Assembly (NCBI RefSeq): GCF_006345805.1
Contig: NC_043000.1
Coordinates: 22,196,001 to 22,260,000 of the forward strand
Direction: 5' to 3'
DNA length: 64,000 nucleotides
Source: Octopus sinensis
Lineage: Eukaryota
Part shown: positions 1 through 64,000 of the stretch, in pieces
Numbering within the stretch: position 1 is the first letter of the stretch
Layout of the letters: every line of letters starts with the position of its first letter
Made by a program: the position numbers and the translations under genes
Notes under the pieces: model-generated
What the model saw: the letters and a program-made list of their open reading frames with translations, nothing else
The model's database searches: none
Told to the model about the DNA's origin: nothing

Positions 1-3000
1 TCTTGTGCATTATTCATGATGTTAATTCTTTGCAAGTTTTCCAAATAGCAACTGAGATTTATAGTTAGGTTTTAAGGAAGAGAGAGAGAGAGAGAGAGAG
101 AATGTGTGTGAATGAATGAATGTGTGTTGGGTTGGGACGAAAACATATTTATCTTGCACTGATTTTAAGTAACTACTGCTTTCATTTGATTAATAAAGTG
201 ATTTTTTTTTTCAATGATAGCTCATACCCCGCATAATGTTTTCTGTGGTTCATCTGGTTAATTTTTTTTAGAATGTTTCAAATTTTGATTAAATCCTTGT
301 GGGTTAACATTATAAATCTGGCACTTTCTGGCACCAAAAATGAATGCTGCAACAGATTGAAAAGCAAACAATAGACAAATAAATGTCCACTATTGAGATA
401 GATTGTTTTGTGTAGCTATTGATTTTCAAATAAAGTGAGTTTCCCCATTGTTTTGATTCGCTGTAGTTTAGGGCTAATATTATTGTATTGGATGGGTAGC
501 ATAGAAGACAGGTAGGCTTTTAGCAAAGTCAATGAATCACTCAATTTTGATTACTGATTGTAAACAATTTGTTATTTTTCATGGTAAAACATGGTCTACA
601 ATATCCTAAGCTGCTGCTAATAAAATATCAGACTGTACTCATGCTTAAAATCAACATTTGTTTATTTAGATAAAAATTATTCTTTTTAAGTTCTCTCTAT
701 TCTTCCTATTATAAAGGGGAAAAGTTACGTACCTACTCCACAATCACATTTCCTTTAAAGAAATCCTTAGTGTAAGAAATAATTTTTTAAAAAAATCTTT
801 GAGAAAATAAAACCCATATTTGTTGCTTTTCTTCTGCATTGGCCTTCCTGACCTTGAGAAATATGAAAATATTTTGAAATGAAATTTAATTGCAGTAAAA
901 CTAACCCCAACTCTTGAGAATTTGTAACTTGTTTTAATGTGTTTGTGTATGGCACAAATTGGTATTTGGGAATATTTAGTATCAAGGCTCTGTGATCAAA
1001 ATATAGCTTTTACTAAAGCCAGCTAGAATTTAACTTCCATGAGTCATTTTTATTGGGAAGAGTCATATAGTTGATATCAAAACCATTATAGTTGTCAAAG
1101 TTTGTTGGCATTTGATCTCTGAATGATGAAGCAATGAATCTTTGAACTGAAAAAGACCATCAAGCCTGACTCATACTATTTCCAGATTCAATTGTGGACT
1201 CTTGGCCACTAGGTTTTCAATTTAGTAAACTTCTTTTCATTTGCATTAATGTCTATTTTCATTTCCACTCCTAAACTTTTGCAAAAAGTCATTTTCTGCT
1301 TTACTTAAATTAATTTTCTCCCAATCCCAATCTTGCTTTTATCATCCCATCCATTGAAAATTTTGTTTTTTGCTCACAAACTTTGTATCTCTGTCTGTGT
1401 GACTCTGTTTCTCAACATATACACATTCTTTTTCAAACTACTTCAGACTTTTTTTCTGCTTTTATGTTTCTGTATAACAGGAAATAGTAAGTCCATTGAT
1501 TTAACTCTTTCCATTTTAATTTGGAATTAGAATCTTTCCTTAGAACAAATAGAAATTTAAACACTTTAGAAGCTCAAACTTATGGCTGAGTTCTCCAGAT
1601 TTTAATCTTAGTATGATAATTTCTGTGTGTTTAATTGTTAAGCCTCTGGAAATTCTTGAAGATATCATCATTGGTTAATAAGGACCTAATTTCGACCTTT
1701 TGGTATGCTGTCAAATTTTTATTAACTGAAATAGTTCTCACTTTGTTTGAATCTAACAAATCATTTGTTTCTGCTACAGAAACATTTAGTAGTTTTCTCA
1801 GTTGCTTTCATAATGCTTGCTTATTACATAATTGTAAGTGGTTTGTGAGATTGAATTTCTCTTAAGTATTTAGTGTTTTTTTTTAATTGTATTTAAAACA
1901 CATTTATTTAGTTTTCTATCCAGTATTTTCTGTGACTGATACAGCTCCAGAAACATTGTTACTATATTACAAATTCTATTTTCTTTAAACTATGATTCAT
2001 TTGATATTTAGAATGATATATAATTTGTATACAATACTATAATAATATAAACTCCTAGCATTGACTTAATCCATTGCCTTTCTCCCAATGACTCCTTTTT
2101 CTCTACCACTTTTTCTCTATCACATCATTGCTTACTGGGACCTCCTCAGTGCCCACCTATGGTCTACAGTGTTTGAATGTGTAAAAACAGCACTTTTTTT
2201 TTTTTAGATGTGTAGGTGAAAATTACAATTGATTTTTGGCTCTCTAAGAAAGGAAACCTTGTGTGTGTAGCAGAAGCTAGATCACAGTGCCTCTCCACTA
2301 TTTGATGACATTCTCAATGTATATGTTCATGGAAGTAGTGCATAACTGATGTTGGGTGTCCAGTTTACACGTGGGTGACATTTATGTACAGAAATTTAAA
2401 TGGGAATGAAGGGTATTGTCATGTGCATAAGCAGTATGTCTGTCTGAATTAACAAGTCCATTATTAAGCCAGAAGAAAGTGTGTGCATGTCATCATAACT
2501 GCATTCTGGGATACACCAGTGTTGATATGGGACCTAGAAACAGCAGCCCCCATTAGGACATGCTGCAATGGAGGTAGTCTAATAAGAAACTTTTATTATA
2601 AGAGTTGAGACAGACAAAAACCTTAATCAACTAAAGTTGTGTTGTTTAGGTGGGGAACAGCAGCATTGGTTTTGGCTACTTCCATCACTTTTCTGGTGGA
2701 GGATGTGAGGGAAATAAAGCAGTGAATTGGCAACACTAGTTCATTTGCATAGATTTTGGTTGGATCCATGAAGATGTTTTGAAGGGTAGTATAAAAGGGA
2801 GTGAATTTAAGTGGTATTGCTATAATAGGAAAAATTACTTTGTATATCTGTGTGTGTATGTGCACACATAATGTGTATTGGGTCAACATTAGTTATGTGT
2901 GGGTGGCAAAAACCATTTATAACTAAAGTGGGGGTAAAAAATAAAAAAAAAATTGACAGGACAGCAGCCAGACATTGTTTTGATACTAGTGTGGTCTGCT

Positions 3001-5587
3001 GGTTTGACATGTCAGTGTGATGACACACATCAACAAAATAAAAAAGATGGAAAAAGAGAATTACACACAAGAATAATAGAGCAAGTATTACCTCTCCCTC
3101 TGCTACCATCTATATTTTAACTTTTGGGAAGGCATCAACACCCAATGAGACTGTGCATTGCAGGGGTTTATTAGGAAGTTAGACGAAATGTGAACTGTAC
3201 AAGAGGAGAGTTGGATTTGTGGAGGTACATTTTTAGTGCTATAGAACAAAGAAAGTTTGTATCTCGTAGGCAGTTCCATTTATTCACATTTCAGATCATC
3301 TGAAGATGAGTTATAACTCAAATACACTATACAGAACAAATATGCTGTGGAAACACAGTTCCCCTCCCCTTCAGGTAGTCATTGGTTGGACAATGACTTA
3401 TTGGGGCAGTAATTTATTGCTTGATGCCTTTTCTGTCACCAACCTTTACTTCTTTTTCAAGTATTTATTCAACTAGTCTTTAAAATCACAGCTACAGCAT
3501 GTAGTTTTTTTTTGAAGGATGTAAACAGATGCTCAAATGGTGCCAGAGATGCAAAAGTAAACACACACACACACAGCTTTCATACAGTTTCCTCTCTACC
3601 AATTACATTTACAAAACATTGGTCAACCAGTACTTTTGTTGATACTAGGCCAAGATACCCTACATTGGGATAGAACCTGAAATCACATAGTTAAAAAGTG
3701 TATCTTGTAACTCTACAGCTGTGTGTGAATATGACTACATACATTTACTTTAGTGTGTATATGTTTAGACATATTTGAATATATGCTTGCATGTGTGTAT
3801 TACTAGTAATTTAATACAAAATGCCAAACTTGAAATTGGTAGCATTTACACTAGAGCTAAAAACAATTTCGAAATTATGAGCATATTTACTGAGTTTTGG
3901 GTTTAAAAAGGTGGGGGGACTCACATTCATAATCACCTTCTACTTATGGTACATACATGTGCCAATGTAAATTACAAACGTGTGCGCGCACACATACACT
4001 GCTCATAACTACACATAAATATAGACAAAATGCCATTATTGCTTCCCTGAATCATTCATTCTGATAAAAGTTGGGTCCTTAGTTAAGACAATACTTATTT
4101 CCCCACCATCTCCAATATCATTTTTATTTTTGGCATAATGTTAGTTTTCCTTTTAGTCCACATTTTCAACACTCTACTTCTATCTTGTGCTTCTACCATA
4201 AACTATGTTACCATGCATTTCACTAATCCTTTCACATTTTTATCTAGTTTTAAGTGCTTTTGATAATATCTGTTACTGGTGGTTAACATATGGTTAAACA
4301 TAGGCAAAATAAGTTGATATTGCACTTTTTCTTCTTCACTTTGTTATCTTCATTTTGTCATGGAAGCTGGTAACTAAATTTGTGGCTGGCCAACATTTAG
4401 ACATGTTTGTGTGCTGATGCACCAAAAATGAAAATTTAATTTACTTACACTTTCTATAACAAGATTGTAATGCTTTTTTCTGCATGTTTCACTTCATTCT
4501 TCACTACATCTATTTATTTTTCCATATATATATATGTGTGTATGTGAGAGAGGGAAAAAGACTGAGGGTGCAGTTAGTGTAGAATCAAAATTTTGAACAT
4601 ACTTGGAATTAAATAAAGCATGGTTTTTTTTCTTCCTTTTTTTTTTTTTAAATTAAATATACCATTAGGGACTGGCTACTGAATGTGCGCGCGCGCGCGT
4701 GTGTGTACGTAATCAAGGTCTTTTTGGAATGTTTTTATTTCTCTTTTCATTAGGGAAGATATTTCCTTAAATACTTCCATGTTGAGGGTCAACCATGAAC
4801 TGAACCTTAAATACCTGGCAGCCCTGCATTTGTGATTTAACTAAATTTATTGTCATTGAGATATATATTTTTAACTTGTAATTCAATATGATTGTCAGTG
4901 TTATTTTTATTTATTTATTTTTGCTAAAATTGCATCATTGATATAACTTCTTTTTGTATATTTATATGTATTCTTTGAAGCTATTCTATACAATTAAATA
5001 TTCATTTTTATTTCTTTAGTTCATTTTGTAATATTTAATTCTATTGCTACATTGTTTTGTTAAATATATACATTCTTGCCTTTTAATTTTGTCATAATGA
5101 TATTTAAATGCTTTATTAATATTATTAGTAAATAGCTTTTATTCAATTATGCTGATTTCAGTTGTATGATAAATATTTTTGGTGTAAAAACAATCCATTC
5201 ATAAGCAATTTAATAATTTATTGATACTGCATGAATAATTAAATTCTTAAAATATTGATCCCCACTTGGCTTTAAAGTGATCTTATATGTCTCTTATCTC
5301 TCAATATATATAAATATATCTATATCTATATACATTTGTTTTTTTGAAATCTTTTGTTGCTTGTATGTGACACTATCTTTACTTGGCCTTGCCTACCCTT
5401 GTTTATCTCATATGTACCCTGAATTGGCTGGCCTCACTGTTGCGGCATTGAAAAATTCGGTGCTACGGATGTGAACGAACTCTACTGCTGCTCACCCATC
5501 TGATTGATACGTTCGCTTGCTGGGGAATGATATGTGCTGCTGAATGAATGAATGGGGGATGAAATACGTTGGGGCGGACACAAACAG

Positions 5588-5684
5588 CAGGACCACCCTG
5601 AACTCATTGCTGGAGCGCCCTGCATCGAGGACGACGAAGATGGTCACCTGATCTATCACCCGGGAGACGTTCTTCAGGCTCGAT
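5588..5684 (+). CDS. CLK2: CLK exon equivalent to vertebrate exon 4 ([33 protein letters not shown])
   Basis: Conserved DDxxGHLIY motif. Donor GAT|GTACTC at 5685, phase 1, matches the next exon. The start is uncertain: NAGNAG acceptor (5588 or 5591) or an in-frame ATG at 5552. Confidence 0.8.
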
Positions 5685-8600
5685 GTACTCATCATTTCGT
5701 AACGTTTAGCCTAGGATATTATTTGACTTCTTTTTTTTTTTTTTTCATTTTTTTTTTCCATTTTCCTTAATTTTTTTTTTCTCCAATTTTTCCCAAAAAT
5801 GTATTAATGTTTTTGTTTATCTTTGTTTCTTTTACCCCTTCCCCCAATTTTCTTCTTAAATCCTAAAATTCAACTTTCTTTATTTCTCTCTTTAACATTT
5901 CCTTATCTCTAATCTAATTTCCCCATCTATTGTCATTTTTATTCTTTCTATAAGAATTTAAAATTTTCAAAATTTGGGTTGGGGGATATCCAAAATTACA
6001 CATTTTTCTTGATTTAAATTTATCCTTAAGTTTTTTTTTATGCCTATTGTATATGTGATTGTTTTTATCTTGGTCTTCTAATTATTGGAAGATCAACTAT
6101 ATTTCAACCATGCCATCTTTTGTAGGCATTAGTTCTATTATTTTTAATTGAAATATAAACTGCTGAAAAATGAATGCATTTTTCATTCCTTATAAACATT
6201 TCCCCATAAAATATACTTAAATCTAATATTTTAGTATTTTATGGATTAATTAAAAGAATAATTAAAAAATTTTAATTACTCTTTGAATATGCATTAAAAT
6301 TAAATAAAAGGATAGATATAAATAATGGCAATAACCGAAAGCTTAGTGAAATTTTAATTTCATAATCTTAATTTAAAAGATGGGGTAATAATTGCTAAGT
6401 TTTATCTTGAAATACAATTAGGACAGATTAATTTTTAAATATAGTAATTGTTTGGATAGAGTTAACAAATCTTAGTTACAATCACTGAGTAGTTGTTAGT
6501 TTAATTTTTTTTTAATTCTCATATTTTCAATATACTTTTTTAGATTTAAACTGTGTTGTAGAAATAGTAAACTTGAAATAATCCTAGTTTTAATACTAAA
6601 TGATTAATTAATTTAACGATGTTCAGTGAATTTAAATTATACTGAAGATATTTCCATATCCTTTGTTTATATATTATTTTTTGTTATTATAAACACTTGA
6701 AACAAGAATTTACATCTTCCACGTCTGCAGAGTAGCTTAAAAATCAAGTGTTGTATATTAGACTTTGGCTAAACTACTTTTCCCTGTATGAAATGTCTAG
6801 CATATTTTCGTTTCTAAATCAACTGGGGCGATAGCCTTTTTAGTTTCAATTTCTCCAAAACATAATTTATCTCATAAAATTTTTTTTTTTATGTTTCATT
6901 AAATTCTCCCACCTTTTGATAAATTATTTATTTTGATTTTAAGAAATTTAATTGAGGATTGGGTCCATTTGAGTATCTTAAAATTCTTTTAGTCTCCCTC
7001 CCCATCCCTTTTTTTTTCATTTTCCTCTTTAATGCTTTCTTGAAACTGTATAGGTAAATTAAATTGTATTGGCAAATGGATGATTCCCTGTCCCTCTTCC
7101 ATCCAACAAACTACTGTTCTTGTATATTCTTAAATTGTGTGTGTATGTATGTATATATATATATGTATATACATACATATATATATATATATATTTTAAA
7201 TTTTCAGTCCTTAATGTTTTACATGCCTTAGAAACATATCTGATACATTGAACTGAATATAACTACGAAAATTAGAATTTGTTTCATTAGATATGTCAAA
7301 ATCTTTAAGGACACATCTGACATTTTCATACAATATTGGAAGACACTGTGATGTGTACAGATAAATACACACCTTAGACATTTTTTAACGAAGACTTTAA
7401 TGTATTCATTATACTTTTCAACATCATTTCAGAACAACAACACTAGCTTTTATTTAAAAAAAAAAATACTTTTGCATTTTTATATGTCCATACATATATA
7501 GCTTATAGCTTAAGAAGCTAGTTGAAAATCAATTACTAGTTGAAATATATTAGGATACATTAAAGCATTTACTATAAAAAACTATTTTAAAGTTCTCTGA
7601 CCTCTCATATGTGAGGTGCTTTATTTGGATACTTCAGTGCATATTTGATAGCTTAAAATATATTTGTCATAAGTCTTATTCATTTACCCCAAGTATGAAG
7701 CTAATTTATCTACTTCAAAAGTGTGTTAAATCTATCCTAATGGATGAAAACTATATTACTGTAAAACTGTAACTTACTCTCATCCATTGAGCCTTTCAGT
7801 TTTCAAAATAAGATAAATACTGTTTTTATGTAGTTTCGCTGCCAGCCTCTTGTTGCATTGCTATGAAGTGTTTTTCTAAACTGGTAATTAGCCAGTACCA
7901 CTTGTCATATACTAGGGATTATTTGAGCGTTATATTTAATTTCAGATGAAATTATTCAGACCCTTGGTGAAGGCACCTTTGGGAAATGTGTTGAGGTGAA
8001 GGATGTTGCGAGGTAGGTTCTTTAGACTAAGGGAATTTTCTTCATATCTAACATCTTTCTCTTTTTGCAGCAACAAAGTTCAATTTTAAATGCTAGCATG
8101 GTCTTCTTGTTTATTATTTGCTATTTATGAAACGTTTATGCTTAAACGCCCATTGTTTTTTTGCATAACTTTTATTTTTCCTGCACTTCATTTATATTTC
8201 TCACATGAAAATATGACCATTTCTTGTTATGGTCTTTGGCTAAAATTTGCTTTATTTTATTTTATTTTTGGCTGTAGAAATGCTTTTTTAGCTGGGGGTT
8301 AAAAAAAAGTTGCATATGTTAAATGAAGATATCTTCTCTATTTTGTGTCATAAAAGCATTTTCATCCAGTTCCATAAGAATCTCCATCATTCTGATATGT
8401 TGCAACAGTCTATAAACGGTGCATAAAAATGAATCTTGCTTTTCATGGTGTTGCTGAAGCTAGACTAAAGAGTCCTTACTTAATTGTATTGGTGAATTAT
8501 GTTTTTCTGAGTGAAAGTATTTGTAAACTATCAGATAAACTGTAGGATCATTCAGCATGAACAGTGCTGATTGGATATTAGCAGACTAGCTTCCACTATT

Positions 8601-11600
8601 TATCTTTTTTTAACCCTTTAGTATTTATTGTCAAATGTAATGCTTGTTTATTCACATTGCATTGAATTAATCAAGCTCAAGGGGTGTCAGGAAAAACGAG
8701 AATATAGAATAATAAATGTTAAGTTACTTTAGAATTATGAATCTCATCTGATAATTGGAGAGTCTTTATGCAGCTACTTGAACGTCTAGAAGAAATGGCC
8801 AAATTGCCTTAAAGCAAAATGCCAAGATGTGATACCAGGATAATATTGAATGATGCTGTCCTTGATGTTAAAAAAAAAGAAAAGACTGAATGATGATGGC
8901 TTGAATGCCTTTGACAATAACTCTACTTGACCAAGGTTGATTTGATACTAAACAGCACCAACTATTATGTCATTTTGTTAAATTTTCCACCCTATGGTGT
9001 TAGTATTTCATTATGGTTGTTATTGACGTATAGTTAATGTTACAAGTATTCTTAGCTTGCTCAGAGCAAGAAGGAAGAAATTGGAAATGCTCTGTTGTAA
9101 ATGAAGGGCTATTGTTACTGTAAGAGTTGACAGTTTAATAGTCATGTAGCAATGTAGTTGATATAATGTTCATAAAAATAGATTTGCAATTGCTAAACTT
9201 TTGTACTTTTTGGAATGGAGCACCATCAAAATAGGATGGTTACTTGATCTATTAGAAGGTTGAAATGTGCTAAAATCTTAGAAATATTAATGCACAGTAT
9301 ATATGCTGTGTAATCAAAAATAAAAATTGGGAGTCTTTAGAAACTTTTCATGTAGAAGAATATTGTGAATTGATTTAATGAAGTTATTTCCTATAATAAT
9401 GAATGTATATTGAAATTATCAGTTTAGTCTTTTGGTGGTGTGTTTTCAATTATAAGAATTCATGGTGGTGAAAGAGTCTTAAATTCATTAACCATTATGA
9501 ACTCCTTGCCTTGTTCTCTTTGTTTATGGTGTGCTGGAAATTAGAATTTTTTTTTTTTTTTTACTTTTCTTAAAATTGAAAAAGATAATTATTGGTATTT
9601 TTATTCTAGGTTATGCAGCTACAAATATGTTGAATATCAAAATTTACGTGCATTTTATGCAATGCTGTTCCTCAATTCTTTCCAAGTTTTTTTTTCTTCT
9701 TTGGTTATTTTTCTTGTGCAGAGACAGATTTGTAAATTAGGGGCGAGGGTTGTGTTTTCTTATAGTGCAAAGAGGTGTTAGCTATTTGAAAGAATTCCTT
9801 GGTTGGGGACATTTGATATCCCTTTCACAAGATGGTCTTAAAATCGTGTGTAATATGTTCCTGATCCCTGCCACCATCTCTTAGTTTCTTAGGCAAATCT
9901 AATTGAGATCTCTGAATCTTCTTTCCTATATCAATAAATGCATAATTAATACCTGTCTTTAATTTTTTATATTGCTGTCTCTAGTAGATATAATTTTTTG
10001 TTTTACACTGAATAGCATAGTTTCTTTTGTATGTGTGTATGTATGTGCTTAAACAGGTTTTAGCTATTTCATAGCTTTCATGCTTGATTTTTTCAGTTTT
10101 AAAGCATGGAACTTGGACAGTAGGTAAAACCTCGGTTTAGAGAAATATCTGAATATTTTCATGGACTATTTTCCATTTTAGCTTGCAAATTTTTTTTATC
10201 GTGTGTGTATGTAAGAGAGATATAACCTTAAGGATAATTTAGGAATCTATTTTCATAATTGATTCTTTGATAATATCTATACGAGTATTTTTTTTTTTGT
10301 TTATGTGTAGCTTTGTTGTATAGATACCGTTACAAATTCATGTCCTTAATTCATGACTGTGAAAGCGAACCTGTTTGTTTACAATATACATCCCCGACAC
10401 AGTTTGAGGTTTGTTGCAGCTGAATATATATTGATATACATTTTGTTAACTACCACTATTGCTGCAGCTGATTTAAGTTTTCAGAATGTCAAATTAAAGG
10501 ATATTTCTCTTGGATGTAACCCCCCCCCCTCCGTATCTCCCATAGTTTGCTTATGAAAGAAATTTTGAAAATAGTACTGCTTGTTAATCACAAAATAACT
10601 GTCAATTGAAGTGCCTCTAGTTTCCTTCAATGAATTATGTATACTTCATTTTTGGTTGCTATTTGCAGATCATTAGTTTGGACTATTGAGAGTTAATTGT
10701 CTTTGACATAAAAAACGTGTGACTAGATACCAGTGGATAATACTTCAGTTTGTTGATCATTTGTTTACTCTCAATTTTTATGCTCTTTATAATAGCTTTG
10801 GATACAAATACTGCACCATTTGAACTGTTCTTGCTTGATAGTTTCTACAATTCTACTTTGCAGCCAATATCTGTAAGAAACAGTAGATAAGCAGTCATTA
10901 GTTGTATAGTTCATGGCTGTATAGCCAAGCCTATTTTTATTTAATTTAATGAGCTACTATCTTTACTCAGTAGATGGAACACTGTTATCTGTCTACTAGA
11001 TCTTGAGTCATGAAGGCAGATTACACTGGTGATGTGTTGTTTTTCAAACCAAAACACTTAATTCTTCTTAGTTTATTGTGATAAAAGATACCAGGCCTTA
11101 AGTTATCTGTAACAAACTCGCTATTCAGCACAGCTGATATCTCTTTCTCATTTGCTTATTGTTACAGAAATTAGATGAACATCAAAAGGCGTTTTACTTC
11201 CTTTTTTTTTTTTAAATTTAAGCTGGGCCTAAGCACTTAAAAATTTTCCTTCTTCCTGCTATTGTTTGCTAGGGTTGTTGCTTGCACTCTGTAGGTTTTC
11301 AAACATATCTTTAAATGATTTTGTACTTCAGTTTTAATAACTCATGTACATTTTGCTATTTTCTATTGATTTTTTTATTGCAAAAATGAAAGGTTGTGTG
11401 AGTGTATGTTTGCAGCATATGATCTCTTTTGTCAATTCCCAGTTTTGCAAAACTATTGAATACTTACAAAAGGAAGCCATGGTAGTTTCTAAAAGTGCAT
11501 TTCCACTTACTTGTACACAAGAGAGAGAGAGAGAGATTATAATCTTTAATAAAAAAAGTTCTTCACACAGGCCAAGATTTTACTTATCTAATGTGGATAT

Positions 11601-14600
11601 TCTTTTGTTTCACTCATGCTGGAATATCACCTTCAGAGGTTTTTCTTAAATCACTAAATTACAGGACAAGTAGACAACACGTGCATGCACACATGCTGCA
11701 GGCTCCTGCCCATTTTCATTCTGCCAAATTTCATAGATGTCTTTCTATGAGGTTGCATACAAGTCACTTGCCAAAACTGCTGTGTAGTGGAGGTCAAACC
11801 CAGAATCACATTTGCACAGTAAACTGTCTAACTATGCTGGCACGGGCATCAAATTTATAAAGTTGGGCAAATATGTAATGTGTTGTTATTCTCAAAATGT
11901 AATTTATTTCATTGGAAATTGAAAAAGTTCCATCTGCCAAAGAATGATTCTCACTACACACACACATATATATATATGGTTTCTAAACTTAAGTTACATC
12001 CTTTAACCAAAGAATCAGAATCTCTTTCGTAACAAAATTCCTATAACAATGCACAAAGTACTGATAGTCAGGCTGTCTATTTAGGTCACAAAAGGTCAGG
12101 ATGTATAGTAAGATACTTGCTTTGTAACAATCTACTTGTAATAATGTGATAAAATGTTTAGAAGTAAAGATGAGGCTAAATAGCAAAGTGTGAAAAATAA
12201 TGTACAAGTGTATTGTTTTTGTTTCGTATACATTTTTTGTATTTTTTAATGCTCATCTCTATAATTCTGTTTACTCTGCATTTTATGAGCATCACTTCAC
12301 AATACCATAAACTTTTTTGTTTAAATACTGCCTTTCATATAACTGAGTTCTCTTCTCTCTCTTTCACACACATACACACACACTATAAATTTAAAAATTG
12401 CCTGAGTTAATGGCTTCTTAAATAATGATTTTATTGTTTATTAAATAGTTGTTTTATTAGTGTGATAACTGTTTGATACAGTATACTAAGTAAGATTATA
12501 CTATATAAGAAGAAACTATATATATCTATATATATATAATTTAATGGCTGATTCCCATAGTGGCCTGGGTTGAAAGGTTTGACAAGATGTGGTGAGTTGG
12601 AGGACTGCATCATGCTCCAGCATCTACTTTGTCATGTTTTCTACTCTTGTAGAACACCAACCACTTGACATTGTATAGGATTTTTTCATGGTACTGCACT
12701 AGTGAAGATCACCTTGTAGTTGCAAAGCTAAAGTGGCCCCTATAACCAAGGAAGAGTAGGGCAGTGATTCTAGGCAAAGGGATAAGGCAACACACACACA
12801 CAAATACTGTGTATGTGTGTAGTATCAGTGCTGAATTCAGAGTTGTTTGAATCACTGTTTGTTCTGGATTTCTGCCCTCTGAGTTCAAATCTCAACCAGG
12901 TCACCTTTGTCAGCCATACTTCTGAGCTCATTAAATATATAGCAGTCTAGGGTGATGAACTAGTGGATTGTTAGAACATTGACACAATGCTTTGGGGTAT
13001 CCATTTGGTACCATGCATTCTGCATTCAGATCTCCTCCCTTTAATATATGGGTTCTCGGCGACCAGGCAAAAAGCCAAGCTATATATAATTATGATTCAT
13101 TCTGTTGTTAATTGTGATAATTCAAGTGAGTAAAAAAAAATAAACAACATATGCAACAAATGAAAATGAATAAACATTGGGTACACATTTGCCTTTCCAT
13201 TTAAACTCTATTACATGTATTGAGTACTCTCTTGTTTGTAATCCTCAAACATGTGTGAATTGTTATTATAATTATGCTTCCTTTGTAATTTTGATTTTTT
13301 AATATTATCTACTGACTTACCCTGCATAATTGTTAGTAATACATGCTAATCCCTGAAGAATTTATTATGTTTATTCTTGCGTTCTGTTACAGATGTTTGT
13401 GAAAGAAACTTTTACACATTTATGTTTGCTTTTGTATAAGATAATAACAATAGGATGGAGACTTTGCTGACTACCATTCATTACGTTGCAATCTCTAAAA
13501 TTTCTAGCTAAACAGTTTTTTCATTTAATGAATGTAGAATCATCAAAAACCTGCTTTGTTATTTAAATTTATATAACAATTTCATAAAAATTTAATGCAA
13601 TATACTTGGAAATTAGAAAGTTTATTACCTGATGGAAAGTAAATCTGTACTGTGAAATCTGCATATCGATTCTCCCTCCCATGAAGTGTGCCATTAAAAA
13701 AAAAAAAAGTTAGTTTTGAATTTCTTCAACCCCCCCTTCCCGAAGTAATGTGTTATTTATACAATTTTGGTTTTATGTAGTGAGTATTTTGTTTATTTTT
13801 CTTAGGTTTTTATCTTTTTGCTGTGATTTGATATAGTACCAGCTTTAAAGAACCAATGTTTCAATTATTCATTCTAGTAGTACCTATTTATAGAGAGTAT
13901 TTTTCCTTTGCCTTGTTATCTTGTCTGTATTCTTTTGTAATACTGTAATGAACTTAGCTAATAGGTTACTAAGCCTAACTACATCGGCCACATGATTGAA
14001 GGTTATTTCAGTTAATTTTCTGATAACATAAATATTCCAGTTGTCTAAGCAGTTTTTACCACCAGAGCCATTTTCAACAAGCTGTACAGCTACTTCAGTT
14101 CTCTCCTACTAAGTGCCTCTATCCCCTCTCCATATACAATATATTTAGGCTGGCAGAGGGAACTAAGCTGTACACATATTACTCACCATAATAGGAGATA
14201 GTGACAAGTACTTCCCTTAGTCCTTACACTTCATATAATTTTAGTCCCCCCCCTCGCCGCCGCCACCATCCCTTCCTCTTGTCTAGAAATTTGAGCTAGA
14301 TTGCTCTTTCCTTTTTATATGAACGTAACTAACTCATTTTAATAGTAAATGTTGTTAGATGTCTTAGTTTCCCTTGTTTTGACTTAGTAAGATTGTATTT
14401 AAAAAGTAAATAAACAAAATACTGACATCTATTTTTGATAATTGATTTCTTCTATGTAAAGTCCTAAAGATTGAGTAGCTGATGAACATTTTGTTCATGC
14501 CTTTTTCAGAATAATTAATGGTGTTAAGGAATGAGAATCAAATTCTGATCTTAGTTAAATTAATATTCGGTTATAGATAATTTGTATATAATTATCATTT

Positions 14601-17600
14601 TGAATATTTACACAGCAAATAGCAAAAATTCTCAAGATGTTTAAAGATGATTAAATTGTTGAGATTACACCCACTTTGCAACATTCATGTAGGTCTCATT
14701 TACTAGTGTTGATTTTCTAACTCACATTTTAGGTTTTAAACAAATTAATAATCTTTTAAATTATTGGTACATGTTCTAATAAAGCAGTTACTCTTCCAAC
14801 TAGTTTCTCCAACTTTTCTCCAAGTTATGGACATTAAATTTACTCAGTCACTCTCTTCACAAGCTTTCCATAAATGCATGTGCTGCAATTAATTTTGTTT
14901 GTGAAAAAGCTTTGAATTTTTGTTTTTTGCAAGCCGACGTTCAAGATATTCCAGGCAACGCTCTCGTGGGCCGTAAGTAGTTCTATGCTGATGCAAATGG
15001 TTGTGTTAATGCTGCCAATCACACTCCATACCCACTTCCAGCCATATCTTACAGGAATTATTTACCTGTTATACTAATATTCTATGAGACTAATTCAAAT
15101 AATTATTTTGTAATATGTCTTCTTGAATGGTCTTAACAAGGTGTTATTTAGTTTCTTGTGTATTTCTACAAACTTAGAATTCTAATATTAGAACAGATTG
15201 AAATATATATTTTGTGTGAATTATAAAAATAAAAAACAAAAAATTGTATATCAATGAAGTAAGTTTTGGTGAATCAAGTAAGTTTTGGTGAATTGTAGCC
15301 TATTTTCTCTCTCTTCTCTTGACATATTTTATCAACATTTTACTGCATATTACAATGTTTGAGTGATATATGTTTAAGATTACTCCCTTTCTTAATACAT
15401 CCTTTTATGGGTGTATTGAAATGTCTATATCAATTACATTTAGCATGGGGGAATTAGACACAATACAGCATTTTTTGTTTTTTTGTACCTTAATTCTGAT
15501 TTCAATAATTAGTCAAAAAATTTGTGGATATTGCATGTTTTTTCTGTTCCTCGCCATAGTAACATTTTAATATTCTTTTCCAATTATTTAATATTTCAAA
15601 ATTAAGTACATTCCTTCCTTTTCCTCCTCCTCCTGATAAAACAAGCAGTTTTATGGGATTAATTATAATGATCATAAAATGTGATCCATTCTCTGATTTT
15701 GAGTTGATTAAAAGTGCATGAACGATGAAATTTTATGTGGAGTTTCAAGTATAAAGATATTGGTTAGTATGTCATCCAGAGTATTCTTTTACTGGTTTCA
15801 GTCTTTAAACTGCGACCATTCTAGGGCACTCTATTTGTTTTTGTCAGTTATATTAATGCCCTTACTTATTCTTGTACTTCTTTTATAGATGTCTTTATTT
15901 CAACATCTAAGTTCACCTATTGAGTTAAACTCACTAAAGGTGGATATAAATACCACAATGTACCTGCACTGATATACACATTTGTAATTTTTTTTGGTCT
16001 TACATAAAAGATGCATTAGATGTATGTAGAGGTTGGTATAATTGTATGTAAGTAAGGCAGATGATTTCCTCATACATAAAAGTTTTGTATGCTTCACTTT
16101 ATATCAACAATACTTATCAGCAAGTCTAAAATAATCTACAATTATCTTTGGCTCTGGCAAGCACTGTTGGCTTATCACTCAAGCAACCCACATGCAATTA
16201 CATACATCTTACAACTTCTGCAGTTTCCACCTACCAAATTTCACTCCTAGTGCATTGGTTAACCTGAAGCTAGAAGTAATTTCTGTTCACAGTGTTGAGC
16301 AGTGGGTCAAACCTGGAAACATGTGGCTATGAAGTGAAGCTCTTAACTGCACAACCATGCTTGATAGCTTTCTGTCATTTTTTTTTATCTAAATGCATGG
16401 CTTCTCTGCATTAATTAGTGGAAAATAAATTGAAAATTCAGTTAAATGTTCACATATATAAACTATAATTTAATTTCAGTAGATTAGGCTGGGCTAATTT
16501 TTTTTACCACCCAATGAAGAATGTTTATGGAAATTTAAAACTTTTTGTCTTCTAATGATTTTATTGTCCATAAAATTATTTGGTAATTTGTCAGTGTGTG
16601 AAAAAATAAATGTGTTGATTGTGAAGACTTGAACAAAGAATTAATTCCTTCATAGTTTGGATTTCAGTTCTAGAAATGTTAAAAGTAGACAGTTTAGTAC
16701 TATATATTCTTGAATGGGCTCTATCTGGGTATTTATTGAGTATACTAGTTTCCTTGTTATATAGGATGTTTATCTTGTTGTTTAACCCCAAATCAGCTTT
16801 GATTGAGCGGGCTTATGATCAAAAATCTACTCAATCAAGATTGAAGTATTCTAAACATTACTATCCCATTGTTTTCTACGCACAGTGTACCTAGGACCAT
16901 ACTGTTTAATGTGTTGTCTCAGGTGGTATGGTGGAATTTGAGAGTGATTTAGCTGCTAATTTCTAGCCTCTTGGATGACCACAGTCTCCATCATTTTCCT
17001 TCAACTAAACAACCTGATGTTGATGGACGTGTCCACAGGATGTTATTTTCTGTTCGTTTCCAAAGAAGAGATGAAATTATATCAATGTTCTCATACATTT
17101 TTAGTGTTTGCATGTTCTACAGTACCAGTTACGCTGATGTGATTAATCAGCTTGTAATTTCCTGAACATGTTATCCTCATGGTATTACTGGTATTCAGTT
17201 CAAGAGATGTTGTTGTGGTCTGGCATTTCGGTCATCATTTTGTAGATCTGGAACTATGTTGCCCAGTGTGTCCTTCTTTCTTAAGGCAATATTGTGTGAT
17301 TAAAGAGTTGGCTGCTATTTTTAGCACATTGAGAATGACCACACAGCAGGCCCTTTCATTGCTTCAACCATTGAAGTGTTGTTGGTGATTGTTATTAATA
17401 AGAGCTTCTCATTATGAGATTTTTCTGCTCATTTTTCCAAAAGAATTTACTTATGGGACATGTATTTTATGAGAGTGTTTTTTTTTTTTTATTTTTAATT
17501 TTTATTTATTTATTTTTTTTATTACCCTATCCCACCTCTATTGTTGGCAACTTTTATTCATAATTGTTTCACATTTCTTTTCAGAAATGGTCAAATAGCT

Positions 17601-20600
17601 GCTTTGAAAATTATAAAAAATGTTGAAAAATATCGAGAAGCTGCAAAGTTAGAGATCAATGTTCTTGAGAAGTTAAAAGAAAAGGATCCAGAAGGCAAAT
17701 AGTTAGTACTCTCTCTTTCCCTCTCTCTCTCTTACTCTCTCTGTCTTTCTTTGTGTGTGTGTGTATCCAAATATACTGCAAGGTAATGACTAAATTTTTG
17801 TTTCATTTAAATTGGTGTTTGAAGGGAAAACGATGTTCAAGAAAGATTAGTAGTGGGGGGTGCATGGGTATATATGTGGCTTTCTTCATCTCTCTGGCAA
17901 AGCAAGTCAGCAGGAGGAGAATAGCTTGAAGTAGGATTAAGAAGGTGGAAAATTCCAAGTAGCATAGTTTTGTTGTAATTGTAGTAAACTTAGGTAAACT
18001 GAAAGAGAAACAGCTGGAAGAATTAGTTGGTACATAAGGGGTGGGGTACATTTTTTCTTTTCTTTAATTCTAGTTTTATTATCTATTAATAATTTTGATA
18101 TTAAAAAAAAAAAAATGCAAAAGCAAAAAAAAGTCACAGTTCAACCCAGACCATTAATCTGATTCCATAGCTGAACAATATAGAGTAAATCAATACAAGT
18201 CTTGTATATAATGGATTGGCATCAACTCAATTTGCATGTGTGTGTGTGTATATATATACATATATATTTTATTATTATTATTATTATTATATTTTGTAAC
18301 TTTTTAAAGTTAGATTTTAACCAGAGATGAACCTTCAGCTTCTCTTTGTACATAGATGCACTTTGCATCATGATAAACCCCTGCTACTTATGTCAGAGCC
18401 TATTTTAAAAATCAAAGCTGTAAACAGAACACATACAGTATGTATGTACTCTCCTTTTAACAGTCCCATAACAGTGTAAGATTTATATTATTATTTGATT
18501 TATTTATGCTCATTTACATGTCTTAAGCATGCAGTTCATGTGTTGCATTCGTGCAGGAAGCATTGCAACTTGTTTGCGCATGCATACACAAATATGAAAG
18601 AGTTGAATCTAAAATGTAAAATTTTTCAAAAACTTTAAAATATTAACAGTCTAGGGAGTGAATAGGATTACTGCATAATGATTGTTTTTTTTTTCTTTTT
18701 CTCTTTTTTCTTTGTCCAGACACAGTTTGTAAGTTTAAAATTTATAATTTCTTTTTCCATTTCAGTTTGTGTGTACGGATGCTGGATTGGTTTGATTATC
18801 ATGGGCATATGTGTATAGCATTTGATATGCTTGGTCTTAGTGTATTTGATTTTTTGGTAAGTTACAGAAGAGTTCTTTTACCAAATTTAATTTGCTATTA
18901 AACTCATGTTTAATATTTCAATTTTTTTCTTTTAATTTTTAAATTTTAATTGGTTTATATGCATATGGTATTTCTAATGCTTACGTCTGGACATGTTACT
19001 TAATGCAATTTTTTAAAATTTTCTTCTGCAGAAAGACAACACTTATTATCCATATCCTCTCGATCAAGTTCGAAATATCTCCTATCAGTTGTGCTATGCA
19101 GTAAATTGTAAGTTTCAGTAAATTTCCATTTTTATCATCCATGAACCTTTTCATTTTTATGTAGTCAGGGGAACAAGGTGTATCTGTGACTTTTGTAATG
19201 CTCTACAAGACTGAAATAAATATGATTGCTGTTTAGCTTGAATAACTGTCAATTGATATCCATAAGGAAAACATTGGTGAACTGGCTGAATTGTCACCAT
19301 ATTGGACAAAATGATTAGCATTTCTTTTGGTTCTCTACATTCTGAGTTCAAATCTCACCAAGGCCAACTTTGTCTTTCATCCCCTTGGGGGCTAATAAAA
19401 TAAAATACCAGGCTAGTACTAGGTGGGTGGTGGGGGTCAATGTAATTGACTTCCTCTTTTCTCAAAAAATTGCTGGCCTTGAAGCCCTACTATGGACTGG
19501 CATCCCATTCAGGGAGAGTATTGTAATCTCAGTTACTTACGTGCCGTTGAAACCAGCTAACTGGACTTGTGAGTCCTGAGGCTCAGGGGGTGGGGTGGAG
19601 GCATAGATAGGAAGGGTTGCTGTTCTGGGAAGATAAGGTTAGTTGGATGAGAAATGGTGGGGGGTGGGATATGCAGCCAGCTGTCTCTATAGGGTACTAG
19701 CGGTTGTAGTAGTGGCAGAAAGGACAGATTGATAAGAAAGGTTTGATTAACATAGACTTATTCCTGGAATTTAACTTTGATGAATACATTTATTCTACAT
19801 CTTACCAATTGAATTAGTTTTCATTCTTAGATTATAATTTAACAATAAAATTTTCCCATATTGGTCTTTTCTTTCTTTCAGTAAACAAATGTTTAATTCA
19901 TTCAAACTAAAATGGTTAGAATTATTAGATGGTTGTTTGTTTTGATTATAAAGTTATAATCTGTGTGTGTTTATACAAAACAGTAAATAGCTTTTTCCCT
20001 CTTTTTTTTTTTTTTTTTTTTAGTCCTCCATGAGAACCAGCTCACGCATACAGACTTGAAACCAGAAAACATACTTTTCGTTAACTCCGATTTTGAAGTA
20101 TCATATAATGCTAAAAAGGTAATATTGTTTTTATCTGCATCTATTATAATAATAATAATAATAATAATAATAATTGTGTACAGTGCTCAGGTGCACTACA
20201 ACTCATCTAAAATGTATATATAATCAGGTGTAGTTTCGGCGGATTTCGGAAAGCATGAGGGCCTTAAAAGATGCAGTGTCATGGCAGTCAACAACTGACG
20301 CAGGCAGTTTATTCCATGCTTCAGCAACTCTGAGCGTGAAAAAATGTTTCTGAAAGTCATGGGAGCTGTATTGTTTTCTGACTTTGTAGGCATGTCCACG
20401 TGTGTTAGACACATGGAGATCAAAAAGGTGTTCAGTGTTGTTGTTGGTGAGGTGGTTGATAACTTTGTGGGTGTTTACCAAGTCCGTCGCCAAACGCCGG
20501 AGCTTCAGTGAATCCATGCCCAGGGAAACAAGGCGCTCAGAATATGGTAGGTGTCTGATGGAGGGTATGCGTTTGGTTGCACGTCTCTGGACAGATTCCA

Positions 20601-23600
20601 GGAGGTCAATGTTCTGTGCAAGATAGGGGCTCCAAACTGATGATGCGAATTCCAAGTGTGGTCGTACCATAGCTGTATACAGTTTTAAATAGATGGCTGG
20701 AGAGCGGCTAACAAAAGACCTGCTGAGTGATGCCAAGACACCCTCGGCCTTCCTGACAATCTTAGAGATATAATAATCAATCTGTACATAATTGAGAGCA
20801 TGTGCTTGATTGTAATTATTTTCTCATGAAATATGTTTTTCATCTTTGTTTCATATTTTACATTTTCTAGAGGCGAGATATGCGGAGAGTAAAAAATACA
20901 GATATAAGATTAATAGACTTTGGATCTGCAACATTTGATCATGAACACCACAGCACTATTGTATCAACGAGGCATTATAGAGCTCCTGAAGTTATTTTGG
21001 GTAAGTGTATTATAGTTTTCTTTTACTTGGGAATTGCTAGCCTTGTTTATATTTATTGCAGTTTTATAGATAGTTTCTCAGACAATACAAAAGGAATTAA
21101 TTTGTGGCAGCTGGAGAAGTATCGAAAATGATTAGCTTGATAAATGAACCCAACTCCAGACACAATTCAACTGCCAGTACATGACTGATTTATTATTGTT
21201 ACACTATCCATCCATTCAGAAACTTAGGACTTAAAGATTAAAGGGTGAAAATTTGGAAAACGGGTCTTGACATTTTGAAAATATAAAAATGTGATTTATC
21301 ACCACCACCCACTTATATGAAGTGTTTGTCTTTATTGCATGTTATTTTAATTGTACTTTCTGGAATGTTGTGGTTTTTCCAGTAGAAGTTCCGTATTACA
21401 GTTGAAGTGGTAAAATAACTTTAATTTGAATGGATTTAGATTCGAAACTTTTGGAATAAAACTTGGCTAGTTTGGTAAAAGCAATGCACATTCACTTTGG
21501 AATGTGGTTGGTTCCCTATTGAAAATGTTGTCCCGCTGGAGCCCGCATTCTGGATTCACCAGATACTGATGTAATGATTCTAATGATACTTGAGCATTTA
21601 AGTTATCATTTACCTAGTTTTGTGAGTATAAATGGGACAACATGCTGACGAGGTCAGTGCAACTGTAAGTCTTGTTTCTGAGATCAATACACTTAGCTCT
21701 CAACAGACAGATTTACCTGGTTTTAAGTATTGCAGCTATGGTGATTCATCGTCATCGTTGTTTAATGTCTGTGTTCCATGCTAGCATGGGTGGGGCAGTT
21801 TCACAAAAGCCGGCCAGGCAGAAGCCTACACCAGACTTCTATGACTGTTTTGACAGGAATTTTACAGCGGGATGTCCTTCCTAACACCATCCACTCAGCA
21901 GAGTGGACTTAGTGCTTTTTACATGGCACAAGCACAAGGTCAGTTTTGGGAAAGCTTTTACAGCTGGATGCCCTTCTGAACACCAACTACTTTACAGTGT
22001 GGACTGGGTGTTGTTTTAAGTAGCACCTGCACTGACAGGGTCACCAAGTATCTGCAAGACAAAAAAAAAAACCTACTTTCAAGAGGAGAGGGTCATTGGA
22101 GGAAGTGATCTTGTGATCTAGTGTCAGATGATGAAAGGTTATAGTGAGACAGAGACATAGAAACTGTAGAGGAAGTACAGAGAGATCTGTGTACCAACTT
22201 TGATTCTTCACCTGGGCTAAGTTGCAACAATAACTGGAAGTGAACATCAACTAAATATATGCTTGAGATTTTGAGAACAAATGTATCATGATGAGCTAGG
22301 ACTTAATAGCAGCTGTATAAACCATGCCAAAGCAGTCACTGGAGCAAATTCTGTCAAACTACGCAACCCATGCCAGCATGGAACATGATGATAATGAATC
22401 CATTAGTTTTAAATTCCATAAATCTTAGTTGAAACCTTTCAGTGAAATTTTCTTTGCTGACTGTATTTGCCTCATACAGCGATTGACCTTGATCTTAAAT
22501 AAGAAGTAAAGCTAAATTTATTCAGCCCTTACATTAAGAATTTATTTTGTCTTGCAATGATTTGTATTTATCCAGCAATACTTTTTTTGTATTTATATGT
22601 ATGCCAGCATGGAAGGCAGACGTTAAACAATGATGATGATGGATCATTTTTCTGTGTCTCTGCAATAATTTTCTGCATAACTGATATTTTTCTCTTTGTA
22701 ATTTTAGAATTAGGTTGGTCTCAACCCTGTGATGTGTGGAGTATAGGTTGTATCATGTTTGAGCTATACACAGGATACACATTATTTCAGGTAAATTGCT
22801 TTAATTACTTAATTAAATGTTTATTAAATTATATAATAGTATGATGTTTATTAATTAAACTTTTTGGCTATCAAAGGTACACTTACTTGCTATTTGCTTT
22901 TTTACAAGTATTCTTTTCAGCCTCTATATGAATTTTATCCTTAATTTGATTTTACTGTCATTCTTCCAAACTATTATGACTATCTGTTACTGTTGTTCTA
23001 TAGTCAATAGAATAGGCAACATTATTGATTTAGTTTAGTATATTTTCTTGATATTATACATAGACATGCTGACGTGCATTTTTGTTTTTTAATTCTACTT
23101 CTTAGCAAAATGTTATTTTGTTTAATATTATTCTTGTAAATCTTTGTATTTTATCTTAAATATATTTAGTGTGAACACACAATCAACATTGTATTGGTTG
23201 CTTTGACATTTACTTTTTTGTTTTGGGTTAGACACATGACAATAAGGAGCATTTGGCAATGATGGAACGGATACTGGGCAGTATACCATATCGGATGGCA
23301 AAAAGATCTCGGTAAGCTTATTGACTCAGAGTTGATATTGGACATTAGAAAGGATGGCTATAGAACAAAAATTAAACAAAAATCTAACTTAAATAGGTGA
23401 AATAATATTTTAATTGATAAACTATGATTACTTTATAAATATATTTTTCCTAATTTTAAATTTGACAGTAATGTTGAGTGGGGTGGGGTGTTGCATAATG
23501 AATCATTAACATTTATTACAACATATATTACTTTAATTGTTAAGCAATTATATTTGCAAAAGTGTATCATAACATTTCATATTGGTATTTCTTTTTATTA

Positions 23601-23782
23601 TTATTTTTCTCCCTAATTTAATTAGTCCAAATTTCATAAAGAAATCTTCCTATAATTGATATTTATGTTTGATGTGCAGCAGAAATACATAGGTATATAT
23701 TTCTAAATGTAGTTCAGTGAACTCTTGGAATCATTCCAACTTTAGAATATTAATATTGTAAATTAAAAGTCTGTATGTATGT

Positions 23783-23831
<49 letters not shown>

Positions 23832-26182
23832 TACATTAGTACATAACTGCCAGGAGATAAAAGCATGCTAGATTTTTTTAGGGTATTAATTTCTTATATA
23901 ATTCAATAGTTAGTTACAATTAATAGTGTAGGGGTAGAATATAGCAATGTAATTACCTGCTTATTAAAAGAATGCAGAAATGTTGAAATGTACTCAAGAT
24001 GTCAATAAAAGTTGTATTAACAATATGATAAAATGATTTCATAAATTAGTTTATACGGTAGTGTCATGGCTCAAATATGAGTGAAGATAAAATGTAATTA
24101 CTTGCATATCAAACAAATTGTCTGTTTTTATAACAGTCCTGTGTTACCCCTTCTTTTAAACTTTAAATTGCATTTTATGAACTGTAGCATTGTTGGTTAC
24201 AGTTTTCCAGTGGGATAATCATTGGTTCACTGTCTATTAACAATGGTGAGAGTGACAAGAGGTTGTCAGTGGAACTTTGGCTGAACAAATAAATACAAAT
24301 TATTTTTGTGTAAAAGCACCAGTTTGTTTGTTTCTCCAAAGTGCAATTAACAAAAAAAAAAAAGACAATTTACATGGGATGTATTTTGTATTCCTGTTGT
24401 AATATTTAGTAAATTTTAAGTGATTGTGTGGCATCTTATGTGATTTACATTTAGTAGATATTACATGAGTCAAAGACATTGTTGATTTTGAAACACAAGT
24501 TTAAGAAAATCCATAAATGATGATTTATTTTCAAATTATAATAACCCTGAAGTAAACTTTAATTATAATAAAATTCACTTGTCATTTTGTTCCTATTGTT
24601 TTAAGAACAAATTACTTCTGGCATGGTCGCCTTGATTGGGACTCGACTACTTCTGCTGGGAGATATGTAAGGGAGAACTGTAAACCACTTTATGTAAGTA
24701 CATGCTCAGCCTTCTCTGTAACTACTACCATAAGTGCACTATAGTGCATGACTTACTATTTTCCAACTGTAAGAAACCACTGAAGTGTATGACGTTTGGG
24801 CAATGTGCCAGCAGGTAACAACTAATTTGTTCACAACACTTTTGGTGTGTTGTCTTTTAGGTAGTAGATACATTTCTAAACTTAAGCTCTTTCTAATGTA
24901 AAATCTCTCTGTTGAAAACAAAGCTTCGTTTTTTGGGGGATAAACAAAATTGCCAAGTTTCATTTATTTATTGTGTAAACTTAATAAAAAAAATGTCCTA
25001 AAATATATAAGCTATTTTCTCAAGGTGATTTTTTTCAAAATTTTCTAAAGTTATATCTGAAGAAGTAAAATCTTATCTTGTAAGCCTTCTTTGGGAGGTG
25101 ACATTGATATTTCTAGAATAGTTATATTTTGGTGTAACTCTATTTTAATCCATTCCCGATTAGATAGTTTCCTATTTACTCTTTCAATAATCTTAATTCA
25201 CAATTTTTAATTTAAGCTCAACATCTAAAATCTTTTCATTGGGGACTAATGTTGTTTACTTGCTTGTTCAAATTTCCTTTCAATTGTTTCTTCAGTTAGC
25301 CATTTAAATTTGGTAGTAGTTGCCAGTGGGGCAATGCATGTGTTTTGTGGATCCTTGAATCTGCCTGCAAGTTCTGTTTGTATTTTTATTCTTCTGACCA
25401 AACTTCTAATTTGTTATTTATTAATCTCCCAGCATATTTAGTACAAACTCTTGGTAATAACCCAAGTTCCCACCCCATAAATTTTTGTCTCTTTAGTTGA
25501 TTAGTTTACCACTTTTCTTTTTGCTGCCAGCATTCATAATTTGTTTCAATACTAATATAACTTACCTTTTATTAGTTGTTTCCATTGAACTGAATGTAGT
25601 TTGACTTGGGTAGCATGCTGCATGGCTATTCTCATTAGCTCATACGGCTTTGTTTGTTTGTTTGTTTTTCTAATCCCTAACCCCACACTCCCCATATTTA
25701 TCTCCAAAGAAAAAGCAAGTATTTCTACCATGGGAAACTGGACTGGGATGAAAAAAACTCATCTGGGCGGTATATTCGGGAAAATTGCAAACCACTTAAG
25801 GTGAGTAACAAGTTATTTAGCTGATTCCTTTTCAAAATGTGTTTAACCAATGGGAGGAGGAGGAGGGGAATTAAAGTTAATATTTCATAATTTTTGTAAG
25901 CATTGTGGATTTGTAATTTACAAATCTCCTTTTACATTGGATTGTTCCAGATAGTGGATTGGCAGAAATAGAGGAGTTTAAGACAAATGCCTTGTGGTAT
26001 TTTGTTATGACTCTTTACAAACCCTGCCGAGTTGAATTTGGCTTTTTATTGTTCTGGGACTGATAAAATAGTATCAGTCAAGTAACATGGATCATTTATA
26101 AACCTCACTAGGATTTGTGCTTATGTTAGGAATGAAGGCAACAACTTAATATGTAAACAGAATACATACACTCACACGTGTA

Positions 26183-26219
<37 letters not shown>

Positions 26220-26386
26220 GGTTGAAATTTACGGAAAAACGAAAGACAAAGACAGGTGTATGAACAACGAGCAGGTGTATTCGTTTGATGCCCTGGAAAG
26301 TGAGAAAGTCTTTTACGCTTAGAGCAGAAAGGAATATGAGGAAATAAACAGAGAGAATAATAAAAACTAGTGGATTTAGCGATCAG

Positions 26387-26459
<73 letters not shown>

Positions 26460-29400
26460 ATCTATGTATGTACACGCACAGCCACAGAATGTGTTTTTGC
26501 AAGTGTATATAATGAGTAAAACACTAGAGCTTGTTGCACAATCAATACTTGTATTGTTTTTGGCTCTAATGTTAATAACATATGTAACACTTGCATCAAT
26601 ACAATTAGACTAGTAATTCTACTTTTTAATTATCTCGTGTCTTTTAGCTCTGCCAGCAGCAATAACAGCAACTTAACATGCATTTTTCCATACTTCTGTG
26701 GGCTGGGAGGATATGCATATTAGCATACTTCTCGATTTTTTTTTTTGCCCTGTTTTTTTTTCTTTTCTTTTTCTTTCTTTAGCATGCATAATCTATACAC
26801 ATCACGTCCTTGTCTTCATTGCAACAACTAATCCTCTTGGACGTAGTTACTTCCTCAGTTCACTTCCATTTTGATTCTAGTCTGTGTTCATATCCAATGA
26901 ATTATAGGTTGTTCCTCCCTTTTTATATTGTAAGAAAAAGTTGTCTTTGTTGATTTGAAATTAACTCTAGCATCTAACAGAGGTTTTGTTATCAATAAAA
27001 TTACTATCCACTTACTGCAACAGACATCGAGCTATTACCTACTCTGCCCCTAGGACATACTAGTATTTCTTAAGGCCTAATCAAACAATCAATGGACTTT
27101 GGTCATTAACCACTTGAACTGATGGTTGTACTAATGCATGAGGTAGATTTTAAAATTGTGTGTAGCATTAATCAAGCTATTCTATATCCATTGAATATAT
27201 TGCATACACAACGTTGAGTCCCTTTCAGTTTTTTATAATGAATCTGAATGTTTTTCTAATTAATGTTTGTAGCATTCTACTAGTTACTTATGCTCTAATT
27301 TTCACTATATTCACCTTGAGTTAGTGTCTGGAACTTAAACCTTCTGTTTCAGCTTCATGTTTTTGGTTGATCTTAGTTGTCTGTGACAAGGTTTTCATTG
27401 CTTTGTGATGACGTTGATATGGAAATACAAAGGAGGCTTATTTCAACTTAGAACTTTTAATTCCATCCTAATATTCCCCACGCCTCATTACCCATTAATA
27501 ACTAGTATGACAAATGTGGTTGCCCCCAACAATTTCTCTTGTATTGTTTATTCCTGGAGGTAAGGCGTTACTCCTGTTTTTCAAATAGTTTTACATTATA
27601 AACATCCTTCCCAGACTACATTCAGGAAAGAGCCACCTGATTGATTGGCTTAAAGTTACTTACTCTAGCCTCTGGCCCACAGGTGTACTGTTACCTCTTT
27701 CTGCATCACTCAGGCACTCCCATCTCACTCACCTCTTTTCCCCATCATCCTTGCTGTGCTCTATGTCCTTTCTGTCCCCTTAAAGTTAACCCTCTGGAAT
27801 TTGCTGCTTGATTATGCTTCTCACAGGTGTTGGCTTAAAGAATTTCAAAAGGACCATTAATGGCATCAATTCCACTATTCTAGGAACTCATGTGCCTTGT
27901 TCCTTCCTCCAGACCCAACAAGACAGAGGCCCCTCCGAATGTTGGACTCGTTTCTGAAAAACTAGTTTCTTTTGTCTAACATTTCCTGCTCCCACAAAAT
28001 TCAGGATTTTTAAACAGGAGGAAAACTTAGATTATTGGATGAAGACTGCTTATTAAATTAGATCTAAAATTTAAAAAAGAAAAGGACTTTTATTACACAT
28101 TTTCCCCTAATTGATTCTTCTTTTGGCATGTTTCTGTTTATTTCAAAAAGCATGGGGCTAAATGAAAAAAATTTTTTAACATTTATTTTCTTCTTGCACA
28201 GAAACCAAATTAAAAATTTTTGTGCGATTTTATTTTTTAAACCTTTTTCATGTTTTTTGTCTCTTTTAAATACATGTATTTTTACTGTTTTATGTTACGT
28301 GTTTTTAAATTACTTCATTGTATGTAATCACCCAATTGTCTTTTTAAATGAATTTTGTTCCATTGTTTTGCATATTTAGAAGCTATTTTTATTTTCAAAT
28401 GATTAATAATTTGCCATTTTCGCATGGCTACTGCTTTTACTTTTCACAAGCTAGCAGCTTAAACTTTGTTTCGAGTTAATATATAATTAAACAGAATACC
28501 TTATATTTTTTGCAACATTGACAACTTCTGAACTTGTGTATGGCAAACAATAACAGTAAATCATTTATTTAACAAAAAACGTCTTTTATGTGAGGATAAA
28601 TGTTTTTACTGTCAAATAGCATGACTCGTCTCGTCACTTATATTGTTGACATTCCATTTAAAATTCATTATACAGAGTCCATTTACAGATTCATAAAACT
28701 TTTTCTTTTCATCCATTTATCTTTTTTAATATTAATTGCCCCACAGGAAGACAATTTAGAATATTTCATGATTAAAAGAAATTTTTCCTTTGTTTAGAAT
28801 ACTTAAAATGTAAAGATTATGTGTTTTGTGCAACTTATAAATCCGGAGGGAACAAATGATGTAATAAGCAAAAGATGAACCAAACACTATTTTTCATGGG
28901 GTACCTTCTCTCTAGTCTGCCCCCCCCCCCAGTAAGGATTTACCTACCTGAAAGCTCTTGTTTAACTTGCTCTCTTGTCCATTTGTATTCATTTTGTACT
29001 TCTTCATCTAAATGTCCATTTTTCTTGGGTGTCGATATTTAATAGGATATAACATTAGAATCCTTTATCAACTTATAAAGTTATTAGAAACAACTCTACT
29101 TATGATAGTTATATATTTTCATTTCAAATTAGTGTGAAGATTATTTTGATTCTAATATAGATTACATTTGTGATTATAGTAATGTAGTCAATATTTCTGT
29201 ACTTGTAGGGTCTTATGTCAATTTACCTGTTATATTAAGCCATACATTGCCATTTAACATTATTAAAATAGTCATACATATATTTGTGATGTTAATTCTT
29301 ATTTAAATAATATGGCTTAATTTATTATTGTAATTGTAGCCTGTGTATTTCAGGTCACCAAGACTATGTTAATCTTTTCACAATATATTCTTTGAACATC

Positions 29401-30038
29401 TCCATTCTTTCTGGTGACCATTAACATCATTGTGTCACTGCCCTCTTTATCATAGCCTTTACTGATTCAGTTGGAAAATTTAAGAGAACATGATTTTATT
29501 TAATTGAATCTGAAAATTCTGAAGTTTAATTTTCTGTAGGGAGTATGCAACCAAATCAGTTCATATTAGCATGTTTTTGATAAGTAATTCCTTTCATTCT
29601 CTCTTTATATATATATTGTATGGTTCACTTGAATAACGTCTTTCTATTACTGATCCAAGAGTTAAGATGTCTAAGGGTTTCTCTAGGAAATATGCTTATT
29701 TCAAAAATTGTTGGCATTCTTTCTGCAAGGGGTAAATTCCCTTCTCTGCTTTCATGCTAAACTTCTCAATTTACCCCCCCCCCCCCGGTCTCTCCACAGG
29801 CATTGTTCTCTTTTATTTTTATCTCACTGTCGAACCTTGTTGTCCCCATGCTTGTTACGTCACAAATATGGATGTAATATGTTTTAGCAATATCAAAATC
29901 TTTATACCAGAAGAATTTATCCAGCTCCTTAGGATTAGATCATGTTTGAACCCCCCCCCATACATTTTCATATCATTTTCAGTTAGAGAAACATTCTTTT
30001 ACCAGTATCATATTCGATTGTGTCTATATTACATTTAA

Positions 30039-30069
<31 letters not shown>

Positions 30070-30087
30070 ATATATACATATATACAT

Positions 30088-30118
<31 letters not shown>

Positions 30119-30456
30119 CACACATATATACATATATATATATATACATATATATATACATACATATACATACATATACATATATATACATACATATATA
30201 TATATATACATATATATACATATATATATATATATACATATAATACATATATATACATATATATACATATATACACATATATATATACATATACATATAT
30301 ATATATATATATATACATATATACATATATATATATATACATACATATACATATATACATACATATACATATATATACATACATATATACATATATATAT
30401 ATAACATATATAATATATATATATAATATATATATATACATATATAATATATATAT

Positions 30457-30554
<98 letters not shown>

Positions 30555-30618
30555 TATATATAATATATATATATATATATACATATATTATATATATATA
30601 TATATACATATACATATA

Positions 30619-30651
<33 letters not shown>

Positions 30652-30736
30652 CATATTATATATATATATATTATACATATATATATATATATATAATATA
30701 TACATATATATTATATATATATATATATACATATAT

Positions 30737-30786
<50 letters not shown>

Positions 30787-30813
30787 TATTATATACATAT
30801 TATATACATATAC

Positions 30814-30846
<33 letters not shown>

Positions 30847-31231
30847 CATCTATATATATACATATATAATATACATATATATATATACATATATATATAT
30901 ACATATATATATATACATATATATATATACATATATATATATACATATATATATATACAATATATATATACATATATATATATACATATATATATACATA
31001 TATTATATAATATATATATACATATATATATATATACATATATATACATATATATATTATATAATATATAATATATACATATATATATATATACATATAT
31101 ATATATACATATATATAATATACATATATATATATATACATTATATATATACATATATATATATATACATATAATATATATACATATATATATATTATAC
31201 ATATATATATATATACATAATATATATATAT

Positions 31232-31262
<31 letters not shown>

Positions 31263-31263
31263 C

Positions 31264-31296
<33 letters not shown>

Positions 31297-31319
31297 CATA
31301 TATTACATATATACATGTG

Positions 31320-31353
<34 letters not shown>

Positions 31354-31432
31354 TATATTATACATATACACACACATATATATATATATACATATACACA
31401 CCATATATATATATATATATATATACACATAT

Positions 31433-31470
<38 letters not shown>

Positions 31471-34354
31471 CACATATATATACACATATATATACACATA
31501 TATATATATATACACATATACACATATATATACATATGCACACATACATACGTCCTGTTCATGATTATTATTTTTTTCTTTAGTAAACCTTTCTTGTAGA
31601 AATTTCATTTGAGTCTTTCTTGGAAGAAAGTATCATTTGTGTTTCTGTCAAGGATTATATCAGAATAACATTTGAGATGCATTGTTAATAATAAAAAAAA
31701 AAAATGAACTTGTTCTGTAGATACACTTCTGTTTCATTATGGTAGTTAATGCAAGAAGCCTAGATGTAGAGCCATTATTACTAGTCAATTTATATATACT
31801 GACATACATACCATACAACCATTTAAACCCATTTTTGAAGTGAGCATGTGTGTCCTTTTTGTATGCTTATTAGCAGTGTCTATCTTTAATGTCCCCTTCA
31901 TTTTCATAAGAAAACATTGTAAATTATGTGGATATGTTGCTTGGAAAACAAAACCTTGGCTAGACTAATATTTCATTGCTATGTCCATCCTTTGAAGTTT
32001 TCATATTTGTACCATGTGATGAAGGTATATTAAAAAGACAAAAAAAAGAAAACTGATTTGTTGTGGTATTAGTTGAGATGAAATGATATTCCAAGTTACT
32101 AATATTCAGGTACTAATGTGATTGTGTGCATGAATAGTAAAATATTGATGACTGAAATAATACTATTTGCTTATTTACACCTTCCCTCCTTCCATATTAG
32201 TTTGGTACACCTTGAAAACAAATGTAACCAAGTGTATTTAGTAGCTAGCTCTAGGAATCAGTAATTCCAAAACCATGTGTGTAGATATTATTACATCTTG
32301 CAGCTTTTCTAAGTGGTTCTAAAAATATCATACCTGGATAACTGTTGCTACGGCCAAGGAAAGCAAACATGCCACCAAAAGTCATAGTTATGTTAGCTAT
32401 TTCTCTATTAGATAAAGAATAAATAAATTGGATGGGTGGAAATAATGTTCTTTTCATCAAGAATATAAAAAATTTACATGTCTATTAGAAATTTATTCGT
32501 ATTACAGTTAAAGGTAATATTTGAGGAAACTATTATTAAGAAGAGCAGATTTTCACAGAATATTTTTTATTGTGATATATTTTTTAGAGTTAGCTAGCTT
32601 CTGCTCAACTTTTATTTTTTCTTTGTAAAATTGGTATTTTTTTTTTTTACACTTTAGTTCTTGTGATTTTTGTAGAAAACCATTTCATATTTATATCTAT
32701 TTATAATAAAATAGAAATCTTTTAAGATGTGTAAATTTTAACATATCATCTCAGAGTGTTTAAAGAATACTGTCAAGCTATTTACACCAATTGCTATTTC
32801 AGGGAAATTTTATTAACAGCCTGCTTTCATCATTTTGGTAGTGTCACACTAATTTAAAATAGCTTGGATGTTTTTAATGATTGATGTAACTGACCTATTA
32901 CAGCTTTGCAGAATGGGCAACATCACCAAGTTTAGATACAATAACCTTTTACCAATCCCCTCTATGTGACGTGTGCCTCCCTCTTTCTTCCTTACAGCAC
33001 TATTTAAGAGACAAAGGGATCCAACATCTTCAGCTCTTTGATCTCATTGAAAAGATGCTTGAGTATGAGCCTCATTACAGGATAACTCTTGCAGAAACAC
33101 TTGCTCACCCTTTCTTCAAACCCTTATTAAAAGAGCAACCACATCTAGAGCACAAGCCATCCGTGCCGAAGGAACCAAGGATCGTGGACCGGCGCAAAAG
33201 TTACCAGGGCAGTGAGTTATCATCTGAAAACCATGGTGACCGTGACTGTGTGAAAACAAAGAGTGAGGGTCCAGGCAAATCTGATGTCAGCTACAGCTAC
33301 TTGCCAGGTGATCATCTCCAACATTAATAGTTGCATGGGACTTTAAACTTGAGCATGTTATTCTCCCATTTTCACCCAACCCACCACTTGTATTCACTTC
33401 ACTTCACTTCACATTCATGGTAATGACAGCAGCTATCTCTACCACCAGTATCACTATTACCTCTAATTATCTCTACTAACAGTGAAAAATAATCTGTTGG
33501 AGGGGCGGGGTGTAGGTTATCATTTCAAGTTGTTTGTGTTGCTACTATATTTATTGTCTTTTTTTTTTCTGTAACAATTCAGAATGCAGATAATAATAAT
33601 AATAATAATAATAATATTTACTTCAGTTTTACATTGGATATCTTAACTTTTAATCAAATTTATGTATCACTAAATGATTAGAGCTATTGGCCCTAAGAGA
33701 TTGCCTGGGGTTTGAGTTTGGAACTATTGGCAGAGTATTTGAGGGTACAGACTTCTTACTGCTTATAGCAGTAAGTTGTATCGCTCCGTGGTGTCTATAT
33801 ACAGCTCAGTGACATGGACTGGCCGGAGTTGAGCATCACTTTGTAAATAGATAACTGTCGACAAACTGTGACTCCTTTAACCCCCTCATATTGATCTGAT
33901 GGTCAGTTGCTTGACTTGTCATTAACAGAGGATCAGCCATTTTGACTCGAACCCAGAAAATCAGGTATCTCTTAATGACAATCAGGTGGATGAAGCAAAG
34001 AAAGTTCCATGCTTGGCAATGACCTGAATTTGAAGTTATGACTTACGAGCTTGCAATAGTGCATTACTTAATTCACTCAACCATTTTTTTCCTTCATCTT
34101 TGCATACATCCACACGCTTCGCTTTCACTCATTTCTACACCAAATTAGATACATATGTAGCTCACCTAATTATCACACACTTAAAGATACTCATTTAGAT
34201 TTCTCTTTCTTAATATTGAAGTATCTCTATTCGCACAGGTATTCAAATTAAAATGGTAAAATGGAGTCAAAACTATTAAACTATTCCATCCATTGTATTA
34301 CAGTCAGTTGTTGCAAACTGAATTAAAAGCATAATTCCAGTTTAATATTTACAT

Positions 34355-34396
<42 letters not shown>

Positions 34397-37046
34397 TTTT
34401 TTTATTAGTTTGACGAAAGTTATGCTAATCAACCTAAAATATTCTTGTTCTAAACTTAATTTGTAAAAATATTTTCTCGTACATTATCAACAGTTGGAAG
34501 ATTGTGATTTTGATTCTTATTACAATTTCATTGGCAACCAATCTACCTAAAGTCTGTATTGAGCCATGGCATTCAATAATTTTTAAATGAGAGGTCTCAA
34601 AACATAAGTTCTAGCAATTGGCTGATGCTTGCAAGAATGGAAATCATAATCTCACTGTTAATGATTTTGTGCCTTCTTTAAAACTTTGGCACCAATAATT
34701 CTCTCAGGGTGACCAAGACTATTTTCCACATACCAACTTTATTATATATAAACTGTGTGATGTTTTCTATAATCAGTTTTTATGTAATTTTACTGTCGTC
34801 GTTGTCTCGTGTTTTGCTTTCATAATTGCCTTGCATTGCTGAAATACAATATGAGTTGCTTGTACATTAAGATGGCCAATATGTTGTTGATCATCTGAGT
34901 AGTGCATTATGAAGTATATAACTTTCACAAGACTACAACTGTGAAAAGGATAAATTCAAATTCATTGATTTCCCCACCATGGCCAAGACTTGTTCAAGCA
35001 TCAAGTCTTGATTGGATTATTTGCCTAGTGGTGTACAAAAACAAGAATTTTGTTTTGACAGAGAACACAGAACATCTGCTGTCATAAACTAGTAAAAAGT
35101 ACTGTACAAGTACAGTGAGCAATATGGCTTATTCCTATTAAATCATTCTCATATAATAGCCAATTTGAAAATCAAGTGATTTTCAGATTAACTAGTCACT
35201 GGTTCATCACATTTTTGAGGGCATGAGTGACATGGGAGTGTCTTTAACTCACTGCTGAACCAAAGACTTTAATAAGTACTGCTTCTTGGGATTTTGCTGT
35301 TACATACACATTGGTGAAAGGTATACATGTGTGTGTACAATGCACGAAACTCTTGGCCCTTAAGTCATTCTGTTACTTCTGCTAAGTATTAATTTTACAC
35401 ACACACACTTACAGCAGTTTCTGTTTAACAAATTCCATTTGCAGTGTGTTAGCCAGCTCATGGCAATGATAAAAGACTTACTTGCCCATGAAGACAGGCA
35501 GTGGAGTTGAACCTGGAACTGTATGGTTGCGATATAAACTCCTTATCCACACAACTGTTACTGTTGTGTTTATTTATTGGTCGATAGTGGTAGGAATAGT
35601 ATTTATGCTACAAAAGCAGCTGCCCTAACCTATGGAAACTTTACACGTTTACTGAATCATCCTCTTTGAGAGAAAAACAAACAGCAAATACCATCTAGAG
35701 TAGTTTCCTAATGCAACTTCAAGTGATTTTGACAGTTAAGACATCTGTTGTATTGTAGAATTAGATATCTTAAGTTATATTAGGGGTGGGTGAGAGTTTG
35801 AAATGCTTGACAAATGTCAAGATTTACCTTTGATTTTATTATGAATAGAATCATATAGAAATTGCCATCTTTGTAAAATGACATATGAAGACTAGGATGT
35901 AATCAACATCTTACATATGAATGTTTAAATGATTCTTGTCCAGATCATAAGAAATAACTTCAGGATTAAGCCAGATGTCACCATTGTTTTAACATTAACT
36001 TTTCCATGTTCATATGTGCTGGACAGAATTTGTTAAACTTTCAGTAGTTAAACTGGTCATATCCAACCCAAATGTTCTATTTGTTTTATAACCAAATCCA
36101 GCCTCTTACATTTACTCTAAGATGTTCTTAAAATAATTACATCATTGAAATCTCAAAGCTATGAGATAATACATGATTAATTCAGAACAATGTGAATATA
36201 TGTAAGCAATACATTTCACAGAGTAATCAGAATGCTAAAGGCAGATTTTACTTTGGTTGGATTCCTTTCCTGTCACCAACCTATGCATTTTTGTGCAAGG
36301 TTGGAAAGAAATGACACCAATTACATAGTTTCCATCTACCAAATACTTTTGCAAGGCTTTGGTTGACCTGGAGCTATAGTAGAAAGCTCTTGGCCAAGGT
36401 GCCATGCATTGGTATTGAACTTGAAACCATGTGGTTGGGAAGCAAACTTGTTGCCATCCAACCTTGATTACATAAAAACTTTTTTTTTTCACTTCGAACA
36501 TTATATACTGTAATAGTCAATCAACTATGTTGTTTAGGAACATTATTTATTCAATATGCCATATTTCTTATCAGTTTATCTCAGACTAGTTGCTGTGAAT
36601 ACACTAGTACTTTGCAGGTAGCCATTGTAATTTTATTTGCAATTGCAAATTTTCATAGCTAAATATGCATGCCAAATTAGACAGAAGAATTTCTCATTTA
36701 AAATATTATGAATAAATTTTGTATAATTTTTCTGTTTTGTTTTCCAAGGAAAGCAAGCAAAGTTCTCGACATCGAGATGTTCAGCGATAGCTTTCCTTAT
36801 TTATGTGTATTAGATTATTTGTATTATTTATTTAAAATTTTTTTCTTTTTTTGTTTAAGGTTTTATTTTATATTTTTCATGAATTATGAATAATGTGTGA
36901 TGTCTTCAGCACAAATTATTTATTTCTAATTTTAATGTTTCAATCTGAGTAAAGAAAACAAAAAAAAAAAAATCTTTAAAAATATATTTATTACACTAAG
37001 CACTGAATAATATATGATATTTGAATTGTCATTTTCCCTCTCTCAT

Positions 37047-37101
<55 letters not shown>

Positions 37102-39713
37102 AAAAGTATCGATTATTCAAATATCCTATATTACCAGTTGCTAAATCTTGGTAGATCCTAATTCACTCTATCATTTTCGAGGCAGTGCTCCAACATGGCC
37201 TTACTCAGATGACTAAGACAAGTAAAATATAAGAAATAAATAATTTTTGCTGATGCTAGCCACAACTATTTTCCTCACATTCTGTTTATTCTTAATTGAT
37301 TAAACTCTGGTTTTTCAAGCATTCTAACTTTTTAAAAAATGAGGAAAGTTCATGAAAACAGAGGTTTTGTGTAAAGCATTTCTTATTCATTTTTGTTCAA
37401 AGAAGTGTTTTTTGTTCATTTTTATTCAAAACAACTTACTTTTTCTTTATCTTTTTACCCCATCATTTTGTTCTTAAACTCTTATTAAAACAGCACTAAA
37501 CATTGTTTTTGGAGTTGAAGGAGATTATAGCTGCTGGGTACTGTTCTTTTTAGCATTTAGATGCACAGTTTAATCAAGGGAAAAAAAACCCCAGTAAAAT
37601 TAAATTTAATTTTATGTGACTGATTGAGTAAACAAAACGTCATTATTTTCTATTTAAACAGTTTAATACAGCAAGTACATAGTTGGGATAACTGAATCCT
37701 CATACAAATTTGGATTCCTCATTAATAATACTTCAGTAAACGCATCATTGTAACGACTTAATTTACTCCATAGATTTGACTGAATTAAAAAAAAAACAAA
37801 AATTGATTCCAGCCTTTGCAAGTGTGTGTTTGTGTGTAAAAAAAATAAGTATTTGTTCTTCTGTTGGTTTGTACAGTTTAGATTAGTAGATCATGGTAAT
37901 CCACTCACTCTTCCTGGTCCATCCCTGATGAGTGACATGTTTCCAGTAGATCTGGATTTATGAATGTCTATCATTCTTTAAAGAGGGGAAAAGATTCAAG
38001 TTGTTAGAGAAGGTGATTATGTATGGTTATCTCCATCACCTTTGAGGTAATGAGTGTGGTAGGACAGTAGCTGTGTGGGTTAGAAAAGGTCCCTTTGGAA
38101 TGGGGACATGTGTGCTGAGTTGTATGAAAGTAAGGGACATTGTTAGGATGGCTGAATATAGGTTGAGAGATTTGTGTCAGTGAGTAATAGGATGTATGGA
38201 TCAGTCGACAGATGTTAGAAAAAAGGAAGAAGGATTGTCCTGTGAGTTAGAAAAGAGGAAGAAGGATTGTCCTGTGAGTTGAGGTTGGTCTTTTACTTAT
38301 AGGAAGGTTTAGAGGGTGCCAGTGACATAAGGTGATAATAACTGCTACTGAAAGCATGGCTTGGTCTAAATATTTGCAATGAATCAAAGTCTGCTCCAGG
38401 CCCCCATGAGTCAGGTAGTGGCATTCGATTAATTACCACCCAAAGAAAGAAGAGAGCGCTCTGTGGCATGCACAGGAACTACATTAGATTAATTTCATCT
38501 TAGTCATATGAACACCTGTATTAGTTACCGATAAAATATACCATTGCTTTACAATTATATATAGTAGAATAATGGTGAACATATACAATCTCATAAATAC
38601 TAAACTGTAAGAAAAAAGAAAATAAACAAAACAGTGGTCAGAGGATCACTGAAACTGCAGATATTCAGCTTCAAACTTTGGTGAACCATTTAGACAATTC
38701 ACTGGTTTTTTGTGCCTGCATCTGTCTCAGTTTTGCCTTTTGGGTGGATTTGGTAGATGGAAACTGAAAGAAGCCCATCACATACCTCTGTGTATGTGTC
38801 TGTGTTTGCCCCCTCTTCACCGCTTGTGTTTTTGTGTTTACATTCCTGTAACTTAGCAGTTCAGCATAAGAGACTGATAAAATAAGTACCAGGCTTTAAA
38901 AAAAGAATAAGCACTGGGGTTGATTCATTTGACTATAAACCCTTCAAGTTGGTGCTCCAGCATGGCCACAGTCTAATGACTGAAACAGTAAAAGATAAAA
39001 GATGTGTTTGTTTATTGTTTAGGAAGGAACCTTTTACATGGGTTTTATAGGAGTACAAGATTTAAGAGTTCAAATAATTTTCTTTCATTTTTTTCTTTTT
39101 TATTTCTCTGTCTTTTTCTTTGTTTCTTCCATAATGTTTATCAAATCAAATCCAGAACTGATGATTTAATTTTTTTTTTTCTCTTCTTCACTATTAATGG
39201 TTCTGACCTCAATGGCTTGACTTCTCTGAAGATATATTTCATGTTAATTTCTTTTCTCTTTTCTTTCTTAATGATGGAAAAAAAAAACTCTTATTCAGTA
39301 AAACGTATTCTTTAAAATATCAAGCATGATAAATAAATGCAAGTTCCCTTTATATTTTGGTATCCTACAATTTGCATATAAATTTAATCTGTTTGGACAA
39401 CAGTTTTTCTTTTCTTGTAGTCTCTATTTCATCCTTCAAAATATTGAAAATCAATAATAATATTTTCAGAAAATTGCTTGTATGGTCATATGTTTATTTA
39501 CTTACATTGATGTCTATTTTTCGTTTTTTAATACAGCGGTACATAATGGAGCCCAACAATGAGGACCACGTGCTTCTGTTTGATTTGATTTGGAAGATGC
39601 TACGATATGATCCCCTGGCGCGAATAACACTAAAAGAAGCTTTGAAGGATCCATTTTTTAAAAAGTCCTGCTATTTGGGTGGACGTGCTAGGTCACATAG
39701 TTTAAGTAGATAA
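5588..39713 (+). CDS. CLK2: LAMMER dual-specificity kinase, CLK2-like / Doa ortholog (5'-partial, multi-exon gene span)
   Basis: Exons join in frame through GT-AG sites to give [69 protein letters not shown]. The LAMMER motif is diagnostic. The exact paralog name is by similarity from memory. Confidence 0.95.
7946..8012 (+). CDS. CLK2: CLK exon, Gly-rich loop ([23 protein letters not shown])
   Basis: ttcag| acceptor, AG|GTAGGT donor, 67 nt, phase 1 to 2. Confidence 0.95.
14934..14972 (+). CDS. CLK2: Putative 39-nt cassette exon encoding [14 protein letters not shown]
   Basis: U-rich tract ending tttttgcaag|, donor CC|GTAAGT. Length 3n, phase 2/2 compatible, no stop, CpG-rich in a CpG-poor intron. 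Confidence 0.6.
17585..17701 (+). CDS. CLK2: CLK exon, catalytic Lys and helix C ([39 protein letters not shown])
   Basis: ttttcag| acceptor, TA|GTTAGT donor, 117 nt, phase 2/2. Confidence 0.95.
18766..18856 (+). CDS. CLK2: CLK exon ([30 protein letters not shown])
   Basis: ttcag| acceptor, TTG|GTAAGT donor, 91 nt. Confidence 0.95.
19032..19107 (+). CDS. CLK2: CLK exon ([25 protein letters not shown])
   Basis: ctgcag| acceptor, T|GTAAGT donor, 76 nt. Confidence 0.95.
20024..20118 (+). CDS. CLK2: CLK exon, catalytic loop ([32 protein letters not shown])
   Basis: poly-T tag| acceptor, AAG|GTAATA donor, 95 nt. Confidence 0.95.
20154..20768 (-). mobile_element. 5'-truncated CR1-clade LINE (3' end of ORF2, 3'UTR and (ATT)n tail)
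   Basis: Minus-strand ORF 20224-20736 contains [48 protein letters not shown], typical of the CR1 ORF2 C-terminus. (AAT)n at 20148-20174. Candidate TSD TATAATAAT at 20145-20153 and 20769-20777. Confidence 0.85.
20871..21000 (+). CDS. CLK2: CLK exon, DFG and activation segment ([43 protein letters not shown])
   Basis: ttctag| acceptor, G|GTAAGT donor, 130 nt. Confidence 0.97.
22708..22790 (+). CDS. CLK2: CLK exon ([28 protein letters not shown])
   Basis: ttttag| acceptor, CAG|GTAAAT donor, 83 nt. Confidence 0.97.
23232..23311 (+). CDS. CLK2: CLK exon with LAMMER motif ([27 protein letters not shown])
   Basis: ttag| acceptor, CG|GTAAGC donor, 80 nt, ends in phase 2. Confidence 0.97.
24606..24693 (+). 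CDS. CLK2: Mutually exclusive exon A ([29 protein letters not shown])
   Basis: ttttaag| acceptor, TAT|GTAAGT donor, 88 nt, phase 2 to 0; homologous to exon B. Confidence 0.9.
25710..25800 (+). CDS. CLK2: Mutually exclusive exon B ([30 protein letters not shown])
   Basis: CCCTAAC branch-point consensus at 25676-25682, ccaaag| acceptor, AAG|GTGAGT donor, 91 nt, phase 2 to 0. Confidence 0.9.
26221..26388 (-). repeat. Short interspersed repeat, same family as 56485-56640, hammerhead segment deleted
   Basis: Reverse complement shares ttcctttctg...cgtaaaagactttctcac and ttgttcatacac with the 56.5-kb copy; flanked by (TA)n. Confidence 0.55.
30038..31550. repeat. About 1.5-kb compound (TA)n/(TACA)n microsatellite array
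   Basis: Directly visible; source of the spurious Ile/Tyr ORFs. Confidence 0.98.
32998..33327 (+). CDS. CLK2: Alternative last exon 1 ([40 protein letters not shown] plus a long tail, stop)
   Basis: Pyrimidine tract and ttacag| acceptor, phase 0, kinase subdomain XI, TAA at 33325-33327. Confidence 0.9.
   Translation, partial: HYLRDKGIQHLQLFDLIEKMLEYEPHYRITLAETLAHPFFKPLLKEQPHLEHKPSVPKEPRIVDRRKSYQGSELSSENHGDRDCVKTKSEGPGKSDVSYSYLPGDHLQH
38030..38480 (-). mobile_element. Decayed Penelope-like (Neptune-type) linker fragment
   Basis: Minus-strand remnants [10 protein letters not shown] and KGTF resemble the YHPxNL and GTFPC linker motifs; many lesions. Confidence 0.4.
39537..39713 (+). CDS. CLK2: Alternative last exon 2 ([58 protein letters not shown])
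   Basis: tttttaatacag| acceptor, phase 0; ends in RSHSLSR like Drosophila Doa. Confidence 0.9.
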   Translation, partial: RYIMEPNNEDHVLLFDLIWKMLRYDPLARITLKEALKDPFFKKSCYLGGRARSHSLSR

Positions 39714-40248
39714 TGGACAAAGTAATTCTCCCCCAACATTAAGCACCTCTGACTTGGCATTGTCTTCTAATGGTAACAACCACCTTTGGTTTTCTCTTCT
39801 TCCCTCTGTCTTTCTTCCTGATGAACAACAGTTGTAATACAATGCTAATTGTGTTTGCTAATTTGTTCTGTAAGGTACACGTTAACAGCTATTTAGTGGT
39901 CAGGTTTTAATTTCATCTCAAACTATTAAGATAGCTATTAACATTCACAAAAAAAAATTTTTTTTGAATTAACCTTTTCAACTAAAATGTGGAGGGTGAG
40001 TTTGAAATGTAAAAAGAAGACCGTTTTCCTCCTTTGTACAGTACAAAATATTGAGAGAGAAAAATGTCCTCTCTACACCACATCTTTCCCATCATAGGCT
40101 CCAAAAAAAATTCACAATGAAAAAAATGTGCATACATAGACATTATTAAATATAGAGTGGGTCGAGGCTTGAGCAGAAAACTGGACTGGACTAATTTTAT
40201 TTATATTTTTTTTTTTTATGATGACAAACAGTATTGACAGAATGTGAG

Positions 40249-40404
40249 AATAAAATTTCTTGTTGAGTATGCTGAGTTCAAAATGAGAAATCTCACTTAA
40301 AAAAAAAAAAAAAAAAAAAAAGTTAAACTCTTGCTTCTCAATTAGTATGCAGTGGAAACCATACTAATACAGGTACAGTACGATAAAATTAAAATGTTAA
40401 TAAA
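40249..40404 (+). terminator. Candidate polyadenylation signals for the distal 3'UTR (AATAAA at 40249 and 40399)
   Basis: Two AATAAA hexamers; the second is followed by U/GU-rich sequence. A genomic A23 run at 40299-40321 could cause internal priming. Confidence 0.5.
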
Positions 40405-41224
40405 ACACTTGTACATGAAGTTTATCACATTCACATTTTCCTTTTTTTTTTCCCCCTCCTGTTGTTGTTGTTAAGGTGGTGAGCTTATAGACAAAATGCT
40501 TGGTGACAGTTTGCTTCCAGCTCTTTATATTCTGGGTTCGAATTCACCAAGACCAATTTTCCTTTTTGTCCTTTTAGGGTTGCTATAATCGACTTAACTC
40601 TTCCCTACAAAATTCCGGGCGTTGTGCCAAAATTATTACTGCTGCTGCTGTTATTGAGGCGATCTGGCAAAAATACTTAGCAACATTTTGTCCATCTTTG
40701 CATTCCGAGTTCAAATCCTGCCAAAGTTGGCTTTGCCTATCATTCTTTTGATGTTGATAAAGAAAGTACTAGTTGAGCACTGAGGTGGATGTAATTGGAC
40801 ACCCTCCCCCTCGAAATTGCTGGCTTTGTGCCGAAATTTAAAACCATTATTATTATTATTAAGGCAGTGTGCTAGCAGAATTGTTAGCACTTCAAACAAA
40901 ATGCATAGTAGCATTTAGTCTGATTCTTTATGTTGTGAGTTCAAATACTGATGAGCTCAATCTTTACCTTTCATCTTTTCAGGGTCGATAAAATAGATAC
41001 GAGTTTAGTACTAGGGTTGATGTAATTGGGTCCTTCTGCTCTAAGATTGCTAGCCTTGTGCCAAAATTTGAAAGAATTCTTGTGTGTGTATTGTATTTAT
41101 TTGTATATATTTTTTTTAAACAATAAAACTGAACTTTGTTTTTAATAACATTATTTGAACAGGAAGAAAAGAAAGTAAACACATTAAAACTACTGTTCTA
41201 TATTTAAGAGATGAGGAATTATAT

Positions 41225-41683
41225 ACATTATTTTCATTTGACATATTTGTCTTCATCTTGTTTGTTAGCACAATGTTTTGGCTGATATACCTTCCAGCCT
41301 TCATCAGGTGTCTTGGGGAAATTTTGAACCTGGGTTCTCATTTCTAAGGTATTTTTCGATGTTGTTGTTATTATTCAGGTTACTGCTTGGAATCGAACTC
41401 AGAATCTTGGGGTTAGTAGCCCGCGCTCTTAACCACTACACTATATGCCCATGGACATATGGTGTAGTGGTTTAGAGAGTGGGCTACTAACCCTAAGATT
41501 CTGGGTTCGATTCCAGGCAGTGACCTGAATAATAATAATAATAATATTGAAAAATACCTTAGGAATGAGAACCCAGGTTCAAAATTTCCCCAAGACACCT
41601 GATGAAGGCTGGAGGGTATATCAGCCAAAACATTGTGCTAACAAACAAGATGAGGACAAATATCTGTCAAATGTAAGTAATGT
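41225..41683. mobile_element. Head-to-head palindrome of a tRNA-derived SINE with a hammerhead-like 3' tail
   Basis: Arms of about 225 bp centred at 41451/41452. A box TGGTGTAGTGG 41460-41470, B box GGTTCGATTCC 41504-41514. CTGATGA core at 41599, mirrored at 41301-41307. Confidence 0.85.
41594..41639 (+). ncRNA. Degenerate minimal hammerhead ribozyme motif (mirror copy 41267-41312, minus strand)
   Basis: GACAC-CUGAUGA-A-GGCUG(loop)CAGCC-AAAACAU-U-GUGCU; differs from a functional GAAACGU core by two CpG-to-CpA changes. Confidence 0.55.
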
Positions 41684-41687
41684 GCAT

Positions 41688-41827
<140 letters not shown>

Positions 41828-42619
41828 AAAAAGTGTGGTGGAGATTAAGCAGCAGATGGGCGGGGGGTGGGTAGCAGGTTGTATACTTCAGAATAAGTGG
41901 CATATTTAGCTGCACCTTGCAGACATTTGCAAAGGTGTTGCTGTGGAGAATGGCTAATGACACTCACTGCAGCAGTCACTCCATTTCGTGGGGCTCATTT
42001 CTCAGGTGGGCTGCAGTTATCCTGATTTTATGGAGGAAATCAGCTCTTTGGGGTCTAAAAACACCCAATTCTTGGTGACTGGCACAAACTGATGGCAGCC
42101 GGTCAGATTCCTGTACTTGTGTACACCAATTTTGGTGGAACTGAAAAATGTCAGAAAAATATATCTTGTATATGTATAAATAAGCTCTGACTTTTCTTAA
42201 GAGTCATCTATGGGGAAGGCAGTATAATTATAAATGAAACTAGCAATAACAGGAAATGTAAACCTCATTGTTAACACCACACCCATAAAACTTGGCTTCA
42301 CTGAATTACTAAAGTGAATAAGTAAATGCTTCAGAATAATTGGATCATGCTTCACTTTCTAACTTGTTTTATCTTTCATCATTTGTTTCAAAATGGAATC
42401 TCCGACACTCTATAAGAGACCATAGTCATTATTACAACTGCTTTTGATCTTGACTACATTTGTCTCTGGGTATACTTGCATCTCGATTCATAATTACTTT
42501 ATTTATTTATTTATTTTGCACAAACTTAGAAGTAAATTGCATTTTTGTTTATTTTTTATGAATTACTTGTATTCGTATTTGGTTTGCAAGATTCTTGATG
42601 AGAATTTGTGTATTGGATG

Positions 42620-42849
42620 AAATACTATTGAGCCTTGGGAGGGGCATTATGCCAGTAATAATAAACACACGCACTGGTTCGGTCCTTTATTAGTATTGTT
42701 AGTTGATGGGTTAGTTACTCCGCTAACAAATCTAACAGCTTATTGATAGATTTGTTAGTGGATTAACTAACAATAGCAATAAAGGACCGAACCAGTGCAT
42801 GTGTTTATTATTCCCGGCATAATGCCTCACCCAAGGTTCAATAGTATTT
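42620..42849. repeat. About 230-bp palindromic (fold-back / MITE-like) element
   Basis: aaatactattgagccttggg...cactggttcggtcctttatt mirrored by aataaaggaccgaaccagtg...cccaaggttcaatagtattt. Confidence 0.85.
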
Positions 42850-44462
42850 ATGTCTTCTGTTAACAATTACTAGTGTAATAAAATTAACTGGTTTTAATGA
42901 GGTGACTGATAAATGAAAACAGCAACCTCTTTCTAATCATTTACTTGTGCATTGTCGTTGCCAGTACCGCCTGACTGGCACGTAAATGCACCCACTACAC
43001 TCTCGGAGTGGTTGTCGTTAGGAAGGGCATCCAGCTGTAGAAACTCTGCCAGATGAAGATTGAAGCCTGGTGCAGTCATCTGGTTCACGAGCCCTTGGTC
43101 AAATCGTCCAGCCCATGCCAGCATGGAAAGCGGACGTTAAACGATGATGATGGTGATTTTGGTTATGTGTTATCATAGAGTAGATGTTTAAGGAAAGATT
43201 CTTTTAACCTTTTGTTTCATCTTGTACGGTGGCTTTTGATCCAGGGGATTGTGAATTTTCTTAAAAATGAAAGTATCAAAAAAAATTACTTATGCAATTT
43301 ATATATCATTATTTAACGTCCATTTACCATGCTGGCATGGGTTGGATGGTTTGACAGGAGCTGGCAAAGCAGAGATCTGCACTATACTCCAGTTGTCTGT
43401 TGTGGCATGGTTTCTATGACTAGATGCCTTTCCTAATGCCAACCATTTTATAAAGGGTAATGGGTGCTTTTTACATGGCAATGTATATGTCATTTAATTT
43501 ATTAAAATTGTGTCATAAGATTAAAGGTATGTGTTTTTGTAGCAATGTCTAACCAATATAGTAAAACTTTGGTGTTACTGTTTTGCATTTTGTTTCTGGA
43601 CCATTCTGAGGTTAGTTAAGATAGTCCAAAACTGAACTCTCTCTTTTTTTTTAAAATTTTATTTTTTTAAAATCTTTTACTTTTGTGTCATAAGATTGCA
43701 GCCATGGTGGGACACCATCTTTAAAAATATTTTTAGTCGAATGAATTGGTATTTATTCTAACACACCAATACCGGTTAGTAATGGTGGAAGACAGGCACA
43801 AAGATGCACACGCATACCAATACACATGCGACGAGCTTTGTTTCCGTCTTCCAAACCCACCCAAGGCTTCGGTCAGCCTGCTGCTGCTGTAGTAGAAGAC
43901 ATTTGCCCAAGGTGCCACACAGTGGGACTGAACCTCAAACCATGTGGTTGGAAAGAAAACTCTTTGCCACACCTGTACCTATCTATATACATGTGAAATG
44001 GAGATGTGTGTTAGAATGTATCTTTCGCATATATAATGTGTGTGTGGCTATGATTAAACAGTTTGCTTCCCCATTGCTTAGTTTAGGCTTTGTTCCACTA
44101 CATGGCACCTTGGGCAAGAAGTGTCTTCTACTATAAGCTCTGGGCTGATCAAAGTCTTGTTAGTGGGTTTGGTTCTATCACATATATATAATATATATAT
44201 ATATATATTTTCTATCTCAGGATGGCCATTTTGCCAATAACACAAAAACAAAATTATACACACACACACACACACACAAGTGATGACAAAAGAATAACCG
44301 ATCTTCTTATTAGTGCTCAGTCCAGAAACATACATTTTAAACCAGGATATTAATATCGCAGTGCTTAAGCGATATAAATATATATTATATAATGTACTTT
44401 CTGTGATAGAAAATTCAACAAGAAAAGTACTCCACCTGGTGAGATAAATATTATTTATTTAA

Positions 44463-44691
44463 AGGACACAATTAATTTCTTTGAGTGTTACTAATAGTTT
44501 TTTATGTTACGAAATATCTAACATGTTCATCAGGCACAAACCACATATAACGAACTAAAAAAAAAATTGAATTACAAACACGAAAAAAAAAAACAGAGTA
44601 GGCAGCATATAGGTTTGGGCCTGATGAATATGTTCGATATATTTCTCAACATATGAAACTATTAGTAGCACTTAAAGACGTATTGTGTCCT
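44463..44691. repeat. About 229-bp palindromic element with a hammerhead motif in each arm
   Basis: aggacacaat...ttcatcaggcacaaacc mirrored by ggtttgggcctgatgaa...attgtgtcct. Confidence 0.85.
44617..44671 (+). ncRNA. Type I minimal hammerhead ribozyme motif with intact catalytic core
   Basis: GGGC-CUGAUGA-AUAUGUU/AACAUAU (7-bp stem II)-GAAA-CUAUUAGU-A-GCAC; GUA cleavage triplet, near-palindromic stem III; stem I has one mismatch. Confidence 0.6.
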
Positions 44692-44694
44692 TTA

Positions 44695-44730
<36 letters not shown>

Positions 44731-45779
44731 GCTAATATCGAGCTGAATGAGTTAGTAAGCTTGATAAGTGTTAAGAGATTTAACTGCATGAAACCATTGG
44801 TTGCTTTGTTAACCTACAAATAAAGTGTGTGTATATATATATATATATATAGTAAAATATGGAAAATTTCTAACATTCTTTGAAAATCTGTATACTGATC
44901 TAAAATCTAATTAATTTCTGTCTGCAATTGTCATGTTTTATTCAATATTTTCAACATTTCAATTTCATTAAAAAAAAATGCGGTATGAAAAGTAGTTATG
45001 AATTATGACCAGTTTTTTTAATGCTGTTAAATTAAAAAGTTATGTATTATTTTAATTTACCCAAGTGTTGTATATTAAAATCGATTTTACTAATTTCTCC
45101 TGCGAGAATATTCTTAGGCACTGGCATGGCTGTGTGGTCAAGTTCACTTCGGTTTTAGATTTAGTCCTACCTGCGCGGGACCTCGGGCAATTGTCCATCC
45201 TTGGGCATTCCGAAGCCATGTGAGTGAATTTGGTGGATGGAAATTGAAAACAGCTCATCGTGTGTGTGGACAGTGTGTTGGTATAGCTTTCCAAAACTCC
45301 GTAGCTTAACGTTTCAGAAAAATCCATACAATAAATACCAGACTTAAGAATAAGTCGTTTTGAATAACTGAAGCAAGTAAAACATGATTAAGGACACCCG
45401 AATAAATCCTGTAGCAATGACGAAAGTAATTCTCTAAGGGTTTTTTCCCCCTTCATTCTTAACTGGAAATTTGTCTGCTATAACTGCTTTCCTGTCGAAC
45501 ATTGTGAAGGCATGTAGCTTAGTGGTTTTGGTACTCGGCTCACGATCTTAAAACTGTGAGTTCGATTTCCGGCAGCATATGTCCTTGAGCAATACACTTT
45601 ATTTCACATTGCTCCAGTGCGCTCAGCTGGTGAAAATGAGTTGCACTTGTTATTCGTAGGGCCATCCTCGTCACGCTGTATCTCCTTGAACAAACTACAT
45701 TTCGAGTGCGGGTGTTTGTGGATTTGGTAGACGGAAACTGAAAGACGCCCTTCGTATATATATATATCGAAATCGAATT

Positions 45780-46090
45780 GAACCAGCCAGGATCCCTGGT
45801 CTGGTGGTACGTAAAAAGCACTATCCGACTCGTGGCCGATGCCAGCGCCGCCTCGACTGGCTTCCGTGTCGGTGGCACGTAAAATACACCAATCCGACCG
45901 TGGCCGTTGCCAGCCTCGCTTGGCACCTGTGCAGGTGGCACGTAAAAAGCACCCACTACACTCAGTGGTTGGCGTTAGGAAGGGCATCCAGCTGTAGATA
46001 AGACTGGAGCCTAGTGCAGGCTTCCTAGATCCCCGGTCGAACTGTCCAACCCATGCTAGCATGGAGAACGGACGTTAAACGATGATAATG
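45780..46090 (-). mobile_element. High-copy interspersed repeat with internal tandem subunits (other copies 21745-21990, 42945-43155, 43300-43480, 48020-48200)
   Basis: Shared catcatcgtttaacgtcc...catgctagcatggg...cagctggatgcccttcctaacgccaacc core; gtggcacgtaaaa subrepeats. Confidence 0.75.
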
Positions 46091-47093
46091 ATATATATAT
46101 ATATATGTTTGTGTGTCTGTGTTTGTCACCCCAACATCGCTTGACAACCGAAACTGGTGTGTTTACGTTCCCGTAACTTAGCGGTTCGGCAGATAGATAG
46201 GTACTAGGCTTTTGCTCGACTAAAGGCGGTGCCCCAGTATGACCACAGTTAAATGACTGAAACAAGTAAAAGAGTAAATAATGAAATTAAATTATTTTGG
46301 AAAATTCTAAAGTGATCTCATAACGAATTCTTTTCGCTTACTCAGATTGTGTAATTCTTCACCATTGTTGGCTACTTTGAATGCAACGGCCTATTGCGGG
46401 TTTTTTTTTTTTTTTTTCTTCTATAAATATGTATTTTCATGAAAGATACCCAATACTGTGTATTGGAAACAAGAACTGGTCAGCTGTCTTAGATTTTGAA
46501 TAATAAAAAAAAACCTGTGTGGCAAGAAGATTTGTTTTTCAACCACATGGTTTGTGATATCTTGGGCGAGTGTTTTATATTCTAATATCCTTGGGTGACC
46601 AAAGCCTTGTGAGTGGATTTGGGAGACGGAAACTCAAAGAAGTCTGTGGTGTGTGTGTGTCTTTTTGTCTTCGTTCATGACAACCGGTGTTAGTGTGTTT
46701 ACGTCCCCGTAATGTAGTTCGGCTAAAGAATAATAGAATAAGTACTAGGCTTAAAAGAAATAAAAGTCGATTCATTCGACTAAAAATTCTTCGAGGTGTT
46801 CCCAGCATGGCCGCAGTCTAATGACAGTAAAAGATGGAAGATTAAACGCGGAATAGTTTTTGAGTGCTACATTCAGCGAATGTATGTTTGTATATTTATA
46901 CGTACAGCAGCTATGATCTTTGTACCGATTGATATAAGGTCGTTTTTCAAAAATGGTTTTATTTATAAATTACGTAGGTTTGAACCATCTGGCATATTTT
47001 GCTAAATTCTTTGGTTGTTTGTAAGTCATGGCGTGCACGTAGAAAGGCGATAATCTGAACAGTAACGTATCTGTCTATTATTAATACGTTCTG

Positions 47094-47418
47094 TCGAGGG
47101 CGCGTGGCTTAGTGGTTTGGGCACTCGGCTCATGATCGTAAGGTTGTGAGTTCGATTCCCGGCGACGCGTTGTGTCCTTGAGCAAGACACTTTATTTCAC
47201 GTTGCTCCAGTCCACTCAGCTGGCAAAAATGAGTTGTACTTGTATTTCAAAGGGTCAGCCTTGTCACTCTCTGTGTCACGCTGATTATCCCCGAGAACTA
47301 CGTTAAGGGTACACGTGTCTGTGGAATGCTCAGCCATCTGCACGTTAATTTCACGAGCAAGCTGTTCCGTTGATCGTATCAGCTGGGACCCTCGTCGTCG
47401 TAACCGGCGGAGTCTTTA
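47094..47418 (+). mobile_element. Full-length tRNA-derived SINE with 11-bp TSD
   Basis: A box GTGGCTTAGTGG, B box GAGTTCGATTCC, central gtgtccttgagcaagacacttt block; AATACGTTCTG at 47083-47093 and 47419-47429. Confidence 0.85.
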
Positions 47419-49371
47419 AATACGTTCTGGCAGGATTGGAACATGATCGTCTAAAATGGGGAGGGTCTCCGGTAACGAGAAACAACAGGGATCAGATTAT
47501 TCACGTTTGAATCTACCTAAACGTATTAAGAATGAATCGATACATTTGTCGTTTGTCTATTTTGGAAAATGCAATAAGCCAGATTTTCCACTGGTGTTCA
47601 TAGATTTTCTGAATAACCCTCTCTCTCTTTCGGAGAGGCACAAGCACCTACACGCACATATACACACAGGGCAGTAACTTCCGCCTACCGAATTCAATCA
47701 CAAAGCTTCGGTTGACCCGGGACTATAGCAGAAGACACTTGCCCTAAGTGCCACGCGGTGGGATTGAACCCGAAACCATGTAGCTAGGAAGCAAGCTCCC
47801 TAACCGCACAGCCAGATTTTCTGAATAACGAAAGTGCTATATAGGAAAATTAAAACCGGCACTCCGTCGGTTACGACGACGAGGGTTTCAGTTGATCAGA
47901 TCAACGGAACGGCTTCGTGAAATTAACGTGCAAGTGGCCGATGCGTGCATACATTTCACGTAGTTCTCATGGAGATTCAATGTCGCAGAGAATGTAACAA
48001 TGCTGGTCCTTTGAAATCATCGTCATGGTTTAACATCCGCTTTTCATGCTGGCATGGGTTTGACGGTTTGACTGAGGGCTGGCAAGCCAGAAGGCTGCAC
48101 CAGTCTCCAATCCAATCTGGCAAAGTTTCCTCGAATGGTGCTTTTTACGTTCCATTGGCACAAGTGCCAATCAGGCGGTACTGTCATCGGCCACGACAAC
48201 GACTTCACATGCCTTAACAGGTCTTCGCTATTCGTTTTAGTCAACTGAGTAGATTGGAGCAAAGTGTCTTGCTCAAGGATACAGTGCGCCGCTGGAAATA
48301 GAACACATGACCTTACGATCATCAGCCGCTTACGCTAATCACTAAGCCACGCGCCTCCGCAGACAAGAAAATTCCCAAGGATATTTAGCTGCAATACTGT
48401 TATGTAGAGATAGCTGCATATAATTTTTTTAATTAATTTAACTTGTTTATCATTAAACCGCGACCAGGCTGGGGCAGCACCTTAAAGAATTTTTAGTCGA
48501 ATGAATGGACCCCAGTTTTTTTTTTTTAAGCCTGTTGGTCATTATTGCCGAACCGTTAAGTTACGGGCACGTAAACTCAAAACTAGTTGTCAAGCAATGG
48601 TGGAGGACAAAGACACCTGTGTATGTATATATATATATGTGACGGGCTTCTTTCAGTTTCCGTCTACCAAAACCACTCACAAGTCTTTGGTCAGCCCAAG
48701 CCCATAGCAGAAAATACTTGCCTGAGGTGCTACGCAGTGGGACTGAACCAAGAACCATGTGGTTGAGAAGCAAACTTCTTACGACACACCCACGCTATGT
48801 AGTTTTGTTTTATGGTAAAAGTTTACTGCGGAATGTTATTTGAAAAAGTGTTTATAATTTGTATGTTTGAGATTTGAATATATAATTACTTAATTTACAT
48901 AGTTAATTAGAAACAGCTTGGCACAAGTAACTAGCAAACTGAGTTTGAATTCCACTTATAGAAATTGTGATATTTCCTTTATATATATTAACTGAACCTA
49001 ATCGCTTAAAACCATCTCACAATGTGGTTAATTACCTATTTCTTTATTACCCACAAGGGGCTAAACACAGAGGGGCAAACAAGGACAGACATAGGTATTA
49101 AGTCGATTACATCGACCCCAGTGCGTAACTGGTACTTAATTTATCGACCCCGAAAGGATGAAAGGCAAAGTCGACCTCGGCATATATATATAATTATATA
49201 ATGTTAATTACCTTCCCAACCATGTGGTCACGGGTTTAGCCCCTCTTCGCACAGGCACTTTGGGCAAGTCTCTTCTACTACAGCCTCGGGTTGATCAAAA
49301 CCATGTGAGGGGATTTGGTAAACGAAAGTGAAAGGTCTCTAGGTGTGTGCGTGTATATTTTAGATGTTTAC

Positions 49372-49599
49372 TAGAAGCAACAGAGAGATTCAAGGACTGA
49401 GATTTTCGAGCGTTAGCACCTACCAAACTAGTTACAAATCAAGAAGTTATAAATTTATATACCAGCGATAATGGTATTTTTCTGGATAGTTCTGAAACAA
49501 ATACACTGGTATATAAATATTTAACCCCTTCATCTGTAACTAGTTTGATCAGTGCTGATGTACGAAACTGTCGGCTTTTGAGTCACTCTGTTGCTTCTA
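49372..49599. repeat. About 228-bp palindromic element
   Basis: tagaagcaacagag...aaactagttaca...tataccag mirrored by ctggtata...tgtaactagttt...ctctgttgcttcta. Confidence 0.8.
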
Positions 49600-49625
49600 T
49601 TGAATATTAAAAATATGTATATATA

Positions 49626-49790
49626 TAGGCGTAGGAGTGGCTGTGTGGTAAGTAGCTTGCTTACCAACCGCATGGTTTCGGGTTCAGTCCCACTGCGTGG
49701 CACCTTCGGCTAGTGTCTTCTACTGTAGCCTCGGGCCGATCAAAGCCTTGTGCGTGGATTTGGTAGACGGAAACTGAAAGAAGCCCGTCG
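49626..49790 (+). mobile_element. tRNA-derived SINE, second family (many copies, e.g. 48640-48790, 43850-43980, 36340-36460, 56940-57100)
   Basis: gtggctgtgtggtaag A-box-like and ggttcagtccc B-box-like motifs, followed by a conserved ggcaagtgtcttctactatagc...ggatttggtagacggaaactgaaagaagcccgtc body. Confidence 0.75.
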
Positions 49791-52700
49791 TATATATATA
49801 TATATATATATATTTCTTTACTACCCACAAGGGGCTAAACAAGGACAGACAAAGGGATTAAGTCGATTACATCGACCCCAGTGCGAAACTGGTACTTTAT
49901 TTATCGACTCCGAAAGGATGAAAGGCAAAGTCGACCTCGGCGGAATTTGAACTCAGAACGTAACGACAGATGAAATACCGCTAAGCATTTCGCCCGGCGC
50001 GCTAACGTTTCTGCCTGCTCGCCGTCGTATATATATATGTGTTTGTGTGTCTGTTTGTCCCCCAACATCACTTGACAACCGATGCTGGTGTGTTTACGTC
50101 CCCGTAACCTAGCGGTTCGGCAAAAGAGACCGATAAAATAAGTACTAGGCTTACAAACAATAAGCCCTGGGGTCGATTTGCTCGATCGACTAAAGGTGGT
50201 GCTCCAGCATGGCCGCAGTCAAATGACTGAAACAAGCAAAAAAGAGTATACTTATGTTTTGAGTGCCATTTTTCCTGTTTACATGCCCTCCCCACCTCCC
50301 CGACCAATGTAATTTAGGAAAACGAAACAATAAAAAGAAAAAAAATGGAAGAATTTGTGTGTATATTTAATTTTATTCCACCTCCTCGACAATGTTTAAG
50401 TTCATTACTGGCATTACTTTATTTAATTGCTTACTGGATGATGTATGGATATATAGAAGCTCTTTCTATTGTCTCCTTTTCTCAGAAGTATTTTAAACCT
50501 GGTAACTTTGCTTGTTTGTAACCGGAAAGGAATCTAGCATCAACTGAAAGACGTGTTAAAAAAATATGCAGCTGTTAGAACTTTCTAAATATGATTCAAA
50601 TTCCTTGCTGCTAGTCTAGTTATATAATCATGTAATACAATTGTCTATGTTCTTACTTTTGCATTTCTTTATTTCACCTTCTGCTGATAATATTTACTTC
50701 CTTCCTACGCAGCCTAGCTAGATAGGAAGAACCTAGGAATATGAAGAAAACTTTAAAATAAATCTTGAAACGGGAAGAGACAACATAAACACGAGCGGCA
50801 TCCTCATGATGCTAATTCTAGCATTTTCTTGTACTGAAGCTTAGCAATGATGTAGACGGGCAATGTGTTGTGTTGGATAAATAACTGTTAACTCATCACA
50901 ATCTGTCCAACTGAGAAAGGAAATCCTATTATAATATTTTTACTAACTTGAAGAATTCATACAAAAGTTGAAATCCATCATGTGATGAATAATAATATAT
51001 GTTTATATTTTATACACATGATTTCTCTCTCTGTCAATTATTTAATAATAGCTATTGTGTCAATTACATAGCTGATATTGTTACTGTTTGAGTGTGGAAG
51101 GACTGGTTGTCGATGCAACCAAAATTATTTTTCCATTACGTAGTAATTGTTTTATAGTACTAACTAAAGCATCCTTGAAATTTTAATCTCTTTGAAATAT
51201 GAATGCACTTGAATGTGTCAAACATGACTGTACACGAATATTTTTTTTATTGGACGCTGCTTCCTGCAGCATCATTTATTTAATTCAAGCTTGACTAAGA
51301 TTTACAGACACCAACGTACTTACCATATGCTGTTTTAAAAGGAATAATTTTATTCTCATCGGGCTATGAGTGACAGAGTTGGTTTTCGTCGCTGACGAAG
51401 CGAGAAAACGCGGAAACGCATGTGTTTTACGATCCAATGGCGTCGTTCACAGCCCAGAAATGTATCTTCACACATGTCTAAAAGCAGACTTTTCTCTCCT
51501 GACTATTTCCCCAGCGGAATGTCTTATCACGTCCGAATGTACTTGAACACGTCAAATATGACTTTACAAAAATATTTGTTCTTTTTTTTTTTCTGTCCTT
51601 AAATTTCAATTTTCATAGCAAGTGTCCAATAATGGTCCTGTTATAGTTCCGTTCTGATTAAAGACGGGAGGTGTGAATAGTTAACATCAACTATTACAGT
51701 TTTTTGTTGAATAACGCAAGCAAAAATATCGAGTTACAGTCAGAATTGGTTTGCTTCACGCAAGTATGAGTTCATCTCGTGTAATCTATTTCTGATTACA
51801 GCGATTAATATTTCCACAGCAACAGGTACGTATAACATAAACTATAGAATGTAAATCTAGGTTAATTTTGTATCGACATCCTCAGTATCATGAAAATAGT
51901 TAAGAGCTAAATTTTATTTGGTGAAGTGAAAAAATATCGTTTAAAATGTAATTTTTGAGAATCTTCTTAATCTCTTCTCTATTTATTCCGCCACTTATTA
52001 ATCCAAACGATGACATAGTTGTTAGTATTTTTATCCTTTCTGTAAATTTGGCTTTTAAGATGTAAGTTTTAACTCCGGATGCTATATAAGCCTGAGATTT
52101 TATCCGCAAGAAATTGTAAAGAAAGTATATGTTCCATAAGGTGGTGGTTTGAAGTTATGTACTGAATGACAAGTGCAAAAATACTTTTCAGGTGAAATTT
52201 TCCTCTTAGTTGAAGAAAGAAAACTAAAACCTAGTGGAAAATGTTAGCGACTTTCTCAAAGAAAAAGAAATAACTTTCATAAATTAAGAATGAAGGCCAA
52301 TCTATGCAGGCAAGAAAGAGCTTCTCTGTTATTGGACATTACTTGTATAGTTTAACCAGACGTGCTTCGAGCAGGTTTTAACACAATGAAAAATAGTTAC
52401 GAAGAATTTGGGCCAGTACAAGTTTGAATAATTGATAATCAAAGTGAACCCCTGAAGATAACAAAAGTAGATATTTAGGCGTCTCCCATCCAAACAGTCT
52501 CAGGTTCAGTCACTGCATGGCACCTTGGGAAAGTGTTTTCTACTATTGTTCCATGTCAACCAAAGTTTTGCGAGTAAATTTGGTAGATGGAAACTGTAAG
52601 AAGCCCATCGTGTAAATAAATATATACGTCGCCTTGTCTTGACATGGTGTGATAGTTGTAAATAAGTGTTATTTCCAGTATTCTGCGAGAATATGATTGG

Positions 52701-53463
52701 CCATGGGGAAATATATATAGAGATGTAGTGGATTTTGCAAGCATGAAATGGATTCGATCCACCACAGGCAAATTTAAATTAACACTGCTACAGAACTTTT
52801 CCCACGATGGAACAATGGGTTTTCTCTGACAGCAGTTTTTACATTTTCCAGATGCCTTTAGCTAGGCCGAAATAATGTCTTCACCACTTGACCCTTTCTA
52901 ACCCCTTCTACTTCACCAAAAGCTAGAATAGAATTTACAAGACCACCAACTAAATCTTTTGCTCTCAATGATATATCTATCCTTCTGGATAGTTATATAA
53001 GCTAGCACGCCCCAAGCAAAAATCAGTTAGTCACTAGTCGGTGACGAATCAACCAAGTAGTCACTTTGGTGACGACGAAGTCTAGTTGACCAGCTAGAAC
53101 CTTGGTCAGAGGGAGAAATGAAGTTTACTGTCAGCAACTGTGAGTCAACGTCCCACAACCCTCCAACTCTCACTAGCTTTAGTTCTGTTCTCTTGCAACA
53201 TCATTCTATCTCTCTCTATTTACTACTAAACAATGAAGTGGACACAAACACAAACTTTACTTCGCATGCTTTTGGATTTATCATAACCTGCTCGTCGAGG
53301 CAAGGTATTTGTAGCGTAACGGTAAATAAACACTTTCTTAACACTTTACGCATTGTTCATCTTTCACATCCTACAGTATGCGATTATAATAACAACAAAT
53401 TTTTATCGTCACAATTGCTGACTCCGACATTTTATAATATTGTCTACTAATCTATCTCTACCG

Positions 53464-53498
<35 letters not shown>

Positions 53499-53605
53499 GG
53501 ACTCTCCCGTCGTTAAACGACGTATGAGGGTTCGACAATTTCTTACTGAACAAATACACAGAGGATTTGTTTATAGTGATCAAATTAATGTTTTTGTGGA
53601 CATAA

Positions 53606-54204
53606 GCTCACTCCCTCCATCAAATCGACATTACCTGTACAGGTGCAATGGATGCCAACATATCAAATGACGAAATGCTCACAGAACAACGTCAAATGAA
53701 GTGCTTTGCTCAAGAACACAACATAATGCCCTGTCTGGGAATCGAACCCACGATCTTGCAATCGTGAGTGGAACACCCAAACCACTAAGCTATGCGCCTT
53801 CACGAACACACACACACACACATACATACATATATATATATATTTATAAACATATACCTATACATATACACACGCGTATATATGTATAAACATATACATA
53901 CACACACACACACACATATACATACATATATGTGTATGTATGTATATATATGTGTGTGTATATATATATAGGTATATGTTTATATATATATGCGTGTGTG
54001 TGTTTGTGAAGGTGCATAGCTTAGTGGTTTGGGTGTTCCACTCACGATTGCGAGATCGTGGGTTCGATCCTCAGACAGGGCGTTATGTTGTGTTCTTGAG
54101 CAAAGCACTTCATTTGACGTTGCTCTTGTGAGCATTTCGTCATTTGATATGTTTGCATCCTTTGAACCTGTACAGGTAATGTCGATTTGATAAAGGGAGT
54201 GAGC
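53606..54204. repeat. About 600-bp fold-back of a tRNA-SINE plus flanking microsatellite
   Basis: Arms 53606-53803 (-) and 54006-54204 (+) are near-identical; the ORF track gives near-identical peptides on opposite strands. Confidence 0.85.
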
Positions 54205-54459
54205 ATATATGTGTATGTATATATGTACACAAAATGACCTCAAGTTTAAATTTCCTCAAGATCAAATTTTCTTCATAAGCCTATGTTTGTTAATGTTATT
54301 AACGAAAGTACAAAGATCGATGCCTGAAATACTTCTGGCTGGATATTATGAATTTTTTCTTGAGTAGAAACACTGTTTATGGTGCGTCTGTCTGTTATTT
54401 CTCTCGTGGCACGCCGCCATAGTCCTCTCAGTTATTGTACTTTTATTTTAGAAATCAGC

Positions 54460-54845
54460 ATTAAAAAACCTTCTAATATGTCTAACAGGAGGTCATTAGA
54501 TCTACCCTCCAATGCCCTATGTCTCGTAGATGTCCAACATGTACATAAATCTATTCTCTAACGTCTTTGTATGTTCATGTGGAGCACAATCTCTGATGCC
54601 CTTCTGATTTATATGAATCTATCCGGAGTATGAAATGTCCTTTTTCTAATAGTTGTCCAACTGCGTCTAAATTAAATCTACCCTGAAATACCCTTCTGTT
54701 TAATATATGTCTAACCAGAGTTCCATTGCATTTTACCCTCAAATGCCCTTCTCTCTCGTACATGTCCAAACAGAGCATAAAGTTCCTATCTTTCTGTGTT
54801 CAATCAGCCTCCACAGCTCTTCTCTCTCATGTAATGTCCAACTGT
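54460..54845. repeat. Degenerate tandem repeat, unit about 54 bp
   Basis: Recurrent taccctc(c/a)aatgccct...atgtc(c/t)aac units ending near 54486, 54538, 54661, 54715, 54770, 54842. Confidence 0.55.
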
Positions 54846-56263
54846 TACAGACGGAGCAGCATCGAATTAGACATTCCCAGTGTTTACCTTTCAGCCTGAT
54901 GTCTGGAGTTTAAATATCAGCCAAGTTGATAAAAGTAAATAATGAGCGAATCAATCTGCTAATCCTCACTCCCTTTCCTTTTCTACGATTGACTGGTTGC
55001 CAAGACCGCTCTCTCTCCCTCACTTAGACACAAATAGTGGTTAACTGGCAAAAGAGAAGTGTTCTACGATAAATGTGTGAAGATTATTCCTCTTTCTCAA
55101 GGACATCACATATTTCTCATTCTTCTCATTTTCAAATTTCACCGATTTCCTTTCAGTCACCTGCAAGTTTGATAAAAATTAGATTCTGTAAAAATATATT
55201 GCAGTCGAATCATATGTGTGTGTGTGATCATCAGTGTATCATACTTCATGTATTACTAAATATATCTGAAAAAGCAAATTTACTAATGTGCTCATCTGGA
55301 GATAACATCACTTATGGACGTGCTGTGTTTAAAAGCTCAAAAATATATCAGTAACAGACGGTGATCGTTCAGCAGGGATGCTGACATTGCTAGATGCACA
55401 TTTCTATCTCCTTAGGCTTCGTCAGTTGCATGTACTCAGTGGAAACTATTTATTATGGATAAAATCCGTCGCTGTTGATATAGGAAAACATTGAGTGAGT
55501 AATCACTGGTGTTGCAATTAGACACCCACCAGGATCTATATCAGAAACGTTATATTTTCACTCAAATTTTACTTTGTGACTGTTTTGCCTTCTTTGCACC
55601 CAATAATATTAACTGTGAACATCTCTTGGATTTCTGCTGATTCTTGTATTAAGTTAACTTACTAAACATTTAGCTTAGTGCTCTATTTTCATGTATATTT
55701 TCATGTGTATTGTCTACTTTCTATTTTCATGTGTCAATCTACCACCCACATATAGTCCAGGTAATGATCTGAAATTATTAGCTGAAGTAAATATGGACGC
55801 TCGATACGACAGGCGTAATAACGATGCTAAAAACAATGTATCTGATGTGTGCAACATCGTTATCTACAACTTACGGTTTTATTTTAAAGTTTGCTTTTCA
55901 AATGATATTCAAATATTTATTATTCTAATTTCCTTTGGATTTCAAACTGGTTCATATTTTTTTATTGACTACATATAAATTATTCATTTTCTTTATTCAA
56001 ACAATGATTCATTGTTATTGATTTAACTAGTAATACAGTGTAGTCTGTACTCGTCTGTATGCTTTAGTTACCTTTATAACAAAAAGTATATCTTGCTCAT
56101 CAGCAAATTAATTGCATCTTCTGTGGAAATACAAACGCACTGAACTTTGTCGGGAAAATAATTTTGTTTCCTGATGGAGCAAATAATTTATTTATAAATT
56201 TATAATACAACATAACGTACATACATATAAAACAATGATATATCTTTATAACACATACACACA

Positions 56264-56394
<131 letters not shown>

Positions 56395-56512
56395 ACACAC
56401 ATACACACACACACACACATATATATATATACACACACATACATACATATATACATACTACATACATACAAAGTTTTTTTTTAATTCTCTCTCTGTTTAT
56501 TCTCTTTTATTC

Positions 56513-56548
56513 CTTTCTGTCTAAGAGCGTAGGTTCGAAACGTAAAAG
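56513..56548 (+). ncRNA. Decayed minimal hammerhead motif in a short repeat
   Basis: CUUU-[CUGUCUA]-A-GAGC GUAG GUUC-GAAACGU-A-AAAG: stems I, II and the ACGU palindrome are intact; the CUGANGA core is mutated. Confidence 0.45.
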
Positions 56549-57339
56549 ACTTACTCACTTTCCCGAGCGCCAAACTAACACACCTACTTGTTGTTCATAC
56601 ACCAGTCTTCGTCTTTTGTTTTTCTGTAATTGTCAAGTATGTATGTGTGTCTGTTATGTAATATAATATATCATACATAAGGTCGAAGAAGGAACATACA
56701 GAAAACAGGGGGTAAAAAATACAAGGACGGATATGCTCATTCCTTATCAATCAAAAGCCATCACATGTTCTTTATGTTATCAACCCTCGCTTGTTTCCAA
56801 GCAAGTTGATATCTCTAGACATGTGGCTAGGCATGTTTTCGAAGAATATTGAAAATGGGCGGCACTCTTTTACAACTATCACGCGATGCATGACAAAATG
56901 GCGCAAACATTCACACACACTCACAGGTATACATACGTACGTATTATTTCAGTTTCTGTCTGCTAAATCTACTTAAAAGTCTTTGATCGGCCCGGAGCTA
57001 TAGTAGAAAACACTCGCCCTAGATGCCTTGCAGTCGGATTGAACGCGAAACCATGTGGTCAGGAAGTAAATTCCTTAACCACACAACCAAACTTGCGCCT
57101 ATACAATAATAATTTATGCACAAGGCCAGCAATTTTGTGGTGTGAGAGTTAGTTGACGCCATAGATTGTAGAGGGATGAAAGGTAATGTTAATTTCGGCG
57201 ATATATGAATTCAGAATGTAAAGAGCCGGAAGAAACGCTTTTAAGCATTTTGTCCGACGCGCTAACTATTCTGGCTGCTCTGCCTTTCACTGCCTTATAA
57301 TAATAATAATAATAATAATCCTTTTTACTAAAGGCACAA

Positions 57340-57768
57340 GACCTGAAATTTGATGGGAAGGGACTAGTTGATTACATCGACCCCAGTGTTTCATTGGTAC
57401 TTAATTTATCGACCCCGAAAGGATAAAAGGCAAAGTCGACTTCGGCGGAATTTGAACTCAGAACGTAACGACTCAGTAACGATTTGACCAGCTCGCTGCC
57501 TTATAACAATAAAAACAACGATGATGATAATCATTAAGGCGGCGAGCTGGTAGAAACGTTAGCACGCCGGGCGAAATGTTTAGCGATATTTCGTCTGCCG
57601 TTACGTTCTGAGTTCAAATTCCGCCGAGGTCGACTTTGCCTTTCATCCTTTCGGGGTCGATAAATTAAGAACCAGTTACGCACTGGGGTCGATACAATCG
57701 ACTTAATCCGTTTGTCTGTCCTTGTTTGTCCCCTCTGTGTCTAGCCCCTTGTGGGTAGTAAAGAAATA
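57340..57768. mobile_element. Head-to-head pair of a third high-copy SINE-like repeat (other copies 49024-49180, 49814-50022, 62798-62940, 40500-41070)
   Basis: gttctgagttcaaattccgccgaggtcgactttgcctttcatcctttcggggtcgat core present in both orientations. Confidence 0.75.
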
Positions 57769-58751
57769 GATGATGATAATCATGAAAAGAAATGTCATCA
57801 TCTAGGACCTCCAGCAGCTGTTTTTCGGGGACAGCTAGTCTGGTATCGTAACAAATTAATTCTCGTCGTCATTTAGTTTTCCATTCAGTTCGTTTTTCCC
57901 TTAATGAAACTGAATAAGTATAAATAATAAAACAAGTGATGGAAATGCGGTGGGTTGCGCAAGGGGATGGTGCTTTCCTACTTTTCAGCCCACAGACGAG
58001 GGGTTCTAACAGCGTCTTACCTCTCTCTCCGTCTTCCCAATTTCAACCTCTGGGACCCTGGTGTACCCCTAGTTTCCCAAACCCATTTCCATTGCCGCAT
58101 GAGCAACAATGAATTTAGTAAATATAATTCGCAACTTCTATGCCAAAATAACACCCATGTTTATTTATTCCTGCAAGCATATTTGCGTCAAAGTTAAGAA
58201 TGCTCTCAGACATGGATGGAAAAGAACTGAATAGTAAGGAAGGTAAGCGGAAGAATGTCAGAAAAAGCAAACGAAATTCTTTTAATAAAGAAAACTATTT
58301 ACATTCACTGATGACGTCAAAAAGCTGTCTATCGTCTGCAAAATAACGACTGATGAAAACCAGGAGCCACAGCAAGGTGAATGGAAAAACAGTTATGCTA
58401 CGTTGGTATTATAACGAACAGCTTACGTTTGCTGGTTATAACAATAAATTATCATAACAACTTAACAGTTTCCTTAAAATAAAATATAAATACGCCAAGT
58501 ATATGCACGGTAACGAAGCTTATTGACACCTACAAACTCTTGGATTGTATTACGTGTATGTTAGTTTTAGGAAAATGTTTACTTCCAAATTCTTCAAAAC
58601 AACTCTTGTGCGTATGATTCTTTGTATAGCACAAGACAAAACTATTGTTAATTTTAAATGTGAAGTTCAGTTGTTTGAAAAATTCTGAAGCTCTGTTAAT
58701 TGTTATCACTAACATGTACAATCACTGAGTTTTCTTCATCTTGCGTGTTCC

Positions 58752-58752
<1 letters not shown>

Positions 58753-58811
<59 letters not shown>
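58753..58811. repeat. (CTTT)n microsatellite
   Basis: Directly visible. Confidence 0.98.
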
Positions 58812-59129
58812 AAAATCATATTTACCACTATTACTCAACAGAATAAATATTTGGAAAAACAGATTTATGTCGAATTAGTTTAAACATTACAGCAGTTTTA
58901 GAAACTTTGGTTGTTATTTTTTTCTTTATCTACAATAGAGTCCCATAACCTTTTATAGCAAATAGTTTCAGCCACTGGTCTGCGGCCATGCTGATTTTAA
59001 TTGATCATATCGGCTCCACTACATTTTTCACTTATTGAACACTTTGACGAATAGCTAAGTTACAGGACATAAACATGGACTCATATACGTAGTAAATGAG
59101 TGTACCTCCGTTATTTCATCTCTAGAATC

Positions 59130-61160
59130 CTTAAAGTCGACAATCCACAATTGTCCTATTGTCTTTGCCAGGGACTGTCTCACCCAACCTTTCTCCATGT
59201 TCCTCAATAAACTGCTATAACTCCTTATCTCTGCCTTACTAACACATATTAAGGGCACCAACCATGCTCTGAACCCCTTTAACTGGTTTGCTATTCTCTC
59301 TAGACATTCCTAAATTCTATTTACTACGAACGTCAAATCATTCAACAAAGTCTTCCCCACAGCGACGACCTATCTTTTTTTATAGCCCATTCTCATATGC
59401 AGCTCCCTTCTCCTACTCAATACCACTAACCTTCACCACCTGATTTCTCTCGTCCTCACTGTTAATTGCCTCTTCTTTCCTGACGAGTTTTATCAACATT
59501 TGAGAGAGATCGCTATGGGTACTAAGATGGGTCTGAATTACATAAACCTCATTCACGCCACAACAATCAACATGTCGGTAGATTCCACTCTTTCTTAAAA
59601 TTCACGTGTACCATATCAAATACCTCCATTTGCTTCCTTGATATCACTGTCACGATCTACTATTTCCACCTGTCCTCTCTCTCCACTACAAACTCACTAA
59701 CTCTCACGACTACCTCCACTATTTCTCATTACACTCCAAATGTACTTTCTCATTCCTCTCACTGTACAGCATCGATTCGAACTTCTAGCTCTAAATCTAA
59801 AGAAATGCGTCACTTCTTCAGCCGACAGTATCCTCTATTGGCTGAAGATTTTACCCTCTCGGACCGATGCTGTCGAAAGTCCGATGATTTTCTGATTTTT
59901 TTCACGCATACCCACAAATCGGATCCTTCTCTCCTTCATCCCCCAGCCGGCCGCGAAATTTTTCCCTACGAGAGTTCCGGACCCCAGTTATGAACTCATT
60001 TGCATACAGCCAATCAGAGCTCAACTATCAAACTAGCGTCCACCTAGTCACAAAAAATACTTTGGCTGAGTTCAGTGGATAATGTGTGTTATAGCAAAAT
60101 CTAACTGTTCTAAACGGGTTAATAGGGGAGACAAATGTGAAATTTAGTGTATAAAGTTGAATGGAGAGCTGCTCACCGATGATGCCAGAAGTGTTGCCAA
60201 TTTGCGTAATTTACTAGAAAATGTAAATGAGTGTAGTTTCCTAATTTTTTGACTGATTTTGTACATTCCTAATTTAAAATGTTGGTGTTGATCTGGAAAC
60301 ATCGTTATCAATATGGCGTTGTGTCATATTGCGCCCTCCTTGGGTACATGCAGTATCACTAATCTCAGTCTGAGCATAGTTACCTAATGTTAGTTGCGTA
60401 TAGAGATGGTGCTCAATTGATCTATGAGGATGATGGGGGGATGTCGTGCTTATGTGAGACCTGCTATGCTGTACTCACAGAGTGGCATACACCATTCTAT
60501 GCCTGACTGATTGTACTGTAGTAGTACACAGTAAGTGGATTTTCAAGGTGAGCTCTGATTGGCTGTATGCAAATGAGTTCATTACTGGGTTCCGGAACTC
60601 TCGTGGGAAAAAAATTTCGCCAGCCGGCAACCCTTCCGCATACTACTTAGCAATTTCTAATTTGCATCCCCTGATCTCACAGCTGCTCCGATCTTTCCCG
60701 AACCAAACTCTCTTTCAAAAGAGAAAAGGATCTCTGTATCATTTTTGTTAGAAGCTCCCTATCCACCTATCCCCCATCTACTCCAAAACAAATACTATCA
60801 AATTCAGCCCTAGATGTCACATCTGCTCCCTGAATTAATAACGCCACAACTATCACCGGCCCCAAATTCTAGTGTAAATTACACAAAACCTCAGTTACAC
60901 ATCCGCCAACACCATATATAGAATCACATGCAAACTCTATGGAGCCTTCTATGTTAGTGTCGCCTGGGTGATTGCTTCCACGGACATTGCAACATTCTGT
61001 GATATATTCTGGGTTAATCTGTGATCCACCATTTCAGTACACTGGCTACTTTCTTAATCATCTCTCGGTGTCCGACATTTTTGCCACCATGGGGCGTCGC
61101 ATTTCAGGAAACTAAAGAACAGTACACCTTTTACCTCTAAACGTTGGAGACTATGAATTT
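59130..61160 (+). mobile_element. Decayed Penelope-like retroelement (Neptune-type RT, Cys linker and GIY-YIG endonuclease)
   Basis: Frame-shifted remnants THIKGTNHAL, ILFTTNVKS, LVLTVNCLFF..FYQ..IAMGTKMG (59512-59532), LKFTCTIS..FLDI, HYKLTNSHDYL, PRCHIC, NTIYRITCKLYGAFYV (60902-60958). Confidence 0.8.
59952..60621. mobile_element. Non-autonomous TIR element 1 (about 85-90-bp TIRs), 7-bp TSD AGCCGGC
   Basis: cgcgaaattttt..acgagagttccgg..tcatttgcatacagccaatcagagctc is inverted at 60548-60621; TSD at 59945-59951 and 60622-60628; interrupts the Penelope ORF. Confidence 0.8.
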
Positions 61161-62142
61161 CATGTCCGAAAAAAAAAATCAAACAATTTTTCTCATAGAA
61201 TACATCATGCACAAAATTATCATGCTAGAGTTTTAAAAACTTTTCTTGTTTCGTTATTACTTCTCTTGTTATACGGCAGAATCAGAGAAAATATGTCCGG
61301 TCATTATTATTGCTTGCAATGAATGTTTTCACAATTTGAAGGATGAAATGTCGAGTGAAAGAGAAGAGTAATCGTAATCGTCCATCATCTGTTTTATAGT
61401 TAAAAGCTTTGTTCCAAGGATAAATAATAGAATTCTTAATTGTTAACTTAAATAGTTGAAAATAATGCGGTCAGAAAAATAAACAACTAAGTAAATAATA
61501 CTATGATAAAATAAAGAATTCAAGGTCAATTTATCCTGTTTTCGTAATCCCTTTCCTTGCAAAAACAGTTTTGTATATTAAAATGTTTTGTTACCGGGAG
61601 AAACAATACAATTTGATGGAGATGACTATATTACATTGTAAATTTGTATGCAAGAAGTAATAAAGCAAATGACAAATATACGCCCGTGAAAATATTTCGC
61701 TGTCAAATTATCCCACTAATAAACCAACGAACCACTCACCGCTAATCCGTGTGGGGACGTCAGGAGCTAGGTGTGTACAATTGTTACTCAGTCACATACT
61801 AAGACTTTTCTTTCCTAAGCTAGCGAGTCATTTTTTTTTATTGTATCTTTTATTTGTTTTTAGTAATTGACTGCGGCCATACTGGAACACTGCTTTGGAG
61901 GGTTTTAGTCAAACAAATCGACACCCCAGGAGTCACTTTTGAGTCTGGTACATATTTTATCGGTCTTTTTGTCGAACTAAATAACGGGGATATAAACAAA
62001 CATCGGTTTTCATGTGGCAGGTGTAGGGATAAACACAGACACAAAATCACACACATTCATTCACATACTTATACGTATACAATGGAATTCTACACAGTTT
62101 CTGCCTTCCAAATTCACTCACAAGGCATTAGTCGGTCCGGGG

Positions 62143-62685
62143 CGTGAAATCTTTTTCCCACGAGAGTTCCGGGCCTCAGCTATGAACTCATTTGCATAGA
62201 GCAAATCAGAGCTCAACTATCAAACTAATTTATGAGCGCACAACAAGTGATAGGCAATAAGATAAGGTCACTTGGATAAGGAATGACCATGCTTCTTTTC
62301 TCTTTTAATAATGCTTGTTGTTCTTGTTTTTGTTCTTGTTTGAACCATGGCTGCCTCTACGTAGTTATTTGTATTGTTGTTTACCTTGTAAAACAGTAAG
62401 TTGCGAGCACATGACCCTCTATCCATGTTCTTCCCATCCACATCTTTACCACATGGGGCCCTAATAAAATCCGGTAATTGGTATAGATGCAAATCTATCA
62501 AATTACTTGTCTCTTAAAATTAGGCATAACTTGGCGATCGGTCGACTTAAAACACCGTTCTTCGTCTTGAGTTTGCTTGACAGAGTGTGTTTGTTAACTT
62601 GACATGGTCAAGATGAGCTCTCATTGGCTGTATGCAAATGCGTTCATTACTGGGGTCCGGAACTCTCGTGGGAAAAAATTTAGTG
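62143..62685. mobile_element. Non-autonomous TIR element 2 (same TIRs), 7-bp TSD TCCGGGG / CCCGGGA
   Basis: Splits a SINE copy at gtcgg|cccggg(g/a)|ctatag; TIRs match element 1, interior does not. Confidence 0.8.
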
Positions 62686-63244
62686 CCCGGGACTATAGAA
62701 GAGGATACTTCCCCAAAGTACCTCGCAGTGGGACTGAACCCAAGACCACGTGGCTACAAAACGAATTTCTTAATCACACAACCATGCCTGCACCTATCGA
62801 GGTCGACTTTGCCTTTCATCCTTTCGGGGTCGACAAATTAAGTACCAGTTACACACTGGGGTCGATGTAATCGACTTAATCCCTTTGTCTGTCCTTGTTT
62901 GTCCCCTCTGTGTTTAGCCCCTTGTGGGTAGTAAAGAAATATATATTAATTCTTTTTATGTTAAATTTACTTATTTATATTTAATTAAGTTTGCCTTCAG
63001 TAAGGTTTATATTCAACTTTGTAACGGTATCTGGTAAATTCATCGCAGGAAGAGATGTCGCCTGTAATTTCATTGCGAACCAAATACGTCGTCGATAAAT
63101 TCATCGTCATGCCACATACATCGTTGGTAAATACATTGCTCTGTTTTTTTAACCGCAGAGTAAATACTTCGTTGAATGTTTAAATTTTTTTTATTCGCAG
63201 AATAAAAAAACGTTACATTTTATCAACAACAAAACAGAAATTTC

Positions 63245-63275
<31 letters not shown>

Positions 63276-63700
63276 AAAAAACTTATATCAAATTTATTCA
63301 ATACATATACGAAGAAAAAAAAGAAAAAGAAAATTTACTTTTAAAAAATGAATCTAAAAAGAAAATACGTAGTAAAAAGGAGATAGCATTATTTTAAATT
63401 GGAGGGAGGAAGAAGCATTCTAAAAAGATATGGGCGATAGATCAATAGCTCTTAAATAATTGAATATTTCGAGATTTTTGTTATTCATTGATGATGCATT
63501 GAATTCTTTCTGCTCTATTATTATAATAGGATCTTTTCTTATAATATTTCTTAGTGATATGGAATGCCTGCATCATTGATATATAGTTGTAGTATTACGT
63601 TTTTTTTTTACTGTTGATTTTTCAAAATAACTGAAAATTTCCCAGATTGCTGGATGTGATTTTTCGTTCAATCTACTGAATGATTGGTGCCAAATTTCAC

Positions 63701-64000
63701 AAGAATTATTTGTTTTAGAGGCACCTTTCAATGCTACAGAAAATCTAATTCCAAAGCGTATGACCATCGTAAAGTCGAGCAGTGGACAAGGCGACAGTTT
63801 GTGCATCCAAACCACATATTCTCTACATAATCTAAGAATTATTTGTTTTAGAGGCACCTTTCAATGCTACAGAAAATCTAATTCCAAAGCGTATGACCAT
63901 CGTAAAGTCGAGCAGTGAACAAGGCGACAGTTTGTGCATCCAAACCACATATTCTCTACATAATCTAAGAATTATTTGTTTTAGAGGCACCTTTCAATGC
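63701..64000. repeat. 133-bp tandem repeat, at least 2.25 near-identical units, runs off the window end
   Basis: aagaattatttgttttagaggcacc at 63701, 63834 and 63967; one substitution between full units. Confidence 0.95.

What the first reader, a model, noticed from the sequence alone, without database searches (positions are those of the whole stretch)
5588..39713. A single splicing-regulator kinase gene encoding a combinatorial set of catalytic domains
Seen: cassette exon (2) x mutually exclusive pair (2) x last exon (2) gives at least 8 in-frame kinase-domain variants, plus several candidate off-switch events. Inference: where vertebrates diversified CLK by gene duplication (CLK1-4), this lineage may do so by exon duplication inside one locus, with feedback through the SR proteins it phosphorylates. 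Coupling of A/B choice to last-exon choice cannot be read from DNA.
Basis: inference. Interest (0 to 1): 0.75.

Follow-up and report, generated by a model that had tools for sequence, protein, structure and literature searches.

The report
Octopus CLK kinase's ancient alternative exons
The octopus's one splicing-regulator kinase gene (CLK) can build eight versions of its catalytic domain from an optional mini-exon and two pairs of duplicated exons; all eight are already in public gene models, and both exon pairs are hundreds of millions of years old, shared with clams and sea slugs (one also with lamp shells and ribbon worms), which no paper found here describes.

Summary
Window 5588-39713 (+) is the kinase part of the Octopus vulgaris/sinensis CLK2/Doa-type LAMMER kinase gene. 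It has three independent in-frame choices.

- A 39-nt RS-rich microexon (14934-14972).
- A tandem-duplicated, mutually exclusive pair, A (24606-24693) and B (25710-25800).
- A duplicated C-terminal pair, L1 (32998-33307) and L2 (39537-39713).

All eight combinations are exact matches to public predicted isoforms, including O. sinensis RefSeq X9 and X10.

One correction: in those models L1 is not a last exon. It splices into L2, which is then read out of frame (…AVHNGAQQ*).

The main addition is age. The order E9-A-B-L1-L2, with the same splice phases, is also present in a bivalve, a gastropod and Argonauta. The A/B pair alone is present in a brachiopod and a nemertean. A barnacle locus has one B-type exon, and the arthropod and human CLK sequences seen are all B-type. 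So this is not an octopus or cephalopod invention.

A/B encodes the β-sheet, Trp and helix αH part of the MAPK-like insert, which covers the SRPK-type docking groove. A functional difference between isoforms is inferred, not shown.

This is a new member of a known kind (tandem-exon substitution, as in JNK1). It is annotated but apparently undescribed.

The parts
4748..5587 (+). Unusually conserved intron sequence upstream of E1. It includes the ATG (5552) used by one O. vulgaris model (P0001, MGDEIRWGG…).
   Evidence: Window 4748-5891 aligns to Argonauta at 81% over 1158 nt, whereas most intron sequence does not align at all. P0001 starts inside this intron.
5588..5684 (+). E1, 97 nt, encoding [32 protein letters not shown]. 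It has a NAGNAG acceptor (CAG|CAG, giving +/-Q) and a weak donor (GAT|GTACTC). Skipping it shifts the frame to a stop in E2.
   Evidence: It is 97/97 nt identical to Argonauta against 8.1% divergence in constitutive exons (binomial P = 2.7e-4).
5685..5708 (+). Intronic motif just after the E1 donor (GTACTCATCATTTCGTAACGTT). It contains a second GT 14 nt downstream, a candidate frameshifting alternative 5' splice site.
   Evidence: Conserved in Octopus, Argonauta, the bivalve Mactra and the brachiopod Lingula.
7946..8012 (+). E2, the Gly-rich loop ([22 protein letters not shown]).
14934..14972 (+). Cassette microexon C, 39 nt, in frame. It inserts [14 protein letters not shown] in the β2-β3 turn of the N-lobe.
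   Evidence: Present and absent in public isoforms. AG/GT and the reading frame are kept in Argonauta, with 5 synonymous and 2 non-synonymous codon differences. A similar RS insert is in the cephalopod transcript P0003. The turn position comes from the model's strands 202-209 and 215-222.
17585..17701 (+). E3, 117 nt, carrying the catalytic Lys (AALKII) and helix αC. Skipping it stays in frame and would give a kinase-dead protein; the single O. bimaculoides RefSeq model does this.
   Evidence: P0127 reads …SRGP|LCVRM….
18766..18856 (+). E4
19032..19107 (+). E5
20024..20118 (+). E6, the catalytic loop ([10 protein letters not shown]).
20871..21000 (+). E7, with DFG, the activation segment and APE.
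22708..22790 (+). E8
23232..23311 (+). E9, the [11 protein letters not shown] signature (helix αG). It ends in phase 2.
24606..24693 (+). Exon A (88 nt), encoding (R)[29 protein letters not shown]. This is the upstream, lophotrochozoan-specific member of the mutually exclusive pair.
   Evidence: It is 87/88 nt identical to Argonauta (P = 0.005). At the protein level it is 97% identical to the Elysia and P0003 exon A, which are identical to each other, and 83% to Mactra.
25710..25800 (+). Exon B (91 nt), encoding (R)[30 protein letters not shown]. This is the canonical form, as in arthropods and human.
32998..33307 (+). Exon L1 (310 nt), encoding [44 protein letters not shown]… plus an approximately 60-aa tail. 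Its internal donor CCAG|GTGATC joins L2. The read-through stop is at 33325-33327.
   Evidence: The donor and about 70 nt beyond it are conserved in Argonauta. Orthologous L1 exons are in Mactra, Ruditapes and Elysia.
39537..39713 (+). Exon L2, encoding [43 protein letters not shown]…RARSHSLSR*. After L1 it is read in the +1 frame ([11 protein letters not shown] at 39560-39562).

Best explanation
This is the kinase-coding part of the single octopus CLK (Doa/CLK2-type LAMMER kinase) gene. Three independent splice choices remodel the catalytic domain without destroying it.

1. A cephalopod-restricted 39-nt RS-rich microexon adds 13 residues to the exposed β2-β3 turn.
2. A pair of tandem-duplicated exons, A and B, is used one at a time. 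They encode the two-strand β-sheet, the buried Trp and the CLK-specific helix αH of the MAPK-like insert. In human CLK1 and CLK3 this element covers the SRPK-type docking groove and buries the LAMMER helix.
3. A second duplicated pair, L1 and L2, encodes the last C-lobe helices and the tail. Including L1 replaces L2's coding function by shifting its frame. The protein then loses the conserved …RSHSLSR end and gains a different tail.

At the protein level, exclusivity of A and B is enforced by reading frame: both exons, or neither, give a premature stop.

Shown here:
- The exon anatomy.
- Its exact match to public isoform models.
- Its orthologous conservation. A/B is in Mollusca, Brachiopoda and Nemertea. 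L1/L2 is in three mollusc classes. The barnacle locus has neither duplicate, and the arthropod and human CLK sequences seen carry only the B and L2 forms.

Inferred:
- The A/B and L1/L2 forms differ in substrate or partner docking, localisation or regulation.
- Exon choice is regulated by tissue, stage or temperature.
For: Identity:
- Best solved-structure match is human CLK2, E = 1.7e-176.
- The C+/A/L1 form gives a full Pkinase match, 1-263 of 263.
- [11 protein letters not shown] and HTD are present.

Anatomy and isoforms:
- Searches give the exon map.
- All eight combinations are exact public isoforms.
- None of the 174 proteins fetched carries A and B in frame together: 21 are A-type and 143 B-type.

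Age:
- The same order, with the same phase-1 start and phase-0 end, is in Mactra, Elysia and Lingula, Argonauta, an unidentified animal contig and Lineus.
- Lineus RefSeq X1 uses B and X2 uses A. X3 uses both and hits a stop.
- Lingula, Lineus and L005 have no L1.
- The barnacle locus has one B-type exon, no A-type exon and no L1-type exon.

Orthology:
- Octopus A is 83-97% identical to mollusc A exons and 63% to its own B.
- L1 exons share [HY]Y[LI][KR]D[KR]G..H.

Constraint:
- A and L1 keep every near-invariant CLK position.
- The L1 helices are modelled at pLDDT 85-95.
- Synonymous sites in A are almost frozen.

Structure mapping: CLK1 residues 400-432 form the MAPK-like insert, with the β-sheet at 409-418, Trp419 and αH at 424-432 blocking the SRPK1-type groove (PMC2667211).
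Against: - No RNA-seq or cDNA data could be examined here. RefSeq isoform combinations are assembled by software from junction evidence, so abundance, tissue pattern and coupling are unknown.
- No functional difference between A and B, or between L1 and L2, was tested.
- Helix αH itself is almost identical in A and B. The differences sit in the first strand, the loop after the Trp and the last residue, so any effect on docking may be subtle.
- Argonauta exon B has three non-synonymous changes, including LDWD to LKWD. B may be under weaker constraint there.
- The AlphaFold model is only moderately confident overall (mean pLDDT 56.5) and scores 59-76 over exon A.
- Only one ecdysozoan locus was examined, and no deuterostome or cnidarian locus.
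Confidence: 0.85

Rival explanations
1. Exons A, L1 and C are annotation artefacts or decaying pseudo-exons, and only the canonical B + L2 kinase is made.
For: All octopus isoforms seen are computer-predicted models. The Elysia gene model uses only B + L2, and Mactra's L2 is called as a separate gene.
Against: Intact AG/GT sites and phases are kept across three phyla. Octopus exon A is 97% identical in protein to gastropod exon A. Nucleotide conservation to Argonauta is near-perfect. Assembled transcripts from other cephalopods carry C + A + L1 (P0003), A + L1 (P0140) and L1 (P0141-P0143). Pseudo-exons would not stay open and conserved for this long.
Confidence: 0.03
2. L1 inclusion, and perhaps exon A, is mainly an off-switch. 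It would make an impaired or dominant-negative kinase, or a decay target, rather than a second functional catalytic domain.
For: L1 removes the widely conserved C-terminal …RSHSLSR motif and frameshifts L2. CLK genes are known to regulate themselves through non-productive splicing, as with human CLK1 exon 4 (PMC12691408).
Against: With L1, the stop lies in the last exon, so nonsense-mediated decay is not expected. L1 keeps all near-invariant residues of the final helices, including the subdomain XI Arg. It is modelled with high confidence. The isoform gives a complete Pkinase match. L1 has been conserved at the protein level across three mollusc classes.
Confidence: 0.1
3. The choices are tightly coupled or tissue-fixed, so only two or three of the eight combinations exist in vivo, and 'combinatorial' overstates the case.
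For: Nothing here phases the events. RefSeq builds combinations from separate junctions.
Against: Models or transcripts show A+L1, A+L2, B+L1 and B+L2 in octopus. Bivalves show A+L2, B+L1 and A+L1. Apart from P0003 and P0140 (A+L1), these are also models.
Confidence: 0.35
4. The A/B and L1/L2 pairs arose independently, in parallel, in each lineage rather than once in a common ancestor.
For: Convergent tandem exon duplication is reported to be common (PMC9741552).
Against: A exons from different phyla share derived states that B exons and the outgroup sequences lack. These are Trp in F/Y-W-H-G-R-L, a one-residue deletion at the start, and a terminal Y or H instead of K or R. The order is always A upstream of B, with identical phases. 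L1 exons share the HYL[KR]DKG signature and always lie upstream of L2.
Confidence: 0.05

Closest known systems
JNK1 (MAPK8): exons 6a/6b combined with short (p46) or long (p54) C-termini
   Same: It is a CMGC kinase in which a mutually exclusive pair of duplicated exons inside the kinase domain combines with an alternative C-terminal end. This gives 2 x 2 isoforms, and the pattern is conserved from fish to human. The exon pair has been proposed to tune substrate specificity (PMC7259801).
   Different: The kinase family and the structural element differ: JNK exon 6 is not the CMGC insert. [quoted passage not shown] The CLK case adds a third choice, the RS microexon. CLK is itself a splicing regulator.
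Human tandem-duplicated exon substitutions, for example FYN exon 7A/7B (FynT/FynB)
   Same: Homologous adjacent exons of the same phase are swapped inside a kinase. The events are ancient and the isoforms differ in binding properties (PMC9741552).
   Different: CLK does not appear in the main text of that human catalogue (0 occurrences). The CLK pair was found here only in lophotrochozoans.
Human CLK1 exon 4 skipping and intron retention (autoregulation)
   Same: E1 lies just before the kinase domain. Its length shifts the frame if skipped (stop in E2). Its splice sites are weak, and both its exon and intron sequences are extremely conserved. Human CLK1 exon 4 lies beyond residue 130; skipping it gives a premature stop and NMD under SR-protein control (PMC12691408).
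   Different: No E1-skipped octopus isoform was seen. That E1 is homologous to human exon 4 is my inference from position, not a tested alignment of gene structures. This is an on/off switch, not the domain diversification that is the main finding.
Drosophila Doa and C. elegans CLK isoforms
   Same: A single invertebrate CLK gene yields several isoforms. Octopus also has RS-rich and non-RS alternative N-termini.
   Different: According to the 2025 review, those isoforms differ only in their N-termini (PMC12795684). Here the catalytic domain itself varies.
Vertebrate CLK1-4 paralogues
   Same: The MAPK-like insertion is among the regions most divergent between CLK1 and CLK3 (PMC2667211). That is the element swapped by A/B.
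   Different: In vertebrates the diversity comes from gene duplication. Human CLK2 is B-like and L2-like here; CLK1, 3 and 4 are so from memory only.

Membership tests
CLK / LAMMER dual-specificity kinases | [11 protein letters not shown] signature in helix αG | tested here: met
   [12 protein letters not shown] is encoded by E9, 23232-23311.
CLK / LAMMER dual-specificity kinases | Complete protein kinase domain with HTD (not HRD) in the catalytic loop, and closest similarity to CLK structures | tested here: met
   [10 protein letters not shown] is in E6. Pfam Pkinase matches 1-263 of 263. Human CLK2 structures score E = 1.7e-176 and DYRKs about 1e-56.
CLK / LAMMER dual-specificity kinases | MAPK-like insert with the buried Trp, followed by CLK-specific helix αH | tested here: met
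   Both A and B keep …LDWD…GRY[VI]RENCKPL. The model shows a β-hairpin and then a helix at residues 440-460 of P0002. The element definitions come from PMC2667211.
CLK / LAMMER dual-specificity kinases | Arg/Ser-rich N-terminal region | tested here: met
   Public isoforms that match the window exactly begin MPKSRRRRRSPSRD…RSYRHHRPSYSSQSSR. These exons lie upstream of the window.
CLK / LAMMER dual-specificity kinases | Phosphorylates SR proteins and autophosphorylates on Tyr | not testable with these tools
   This needs a biochemical assay.
Mutually exclusive tandem-duplicated exons (A/B) | Adjacent, homologous exons of similar length and the same phase | tested here: met
   88 and 91 nt, both starting in phase 1 and ending in phase 0, 1016 nt apart, 65.5% aa identity, E = 1e-13.
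Mutually exclusive tandem-duplicated exons (A/B) | Exactly one is used in productive mRNAs | tested here: met
   None of 174 fetched proteins has both in frame. Both or neither gives a frameshift and an early stop. Lineus X3 carries both and terminates early. This rests on models and assembled transcripts, not read counts.
Mutually exclusive tandem-duplicated exons (A/B) | A dedicated exclusion mechanism: steric, U2/U12 incompatibility, or competing RNA structures | tested here: inconclusive
   The 1016-nt intron rules out steric hindrance, and all sites are GT-AG of the U2 type. One 13-bp duplex (24718-24730 with 25311-25323) keeps 11 bp in Argonauta, but with no convincing covariation. Reading frame plus NMD is enough to explain exclusivity at the protein level.
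Alternative last exons (L1/L2) | Each terminal exon has its own stop and poly(A) site and is not spliced to the other | tested here: not met
   In all octopus and Argonauta models, and in three cephalopod sequences (P0140, P0142, P0143), L1 is spliced to L2 (…YLP|AVHNGA…). Only P0141 shows read-through. L1/L2 is better described as a duplicated penultimate cassette that frameshifts the terminal exon. In bivalve models L1 carries its own stop.
In-frame cassette microexon (C) | A short exon with length a multiple of 3, proper splice sites, seen both included and skipped, and conserved | tested here: met
   39 nt, AG|…|GTAAGT. C+ and C- isoforms exist. The frame and splice sites are kept in Argonauta. 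An RS insert sits at the same place in P0003. It was not found in bivalve, gastropod or brachiopod loci.
CLK1 exon-4-like autoregulatory exon (E1) | A frameshifting exon before the kinase domain, with conserved flanking introns, that is skipped or has retained introns in some transcripts | tested here: inconclusive
   97 nt, and skipping gives a stop in E2. It is 100% identical in nucleotides to Argonauta, with 840 nt of conserved upstream intron. The donor-flank motif is conserved as far as a brachiopod. One model starts inside the upstream intron (P0001). No skipped isoform was seen.

The most novel reading that the evidence does not exclude
Lophotrochozoans have kept, for more than half a billion years, a splice-selected choice between two versions of the CLK element that caps the substrate-docking groove (A/B). 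Molluscs added a second choice of C-lobe end and tail (L1/L2). Together these would give one gene two to four kinases with different substrate or partner selectivity, or different thermal behaviour. The master kinase of SR-protein splicing factors would then itself be reprogrammed by alternative splicing of its catalytic domain, alongside a separately conserved E1 on/off exon.
Probability: 0.35. Interest if true: 0.75.

Novelty: new member of a known kind. Interest (0 to 1): 0.55.

Why it matters
CLKs set the phosphorylation state of SR splicing factors. How they choose substrates without an SRPK-like docking groove is still discussed. Here nature provides matched pairs of CLK catalytic domains that differ only in the groove-covering insert, or only in the last helices and tail, and these have been kept under strong purifying selection across phyla. 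That makes a clean comparison possible: swap one exon and ask what changes.

It also shows that a recent family-wide CLK survey, which treats invertebrate CLKs as single-product genes differing only in their N-termini, misses a conserved layer of catalytic-domain diversity.

The practical lesson for annotation is that several mollusc gene models omit A or L1, or split off L2.

Tried and rejected
1. Competing RNA structures for A/B choice. RNAduplex between blocks conserved with Argonauta gave loose, uninformative duplexes; only B-downstream with block 32137-32474 reached z = -3.2. The inverted-repeat scan was swamped by (TA)n. A helix search restricted to conserved blocks gave a few 11-13-bp candidates. 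One survives in Argonauta (24718-24730 with 25311-25323), one is broken there, and one is just exon purines against the L1 polypyrimidine tract. This is not convincing.

2. Protein searches aimed at the A/L1 forms returned few hits, with almost no organism names: 17 proteins and 13 short fragments. They did not give the taxonomic survey I wanted.

3. Five contig look-ups failed because only the longest product of a gene is indexed. As a result only one arthropod locus was examined.

4. Rfam and tRNA scans of the window found nothing. There is therefore no intronic RNA gene from a known (Rfam or tRNA) family that would explain the conserved intron near E1.

5. Pfam gave no hit for the 170-aa ORF in intron 6.

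6. I considered the idea that L1 and L2 are classical alternative last exons and rejected it (see the membership test).

7. I did not run a fold search or a second structure prediction.


Full report
**What the region is**

Hand reconstruction of the + strand between 5588 and 39713 gives eleven constitutive or alternative coding exons plus two duplicated pairs. All have AG/GT junctions and consistent phases. The product is a CLK/Doa-type LAMMER kinase.
- It contains [11 protein letters not shown] and an HTD catalytic loop.
- Even in its least canonical form it matches the whole Pfam kinase domain.
- Its closest solved relatives are human CLK2 structures (E = 1.7e-176).
- Translations match Octopus vulgaris and O. 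sinensis proteins exactly, so the window comes from one of these two very close species.
- The N-terminal exons (an RS-rich domain, or an alternative non-RS start) lie upstream of the window.

**Checking the observation: the three choices**

- A 39-nt microexon at 14934-14972 replaces one Arg with [14 protein letters not shown].
- Exons A (24606-24693, 88 nt) and B (25710-25800, 91 nt) are homologous (65.5% aa identity, E = 1e-13 within the window). They share their phases. They cannot be used together or both omitted without a frameshift and an early stop.
- Exons L1 (32998-33307) and L2 (39537-39713) are homologous over the last C-lobe helices (65.6% over 32 aa, E about 1e-9).
- No further copies of any exon exist in the window.
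- All eight combinations are in frame. All eight are exact substrings of public predicted isoforms: six appear, and the remaining two are O. sinensis X9 and X10.

Those isoform combinations are computed from junction evidence, so they do not show which combinations coexist on real molecules.

**One correction**

In every octopus and Argonauta model, and in three cephalopod sequences from JGI and Logan assemblies (P0140, P0142, P0143), L1 is not terminal.
- A donor inside it (CCAG|GTGATC) joins the L2 acceptor. L2 is then read in the +1 frame and stops after eight codons (…YLP|AVHNGAQQ*).
- The donor is conserved in Argonauta.
It is seen in one assembled transcript of another cephalopod (P0141).
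- In bivalve models L1 carries its own stop.

Functionally the effect is the same. The protein ends either with L2 and the widely conserved …RSHSLSR, or with L1 and a different tail.

**How old it is**

The table summarises which duplicated exons each examined locus carries.

| Species or locus | Group | A and B | L1 |
|---|---|---|---|
| Octopus (window) | Cephalopod | both | yes |
| Argonauta hians | Cephalopod | both | yes |
| Mactra antiquata | Bivalve | both | yes |
| Elysia chlorotica | Gastropod | both | yes |
| Lingula anatina | Brachiopod | both | not found |
| Lineus longissimus | Nemertean | both | not found |
| L005 (ENA contig) | Unidentified animal | both | not found |
| Amphibalanus | Barnacle | one B-type exon | none |

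- In the mollusc loci the order is E9-A-B-L1-L2. In the others it is E9-A-B-L2.
- The phase-1 start and phase-0 end of A and B are the same wherever I checked them (Mactra, Elysia, Lingula, Lineus). In Argonauta, AG and GT sit at the same exon ends.
- Ruditapes isoforms show A+L2 and B+L1.
- Lineus RefSeq has B (X1), A (X2) and both with a premature stop (X3).
- All the arthropod proteins retrieved are B-type and L2-type. So are the human CLK2 sequences seen here.

The A exons of different phyla share derived states that B exons and the outgroup sequences lack: Trp in [FY][FY]WHGRL, one residue fewer at the start, and a terminal Tyr or His.
- Octopus A is 97% identical to the A exon of Elysia and of the cephalopod transcript P0003. 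Those two are identical to each other.
- Octopus A is only 63% identical to octopus B.
- L1 exons share [HY]Y[LI][KR]D[KR]G..H.

The simplest reading is this.
- One A/B duplication occurred before molluscs, brachiopods and nemerteans separated. By general knowledge that was by the early Cambrian.
- One L1/L2 duplication occurred before cephalopods, bivalves and gastropods separated.
- The RS microexon arose later, since it was found only in cephalopods.

**Evidence that the alternatives are functional coding exons**

- A and L1 retain every invariant and near-invariant position of a 51-sequence CLK alignment.
- The L1 helices are modelled at pLDDT 85-95. The model as a whole is mediocre (mean 56.5) and scores 59-76 over A.
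- Between Octopus and Argonauta the constitutive exons differ at 8.1% of positions, almost all synonymous. Exon A differs at 1 of 88 (P = 0.005) and E1 at 0 of 97 (P = 2.7e-4).
- This suggests RNA-level constraints on top of the protein constraints, as is usual for regulated exons.
- Argonauta exon B carries three amino-acid changes, one of them in LDWD.

**What the modules encode**

By alignment with human CLK1 and the description of Bullock et al. (PMC2667211):
- A/B corresponds roughly to CLK1 residues 407-437.
- That stretch includes the two-strand β-sheet (409-418), the strictly conserved Trp419 that packs on the LAMMER helix, and the CLK-specific helix αH (424-432). Helix αH covers the groove that SRPK1 uses to dock RS domains.
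- The same paper lists the MAPK-like insertion among the regions most divergent between CLK1 and CLK3.
- A and B differ mainly in the first strand, in the loop after the Trp and in the last residue. Helix αH itself is nearly unchanged.
- L1/L2 encodes the remaining C-lobe helices and the C-terminal tail.
- The microexon sits in the β2-β3 turn.

From this I infer, but have not shown, that the choices tune docking, partner binding, localisation or regulation rather than catalysis itself.

**How exclusivity works**

- The A-B intron is 1016 nt and all sites are ordinary GT-AG. Steric hindrance and spliceosome incompatibility are therefore unlikely.
- The reading frame guarantees that A+B and no-A/B mRNAs carry premature stops. 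A Lineus model documents the A+B product.
- A search for competing RNA structures gave one modest candidate and no covariation.
- My working model is splice-site or regulator competition, with NMD removing the errors. This is inference.

**Off-switch candidates**

- E1 (97 nt) has a purine-rich, weak acceptor with a NAGNAG (+/-Q isoforms) and a weak donor. Skipping it gives a stop in E2.
- E1 is identical in nucleotides to Argonauta. The 840 nt of intron upstream is 81% conserved.
- The motif after its donor, including a second GT 14 nt downstream, is conserved in a bivalve and a brachiopod.
- One O. vulgaris model starts inside the upstream intron (P0001).
- This resembles human CLK1 exon 4, whose skipping gives a premature stop and NMD under SR-protein control (PMC12691408). 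Homology of the two exons is my inference from position.
- E3 skipping is in frame, would remove the catalytic Lys, and appears in the lone O. bimaculoides model (P0127). That model may be an artefact.

**Comparison with what is known, and novelty**

- Tandem-exon substitution inside kinases is a known kind. JNK1 combines exons 6a/6b with two C-terminal ends to give four isoforms (PMC7259801). FYN has 7A/7B (PMC9741552).
- CLK is not in the main text of that human catalogue.
- A 2025 phylogenetic and structural survey of CLKs reports single CLK genes in molluscs and brachiopods. It mentions invertebrate isoforms only as N-terminal variants (PMC12795684).
- Seven literature searches found no description of catalytic-domain alternative exons in any CLK. 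The library is incomplete, so absence is not proof.

I rate this a new member of a known kind.

**Limits**

- There are no expression data.
- Only one ecdysozoan locus was examined, and no deuterostome or non-bilaterian locus.
- No annelid or flatworm was identified by name.
- There is no functional assay.

Noticed in passing
window 4748-5891: E1 and its flanks are far more conserved between Octopus and Argonauta than any other part of the gene: 81% over 1158 nt, with the exon itself 97/97. The 22 nt after the E1 donor are conserved as far as a bivalve and a brachiopod, and include a second GT 14 nt downstream. This is a candidate ancient autoregulatory splice switch, like human CLK1 exon 4.
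   Followed up: partly
window 5586-5590: A NAGNAG acceptor (CAG|CAG) at the start of E1. Public isoforms exist with and without the extra Gln (…SSRQDHPEL versus …SSRDHPEL).
   Followed up: yes
window 17585-17701 (E3): The only O. bimaculoides RefSeq model (XP_014781440.2) joins the RS microexon directly to E4. That skips E3 in frame and removes the catalytic Lys and helix αC. It is either a kinase-dead isoform or a model artefact.
   Followed up: no
window 30038-31537: A 1.5-kb degenerate (AT)n microsatellite (about 766 copies, GC about 14%) in the B-L1 intron. Shorter (TA)n tracts at 23774-23829 and 26388-26446 flank the A/B pair and are self-complementary.
   Followed up: partly
window 20224-20736 (- strand): A 170-aa ORF in the E6-E7 intron (…[23 protein letters not shown]…). 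From memory it looks like the C-terminal tail of a LINE-type retroelement protein. Pfam gives no hit.
   Followed up: partly
window 38700-64000: The region downstream of the gene, and the stretch just upstream of L2 (38735-39003), are full of dispersed 170-300-bp repeats at 68-87% identity (SINE-like). A near-identical 167-bp tandem pair sits at 63701-64000. No tRNA-like heads were detected.
   Followed up: partly
L002 43340-43567 and 45635-45862 (Elysia chlorotica): The L2 exon appears twice with an identical protein sequence, 2.3 kb apart. This may be an assembly duplication. The annotated Elysia gene uses only B + L2, although intact A and L1 exons are present.
   Followed up: no
L001 57229-58132 (Mactra antiquata): The Mactra L2 exon is annotated as part of a separate 111-aa gene downstream of the CLK model. 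The canonical C-terminus is therefore missing from that species' CLK annotation.
   Followed up: no
L004 77109-77199 (Argonauta hians exon B): Argonauta exon B has three amino-acid changes relative to Octopus (LDWD to LKWD, K to N, PLK to PFK) and only one synonymous change. Exon A is unchanged. Constraint on B may be relaxed in that lineage.
   Followed up: no

What the first reader, a model, noticed from the sequence alone, without database searches (positions are those of the whole stretch)
14870..15020. Hidden RS-rich microexon that inserts [14 protein letters not shown] into the kinase N-lobe
Seen: a 39-nt frame-preserving exon with a consensus donor (CC|GTAAGT). It lies in a 9.5-kb intron, is invisible to the ORF track, and encodes an Arg/Ser peptide placed between the Gly-loop strand and the AALK lysine strand. 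Two internal AGs (14945, 14954) are in the same frame and would give 27- and 18-nt versions. A TGCATG (14875-14880) and several TGCT/TGC motifs flank it. Known: CLKs recognise and phosphorylate RS repeats, and their own RS domain is normally N-terminal; TGCATG is the Rbfox element. Inference: a regulated, possibly neural, exon giving the catalytic domain its own RS module for autophosphorylation, speckle targeting or pseudo-substrate action. I do not know of this insert in other CLK/Doa proteins.
Basis: partly seen in the sequence, partly recalled or inferred. Interest (0 to 1): 0.8.

Follow-up and report, generated by a model that had tools for sequence, protein, structure and literature searches.

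The report
Cephalopod CLK kinase Arg/Ser microexon
The 39-base exon is real: it is an already-annotated, cephalopod-conserved alternative exon that puts a short, floppy Arg/Ser-rich loop on top of the catalytic domain of an octopus splicing kinase (CLK2/Doa), but what it does and where it is used remain untested.

Summary
Window 14934-14972 is a 39-nt frame-preserving exon (AG acceptor, GTAAGT donor) in the 9.57-kb intron between the Gly-loop exon (7946-8012) and the AALK-lysine exon (17585-17701) of an octopus CLK2/Doa gene. It replaces one Arg with [14 protein letters not shown].

It is not hidden. The window is Octopus sinensis DNA, and six RefSeq isoforms of this gene carry exactly this insert while others skip it. 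The one O. bimaculoides model also has it.

Argonauta hians keeps a 39-nt orthologue with both splice sites, an open frame and mostly synonymous changes. It sits in one of three alignable islands in the intron. A spliced mRNA from an unidentified cephalopod in a marine metatranscriptome carries a 33-nt version at the same junction. About 345 non-cephalopod CLK/Doa sequences lack it.

The insert maps to the beta2-beta3 hairpin turn and is predicted disordered.

Not supported or untestable here: neural or Rbfox regulation, the 27- and 18-nt variants, and any function. My inferred reading is a phosphorylatable RS-like interaction or localisation handle, most relevant to isoforms whose N-terminus has no RS domain. 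This is a new member of a known kind (lineage-specific cassette microexon), of moderate interest.

The parts
7946..8012 (+). Constitutive exon encoding (Y)[21 protein letters not shown](R/S). It covers beta1, the Gly-rich loop and beta2, ends in phase 2, and has donor GTAGGT at 8013.
   Evidence: sequence. Identical peptide in Octopus CLK2 proteins P0121 and P0122.
14834..14933 (+). Conserved upstream intronic flank of the microexon. It contains TGCATG (14875-14880), a T-rich tract (about 14917-14928) and the acceptor ..gcaAG (14932-14933).
   Evidence: Identity to Argonauta hians is 86.5% for -50..-1 and 70% for -100..-51, while most of the intron does not align at all.
14934..14972 (+). 39-nt alternative cassette microexon. 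It encodes [14 protein letters not shown] (the first and last codons are split across the junctions). It has four SR dipeptides, one conserved Tyr and 4 CpGs.
   Evidence: sequence and chance tests. Exact peptide in RefSeq isoforms P0241, P0246, P0252, P0254, P0255, P0259 and in O. bimaculoides P0247. Orthologues in Argonauta and in mRNA L001/L002.
14973..15186 (+). Donor GTAAGT (14973-14978), invariant in Argonauta, and a moderately conserved downstream intronic flank.
   Evidence: Identity is 62-70% when an 18-nt indel is counted.
17585..17701 (+). Constitutive exon encoding (R/P)[38 protein letters not shown](Y). It covers beta3 with the catalytic lysine and helix alphaC.
   Evidence: Alignment to human CLK2 structures.

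Best explanation
SHOWN. Window 14934-14972 is a genuine, evolutionarily conserved, alternatively spliced 39-nt cassette exon of the octopus CLK2/Doa (LAMMER) kinase gene. Inclusion replaces one Arg in the beta2-beta3 hairpin turn of the kinase N-lobe with the 14-residue peptide [14 protein letters not shown]. This peptide is basic, carries four SR dipeptides and an invariant Tyr, and is predicted to be a disordered surface loop. The exon exists in octopods (Octopus, Argonauta). A 33-nt form exists in a more distant cephalopod. It was not found in any other animal CLK sampled.

INFERRED. The loop sits on top of the N-lobe. It does not replace any catalytic residue. The most likely effect is therefore not a change in the catalytic machinery. 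Instead it would add a short, phosphorylatable RS-like motif. Such a motif could be a substrate for CLK itself or for SRPK-type kinases. It would act as an interaction or localisation handle, through RS-RS contacts with SR proteins or with the kinase's own N-terminus, or through nuclear or speckle targeting.

This would matter most for isoforms that start with the alternative MKVDVL... N-terminus. That N-terminus has no SR/RS dipeptides. The one directly observed mRNA combines that N-terminus with the microexon.

My confidence is about 0.95 that the exon is real and alternative, and about 0.35 that the handle function is the main role.
For: Locus and annotation:
- The window is 100% identical over 10,001 nt to O. 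sinensis CM016862.1.
- Six RefSeq isoforms of that locus contain exactly [15 protein letters not shown]4, X11 and the listed O. vulgaris models have ...KDVARNGQ... instead.
- O. bimaculoides has identical exon DNA, and its RefSeq model includes the exon.

Argonauta hians:
- The intron holds CCGGCGGTCAAGATATTCAAGGCAACGTTCACAATCGTC, flanked by ..acaAG and GTAAGT.
- It reads [14 protein letters not shown].
- The 5 changes in the first 11 codons are all synonymous.
- The exon lies in one of only three islands of the intron that align at all.

Independent transcript:
- mRNA contigs L001 and L002 (JGI metatranscriptome 3300018952) encode KDIE-RSRSRYSKSRGS-NGQRAALK.
- The extra 33 nt sit exactly at the exon-exon junction and share the core TCAAGATATTCC.

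Position in the protein:
- The insert aligns to a 13-residue gap in the VD-HRRGGAR-VALK turn of human CLK2 structures.
- In the AlphaFold2 model the strands are 44-51 and 71-77, and insert residues 57-68 have pLDDT below 50.

Context for the inferred function:
- The MKVDVL-type N-termini (P0241, P0246, P0123) have 0 SR/RS dipeptides. The canonical N-termini have 10-13.
- According to PMC10082069 and the abstract of bioRxiv 10.64898/2026.02.22.707342, the RS-like N-terminus of CLKs bridges kinase and SR substrates and drives oligomerisation and nuclear recruitment. CLKs recognise R-x-x-S/T.
Against: - No read-level RNA evidence for Octopus could be inspected. Inclusion there rests on automated RefSeq models.
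- RefSeq pairs the exon with both RS-type and non-RS N-termini. The link to RS-less isoforms therefore rests on one assembled mRNA from another species.
- Fourteen residues is far shorter than a functional RS domain.
- The last three residues (RGP, QSS, RGS) are not conserved.
- Only one R-x-x-S site is present in each orthologue, and at different positions.
- The upstream intronic flank is more conserved than the exon (86.5% against 74.4%). Part of the constraint is therefore on splicing regulation rather than on the peptide.
- No experiment or paper addresses the insert.
Confidence: 0.6

Rival explanations
1. Direct regulator of catalysis. The insert sits between the Gly-loop strand and the lysine strand. 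It would act as a cis pseudo-substrate or as an autophosphorylation switch, on its Ser residues or the conserved Tyr. It would change ATP binding, Gly-loop dynamics or substrate access.
For: The insert is flanked by the two strands that clamp ATP. It contains SR dipeptides, an R-x-x-S site and an invariant Tyr. CLKs are dual-specificity autophosphorylating kinases that recognise R-x-x-S/T (PMC10082069).
Against: The turn is solvent-exposed at the far end of the hairpin, and its length varies naturally among CLKs (15-17 residues by my measure, up to 20-22 in a few). The insert is predicted disordered. Its C-terminal third and its length (13 against 11 net residues) vary between cephalopods.
Confidence: 0.2
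2. Neural (or other tissue-specific) microexon switched on by Rbfox or by an SRRM4/eMIC-type programme.
For: The TGCATG at 14875-14880 is conserved in Argonauta within a highly conserved upstream flank. In Octopus a UGC lies just before the acceptor (TTGCAAG). Conserved intronic flanks are typical of regulated exons (established knowledge).
Against: The TGCATG count equals chance (39 against 41.5). The motif is upstream, which by the known Rbfox RNA map favours skipping. The nearest downstream + strand TGCATG is at 15532. The UGC at the acceptor is UAC in Argonauta, and the downstream TGCT motifs are lost there. The only direct transcript comes from a bulk plankton sample. Tissue data could not be accessed.
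Confidence: 0.15
3. A tolerated, essentially neutral splice variant with no specific function. It would be an exonised piece of intron that persists because the loop accepts insertions.
For: The loop tolerates length variation. The function is untested. The C-terminal residues of the insert drift.
Against: The reading frame, both splice sites and the R-S-R-Y-S core are retained between Octopus, Argonauta and a more distant cephalopod. The changes in the first 11 codons are all synonymous, and the intronic flanks are conserved in an otherwise unalignable intron.
Confidence: 0.08
4. A chance pseudo-exon, or an annotation artefact, that is never spliced into mRNA.
For: None beyond the general abundance of AG...GT pairs in long AT-rich introns.
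Against: 0 of 200 shuffles gave a comparable candidate. There are independent RefSeq models in two species, a spliced mRNA with the orthologous insert exactly at the junction, and an intact orthologue in Argonauta.
Confidence: 0.02

Closest known systems
Neuronal c-Src N1 microexon (6-residue insert in the n-Src loop of the SH3 domain). Recalled from established knowledge, not tested here.
   Same: A short, frame-preserving cassette exon that lengthens a surface loop of a folded domain in a signalling kinase. It creates an isoform with a charged insert without disturbing the fold.
   Different: The Src insert is in the regulatory SH3 domain, is vertebrate and is demonstrably neuronal. The insert here is in the catalytic N-lobe, is cephalopod-specific, is RS-like, and its tissue pattern is unknown.
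N-terminal RS-like domain of CLK kinases (PMC10082069; bioRxiv 10.64898/2026.02.22.707342)
   Same: Disordered and Arg/Ser-rich. It resembles the kinase's own substrates. It is thought to bridge the kinase to SR proteins and to drive oligomerisation and nuclear recruitment.
   Different: That domain is 130-300 residues long and lies outside the kinase domain. The octopus canonical N-terminus has 10-13 SR/RS dipeptides. The microexon gives only 14 residues with four SR dipeptides, inside the catalytic domain.
CLK1 exon 4 skipping / intron retention (PMC10082069)
   Same: Alternative splicing of a CLK gene close to the start of the kinase domain, used for self-regulation of the kinase.
   Different: Exon 4 skipping shifts the frame and gives a truncated, inactive protein. 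The octopus exon preserves the frame and keeps every catalytic motif.
Family-defining insertions of the CLK kinase domain: beta-hairpin, LAMMER motif, MAPK-like insert (PMC10082069)
   Same: Insertions in the canonical kinase fold thought to shape substrate interaction.
   Different: All three are constitutive, structured, in the C-lobe and conserved across eukaryotes. This one is optional, disordered, in the N-lobe and restricted to cephalopods.
Drosophila Doa isoforms with alternative N-termini, and the SRPK spacer insert. Recalled from established knowledge, not tested here.
   Same: SR-protein kinases diversify localisation and partners through non-catalytic segments. The octopus gene likewise has RS-type and non-RS N-termini.
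   Different: Those segments come from alternative promoters or from a large constitutive spacer between kinase subdomains. They are not a cassette microexon in the beta2-beta3 turn.

Membership tests
CLK / LAMMER (Doa) dual-specificity kinase (host gene) | Invariant [11 protein letters not shown] motif in the C-lobe | tested here: met
   The exon at 23232-23314 encodes [26 protein letters not shown].
CLK / LAMMER (Doa) dual-specificity kinase (host gene) | Full-length kinase-domain similarity to solved CLK structures and to annotated CLK2/Doa proteins | tested here: met
   Human CLK2 6fyk gives E = 3.4e-171 over the whole domain. The best database hits are Octopus CLK2 isoforms, then mollusc and arthropod CLK2/Doa.
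CLK / LAMMER (Doa) dual-specificity kinase (host gene) | Disordered RS-like N-terminal extension | tested here: met
   The canonical isoforms have 10-13 SR/RS dipeptides upstream of DHPEL. Their exons lie upstream of the window. The alternative MKVDVL and MGDEIRW N-termini have none.
Alternatively spliced cassette microexon | Very short length. Definitions in use range from at most 27 nt to at most 51 nt (recalled from established knowledge, not tested here). | tested here: inconclusive
   The exon is 39 nt in Octopus and Argonauta and 33 nt in the metatranscriptome cephalopod. This meets the 51-nt definition but not the 27-nt one.
Alternatively spliced cassette microexon | Canonical splice sites, frame-preserving length, open in the incoming phase | tested here: met
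   AG at 14932-14933, GTAAGT at 14973, 39 = 3 x 13, no stop codon.
Alternatively spliced cassette microexon | Both inclusion and skipping isoforms exist | tested here: met
   RefSeq O. sinensis X1, X2, X6, X7, X8 and X14 include the exon. X4, X11 and the listed O. vulgaris models skip it. This is annotation-level evidence; reads were not inspected.
Alternatively spliced cassette microexon | Orthologous exon and conserved intronic flanks in other species; direct transcript evidence | tested here: met
   Argonauta genome. Spliced mRNA L001/L002 with the insert exactly at the junction.
Neural microexon programme (Rbfox- or SRRM4/eMIC-dependent) | Higher inclusion in nervous tissue | not testable with these tools
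   No tissue RNA-seq was reachable. No exact isoform is on record in transcript assemblies.
Neural microexon programme (Rbfox- or SRRM4/eMIC-dependent) | Conserved cis-elements in the activating position: downstream UGCAUG, or UGC next to the 3' splice site | tested here: not met
   The only nearby TGCATG is 54 nt upstream, and the count in the window equals chance. The UGC at the acceptor is UAC in Argonauta.
RS domain of SR / SR-related proteins | Extended run of RS/SR dipeptides, tens of residues long | tested here: not met
   The insert is only 14 residues with four SR dipeptides. It is best called an RS-like motif, not an RS domain.

The most novel reading that the evidence does not exclude
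Cephalopods evolved a splice-selectable RS module inside the catalytic domain of their SR-protein kinase. By auto- or SRPK-phosphorylation of this loop, the kinase would become its own RS-type ligand. RS-less N-terminal isoforms could then be routed to speckles or to SR substrates, or gated, through a 13-residue switch. This would be a lineage-specific layer of control over the splicing machinery in animals known for unusually elaborate neural RNA processing.
Probability: 0.15. Interest if true: 0.6.

Novelty: new member of a known kind. Interest (0 to 1): 0.35.

Why it matters
CLK kinases set the phosphorylation state of SR splicing factors, and they are thought to need their long RS-like N-terminus to find those substrates. 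This exon gives a natural, conserved, switchable variant. It carries a minimal RS-like motif on the catalytic domain itself, and at least sometimes sits on a protein that lacks the RS N-terminus. That makes a clean experimental handle for two questions: how much RS sequence a CLK needs, and where it must be placed, for substrate recruitment, oligomerisation and nuclear targeting. It is also a dated example of a lineage-specific coding microexon in cephalopods. It is not a discovery of an unannotated gene feature, because public RefSeq models already contain it.

Tried and rejected
1. A short 130-aa protein search found no insert-bearing fragment. The tool returns only proteins in a length class near the query, so this said nothing. 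The full-length query gave the answer.
2. A degenerate DNA pattern for insert-bearing spliced mRNAs in metagenome contigs gave 0 hits, not even the known JGI contig. That collection does not hold sample 3300018952.
3. The search for related loci in the same collection returned 80 non-cephalopod CLK loci. None of the 51 that could be scored has an insert.
4. A third protein search with the squid-like version found no further cephalopod sequences.
5. An exact look-up of six constructed isoforms carrying the 27- or 18-nt versions found none in the collection.
6. Exact look-ups of isoforms X14 with and without the exon in transcript assemblies found nothing on record.
7. An RNA fold of 14850-15030 gave z = +1.04, so there is no evidence for a structured element.
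8. O. bimaculoides is too close (88-94% identity across the whole intron) to say anything about selective conservation.
9. I considered the apparent skipping of the AALK exon in the O. bimaculoides model as a kinase-dead isoform and rejected it. The exon falls in an assembly gap.
10. Literature searches (microexon+CLK2, microexons+octopus, CLK2+cephalopod) found nothing on this insert.

Full report
**What is in the sequence**

The + strand of the window carries most of a CLK2/Doa-type (LAMMER) kinase gene.

- The Gly-loop exon is 7946-8012. It reads ...[21 protein letters not shown], ends in phase 2, and has donor GTAGGT.
- The catalytic-lysine exon is 17585-17701. It reads [38 protein letters not shown].
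- The two are separated by a 9572-nt intron.
- Inside that intron, 14934-14972 reads CCGACGTTCAAGATATTCCAGGCAACGCTCTCGTGGGCC.
- It follows a T-rich tract and ..gcaAG, and is followed by GTAAGT.
- In the incoming phase it is open. It replaces the junction Arg with [14 protein letters not shown].

**Is it more than chance?**

Yes.

- Only two GTRAGT donors in the whole intron give any open, frame-preserving AG...GT candidate of 9-60 nt. One of them is this exon, with its nested acceptors.
- Mononucleotide shuffles give 1.7 candidates on average. 0 of 200 shuffles gave one of at least 30 nt with at least 70% Arg/Ser.
- The exon has 4 CpGs and 59% G+C in an intron of 32% G+C. Only 11 of 9533 39-nt windows reach 4 CpGs.
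- It is the only ORF on the + strand of the 64-kb window with at least 9 R/S in 14 residues.

**Where the window comes from, and what the public annotation says**

- A search with the spliced protein returned Octopus CLK2 proteins as the best hits.
- Their cluster members include RefSeq Octopus sinensis isoforms X1, X2, X6, X7, X8 and X14. These contain exactly ...[26 protein letters not shown]...
- Isoforms X4 and X11 and the listed O. vulgaris models read ...[13 protein letters not shown]....
- The genomic locus of isoform X1 (GCA_006345805.1, CM016862.1) is 100% identical to window 7800-17800.
- The exon is therefore not hidden. It is an annotated alternative cassette exon of this very assembly.
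- O. bimaculoides has identical exon DNA, and its single RefSeq model includes the exon.
- I could not inspect the reads behind these automated models.

**Conservation**

Argonauta hians is an octopod whose CLK2 protein is 95% identical to that of Octopus.

- Against Argonauta, the 9.5-kb intron aligns in only three islands. One of them is 14777-15186.
- There the orthologue is ..acaAG|CCGGCGGTCAAGATATTCAAGGCAACGTTCACAATCGTC|GTAAGT.
- It is 39 nt, open, and reads [14 protein letters not shown].
- All five changes in the first 11 codons are synonymous. The last three codons differ.
- The 50 nt upstream are 86.5% identical and the exon itself 74.4%. Strong flank conservation is typical of regulated alternative exons (established knowledge).

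A second, independent line is a pair of intron-free mRNA contigs (L001, L002) from JGI metatranscriptome 3300018952.

- They encode a 488-aa CLK with KDIE-RSRSRYSKSRGS-NGQRAALK.
- At the nucleotide level the extra 33 nt lie exactly between the two constitutive exons.
- They share the core TCAAGATATTCC with Octopus and differ by an internal 6-nt deletion.
- This protein shares the cephalopod-specific MKVDVLTAYKEWANMPT N-terminus and the j1-type exon.
- It is more divergent from Octopus than Argonauta is. It is therefore probably a decapodiform, which is an inference.

**Taxonomic breadth**

I measured the spacing between the Gly-loop and the lysine motif.

| Set | Sequences scored | Spacing (residues) |
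|---|---|---|
| Database CLK/Doa proteins | about 190 | 15-17, with a few at 20-22 and one non-cephalopod outlier at 64 (P0060); cephalopod isoforms in this set reach 27-29 |
| Spliced or unspliced metagenome loci | 51 | 15-17 |
| Further database proteins | 104 | 14-17, with two at 20-21 |

Only cephalopod sequences have an RS-type insert. I found no paper describing it.

**Where it sits in the protein**

- Against human CLK2 structures the insert is a 13-residue gap in the turn VD-HRRGGAR-VALK.
- An AlphaFold2 model (35-sequence alignment, mean pLDDT 74) places strands at residues 44-51 (beta2) and 71-77 (beta3).
- Insert residues 57-68 have pLDDT below 50, so they form a disordered loop.
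- The three family-defining CLK insertions are all in the C-lobe (PMC10082069). This one is a different, optional, N-lobe feature.

**How it most likely works (inference)**

- The loop is exposed and distal to the catalytic residues, and its length varies naturally. I therefore think a direct catalytic role is less likely than an added phosphorylatable RS-like motif.
- CLKs recognise R-x-x-S/T. They depend on their RS-like N-terminus for SR-protein recruitment, oligomerisation and nuclear recruitment.
- The octopus gene has alternative N-termini. The canonical one has 10-13 SR/RS dipeptides. The MKVDVL-type and MGDEIRW-type have none.
- The only directly observed mRNA combines the RS-less N-terminus with the microexon. 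In that protein the insert is the only SR cluster.
- This fits a role as a minimal RS handle for interaction or localisation. It is one transcript, however, and RefSeq also pairs the exon with RS-type N-termini.

- TGCATG occurs 39 times in the window against 41.5 expected.
- The copy near the exon is conserved in Argonauta, but as part of a block that is conserved throughout. It also lies upstream, which by the known Rbfox map predicts repression.
- The UGC at the acceptor and the downstream TGCT motifs are not conserved.
- The 27- and 18-nt variants are not in the protein collection on three backbones.
- No stable RNA structure is predicted.
- Tissue specificity could not be tested.

**Verdict**

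This is a real, conserved, cephalopod-specific alternative microexon that is already annotated. It is a new member of a known kind. Its function is unknown but testable, and its interest is moderate.

Noticed in passing
window 24606-24693 and 25710-25800: A pair of homologous, mutually exclusive exons. They are 88 and 91 nt, in the same phase, and including both would shift the frame. They encode (R)[29 protein letters not shown] and (R)[30 protein letters not shown]. Both are used in RefSeq isoforms and both are conserved in Argonauta.
   Followed up: partly
window 32998-33327 and 39537-39713: Two alternative last coding exons. k1 reads [25 protein letters not shown]... It has an internal donor at 33308, spliced on to ...AVHNGAQQ. 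k2 reads [26 protein letters not shown]...RARSHSLSR*. By my recollection k2 resembles the C-terminal end of human CLK2 and fly Doa and so looks like the ancestral type. Both are used in annotated isoforms.
   Followed up: partly
window 12036-12249 (motif at about 12080-12100): A conserved non-coding island in the same intron, 74% identical to Argonauta. It contains a perfect direct repeat AGGTCAcaaaAGGTCA, which is the DR4 nuclear-receptor half-site arrangement. The repeat is retained in Argonauta as AGGTCAtaaaAGGTCA.
   Followed up: no
window 14085-14346: A second conserved non-coding island about 600 nt upstream of the microexon, 73% identical to Argonauta. Its indels are not multiples of three and it has no open frame. 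It could be a distal splicing or transcriptional element.
   Followed up: no
window 4748-5891 (exon 5552/5591-5684): A G+C- and CpG-rich 1.1-kb block, 81% identical to Argonauta. It surrounds an exon used in two ways. With the ATG at 5552 it is an alternative first coding exon ([18 protein letters not shown]..., O. vulgaris CAI9721981). From the acceptor at 5590/5591 it is an internal exon.
   Followed up: partly
L085 64158-64450 (O. bimaculoides), orthologous to window about 17480-17750: O. bimaculoides RefSeq XP_014781440.2 joins the microexon directly to the LCVRML exon and lacks the catalytic-lysine exon. The orthologous exon lies in a run of N, so this is an assembly-gap artefact and not a kinase-dead isoform.
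   Followed up: yes
window about 29950-31600: About 1.6 kb of TA-rich microsatellite (TATATA/TACATA-type, translating as YIYIYI...) in the intron between exon j2 and exon k1.
   Followed up: no
P0324 (Larimichthys crocea CLK2 isoform X1) and P0137 (Mactra antiquata clk2): Two non-cephalopod CLK2 models have small non-RS extensions in the same beta2-beta3 turn...CLDHSSVFTHRGGSRIALK and ...KDVHRPSVQMRSNDHVALK. The turn may be a recurrent site for splice-site or exon variation, or these may be annotation errors.
   Followed up: no

What the first reader, a model, noticed from the sequence alone, without database searches (positions are those of the whole stretch)
24606..25800. Tandemly duplicated mutually exclusive exons rewrite the CLK MAPK-like insertion
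Seen: two homologous exons (88 and 91 nt), both phase 2 to 0. Including both, or neither, shifts the frame. A = [29 protein letters not shown]; B = [30 protein letters not shown]. Known: this segment follows the LAMMER helix and forms the CMGC/MAPK-like insertion; vertebrate CLKs and Doa encode it once. Both copies keep the YF-HG-LDWD and GRY-R-NCKPL residues, so both look selected. Inference: isoforms with different surface charge and docking properties.
Basis: partly seen in the sequence, partly recalled or inferred. Interest (0 to 1): 0.75.

Follow-up and report, generated by a model that had tools for sequence, protein, structure and literature searches.

The report
Ancient alternative exon pair in CLK kinase
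The octopus gene for CLK2, a kinase that controls RNA splicing, has two alternative copies of one small exon; only one is used per transcript, and the pair is conserved across molluscs, ribbon worms, lamp shells and flatworms, so these animals have long made two versions of the kinase.

Summary
The window is the Octopus vulgaris CLK2 gene on the + strand. Exon A (24606-24693, 88 nt) and exon B (25710-25800, 91 nt) are homologous, with 19 of 29 residues identical. Both have AG/GT splice sites and the same phase, and there is no third copy. Using both or neither gives a stop codon within 3-14 codons.

Public gene models and short spliced contigs carry either A or B. The same A-then-B pair, 88 nt and 91 or 94 nt, lies after the LAMMER exon in eight further genomic loci. 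These come from Octopus bimaculoides, Argonauta, two other molluscs, a nemertean, a brachiopod, a flatworm and one unidentified animal. A copies are 70% identical between species, against 50% for A versus B within a species. This points to one ancient duplication with both copies under selection.

The exon covers human CLK1 residues 408-437: the beta pair, Trp419 and helix alphaH of the MAPK-like insertion. Helix alphaH barely differs between A and B. The differences are a lost basic N-terminal end, Tyr to Trp, one loop, and the last residue. Net charge is about +1 for A and +3/+4 for B.

New here: GCAUG, the Rbfox binding motif, is the most enriched 5-mer in the A-B intron across lineages. 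This suggests Rbfox switches B to A. What the two isoforms do differently is untested. I found no paper describing the pair.

The parts
23232..23311 (+). Constitutive LAMMER exon ([26 protein letters not shown]+CG). It ends in phase 2 and is the common upstream partner of exons A and B.
24606..24693 (+). Exon A, 88 nt, encoding [29 protein letters not shown]. This is the derived but slowly evolving copy, with net charge +1.
   Evidence: present in isoforms P0122, P0254 and P0257
24694..24825 (+). Intron block just downstream of exon A, conserved between Octopus and Argonauta. It contains UGCAUG at 24745-24750, 53 nt after the exon.
25270..25709 (+). Intron block upstream of exon B, conserved between Octopus and Argonauta. 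It has GCAUG at 25336, 25613 and 25620, a likely branch site (ttctaat) and a long pyrimidine tract.
25710..25800 (+). Exon B, 91 nt, encoding [30 protein letters not shown]. This copy has the length, basic N-terminal end and charge (+4) of the single exon of vertebrates and arthropods.
32998..33307 (+). Exon H, a 310-nt cassette exon ([25 protein letters not shown]...). It is a duplicated copy of the terminal coding exon and a downstream partner of A or B.
33308..33380 (+). Intron start after exon H, conserved in Argonauta, with GCAUG at 33333 and 33353.
39537..39713 (+). Exon R, the canonical terminal coding exon ([17 protein letters not shown]...RARSHSLSR*). When exon H is included it is read in the +1 frame and ends as AVHNGAQQ*.

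Best explanation
**Shown.** An ancient tandem duplication of one CLK exon produced two copies, A and B. They are spliced in a mutually exclusive way, so one gene makes two CLK kinases. The two differ only in the beta pair, the Trp loop and the flanks of helix alphaH in the MAPK-like insertion of the C-lobe.

- Both copies have intact splice sites and compatible phase.
- Transcripts that use both or neither hit a stop codon almost at once.
- Gene models and spliced contigs carry one or the other.
- The pair is kept in the same order in four phyla of Lophotrochozoa.
- A is orthologous across phyla and more conserved than B.

**Inferred.**

1. Transcripts with both or neither exon are removed by nonsense-mediated decay. 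The reading frame therefore enforces exclusivity. Steric blocking is not the cause, since the A-B intron is 1016 nt and the likely branch site lies next to B.
2. The choice is set by an Rbfox-family protein bound to the conserved (U)GCAUG sites in the A-B intron. Sites just downstream of A would promote A, and sites just upstream of B would repress B. A would then be the form of Rbfox-expressing tissues such as neurons and muscle, and B the default.
3. The switch removes about three positive charges, shortens the entry to the beta pair by one residue and changes Tyr to Trp. These changes fall on the surface that covers the LAMMER helix and the groove SRPK1 uses for docking. They would alter partner or substrate binding, or the stability of this lobe, not catalysis.

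The confidence given (0.8) is for the part marked as shown. For the Rbfox step alone I would say about 0.5, and for the docking or stability effect about 0.35.
For: **Anatomy and frame.**

**Gene identity.** The best match is O. vulgaris CLK2 at 100% identity. Pfam finds a protein kinase domain. The best solved structures are human CLK2, at E 5e-181, aligned without gaps across exon B.

**One exon or the other in products.** This holds for O. vulgaris, O. sinensis, O. bimaculoides, Argonauta, Ruditapes (four isoforms giving all combinations) and Lineus X1/X2. It also holds for spliced contigs P0001, P0261 and P0123.

**Conservation of the pair.** Besides the window, eight loci have A of 88 nt followed by B of 91 or 94 nt, all with AG/GT sites. 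Further A-type proteins come from Ostrea, Gigantopelta, Plakobranchus and Mactra.

**Selection.**
- Octopus and Elysia A share 28 of 29 residues while the proportion of synonymous differences is 0.91.
- A-A identity between species is 0.70, against 0.50 for A-B within a species.
- Between O. vulgaris and Argonauta, synonymous divergence of A and B is 0.05-0.06, against 0.29 in the constitutive kinase exons (Fisher P = 0.0025). This is typical of regulated alternative exons.

**Regulation.**
- GCATG ranks 1 of 1024 5-mers in the A-B intron over five independent lineages.
- There are 23 copies against 3.9-5.8 expected, and 0 of 2000 shuffles reach that count.
- The motif lies within 150 nt after A in 4 of 5 lineages and within 150 nt before B in 4 of 5.
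- The enrichment recurred in two loci examined afterwards (P = 0.003 and 0.04).
- All four octopus sites are invariant in Argonauta, within an otherwise unalignable intron.
- Rbfox proteins bind GCAUG specifically and are conserved from worms to humans.
- In C. elegans they select between mutually exclusive exons through UGCAUG in the intron upstream of the repressed exon.
- An RBFOX homologue is present in the O. vulgaris transcriptome.

**Structural placement.**. Both isoforms are predicted with the same helix, beta pair and helix in this segment.
Against: - I could not count RNA-seq junction reads. RefSeq-style isoform sets can be combinatorial, so the relative use and tissue pattern of A and B are unknown.
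- No cephalopod transcript contig with B was recovered apart from gene models.
- In the octopus alone the GCATG excess is modest. The intron has 4 per kb, against about 1.1 per kb on this strand window-wide.
- Ruditapes has no site near exon A, and the Lineus and Ruditapes introns are not individually significant.
- Binding and dependence on Rbfox are untested.
- The structure models have low confidence, with mean pLDDT of 58-63 and 56-72 in the segment. They show only that the predicted secondary structure is similar.
- Helix alphaH, the element that covers the SRPK-type groove, is nearly the same in A and B. A docking change is therefore not obvious.
- In coleoid cephalopods, constraint on synonymous sites could also reflect RNA-editing structures.
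Confidence: 0.8

Rival explanations
1. One copy, most likely A, is a dead or accidental pseudo-exon that gene predictors picked up. Only B makes protein.
For: B looks like the single exon of other animals in length and charge. Many annotated isoforms use B.
Against: A is the better conserved copy. It shares 28 of 29 residues between octopus and a gastropod at near-saturated synonymous divergence, and A-A identity across phyla is 70%. A is intact with AG/GT sites in all nine loci that have the pair. It is joined to both neighbouring exons in short spliced contigs from another cephalopod.
Confidence: 0.02
2. The pair is a real mutually exclusive switch, but something other than Rbfox controls it. 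Candidates are other RNA-binding proteins, competing RNA pairings between intron elements, or CLK acting on its own transcript. Under this view the GCAUG excess is incidental.
For: About 130 nt after A and about 440 nt before B are conserved between Octopus and Argonauta, far more than the GCAUG sites alone. Ruditapes lacks a site near A. [quoted passage not shown]
Against: GCATG is the single most enriched 5-mer of 1024, its position recurs across phyla, and the enrichment recurred in two loci examined afterwards. The only notable long-range inverted repeat is 24646-24664 with 25424-25442, and Argonauta breaks its 10-bp core with two mismatches.
Confidence: 0.25
3. The main role of the pair is dosage control. 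Use of both or neither exon yields unproductive, decay-targeted transcripts that tune CLK levels, and the protein difference is secondary.
For: Both-in and both-out transcripts reach a stop codon within 3-14 codons. Splicing regulators often use this kind of control (Jangi et al. abstract).
Against: Dosage control would not require strong purifying selection on two different peptides over several hundred million years. It would also not explain a conserved charge difference, nor type-specific residues such as the deleted residue at position 1, the loss of the basic residue at position 3 and the near-diagnostic Trp at position 6.
Confidence: 0.08

Closest known systems
Human tandem-duplicated, mutually exclusive exons in kinases: FYN exon 7A/7B, MAPK8 (JNK1) and MAPK14 (p38 alpha)
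   Same: A duplicated internal exon of a protein kinase is swapped to give isoforms that differ in one homologous segment. FynB and FynT differ in binding behaviour. MAPK8 and MAPK14 are CMGC kinases, like CLK, and are listed as tandem-exon substitution events.
   Different: The gene, segment and lineage differ. No CLK event appears in the text of either paper on human tandem-exon events. This pair is in lophotrochozoans and affects the CLK-specific part of the MAPK-like insertion. That the JNK and p38 exons also lie in the C-lobe is my recollection and was not tested.
[quoted passage not shown]
   Same: These are mutually exclusive exon pairs whose choice depends on UGCAUG in an adjacent intron. 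A site upstream of an exon represses that exon. The CLK pair has the same layout, with GCAUG just before B and just after A.
   Different: The worm cases are proven by genetics and binding assays. Here only motif enrichment and conservation are shown.
Known CLK isoforms: CLK1 exon 4 skipping in mammals, and alternative N-termini of Drosophila Doa and C. elegans CLK
   Same: These are alternative splicing of a CLK gene with functional consequences. Isoforms that differ in the N-terminus localise differently.
   Different: Those events truncate the kinase or change the disordered N-terminus. This event exchanges a folded segment inside the catalytic domain. CLK1 exon 4 skipping is cited from established knowledge.
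CLK1/CLK3 MAPK-like insertion and helix alphaH (Bullock et al. 2009)
   Same: Exons A and B encode the equivalent of CLK1 residues 408-437. This covers the two-strand sheet at 409-418, the invariant Trp419 that packs on the LAMMER helix, and helix alphaH at 424-432 that covers the SRPK1-type docking groove.
   Different: Human CLKs have one fixed version. A 2025 survey of CLK evolution calls this insertion a hotspot of divergence and reports one CLK gene in molluscs and brachiopods, but does not mention alternative exons.

Membership tests
CLK / LAMMER dual-specificity kinases | [11 protein letters not shown] signature in helix alphaG | tested here: met
   [11 protein letters not shown] is encoded at 23247-23279 within exon 23232-23311.
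CLK / LAMMER dual-specificity kinases | Protein kinase domain with an HTD catalytic loop, and closest solved relatives being CLKs | tested here: met
   HTDLKPEN at 20047 and DFGSA at 20916. Pfam Pkinase at E 2.4e-49. The top PDB sequence matches are CLK2, then CLK3, CLK4 and CLK1.
CLK / LAMMER dual-specificity kinases | Arg/Ser-rich N-terminal region | tested here: met
   Annotated full-length isoforms (P0122) have an RS/H-rich N-terminus. Its exons lie upstream of the window.
Tandem-duplicated mutually exclusive exons | Adjacent exons that are homologous, of similar length and the same phase, each with working splice sites | tested here: met
   88 and 91 nt, 19 of 29 residues identical, AG/GT at both, phase 2 to 0.
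Tandem-duplicated mutually exclusive exons | Mature transcripts contain exactly one of the two | tested here: inconclusive
   All annotated isoforms and spliced contigs examined carry A or B, never both or neither. Both-in or both-out is out of frame. Raw read-level junction counts could not be examined.
Tandem-duplicated mutually exclusive exons | Both copies maintained by selection in other species | tested here: met
   Intact in eight further loci from four phyla plus one unidentified animal. Non-synonymous divergence is far below synonymous divergence.
Rbfox-regulated alternative exons | Conserved (U)GCAUG in the introns next to the regulated exon | tested here: met
   Rank 1 of 1024 5-mers, 23 observed against about 4-6 expected, recurring positions, seen again in two further loci, and invariant in Argonauta.
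Rbfox-regulated alternative exons | Exon choice changes with Rbfox level or binding, and use is tissue-specific | not testable with these tools
   No expression or binding data were available. An RBFOX homologue is reported in the O. vulgaris transcriptome.

The most novel reading that the evidence does not exclude
Across Lophotrochozoa, an Rbfox-type splicing factor sets which of two versions of the splicing kinase CLK a cell makes. It may act in step with the neighbouring H exon, which also has conserved GCAUG sites just downstream. Neurons and muscle would then run a CLK with a different C-lobe surface, and so a different set of partners or SR-protein targets. That would be a two-tier splicing control circuit, older than the split of molluscs, nemerteans, brachiopods and flatworms, and so far undescribed.
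Probability: 0.3. Interest if true: 0.7.

Novelty: new member of a known kind. Interest (0 to 1): 0.55.

Why it matters
CLK kinases phosphorylate SR proteins and so set splicing patterns genome-wide. What their MAPK-like insertion and helix alphaH do, beyond burying the LAMMER helix, is not understood.

This exon pair is a natural isoform pair that differs only in that element. It has been kept for several hundred million years in a whole branch of animals, and the derived copy is more constrained than the ancestral-like one. That gives a direct experimental handle on the function of this surface.

The conserved GCAUG sites also make a specific claim testable: that a tissue-specific splicing factor reprograms a general splicing kinase.

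For annotation, the result shows that the A/B isoforms in mollusc, nemertean and other gene sets are real. It also shows that A is missed in some gene sets. Lingula is annotated with B only, although an intact A exon lies upstream.

Tried and rejected
- **Third copy of the exon.** None in the window. The next best hit is 19.6 bits, against 71 bits for A and B.
- **Competing RNA pairings as the exclusion mechanism.** Most inverted repeats in 23312-26100 are TA microsatellite. The one notable pair, exon A 24646-24664 with intron 25424-25442, loses two of its ten core pairs in Argonauta. Rejected as unsupported.
- **Steric exclusion.** The A-B intron is 1016 nt. A branch-site-like ttctaat and a stretch of about 70 nt free of AG lie just before B. 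Rejected.
- **Profile search with a 54-residue A-type alignment.** It returned only very short proteins, so it did not map the taxonomic range.
- **Failed locus look-ups.** Look-ups for P0125, P0140 and P0184 failed because only the longest product of a gene is indexed. As a result, no ecdysozoan or deuterostome locus with introns could be inspected.
- **Structure models.** Both isoform models came out at low confidence. They were used only for secondary structure and not searched against fold libraries.
- **Literature.** Searches for a prior description found none.

Full report
**What is in the window.** The + strand carries the kinase part of a CLK (LAMMER) kinase gene. A motif scan finds GEGTFG at 7966, HTDLKPEN at 20047, DFGSA at 20916 and EHLAMMER at 23253. 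I traced the exons by eye and by tblastn:

- constitutive exons ending at or spanning 5686, 7947-8013, 17585-17692, 18766-18857, 19032-19108, 20023-20118, 20871-20996 and 22708-22790
- the LAMMER exon, 23232-23311
- exon A, 24606-24693
- exon B, 25710-25800
- exon H, 32998-33307
- the terminal coding exon R, 39537-39713

A protein search with the spliced kinase domain gives a 100% match to CLK2 isoform X4 of Octopus vulgaris. Pfam finds a protein kinase domain. The closest solved structures are human CLK2, then CLK3, CLK4 and CLK1.

Exon A is 88 nt and exon B is 91 nt. Each has a pyrimidine-rich acceptor ending in AG and a GTAAGT or GTGAGT donor. Each starts with the third base of the codon begun by the CG at the end of the LAMMER exon, and each ends in phase 0. 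They share 19 of 29 aligned residues, and B has one extra residue at its start. No third copy exists in the window. With both exons the reading frame stops 14 codons into B. With neither it stops after 2-3 codons.

**One or the other is used.**
- Public gene models for O. vulgaris, O. sinensis and O. bimaculoides contain A or B, never both.
- O. sinensis X1 (609 aa) and X2 (608 aa) differ in this region only by B versus A.
- Short contigs of 1.5-2.6 kb from a related cephalopod encode an uninterrupted protein that runs through at least five exon junctions and carries A (P0001, P0261, P0123). The same exons span more than 15 kb in the genome, so these contigs come from spliced RNA.
- I could not inspect read-level junction counts.

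**The pair is ancient.** I fetched the CLK locus of other species and scanned each with the exon peptides. After the LAMMER exon, an A-type exon of exactly 88 nt comes first. A B-type exon of 91 nt follows (94 nt in Ruditapes and Trichobilharzia). All have AG and GT. This arrangement is present in:

- O. bimaculoides and Argonauta hians (cephalopods)
- Elysia chlorotica (gastropod)
- Ruditapes philippinarum (bivalve)
- Lineus longissimus (nemertean)
- Lingula anatina (brachiopod)
- Trichobilharzia regenti (flatworm)
- one unidentified animal contig

Lingula is annotated with B only, but has an intact A exon. A-type proteins also exist for Mactra, Ostrea, Gigantopelta and Plakobranchus. Ruditapes and Lineus each have annotated isoforms with A and with B. 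The rotifer Adineta has only B, with 60-nt introns. Some insect-like genomic fragments have the LAMMER and B-type segments in one exon. Every vertebrate and arthropod protein retrieved is B-like. No ecdysozoan or deuterostome locus with introns could be fetched, so absence there is indicated but not proven.

**Both copies are under selection, and A more so.**
- A copies from different species are on average 70% identical. B copies are 53% identical. A versus B within a species is 50%. The A copies are therefore orthologues from one duplication that predates the split of these phyla.
- Octopus and Elysia A share 28 of 29 residues, while the proportion of synonymous differences is 0.91.
- B keeps the length, the basic K-x-K start and the net charge (+3 or +4) of the single exon of outgroups. 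A has net charge 0 to +1 in every lineage.
- Columns that separate the two types are the deleted first residue, the loss of the basic third residue, and the residue after the WD motif. The Trp in YF-W-HG is nearly diagnostic of A.

**Where it sits in the protein.** According to the CLK1/CLK3 crystal paper, the MAPK-like insertion is CLK1 residues 400-432. It contains a two-strand sheet at 409-418. The invariant Trp419 packs on the LAMMER helix. Helix alphaH at 424-432 covers the groove that SRPK1 uses for docking. The gap-free alignment with human CLK2 and the matching residue counts place exons A and B at CLK1 408-437.

Helix alphaH is almost unchanged between the two copies (SAGRYVREN against SSGRYIREN). 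The differences lie in the entry to the sheet, one strand residue, the loop after the Trp, and the last residue. AlphaFold models of both isoforms predict the same short helix, beta pair and long helix here, but at low confidence.

Between Octopus and Argonauta the introns are mostly unalignable. Two blocks are exceptions: about 130 nt after A and about 440 nt before B are conserved.

Synonymous divergence also differs. It is 0.05-0.06 in A and B, against 0.29 in the pooled constitutive kinase exons (Fisher P = 0.0025). This is typical of regulated alternative exons.

The conserved blocks hold four GCATG sites, at 24746, 25336, 25613 and 25620. All four are invariant in Argonauta. I then tested the motif without bias, using five independent lineages:

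- GCATG is the most enriched of all 1024 5-mers in the A-B intron.
- There are 23 copies against 3.9-5.8 expected, and none of 2000 dinucleotide shuffles reach that count.
- The motif lies within 150 nt after A in four lineages and within 150 nt before B in four.
- Two loci fetched afterwards showed the same excess (P = 0.003 and 0.04).

GCAUG is the specific binding element of Rbfox proteins, which are conserved from worms to humans. In C. elegans they choose between mutually exclusive exons through UGCAUG upstream of the repressed exon. An RBFOX homologue is reported in the O. vulgaris transcriptome.

The layout predicts that Rbfox promotes A and represses B. This is inference. In the octopus alone the excess is modest against the window-wide density, and Ruditapes lacks a site near A.

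**Mechanism of exclusivity.** The A-B intron is 1016 nt, and a branch-site-like sequence lies next to B, so steric exclusion is unlikely. The only notable long-range inverted repeat is not conserved. The reading frame, probably combined with nonsense-mediated decay, is the simplest enforcer.

**Comparison and novelty.** This is a tandem-duplicated, mutually exclusive exon pair, a known kind of event. It resembles FYN 7A/7B, MAPK8 and MAPK14 in humans and the Rbfox-controlled pairs of C. elegans. CLK does not appear in the text of the two papers on human tandem-exon events. A 2025 phylogenetic and structural survey of CLKs reports one CLK gene in molluscs and brachiopods. It calls the MAPK-like insertion a divergence hotspot but mentions no alternative exons. 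Full-text searches found no description of the pair. The isoforms are present, unremarked, in public gene sets. I rate it a new member of a known kind.

**Verdict.** What this analysis adds:
- The pair is found across Lophotrochozoa.
- A is the derived yet more constrained copy.
- The charge difference is conserved, and helix alphaH is not what changes.
- A conserved GCAUG signature points to Rbfox control.
- The pair sits next to a second duplicated exon, H, which gives four C-lobe variants.

The functional difference between the isoforms remains untested.

Noticed in passing
window 32998-33307 and 39537-39713: There is a second tandem duplication directly downstream of A and B. Cassette exon H (310 nt, HYLRDKG...[13 protein letters not shown]...) is homologous to the terminal exon R (RYIMEPN...[13 protein letters not shown]...RSHSLSR*). 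When H is included, R is read in the +1 frame and ends as AVHNGAQQ*. All four A/B x H/R combinations are annotated across Octopus species and in Ruditapes, and H and R exons are also present in Elysia. In Ostrea, Gigantopelta and Plakobranchus, proteins with A plus H are 950-1290 residues long.
   Followed up: partly
window 33333-33357: Two GCATG sites lie 26 and 46 nt after the donor of exon H, in a stretch conserved in Argonauta. The same factor proposed for exon A may therefore also promote H.
   Followed up: partly
window 14934-14972: A 39-nt Arg/Ser-rich microexon ([14 protein letters not shown]) is inserted between KDVA and NGQIAALK in the kinase N-lobe of O. sinensis isoforms X1 and X2. 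It is conserved in O. bimaculoides and Argonauta, and a GCATG lies 58 nt upstream at 14876.
   Followed up: partly
L005:77109-77199 (Argonauta hians exon B): Argonauta exon B has three replacements at positions conserved elsewhere (LDWD to LKWD, K to N, KPL to KPF) but only one synonymous change. Non-synonymous divergence is 0.055, against 0.003 in constitutive exons (P = 0.001). This could be relaxed constraint or adaptation of B in this lineage. Only an A isoform of Argonauta was seen.
   Followed up: partly
L001:13473-13560 (Lingula anatina): An intact A-type exon (LDYFWHGRLEWDHNSPGGRYVRQTCRALY, with AG/GT) lies upstream of the annotated B exon. The public Lingula protein retrieved here carries only B, so A looks like a missed alternative exon.
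   Followed up: yes
window 30000-31600: About 1.6 kb of (TA)/(TATG)-type microsatellite with G+C near 0.14 lies in the intron between exons B and H. A smaller TA repeat sits at 23750-23845 in the intron before exon A.
   Followed up: no
window 20224-20736 (- strand) and 21300-22400 / 45500-46100: A 170-residue open reading frame lies on the opposite strand inside a CLK intron and has no Pfam match. Similar short peptide-coding stretches (MLAWVGQF...) occur at about 21.8 kb (+) and 46 kb (-). These are probably interspersed repeat copies.
   Followed up: partly
P0285, P0286, P0354, P0391, P0427, P0438 (unnamed metagenome or read-archive fragments): A separate CLK lineage of unknown taxon has a B-length segment with Trp ([30 protein letters not shown]). 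In P0285 and P0286 it is fused to a variant LAMMER motif (HLAMMEAILG) in one exon. Trp at this position is therefore not exclusive to A-type exons.
   Followed up: no

What the first reader, a model, noticed from the sequence alone, without database searches (positions are those of the whole stretch)
32998..39713. Two complete alternative last exons give the kinase different C-lobe ends, tails and 3'UTRs
Seen: both exons are phase 0 and encode subdomain XI (FDLI-KML-Y-P--RITL). Exon 1 adds a tail of about 70 aa with an RRKS motif. Exon 2 is short, ends in the Doa-like RSHSLSR and has DPFF for HPFF. Exon 1 is the more canonical in the kinase core while exon 2 keeps the ancestral terminus, suggesting an old duplication with partitioned features. 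Known: CLK/LAMMER kinase activity is strongly temperature dependent in several species. Inference: an ectotherm could retune the thermal range or localisation by switching tails.
Basis: partly seen in the sequence, partly recalled or inferred. Interest (0 to 1): 0.7.

Follow-up and report, generated by a model that had tools for sequence, protein, structure and literature searches.

The report
Octopus CLK kinase alternative C-lobe exons
An octopus splicing-regulator kinase gene (CLK2/Doa) has two duplicated exon pairs that let it swap part of its catalytic lobe and its tail; this is real and over 500 million years old, but it works by skipping an internal exon, not by two alternative gene ends, and is already in genome annotations.

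Summary
Both exons exist as described and encode kinase subdomain XI in phase 0. The window is the Octopus vulgaris/sinensis CLK2 (LAMMER/Doa) gene.

"Exon 1" (L1) is not a last exon. L1 is therefore a 310-nt cassette. When L1 is included, L2 is read out of frame (…[11 protein letters not shown]) and serves mainly as a shared 3'UTR. When L1 is skipped, L2 supplies subdomain XI and the RSHSLSR end.

These are mutually exclusive exons for the MAPK-like insert. All four P×L combinations are annotated.

The exon order Pa-Pb-L1-L2 is the same in Argonauta and in the bivalve Mactra. The brachiopod Lingula has Pa-Pb but only one L exon. All four exons are under purifying selection. Conserved (U)GCAUG motifs flank Pa, Pb and L1, which suggests Rbfox-type regulation (inferred, not tested).

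The thermal-tuning idea is untested. This is a new member of a known kind. Interest 0.35.

The parts
23232..23311 (+). Constitutive exon encoding [26 protein letters not shown](R). It ends in phase 2 (cg|gtaagc) and is the donor exon for Pa or Pb.
   Evidence: 100% protein match in Argonauta.
24606..24693 (+). Exon Pa, 88 nt: (R)[29 protein letters not shown]. First of a mutually exclusive pair encoding the MAPK-like insert.
   Evidence: Present in transcripts L001, L002 and L020 and in isoforms P0177, P0303 and P0309. dN/dS 0.04 against the squid-like relative.
24694..24823 (+). Conserved intronic flank downstream of Pa (89% identical to Argonauta), with UGCAUG at 24745-24750, 52 nt past the exon.
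   Evidence: Lingula has UGCAUG 39 and 69 nt past its Pa exon.
25272..25709 (+). Conserved intronic block upstream of Pb with three GCAUG motifs starting at 25336, 25613 and 25620; the first and third read UGCAUG. All three are conserved in Argonauta.
   Evidence: Lingula has UGCAUG about 45 nt before its Pb exon, and Mactra has GCAUG at -39 and -261.
25710..25800 (+). Exon Pb, 91 nt: (R)[30 protein letters not shown]. Second of the mutually exclusive pair, and the widespread (arthropod/vertebrate-like) type.
   Evidence: Present in isoforms P0176, P0296, P0310 and P0311. Pa plus Pb together is 179 nt, which shifts the frame and gives an early stop.
32137..32474 (+). Conserved intronic block (80% identical to Argonauta), 520-860 nt upstream of L1. 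No ORF, no Rfam match, function unknown.
32998..33307 (+). Exon L1, a 310-nt cassette: subdomain XI ([40 protein letters not shown]) plus a tail of 63 aa with DRRKSYQG and [11 protein letters not shown].
   Evidence: Boundaries come from transcripts and the GT-AG rule. dN/dS is 0.045 for the core and 0.17 for the tail. The tail is predicted disordered.
33308..33391 (+).
   Evidence: Three-species alignment, motif positions.
39537..39713 (+). Exon L2 coding part. In frame after Pa or Pb it gives subdomain XI plus RSHSLSR* (stop 39711-39713). After L1 it gives AVHNGAQQ* (stop 39560-39562).
   Evidence: Isoforms P0303, P0311 and P0297. dN/dS is 0.125 against Argonauta and 0.175 against the squid-like relative in the Doa frame. 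The shifted frame is full of stops.
39714..40447 (+). Shared 3'UTR. It is covered by transcript L002 to at least 40142 and conserved with Argonauta to 40447. AATAAA at 40249 and 40399.

Best explanation
The 3' half of the Octopus CLK2 (LAMMER/Doa) gene carries two independent alternative-splicing modules, each built from an ancient tandem exon duplication.

Module 1. Pa and Pb are mutually exclusive exons (88 and 91 nt, both phase 1 in and phase 0 out) that encode alternative versions of the MAPK-like insert just after the LAMMER helix. Including both, or neither, breaks the reading frame.

Module 2. L1 is a 310-nt cassette exon and L2 is the constitutive last exon. If L1 is included, the protein takes its subdomain XI and a disordered tail of about 70 aa from L1. 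Because 310 is not a multiple of three, L2 is then read out of frame for 8 codons (AVHNGAQQ*) and otherwise serves as 3'UTR. If L1 is skipped, L2 is read in frame and supplies the ancestral subdomain XI and the RSHSLSR end. In both cases the stop codon lies in the last exon, so both mRNAs should escape nonsense-mediated decay and both carry the same 3'UTR.

Four protein forms result (2 x 2). They differ in a docking-type surface insert, in the last core helices, and in the regulatory tail.

Shown here: exon structure, splice junctions, all four annotated combinations, purifying selection on each exon, and conservation of the layout.

Inferred: the choice is regulated by Rbfox-type (U)GCAUG elements. 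By the usual Rbfox position rule, the sites downstream of Pa and L1 and upstream of Pb would favour Pa+L1 where Rbfox is active. Also inferred: the forms differ in substrate or partner docking and in tail phosphorylation.
For: - Splice chains. The chain 23311>24606..24693>32998..33307>39537 is seen in L002, and the same chain in L001 and L020/L021.
- Annotated isoforms identical to the window's translation: Pa-L1 (P0177, P0309), Pb-L1 (P0176, P0310), Pa-L2 (P0303, P0297), Pb-L2 (P0311).
- Frame arithmetic and predicted products.
- Selection. dN/dS against the squid-like relative is 0.04 for Pa, 0.045 for the L1 core, 0.17 for the L1 tail and 0.175 for L2 in the Doa frame. The L2 reading frame is intact in Argonauta and in the squid-like relative.
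- Conserved layout. The same exon order is found in Argonauta and the bivalve Mactra. Pa-Pb plus a single L exon is found in Lingula. The L1-type clade has 83% bootstrap. Ruditapes RefSeq isoforms mix the types.
- Conserved flanks. Conserved intronic flanks lie around exactly the alternative exons, not around the constitutive LAMMER exon.
- Motif enrichment. There are 6 GCAUG in 786 nt of conserved flank against 0.8 expected (P=1.8e-4). Their positions are conserved in Argonauta, partly in the squid-like relative and in Lingula.
- Structure. Pa maps to a hairpin plus helix after the LAMMER helix. L1 maps to three helices plus a tail with pLDDT below 50. The C-lobe matches human CLK2 structures up to HPFF..EPPN only.
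Against: - I found no assembled transcript that shows L1 skipping or Pb use. The evidence for these is annotation models (computational, presumably RNA-seq based) plus purifying selection.
- All three transcript assemblies are Pa-L1-L2, so the L2-coded protein may be rare.
- Pb shows 4 non-synonymous and 1 synonymous change between Octopus and Argonauta, including a change in the DWD motif. The numbers are small, but this is compatible with relaxed constraint on Pb in Argonauta.
- The Rbfox reading rests on motif conservation only. In Mactra there is no GCAUG within 500 nt downstream of Pa or L1.
- No RNA-pairing mechanism for mutual exclusion was detected, so exclusivity may rest only on frame incompatibility plus decay of the double-inclusion product.
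Confidence: 0.78

Rival explanations
1. L1 and L2 are two alternative terminal exons, each with its own stop, polyadenylation site and 3'UTR, chosen by competition between splicing and polyadenylation.
For: - L1 has an in-frame stop 18 nt past the internal donor.
- The read-through codons GDH(C)LQH* are readable in Octopus, Argonauta and the squid-like relative, with an in-frame 3-nt indel.
- In Mactra the L1 stop lies inside the exon with no GT next to it, and the annotation ends the gene there. A terminal L1 may therefore exist in bivalves.
Against: - All three assembled transcripts splice 33307 to 39537.
- No retrieved octopod isoform ends in GDHLQH.
- There is no AATAAA for about 900 nt, only ATTAAA from 34247 in unconserved sequence.
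- Octopus-Argonauta conservation stops 64 nt after the stop.
- The conserved stretch contains a donor site and UGCAUG/GCAUG motifs, which explain its conservation without coding.
Confidence: 0.1
2. L2's kinase reading frame is a relic. In octopods L2 works only as the last 8 codons plus 3'UTR, and the annotated L2-coded isoforms are prediction artefacts.
For: - Only L1-containing transcripts were recovered.
- L2 differs more than L1 between close species: 6 differences in 177 nt against 4 in 310 nt.
Against: - dN/dS in the Doa frame is 0.125-0.175 with dS up to 1.1.
- There are no stops in 58 codons in any of the three cephalopod lineages, and the RSHSLSR* end is strictly kept. The frame actually used after L1 is full of stops.
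- L2-coded isoforms are modelled independently in three Octopus annotations and in Ruditapes.
Confidence: 0.07
3. The switch exists to retune the thermal activity range of the kinase in an ectotherm. The L1 and L2 forms, or the Pa and Pb forms, would have different temperature-activity curves and would be chosen according to acclimation temperature.
For: - CLK activity is temperature dependent. Orthologues with identical activation segments have different set-points, so regions outside that segment set the range.
- The MAPK-like insert and the alpha9-eta4 region are named as divergence hotspots (PMC12795684).
Against:
- The same paper points to the N-terminus as the likely contributor.
- The motif pattern found here suggests tissue-type (Rbfox) regulation rather than temperature regulation.
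- The module is shared by animals with very different thermal niches (octopus, clam, and the P pair in a brachiopod).
Confidence: 0.1

Closest known systems
JNK (MAPK8/9/10) isoforms: mutually exclusive exons 6a/6b plus alternative C-termini (p46/p54). Basis: established knowledge, not tested here.
   Same: Both are CMGC kinases. Both have a tandem-duplicated, mutually exclusive exon pair inside the C-lobe that changes a docking-relevant surface. In both, this is combined independently with a second splice choice that changes the C-terminal tail through a frame change, giving 2 x 2 protein forms from one gene.
   Different: In JNK the second event only lengthens the tail. Here it replaces the last core helices (subdomain XI, including the conserved Arg of RITL) with a paralogous copy. 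It does so with a cassette exon that pushes the ancestral last exon out of frame.
Tandem duplicated exon substitution events / mutually exclusive splicing in general (PMC9741552, PMC8373072)
   Same: The exons are adjacent and homologous, with the same phase and nearly the same length. The event is ancient, both copies are under purifying selection, and the flanking introns are conserved. This fits Pa/Pb completely.
   Different: L1/L2 is not a classical substitution pair. The exons differ in length (310 nt against the terminal exon). Exclusivity at the protein level comes from a frameshift into a nearby stop rather than from exclusive splicing, and both exons are present in the major mRNA.
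Known CLK/Doa isoform diversity: Drosophila Doa and C. elegans N-terminal isoforms, and human CLK1 exon-4 skipping and intron retention
   Same: It is the same gene family and a single-copy gene that diversifies by splicing. Alternative N-termini are also annotated for the octopus gene, as in Doa (PMC12795684).
   Different: The described cases change the disordered N-terminus or truncate the kinase. No swap of C-lobe elements is described in the CLK phylogeny/structure paper, where 'mutually exclusive' occurs 0 times, and none turned up in three further literature searches.
Oyster alternative oxidase isoforms from a duplicated exon (PMC5589949)
   Same: This is another molluscan case where a tandem-duplicated exon is alternatively spliced, and it has been proposed to be stress adaptive.
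   Different: It is a different protein with a single exon pair, and I did not examine it further.

Membership tests
CLK / LAMMER (Doa) dual-specificity kinase | [11 protein letters not shown] motif in the C-lobe | tested here: met
   [11 protein letters not shown] is encoded at 23247-23279.
CLK / LAMMER (Doa) dual-specificity kinase | Complete catalytic core (HxDLKPEN, DFG, APE) with best matches to CLK proteins and structures | tested here: met
   [11 protein letters not shown] and RHYRAPE exons are present. The translation is 100% identical to O. vulgaris/sinensis CLK2 models. The best PDB hit is human CLK2, E 1e-40.
CLK / LAMMER (Doa) dual-specificity kinase | Arg/Ser-rich disordered N-terminal domain | tested here: inconclusive
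   It is present in annotated full-length isoforms (MPKSRRRRRSPSRDS...), but those exons lie upstream of the window. Only a 39-nt RS microexon (14934-14972) is inside the window.
Mutually exclusive exons from tandem exon duplication (Pa/Pb) | Adjacent homologous exons with the same phase and similar length | tested here: met
   88 and 91 nt, both phase 1 to 0, about 65-68% amino-acid identity, 1016 nt apart.
Mutually exclusive exons from tandem exon duplication (Pa/Pb) | Mature mRNAs carry one exon or the other, never both | tested here: inconclusive
   Three transcripts carry Pa only. Annotated isoforms carry Pa or Pb, never both. Double inclusion gives a frameshift and an early stop. No transcript with Pb was recovered directly.
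Mutually exclusive exons from tandem exon duplication (Pa/Pb) | Both copies maintained by selection across lineages | tested here: met
   Both exon types are present in the same order in Octopus, Argonauta, Mactra and Lingula. The Pa type is also found in a Lineus protein. Pa dN/dS is 0.04. Pb is less clear in Argonauta.
   Transcripts splice out of L1 at 33307 before the stop. There is no AATAAA for about 900 nt. No retrieved isoform ends in GDHLQH.
   L1-containing transcripts continue through L2 and its downstream UTR to at least 40142.
Frame-shifting cassette exon giving alternative C-termini (L1) | Internal exon, length not a multiple of three, with a functional acceptor and donor | tested here: met
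   32998-33307 is 310 nt, with boundaries ccttacag| and |gtgatc. The junctions are seen in three transcripts.
Frame-shifting cassette exon giving alternative C-termini (L1) | Both the inclusion and the skipping products are translated into functional protein | tested here: inconclusive
   Both reading frames are under purifying selection and both are annotated. The skipping junction was not seen directly, and there is no protein-level data.
Rbfox-regulated alternative exons | Conserved (U)GCAUG within a few hundred nt of the regulated exon | tested here: met
   Motifs about 50 nt past Pa, about 90, 97 and 374 nt before Pb, and about 25 and 46 nt past L1 are conserved between Octopus and Argonauta. 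The first L1 motif is also in the squid-like relative, and Lingula has equivalents near Pa and Pb. Enrichment P=1.8e-4.
Rbfox-regulated alternative exons | Exon choice changes with Rbfox activity | not testable with these tools
   This needs tissue RNA-seq, minigenes or a knock-down.

The most novel reading that the evidence does not exclude
Lophotrochozoan CLK genes carry a two-module isoform switch more than 500 million years old. One module swaps the MAPK-like insert (Pa/Pb, present from brachiopods to cephalopods). The other swaps subdomain XI plus the tail (L1/L2, mollusc-wide). Both would be co-ordinated by Rbfox-type intronic motifs, so that neurons and muscle make a Pa+L1 kinase with different docking, tail phosphorylation (RRKS) and possibly a different thermal set-point from the ancestral Pb+L2 (Doa-like) form. 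A master regulator of splicing would then itself be retargeted by tissue-specific splicing.
Probability: 0.2. Interest if true: 0.6.

Novelty: new member of a known kind. Interest (0 to 1): 0.35.

Why it matters
CLK kinases phosphorylate SR proteins and set splicing programmes. They are also the best-characterised protein thermosensors for splicing. Molluscs have a single CLK gene (PMC12795684), so any functional diversification has to come from isoforms.

Two things stand out about this gene:
- It keeps four selectable C-lobe exons in the same order from clams to octopuses, and the P pair is also in a brachiopod. Alternative core-helix and insert versions have therefore been useful for a very long time.
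- It offers natural "domain-swap" variants for asking which parts of a CLK outside the activation segment set substrate choice, regulation or thermal range.

It is also a clean example of a cassette exon that replaces a core structural element by pushing the ancestral last exon out of frame without creating a decay target.

The practical consequence for annotation is that L1 must not be taken as a terminal exon, and that L2 can be mis-called as a separate gene, as in the Mactra annotation.

Tried and rejected
1. Metagenome/metatranscriptome scan with the Pb+L2 peptide. It returned only distant CLKs (64% identity or less over multi-exon matches; the 86% hits covered only the 29-aa Pb segment) and no L1-skipping transcript of a close relative.

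2. The short-query protein searches listed nothing longer than about 1.75 times the query and missed the 431-aa product of L002, so absences in them mean little. The full-length query was needed to reach the octopus isoforms.

3. Exact-product look-ups failed for Ruditapes X1, Lineus X2 and O. vulgaris Pa-L2. As a result I have no genomic layout for Ruditapes or Lineus and no contig for the L2 isoform.

4. Third subdomain-XI exon (L0). I searched the octopus window and Argonauta for the exon seen in the squid-like transcripts. There is no separate homologue, only L1 and L2.

5. Competing RNA structures between conserved intronic blocks, as a mechanism for mutual exclusion. The duplex energies are no better than shuffles (z from -2.1 to +1.9). 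The inverted-repeat scan was swamped by (TA)n microsatellites. The first duplex script timed out.

6. Rfam on the whole window: 0 hits.

7. Pfam on the L1 exon product and on a repeat-like ORF: 0 hits.

8. U12-type or steric explanations for Pa/Pb exclusivity. I rejected these from the sequence. All donors are GT with U2-like consensus, and the Pa-Pb intron is 1016 nt.
Full report
**What the window is**

The region is AT-rich eukaryotic DNA with long introns and microsatellites. A CLK/LAMMER kinase gene lies on the + strand. It has exons carrying HTDLKPEN (about 20047), DFG..RHYRAPE (about 20900), DVWS (about 22730) and [11 protein letters not shown] (23247).

A full-length query gave Octopus vulgaris and O. 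sinensis "CLK2" isoforms whose sequences are identical to the window's translation. The window is therefore the Octopus vulgaris/sinensis CLK2 (Doa orthologue) locus. Its RS-rich N-terminal exons lie upstream of the window.

**Checking the observation**

- L1 starts at 32998 after ccttacag. It encodes [40 protein letters not shown], then a tail with DRRKSYQG.
- L2 starts at 39537 after aatacag. It encodes [58 protein letters not shown].
- Both are entered in phase 0.
- They are clear paralogues: 21 of 40 aligned residues are identical, with reciprocal tblastn E about 1e-9.

**What the transcripts show**

Two searches with the C-terminal peptides led to assembled RNAs.
- L002 is a Logan assembly from SRR3401912, about 99% identical in coding exons. 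It is a close relative, presumably a congener.
- L001 and L020/L021 are from JGI marine metatranscriptomes, 75-93% identical. They come from a more distant cephalopod, which I call squid-like.

All of them have the chain LAMMER exon > 24606-24693 > 32998-33307 > 39537 onward.

It is an internal exon of 310 nt. Since 310 = 3x103+1, L2 is then read one base out of register. This gives ...[14 protein letters not shown] with the stop at 39560-39562, and the rest of L2 is 3'UTR.

There is no AATAAA within about 900 nt of the L1 stop, and Octopus-Argonauta conservation ends 64 nt after it. After L2, conservation runs to 40447, with AATAAA at 40249 and 40399. "Two last exons with different 3'UTRs" is therefore not what the sequence and the transcripts show.

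**L2 is nevertheless a coding exon**

Its kinase frame is open over all 58 codons and ends in RSHSLSR* in Octopus, in Argonauta (L022) and in the squid-like RNA. The frame used after L1 is full of stops.

Nei-Gojobori estimates in the kinase frame give dN/dS 0.125 (Octopus-Argonauta) and 0.175 (Octopus-squid-like, dS about 1.1). This is similar to the L1 tail (0.17) and somewhat above the L1 core (0.045-0.146). Such constraint requires mRNAs in which L1 is skipped.

These mRNAs are annotated. Pa-L2 is found in O. vulgaris (P0303) and O. bimaculoides (P0297). Pb-L2 is found in O. sinensis isoform X11 (P0311). I could not recover an assembled transcript with that junction. This is the main gap in the evidence.

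**A second duplicated exon pair**

The exon before L1/L2 also exists twice.
- Pa is 24606-24693, 88 nt: (R)[29 protein letters not shown].
- Pb is 25710-25800, 91 nt: (R)[30 protein letters not shown].

Both enter in phase 1 and leave in phase 0. Including both (179 nt) or neither shifts the frame to an early stop. Annotated isoforms have one or the other, and all four P x L combinations occur. The three assembled RNAs all carry Pa.

**Where the exons map on the protein**

The C-lobe aligns to human CLK2 crystal structures (E 1e-40), but only as far as HPFF..EPPN.

An AlphaFold model of the Pa-L1 isoform has moderate quality, with mean pLDDT 57 because the N-terminal and C-terminal regions are disordered.
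- The LAMMER helix is at residues 414-424.
- Pa (437-465) is a short hairpin plus the start of a helix.
- L1 forms three helices (473-485, 496-500, 503-511).
- The L1 tail (516-576) has pLDDT below 50.

Pa/Pb thus correspond to the MAPK-like insertion. The CLK phylogeny/structure paper names this insertion as one of three divergence hotspots (PMC12795684). L1/L2 replace the last core helices (subdomain XI) and the tail.

**Age of the duplications**

- Argonauta hians has the order LAMMER, Pa, Pb, L1, L2, with all frames intact.
- The bivalve Mactra antiquata has the same five exons in the same order. There, L2 was annotated as a separate small gene.
- Ruditapes RefSeq isoforms combine Pa-type with L2-type, and Pb-type with L1-type.
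- The brachiopod Lingula has Pa-type and Pb-type exons in that order but a single L exon with RSHSLSR.
- A nemertean (Lineus) protein uses a Pa-type exon.
- Arthropod and vertebrate sequences in the hit lists have only the Pb type.

In a neighbour-joining tree of the L exons, the L1-type exons of cephalopods and bivalves form a clade with 83% bootstrap. The mollusc L2 exons group with the ordinary last exons of other phyla.

The P duplication therefore predates the mollusc-brachiopod split, and the L duplication predates the cephalopod-bivalve split. L2 is the ancestral exon and L1 the derived copy.

The claim that L1 is more canonical in the core holds only narrowly. Over LFDLI..PFF, L1 is 72% identical to outgroups and L2 is 67%. 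L2 is closer to outgroups in the first 13 residues.

**Regulation (inferred)**

Octopus-Argonauta conservation hugs the constitutive LAMMER exon tightly. Around the alternative exons it extends much further: 130 nt downstream of Pa, 440 nt upstream of Pb, and about 80 nt on each side of L1. There is also a 340-nt intronic block at 32137-32474.

These flanks hold six GCAUG motifs in 786 nt, where 0.8 are expected (Poisson P=1.8e-4). All are at conserved positions in Argonauta: about 50 nt past Pa, about 374, 97 and 90 nt before Pb, and about 25 and 46 nt past L1. The first motif after L1 is also present in the squid-like genomic contig L025. Lingula has UGCAUG about 40 and 70 nt past Pa and about 45 nt before Pb. 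Mactra has GCAUG only upstream of Pb.

From established knowledge of Rbfox proteins, binding downstream of an exon promotes inclusion and binding upstream represses it. This layout would then favour Pa and L1 and disfavour Pb where Rbfox is active. This is an inference from motifs, not a result. It also offers a non-coding explanation for the conserved GDH..LQH* stretch after the L1 donor.

I found no support for competing RNA structures.

**Likely mechanism and function**

Shown: two independent splice modules, a mutually exclusive pair and a frame-shifting cassette, give four kinases. In all four the stop codon lies in the last exon, so none should be a decay target, and all share one 3'UTR.

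Inferred: the forms differ in a docking-type insert and in the regulatory tail. L1 carries the conserved basophilic site motif DRRKSYQG and the motif [11 protein letters not shown], with tail dN/dS 0.17. L2 carries the RSHSLSR end, which is found in 98 of the 236 retrieved CLK sequences that carry the LAMMER motif.

On temperature, the literature says the activation segment is the core of CLK thermosensitivity. It also says the set-point depends on other regions, with the N-terminus suggested as a contributor. None of the four exons touches the activation segment.

**Comparison with what is known**

Pa/Pb fit the definition of a tandem duplicated exon substitution (PMC9741552, PMC8373072). The closest functional analogue is JNK, another CMGC kinase. 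JNK has a mutually exclusive exon pair in the C-lobe combined with a frame-dependent alternative C-terminus, giving four isoforms (my knowledge, not tested here).

The differences from JNK are that the second module here swaps core helices rather than only the tail, and that it does so with a cassette exon that demotes the ancestral last exon to 3'UTR.

Known CLK/Doa isoforms differ at the N-terminus or are truncated. I found no paper describing C-lobe exon swapping in CLKs or in molluscan CLK.

**Verdict**

The feature is real and under selection, and the isoforms are already present as computed models in public annotations. It is also incomplete, because the Pa/Pb pair was missed.

I rate it a new member of a known kind, of moderate interest (0.35). 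The deep conservation and the position in a master splicing kinase make it a reasonable target for a small experimental study.

Noticed in passing
L020/L021 1441-1628 (JGI 3300018952 metatranscriptome contigs): The squid-like relative has a third subdomain-XI exon, L0 ([51 protein letters not shown]), between Pa and L1. The assembled RNA is Pa-L0-L1-L2, so the stop in L0 lies two junctions upstream of the end and the RNA is predicted to be decay-sensitive. There is no separate homologue in the octopus window or in Argonauta. In the exon tree L0 groups weakly with bivalve L1 (54%).
   Followed up: partly
window 14934-14972: An optional 39-nt microexon encodes [13 protein letters not shown](P). 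It is inserted after VKDVA in the N-lobe in some annotated isoforms (for example O. sinensis X1/X2) and is absent in others and in transcript L002. It also appears, in a diverged form, in the squid-like protein P0179.
   Followed up: partly
window 32137-32474: A 340-nt intronic block is 80% identical between Octopus and Argonauta. It has no open reading frame on either strand and no Rfam match. It could be a splicing regulatory element or an unannotated non-coding exon.
   Followed up: partly
window 5371-5590: Transcript L002 begins in what is intron for the RS-domain isoforms and starts translation at an ATG at 5552 ([18 protein letters not shown]...). The same short N-terminus is annotated in O. 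vulgaris (P0176, 432 aa). It points to an internal promoter or a retained intron, giving a kinase without the RS domain.
   Followed up: no
window 29990-31600: About 1.6 kb of compound (TA)n/(CA)n microsatellite lies in the Pb-L1 intron (GC 14% over 30-32 kb). Further (TA)n runs at 23794-23829 and 26182-26232 flank the Pa/Pb pair and are mutually complementary. I did not find them among the conserved Octopus-Argonauta blocks.
   Followed up: partly
window 20224-20736 (- strand): A 170-aa ORF lies in the intron between the HTDLKPEN and DFG exons (…[15 protein letters not shown]…[12 protein letters not shown]…YSERL…L.LRR…). From memory it looks like the C-terminal part of a non-LTR retrotransposon reverse transcriptase, but Pfam gave no hit.
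   Followed up: partly
L002 against window, for example 39624, 39662, 23300, 17639: Several of the few differences between the related-species transcript and the genome are A>G. One would change Ile to Val in the L2 kinase frame. These could be species differences or A-to-I RNA editing, which is common in octopus. Without that species' genome the two cannot be told apart.
   Followed up: no
L023 57229-58132 (Mactra antiquata): In the Mactra annotation the L2-type exon is called as a separate 111-aa gene downstream of CLK2, and L1 is treated as the terminal exon with an in-exon stop and no adjacent GT. L1 may be truly terminal in bivalves, or the annotation may be incomplete.
   Followed up: no
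window 38860-38990 and 40695-41029: Repeat copies (…gataaaataagtacc…, …gagttcaaatc…) resemble, from memory, the abundant tRNA-derived SINE of octopus genomes. Two diverged tandem copies are at 40731-40798 and 40962-41029.
   Followed up: no
P0223 (Dreissena polymorpha isoform X2): Its P-exon region reads KQRYFSSSGKVRDADRNWYVRDNCKPL and lacks the LDWD motif. This is either a strongly diverged Pb-type exon or a mis-modelled one.
   Followed up: no
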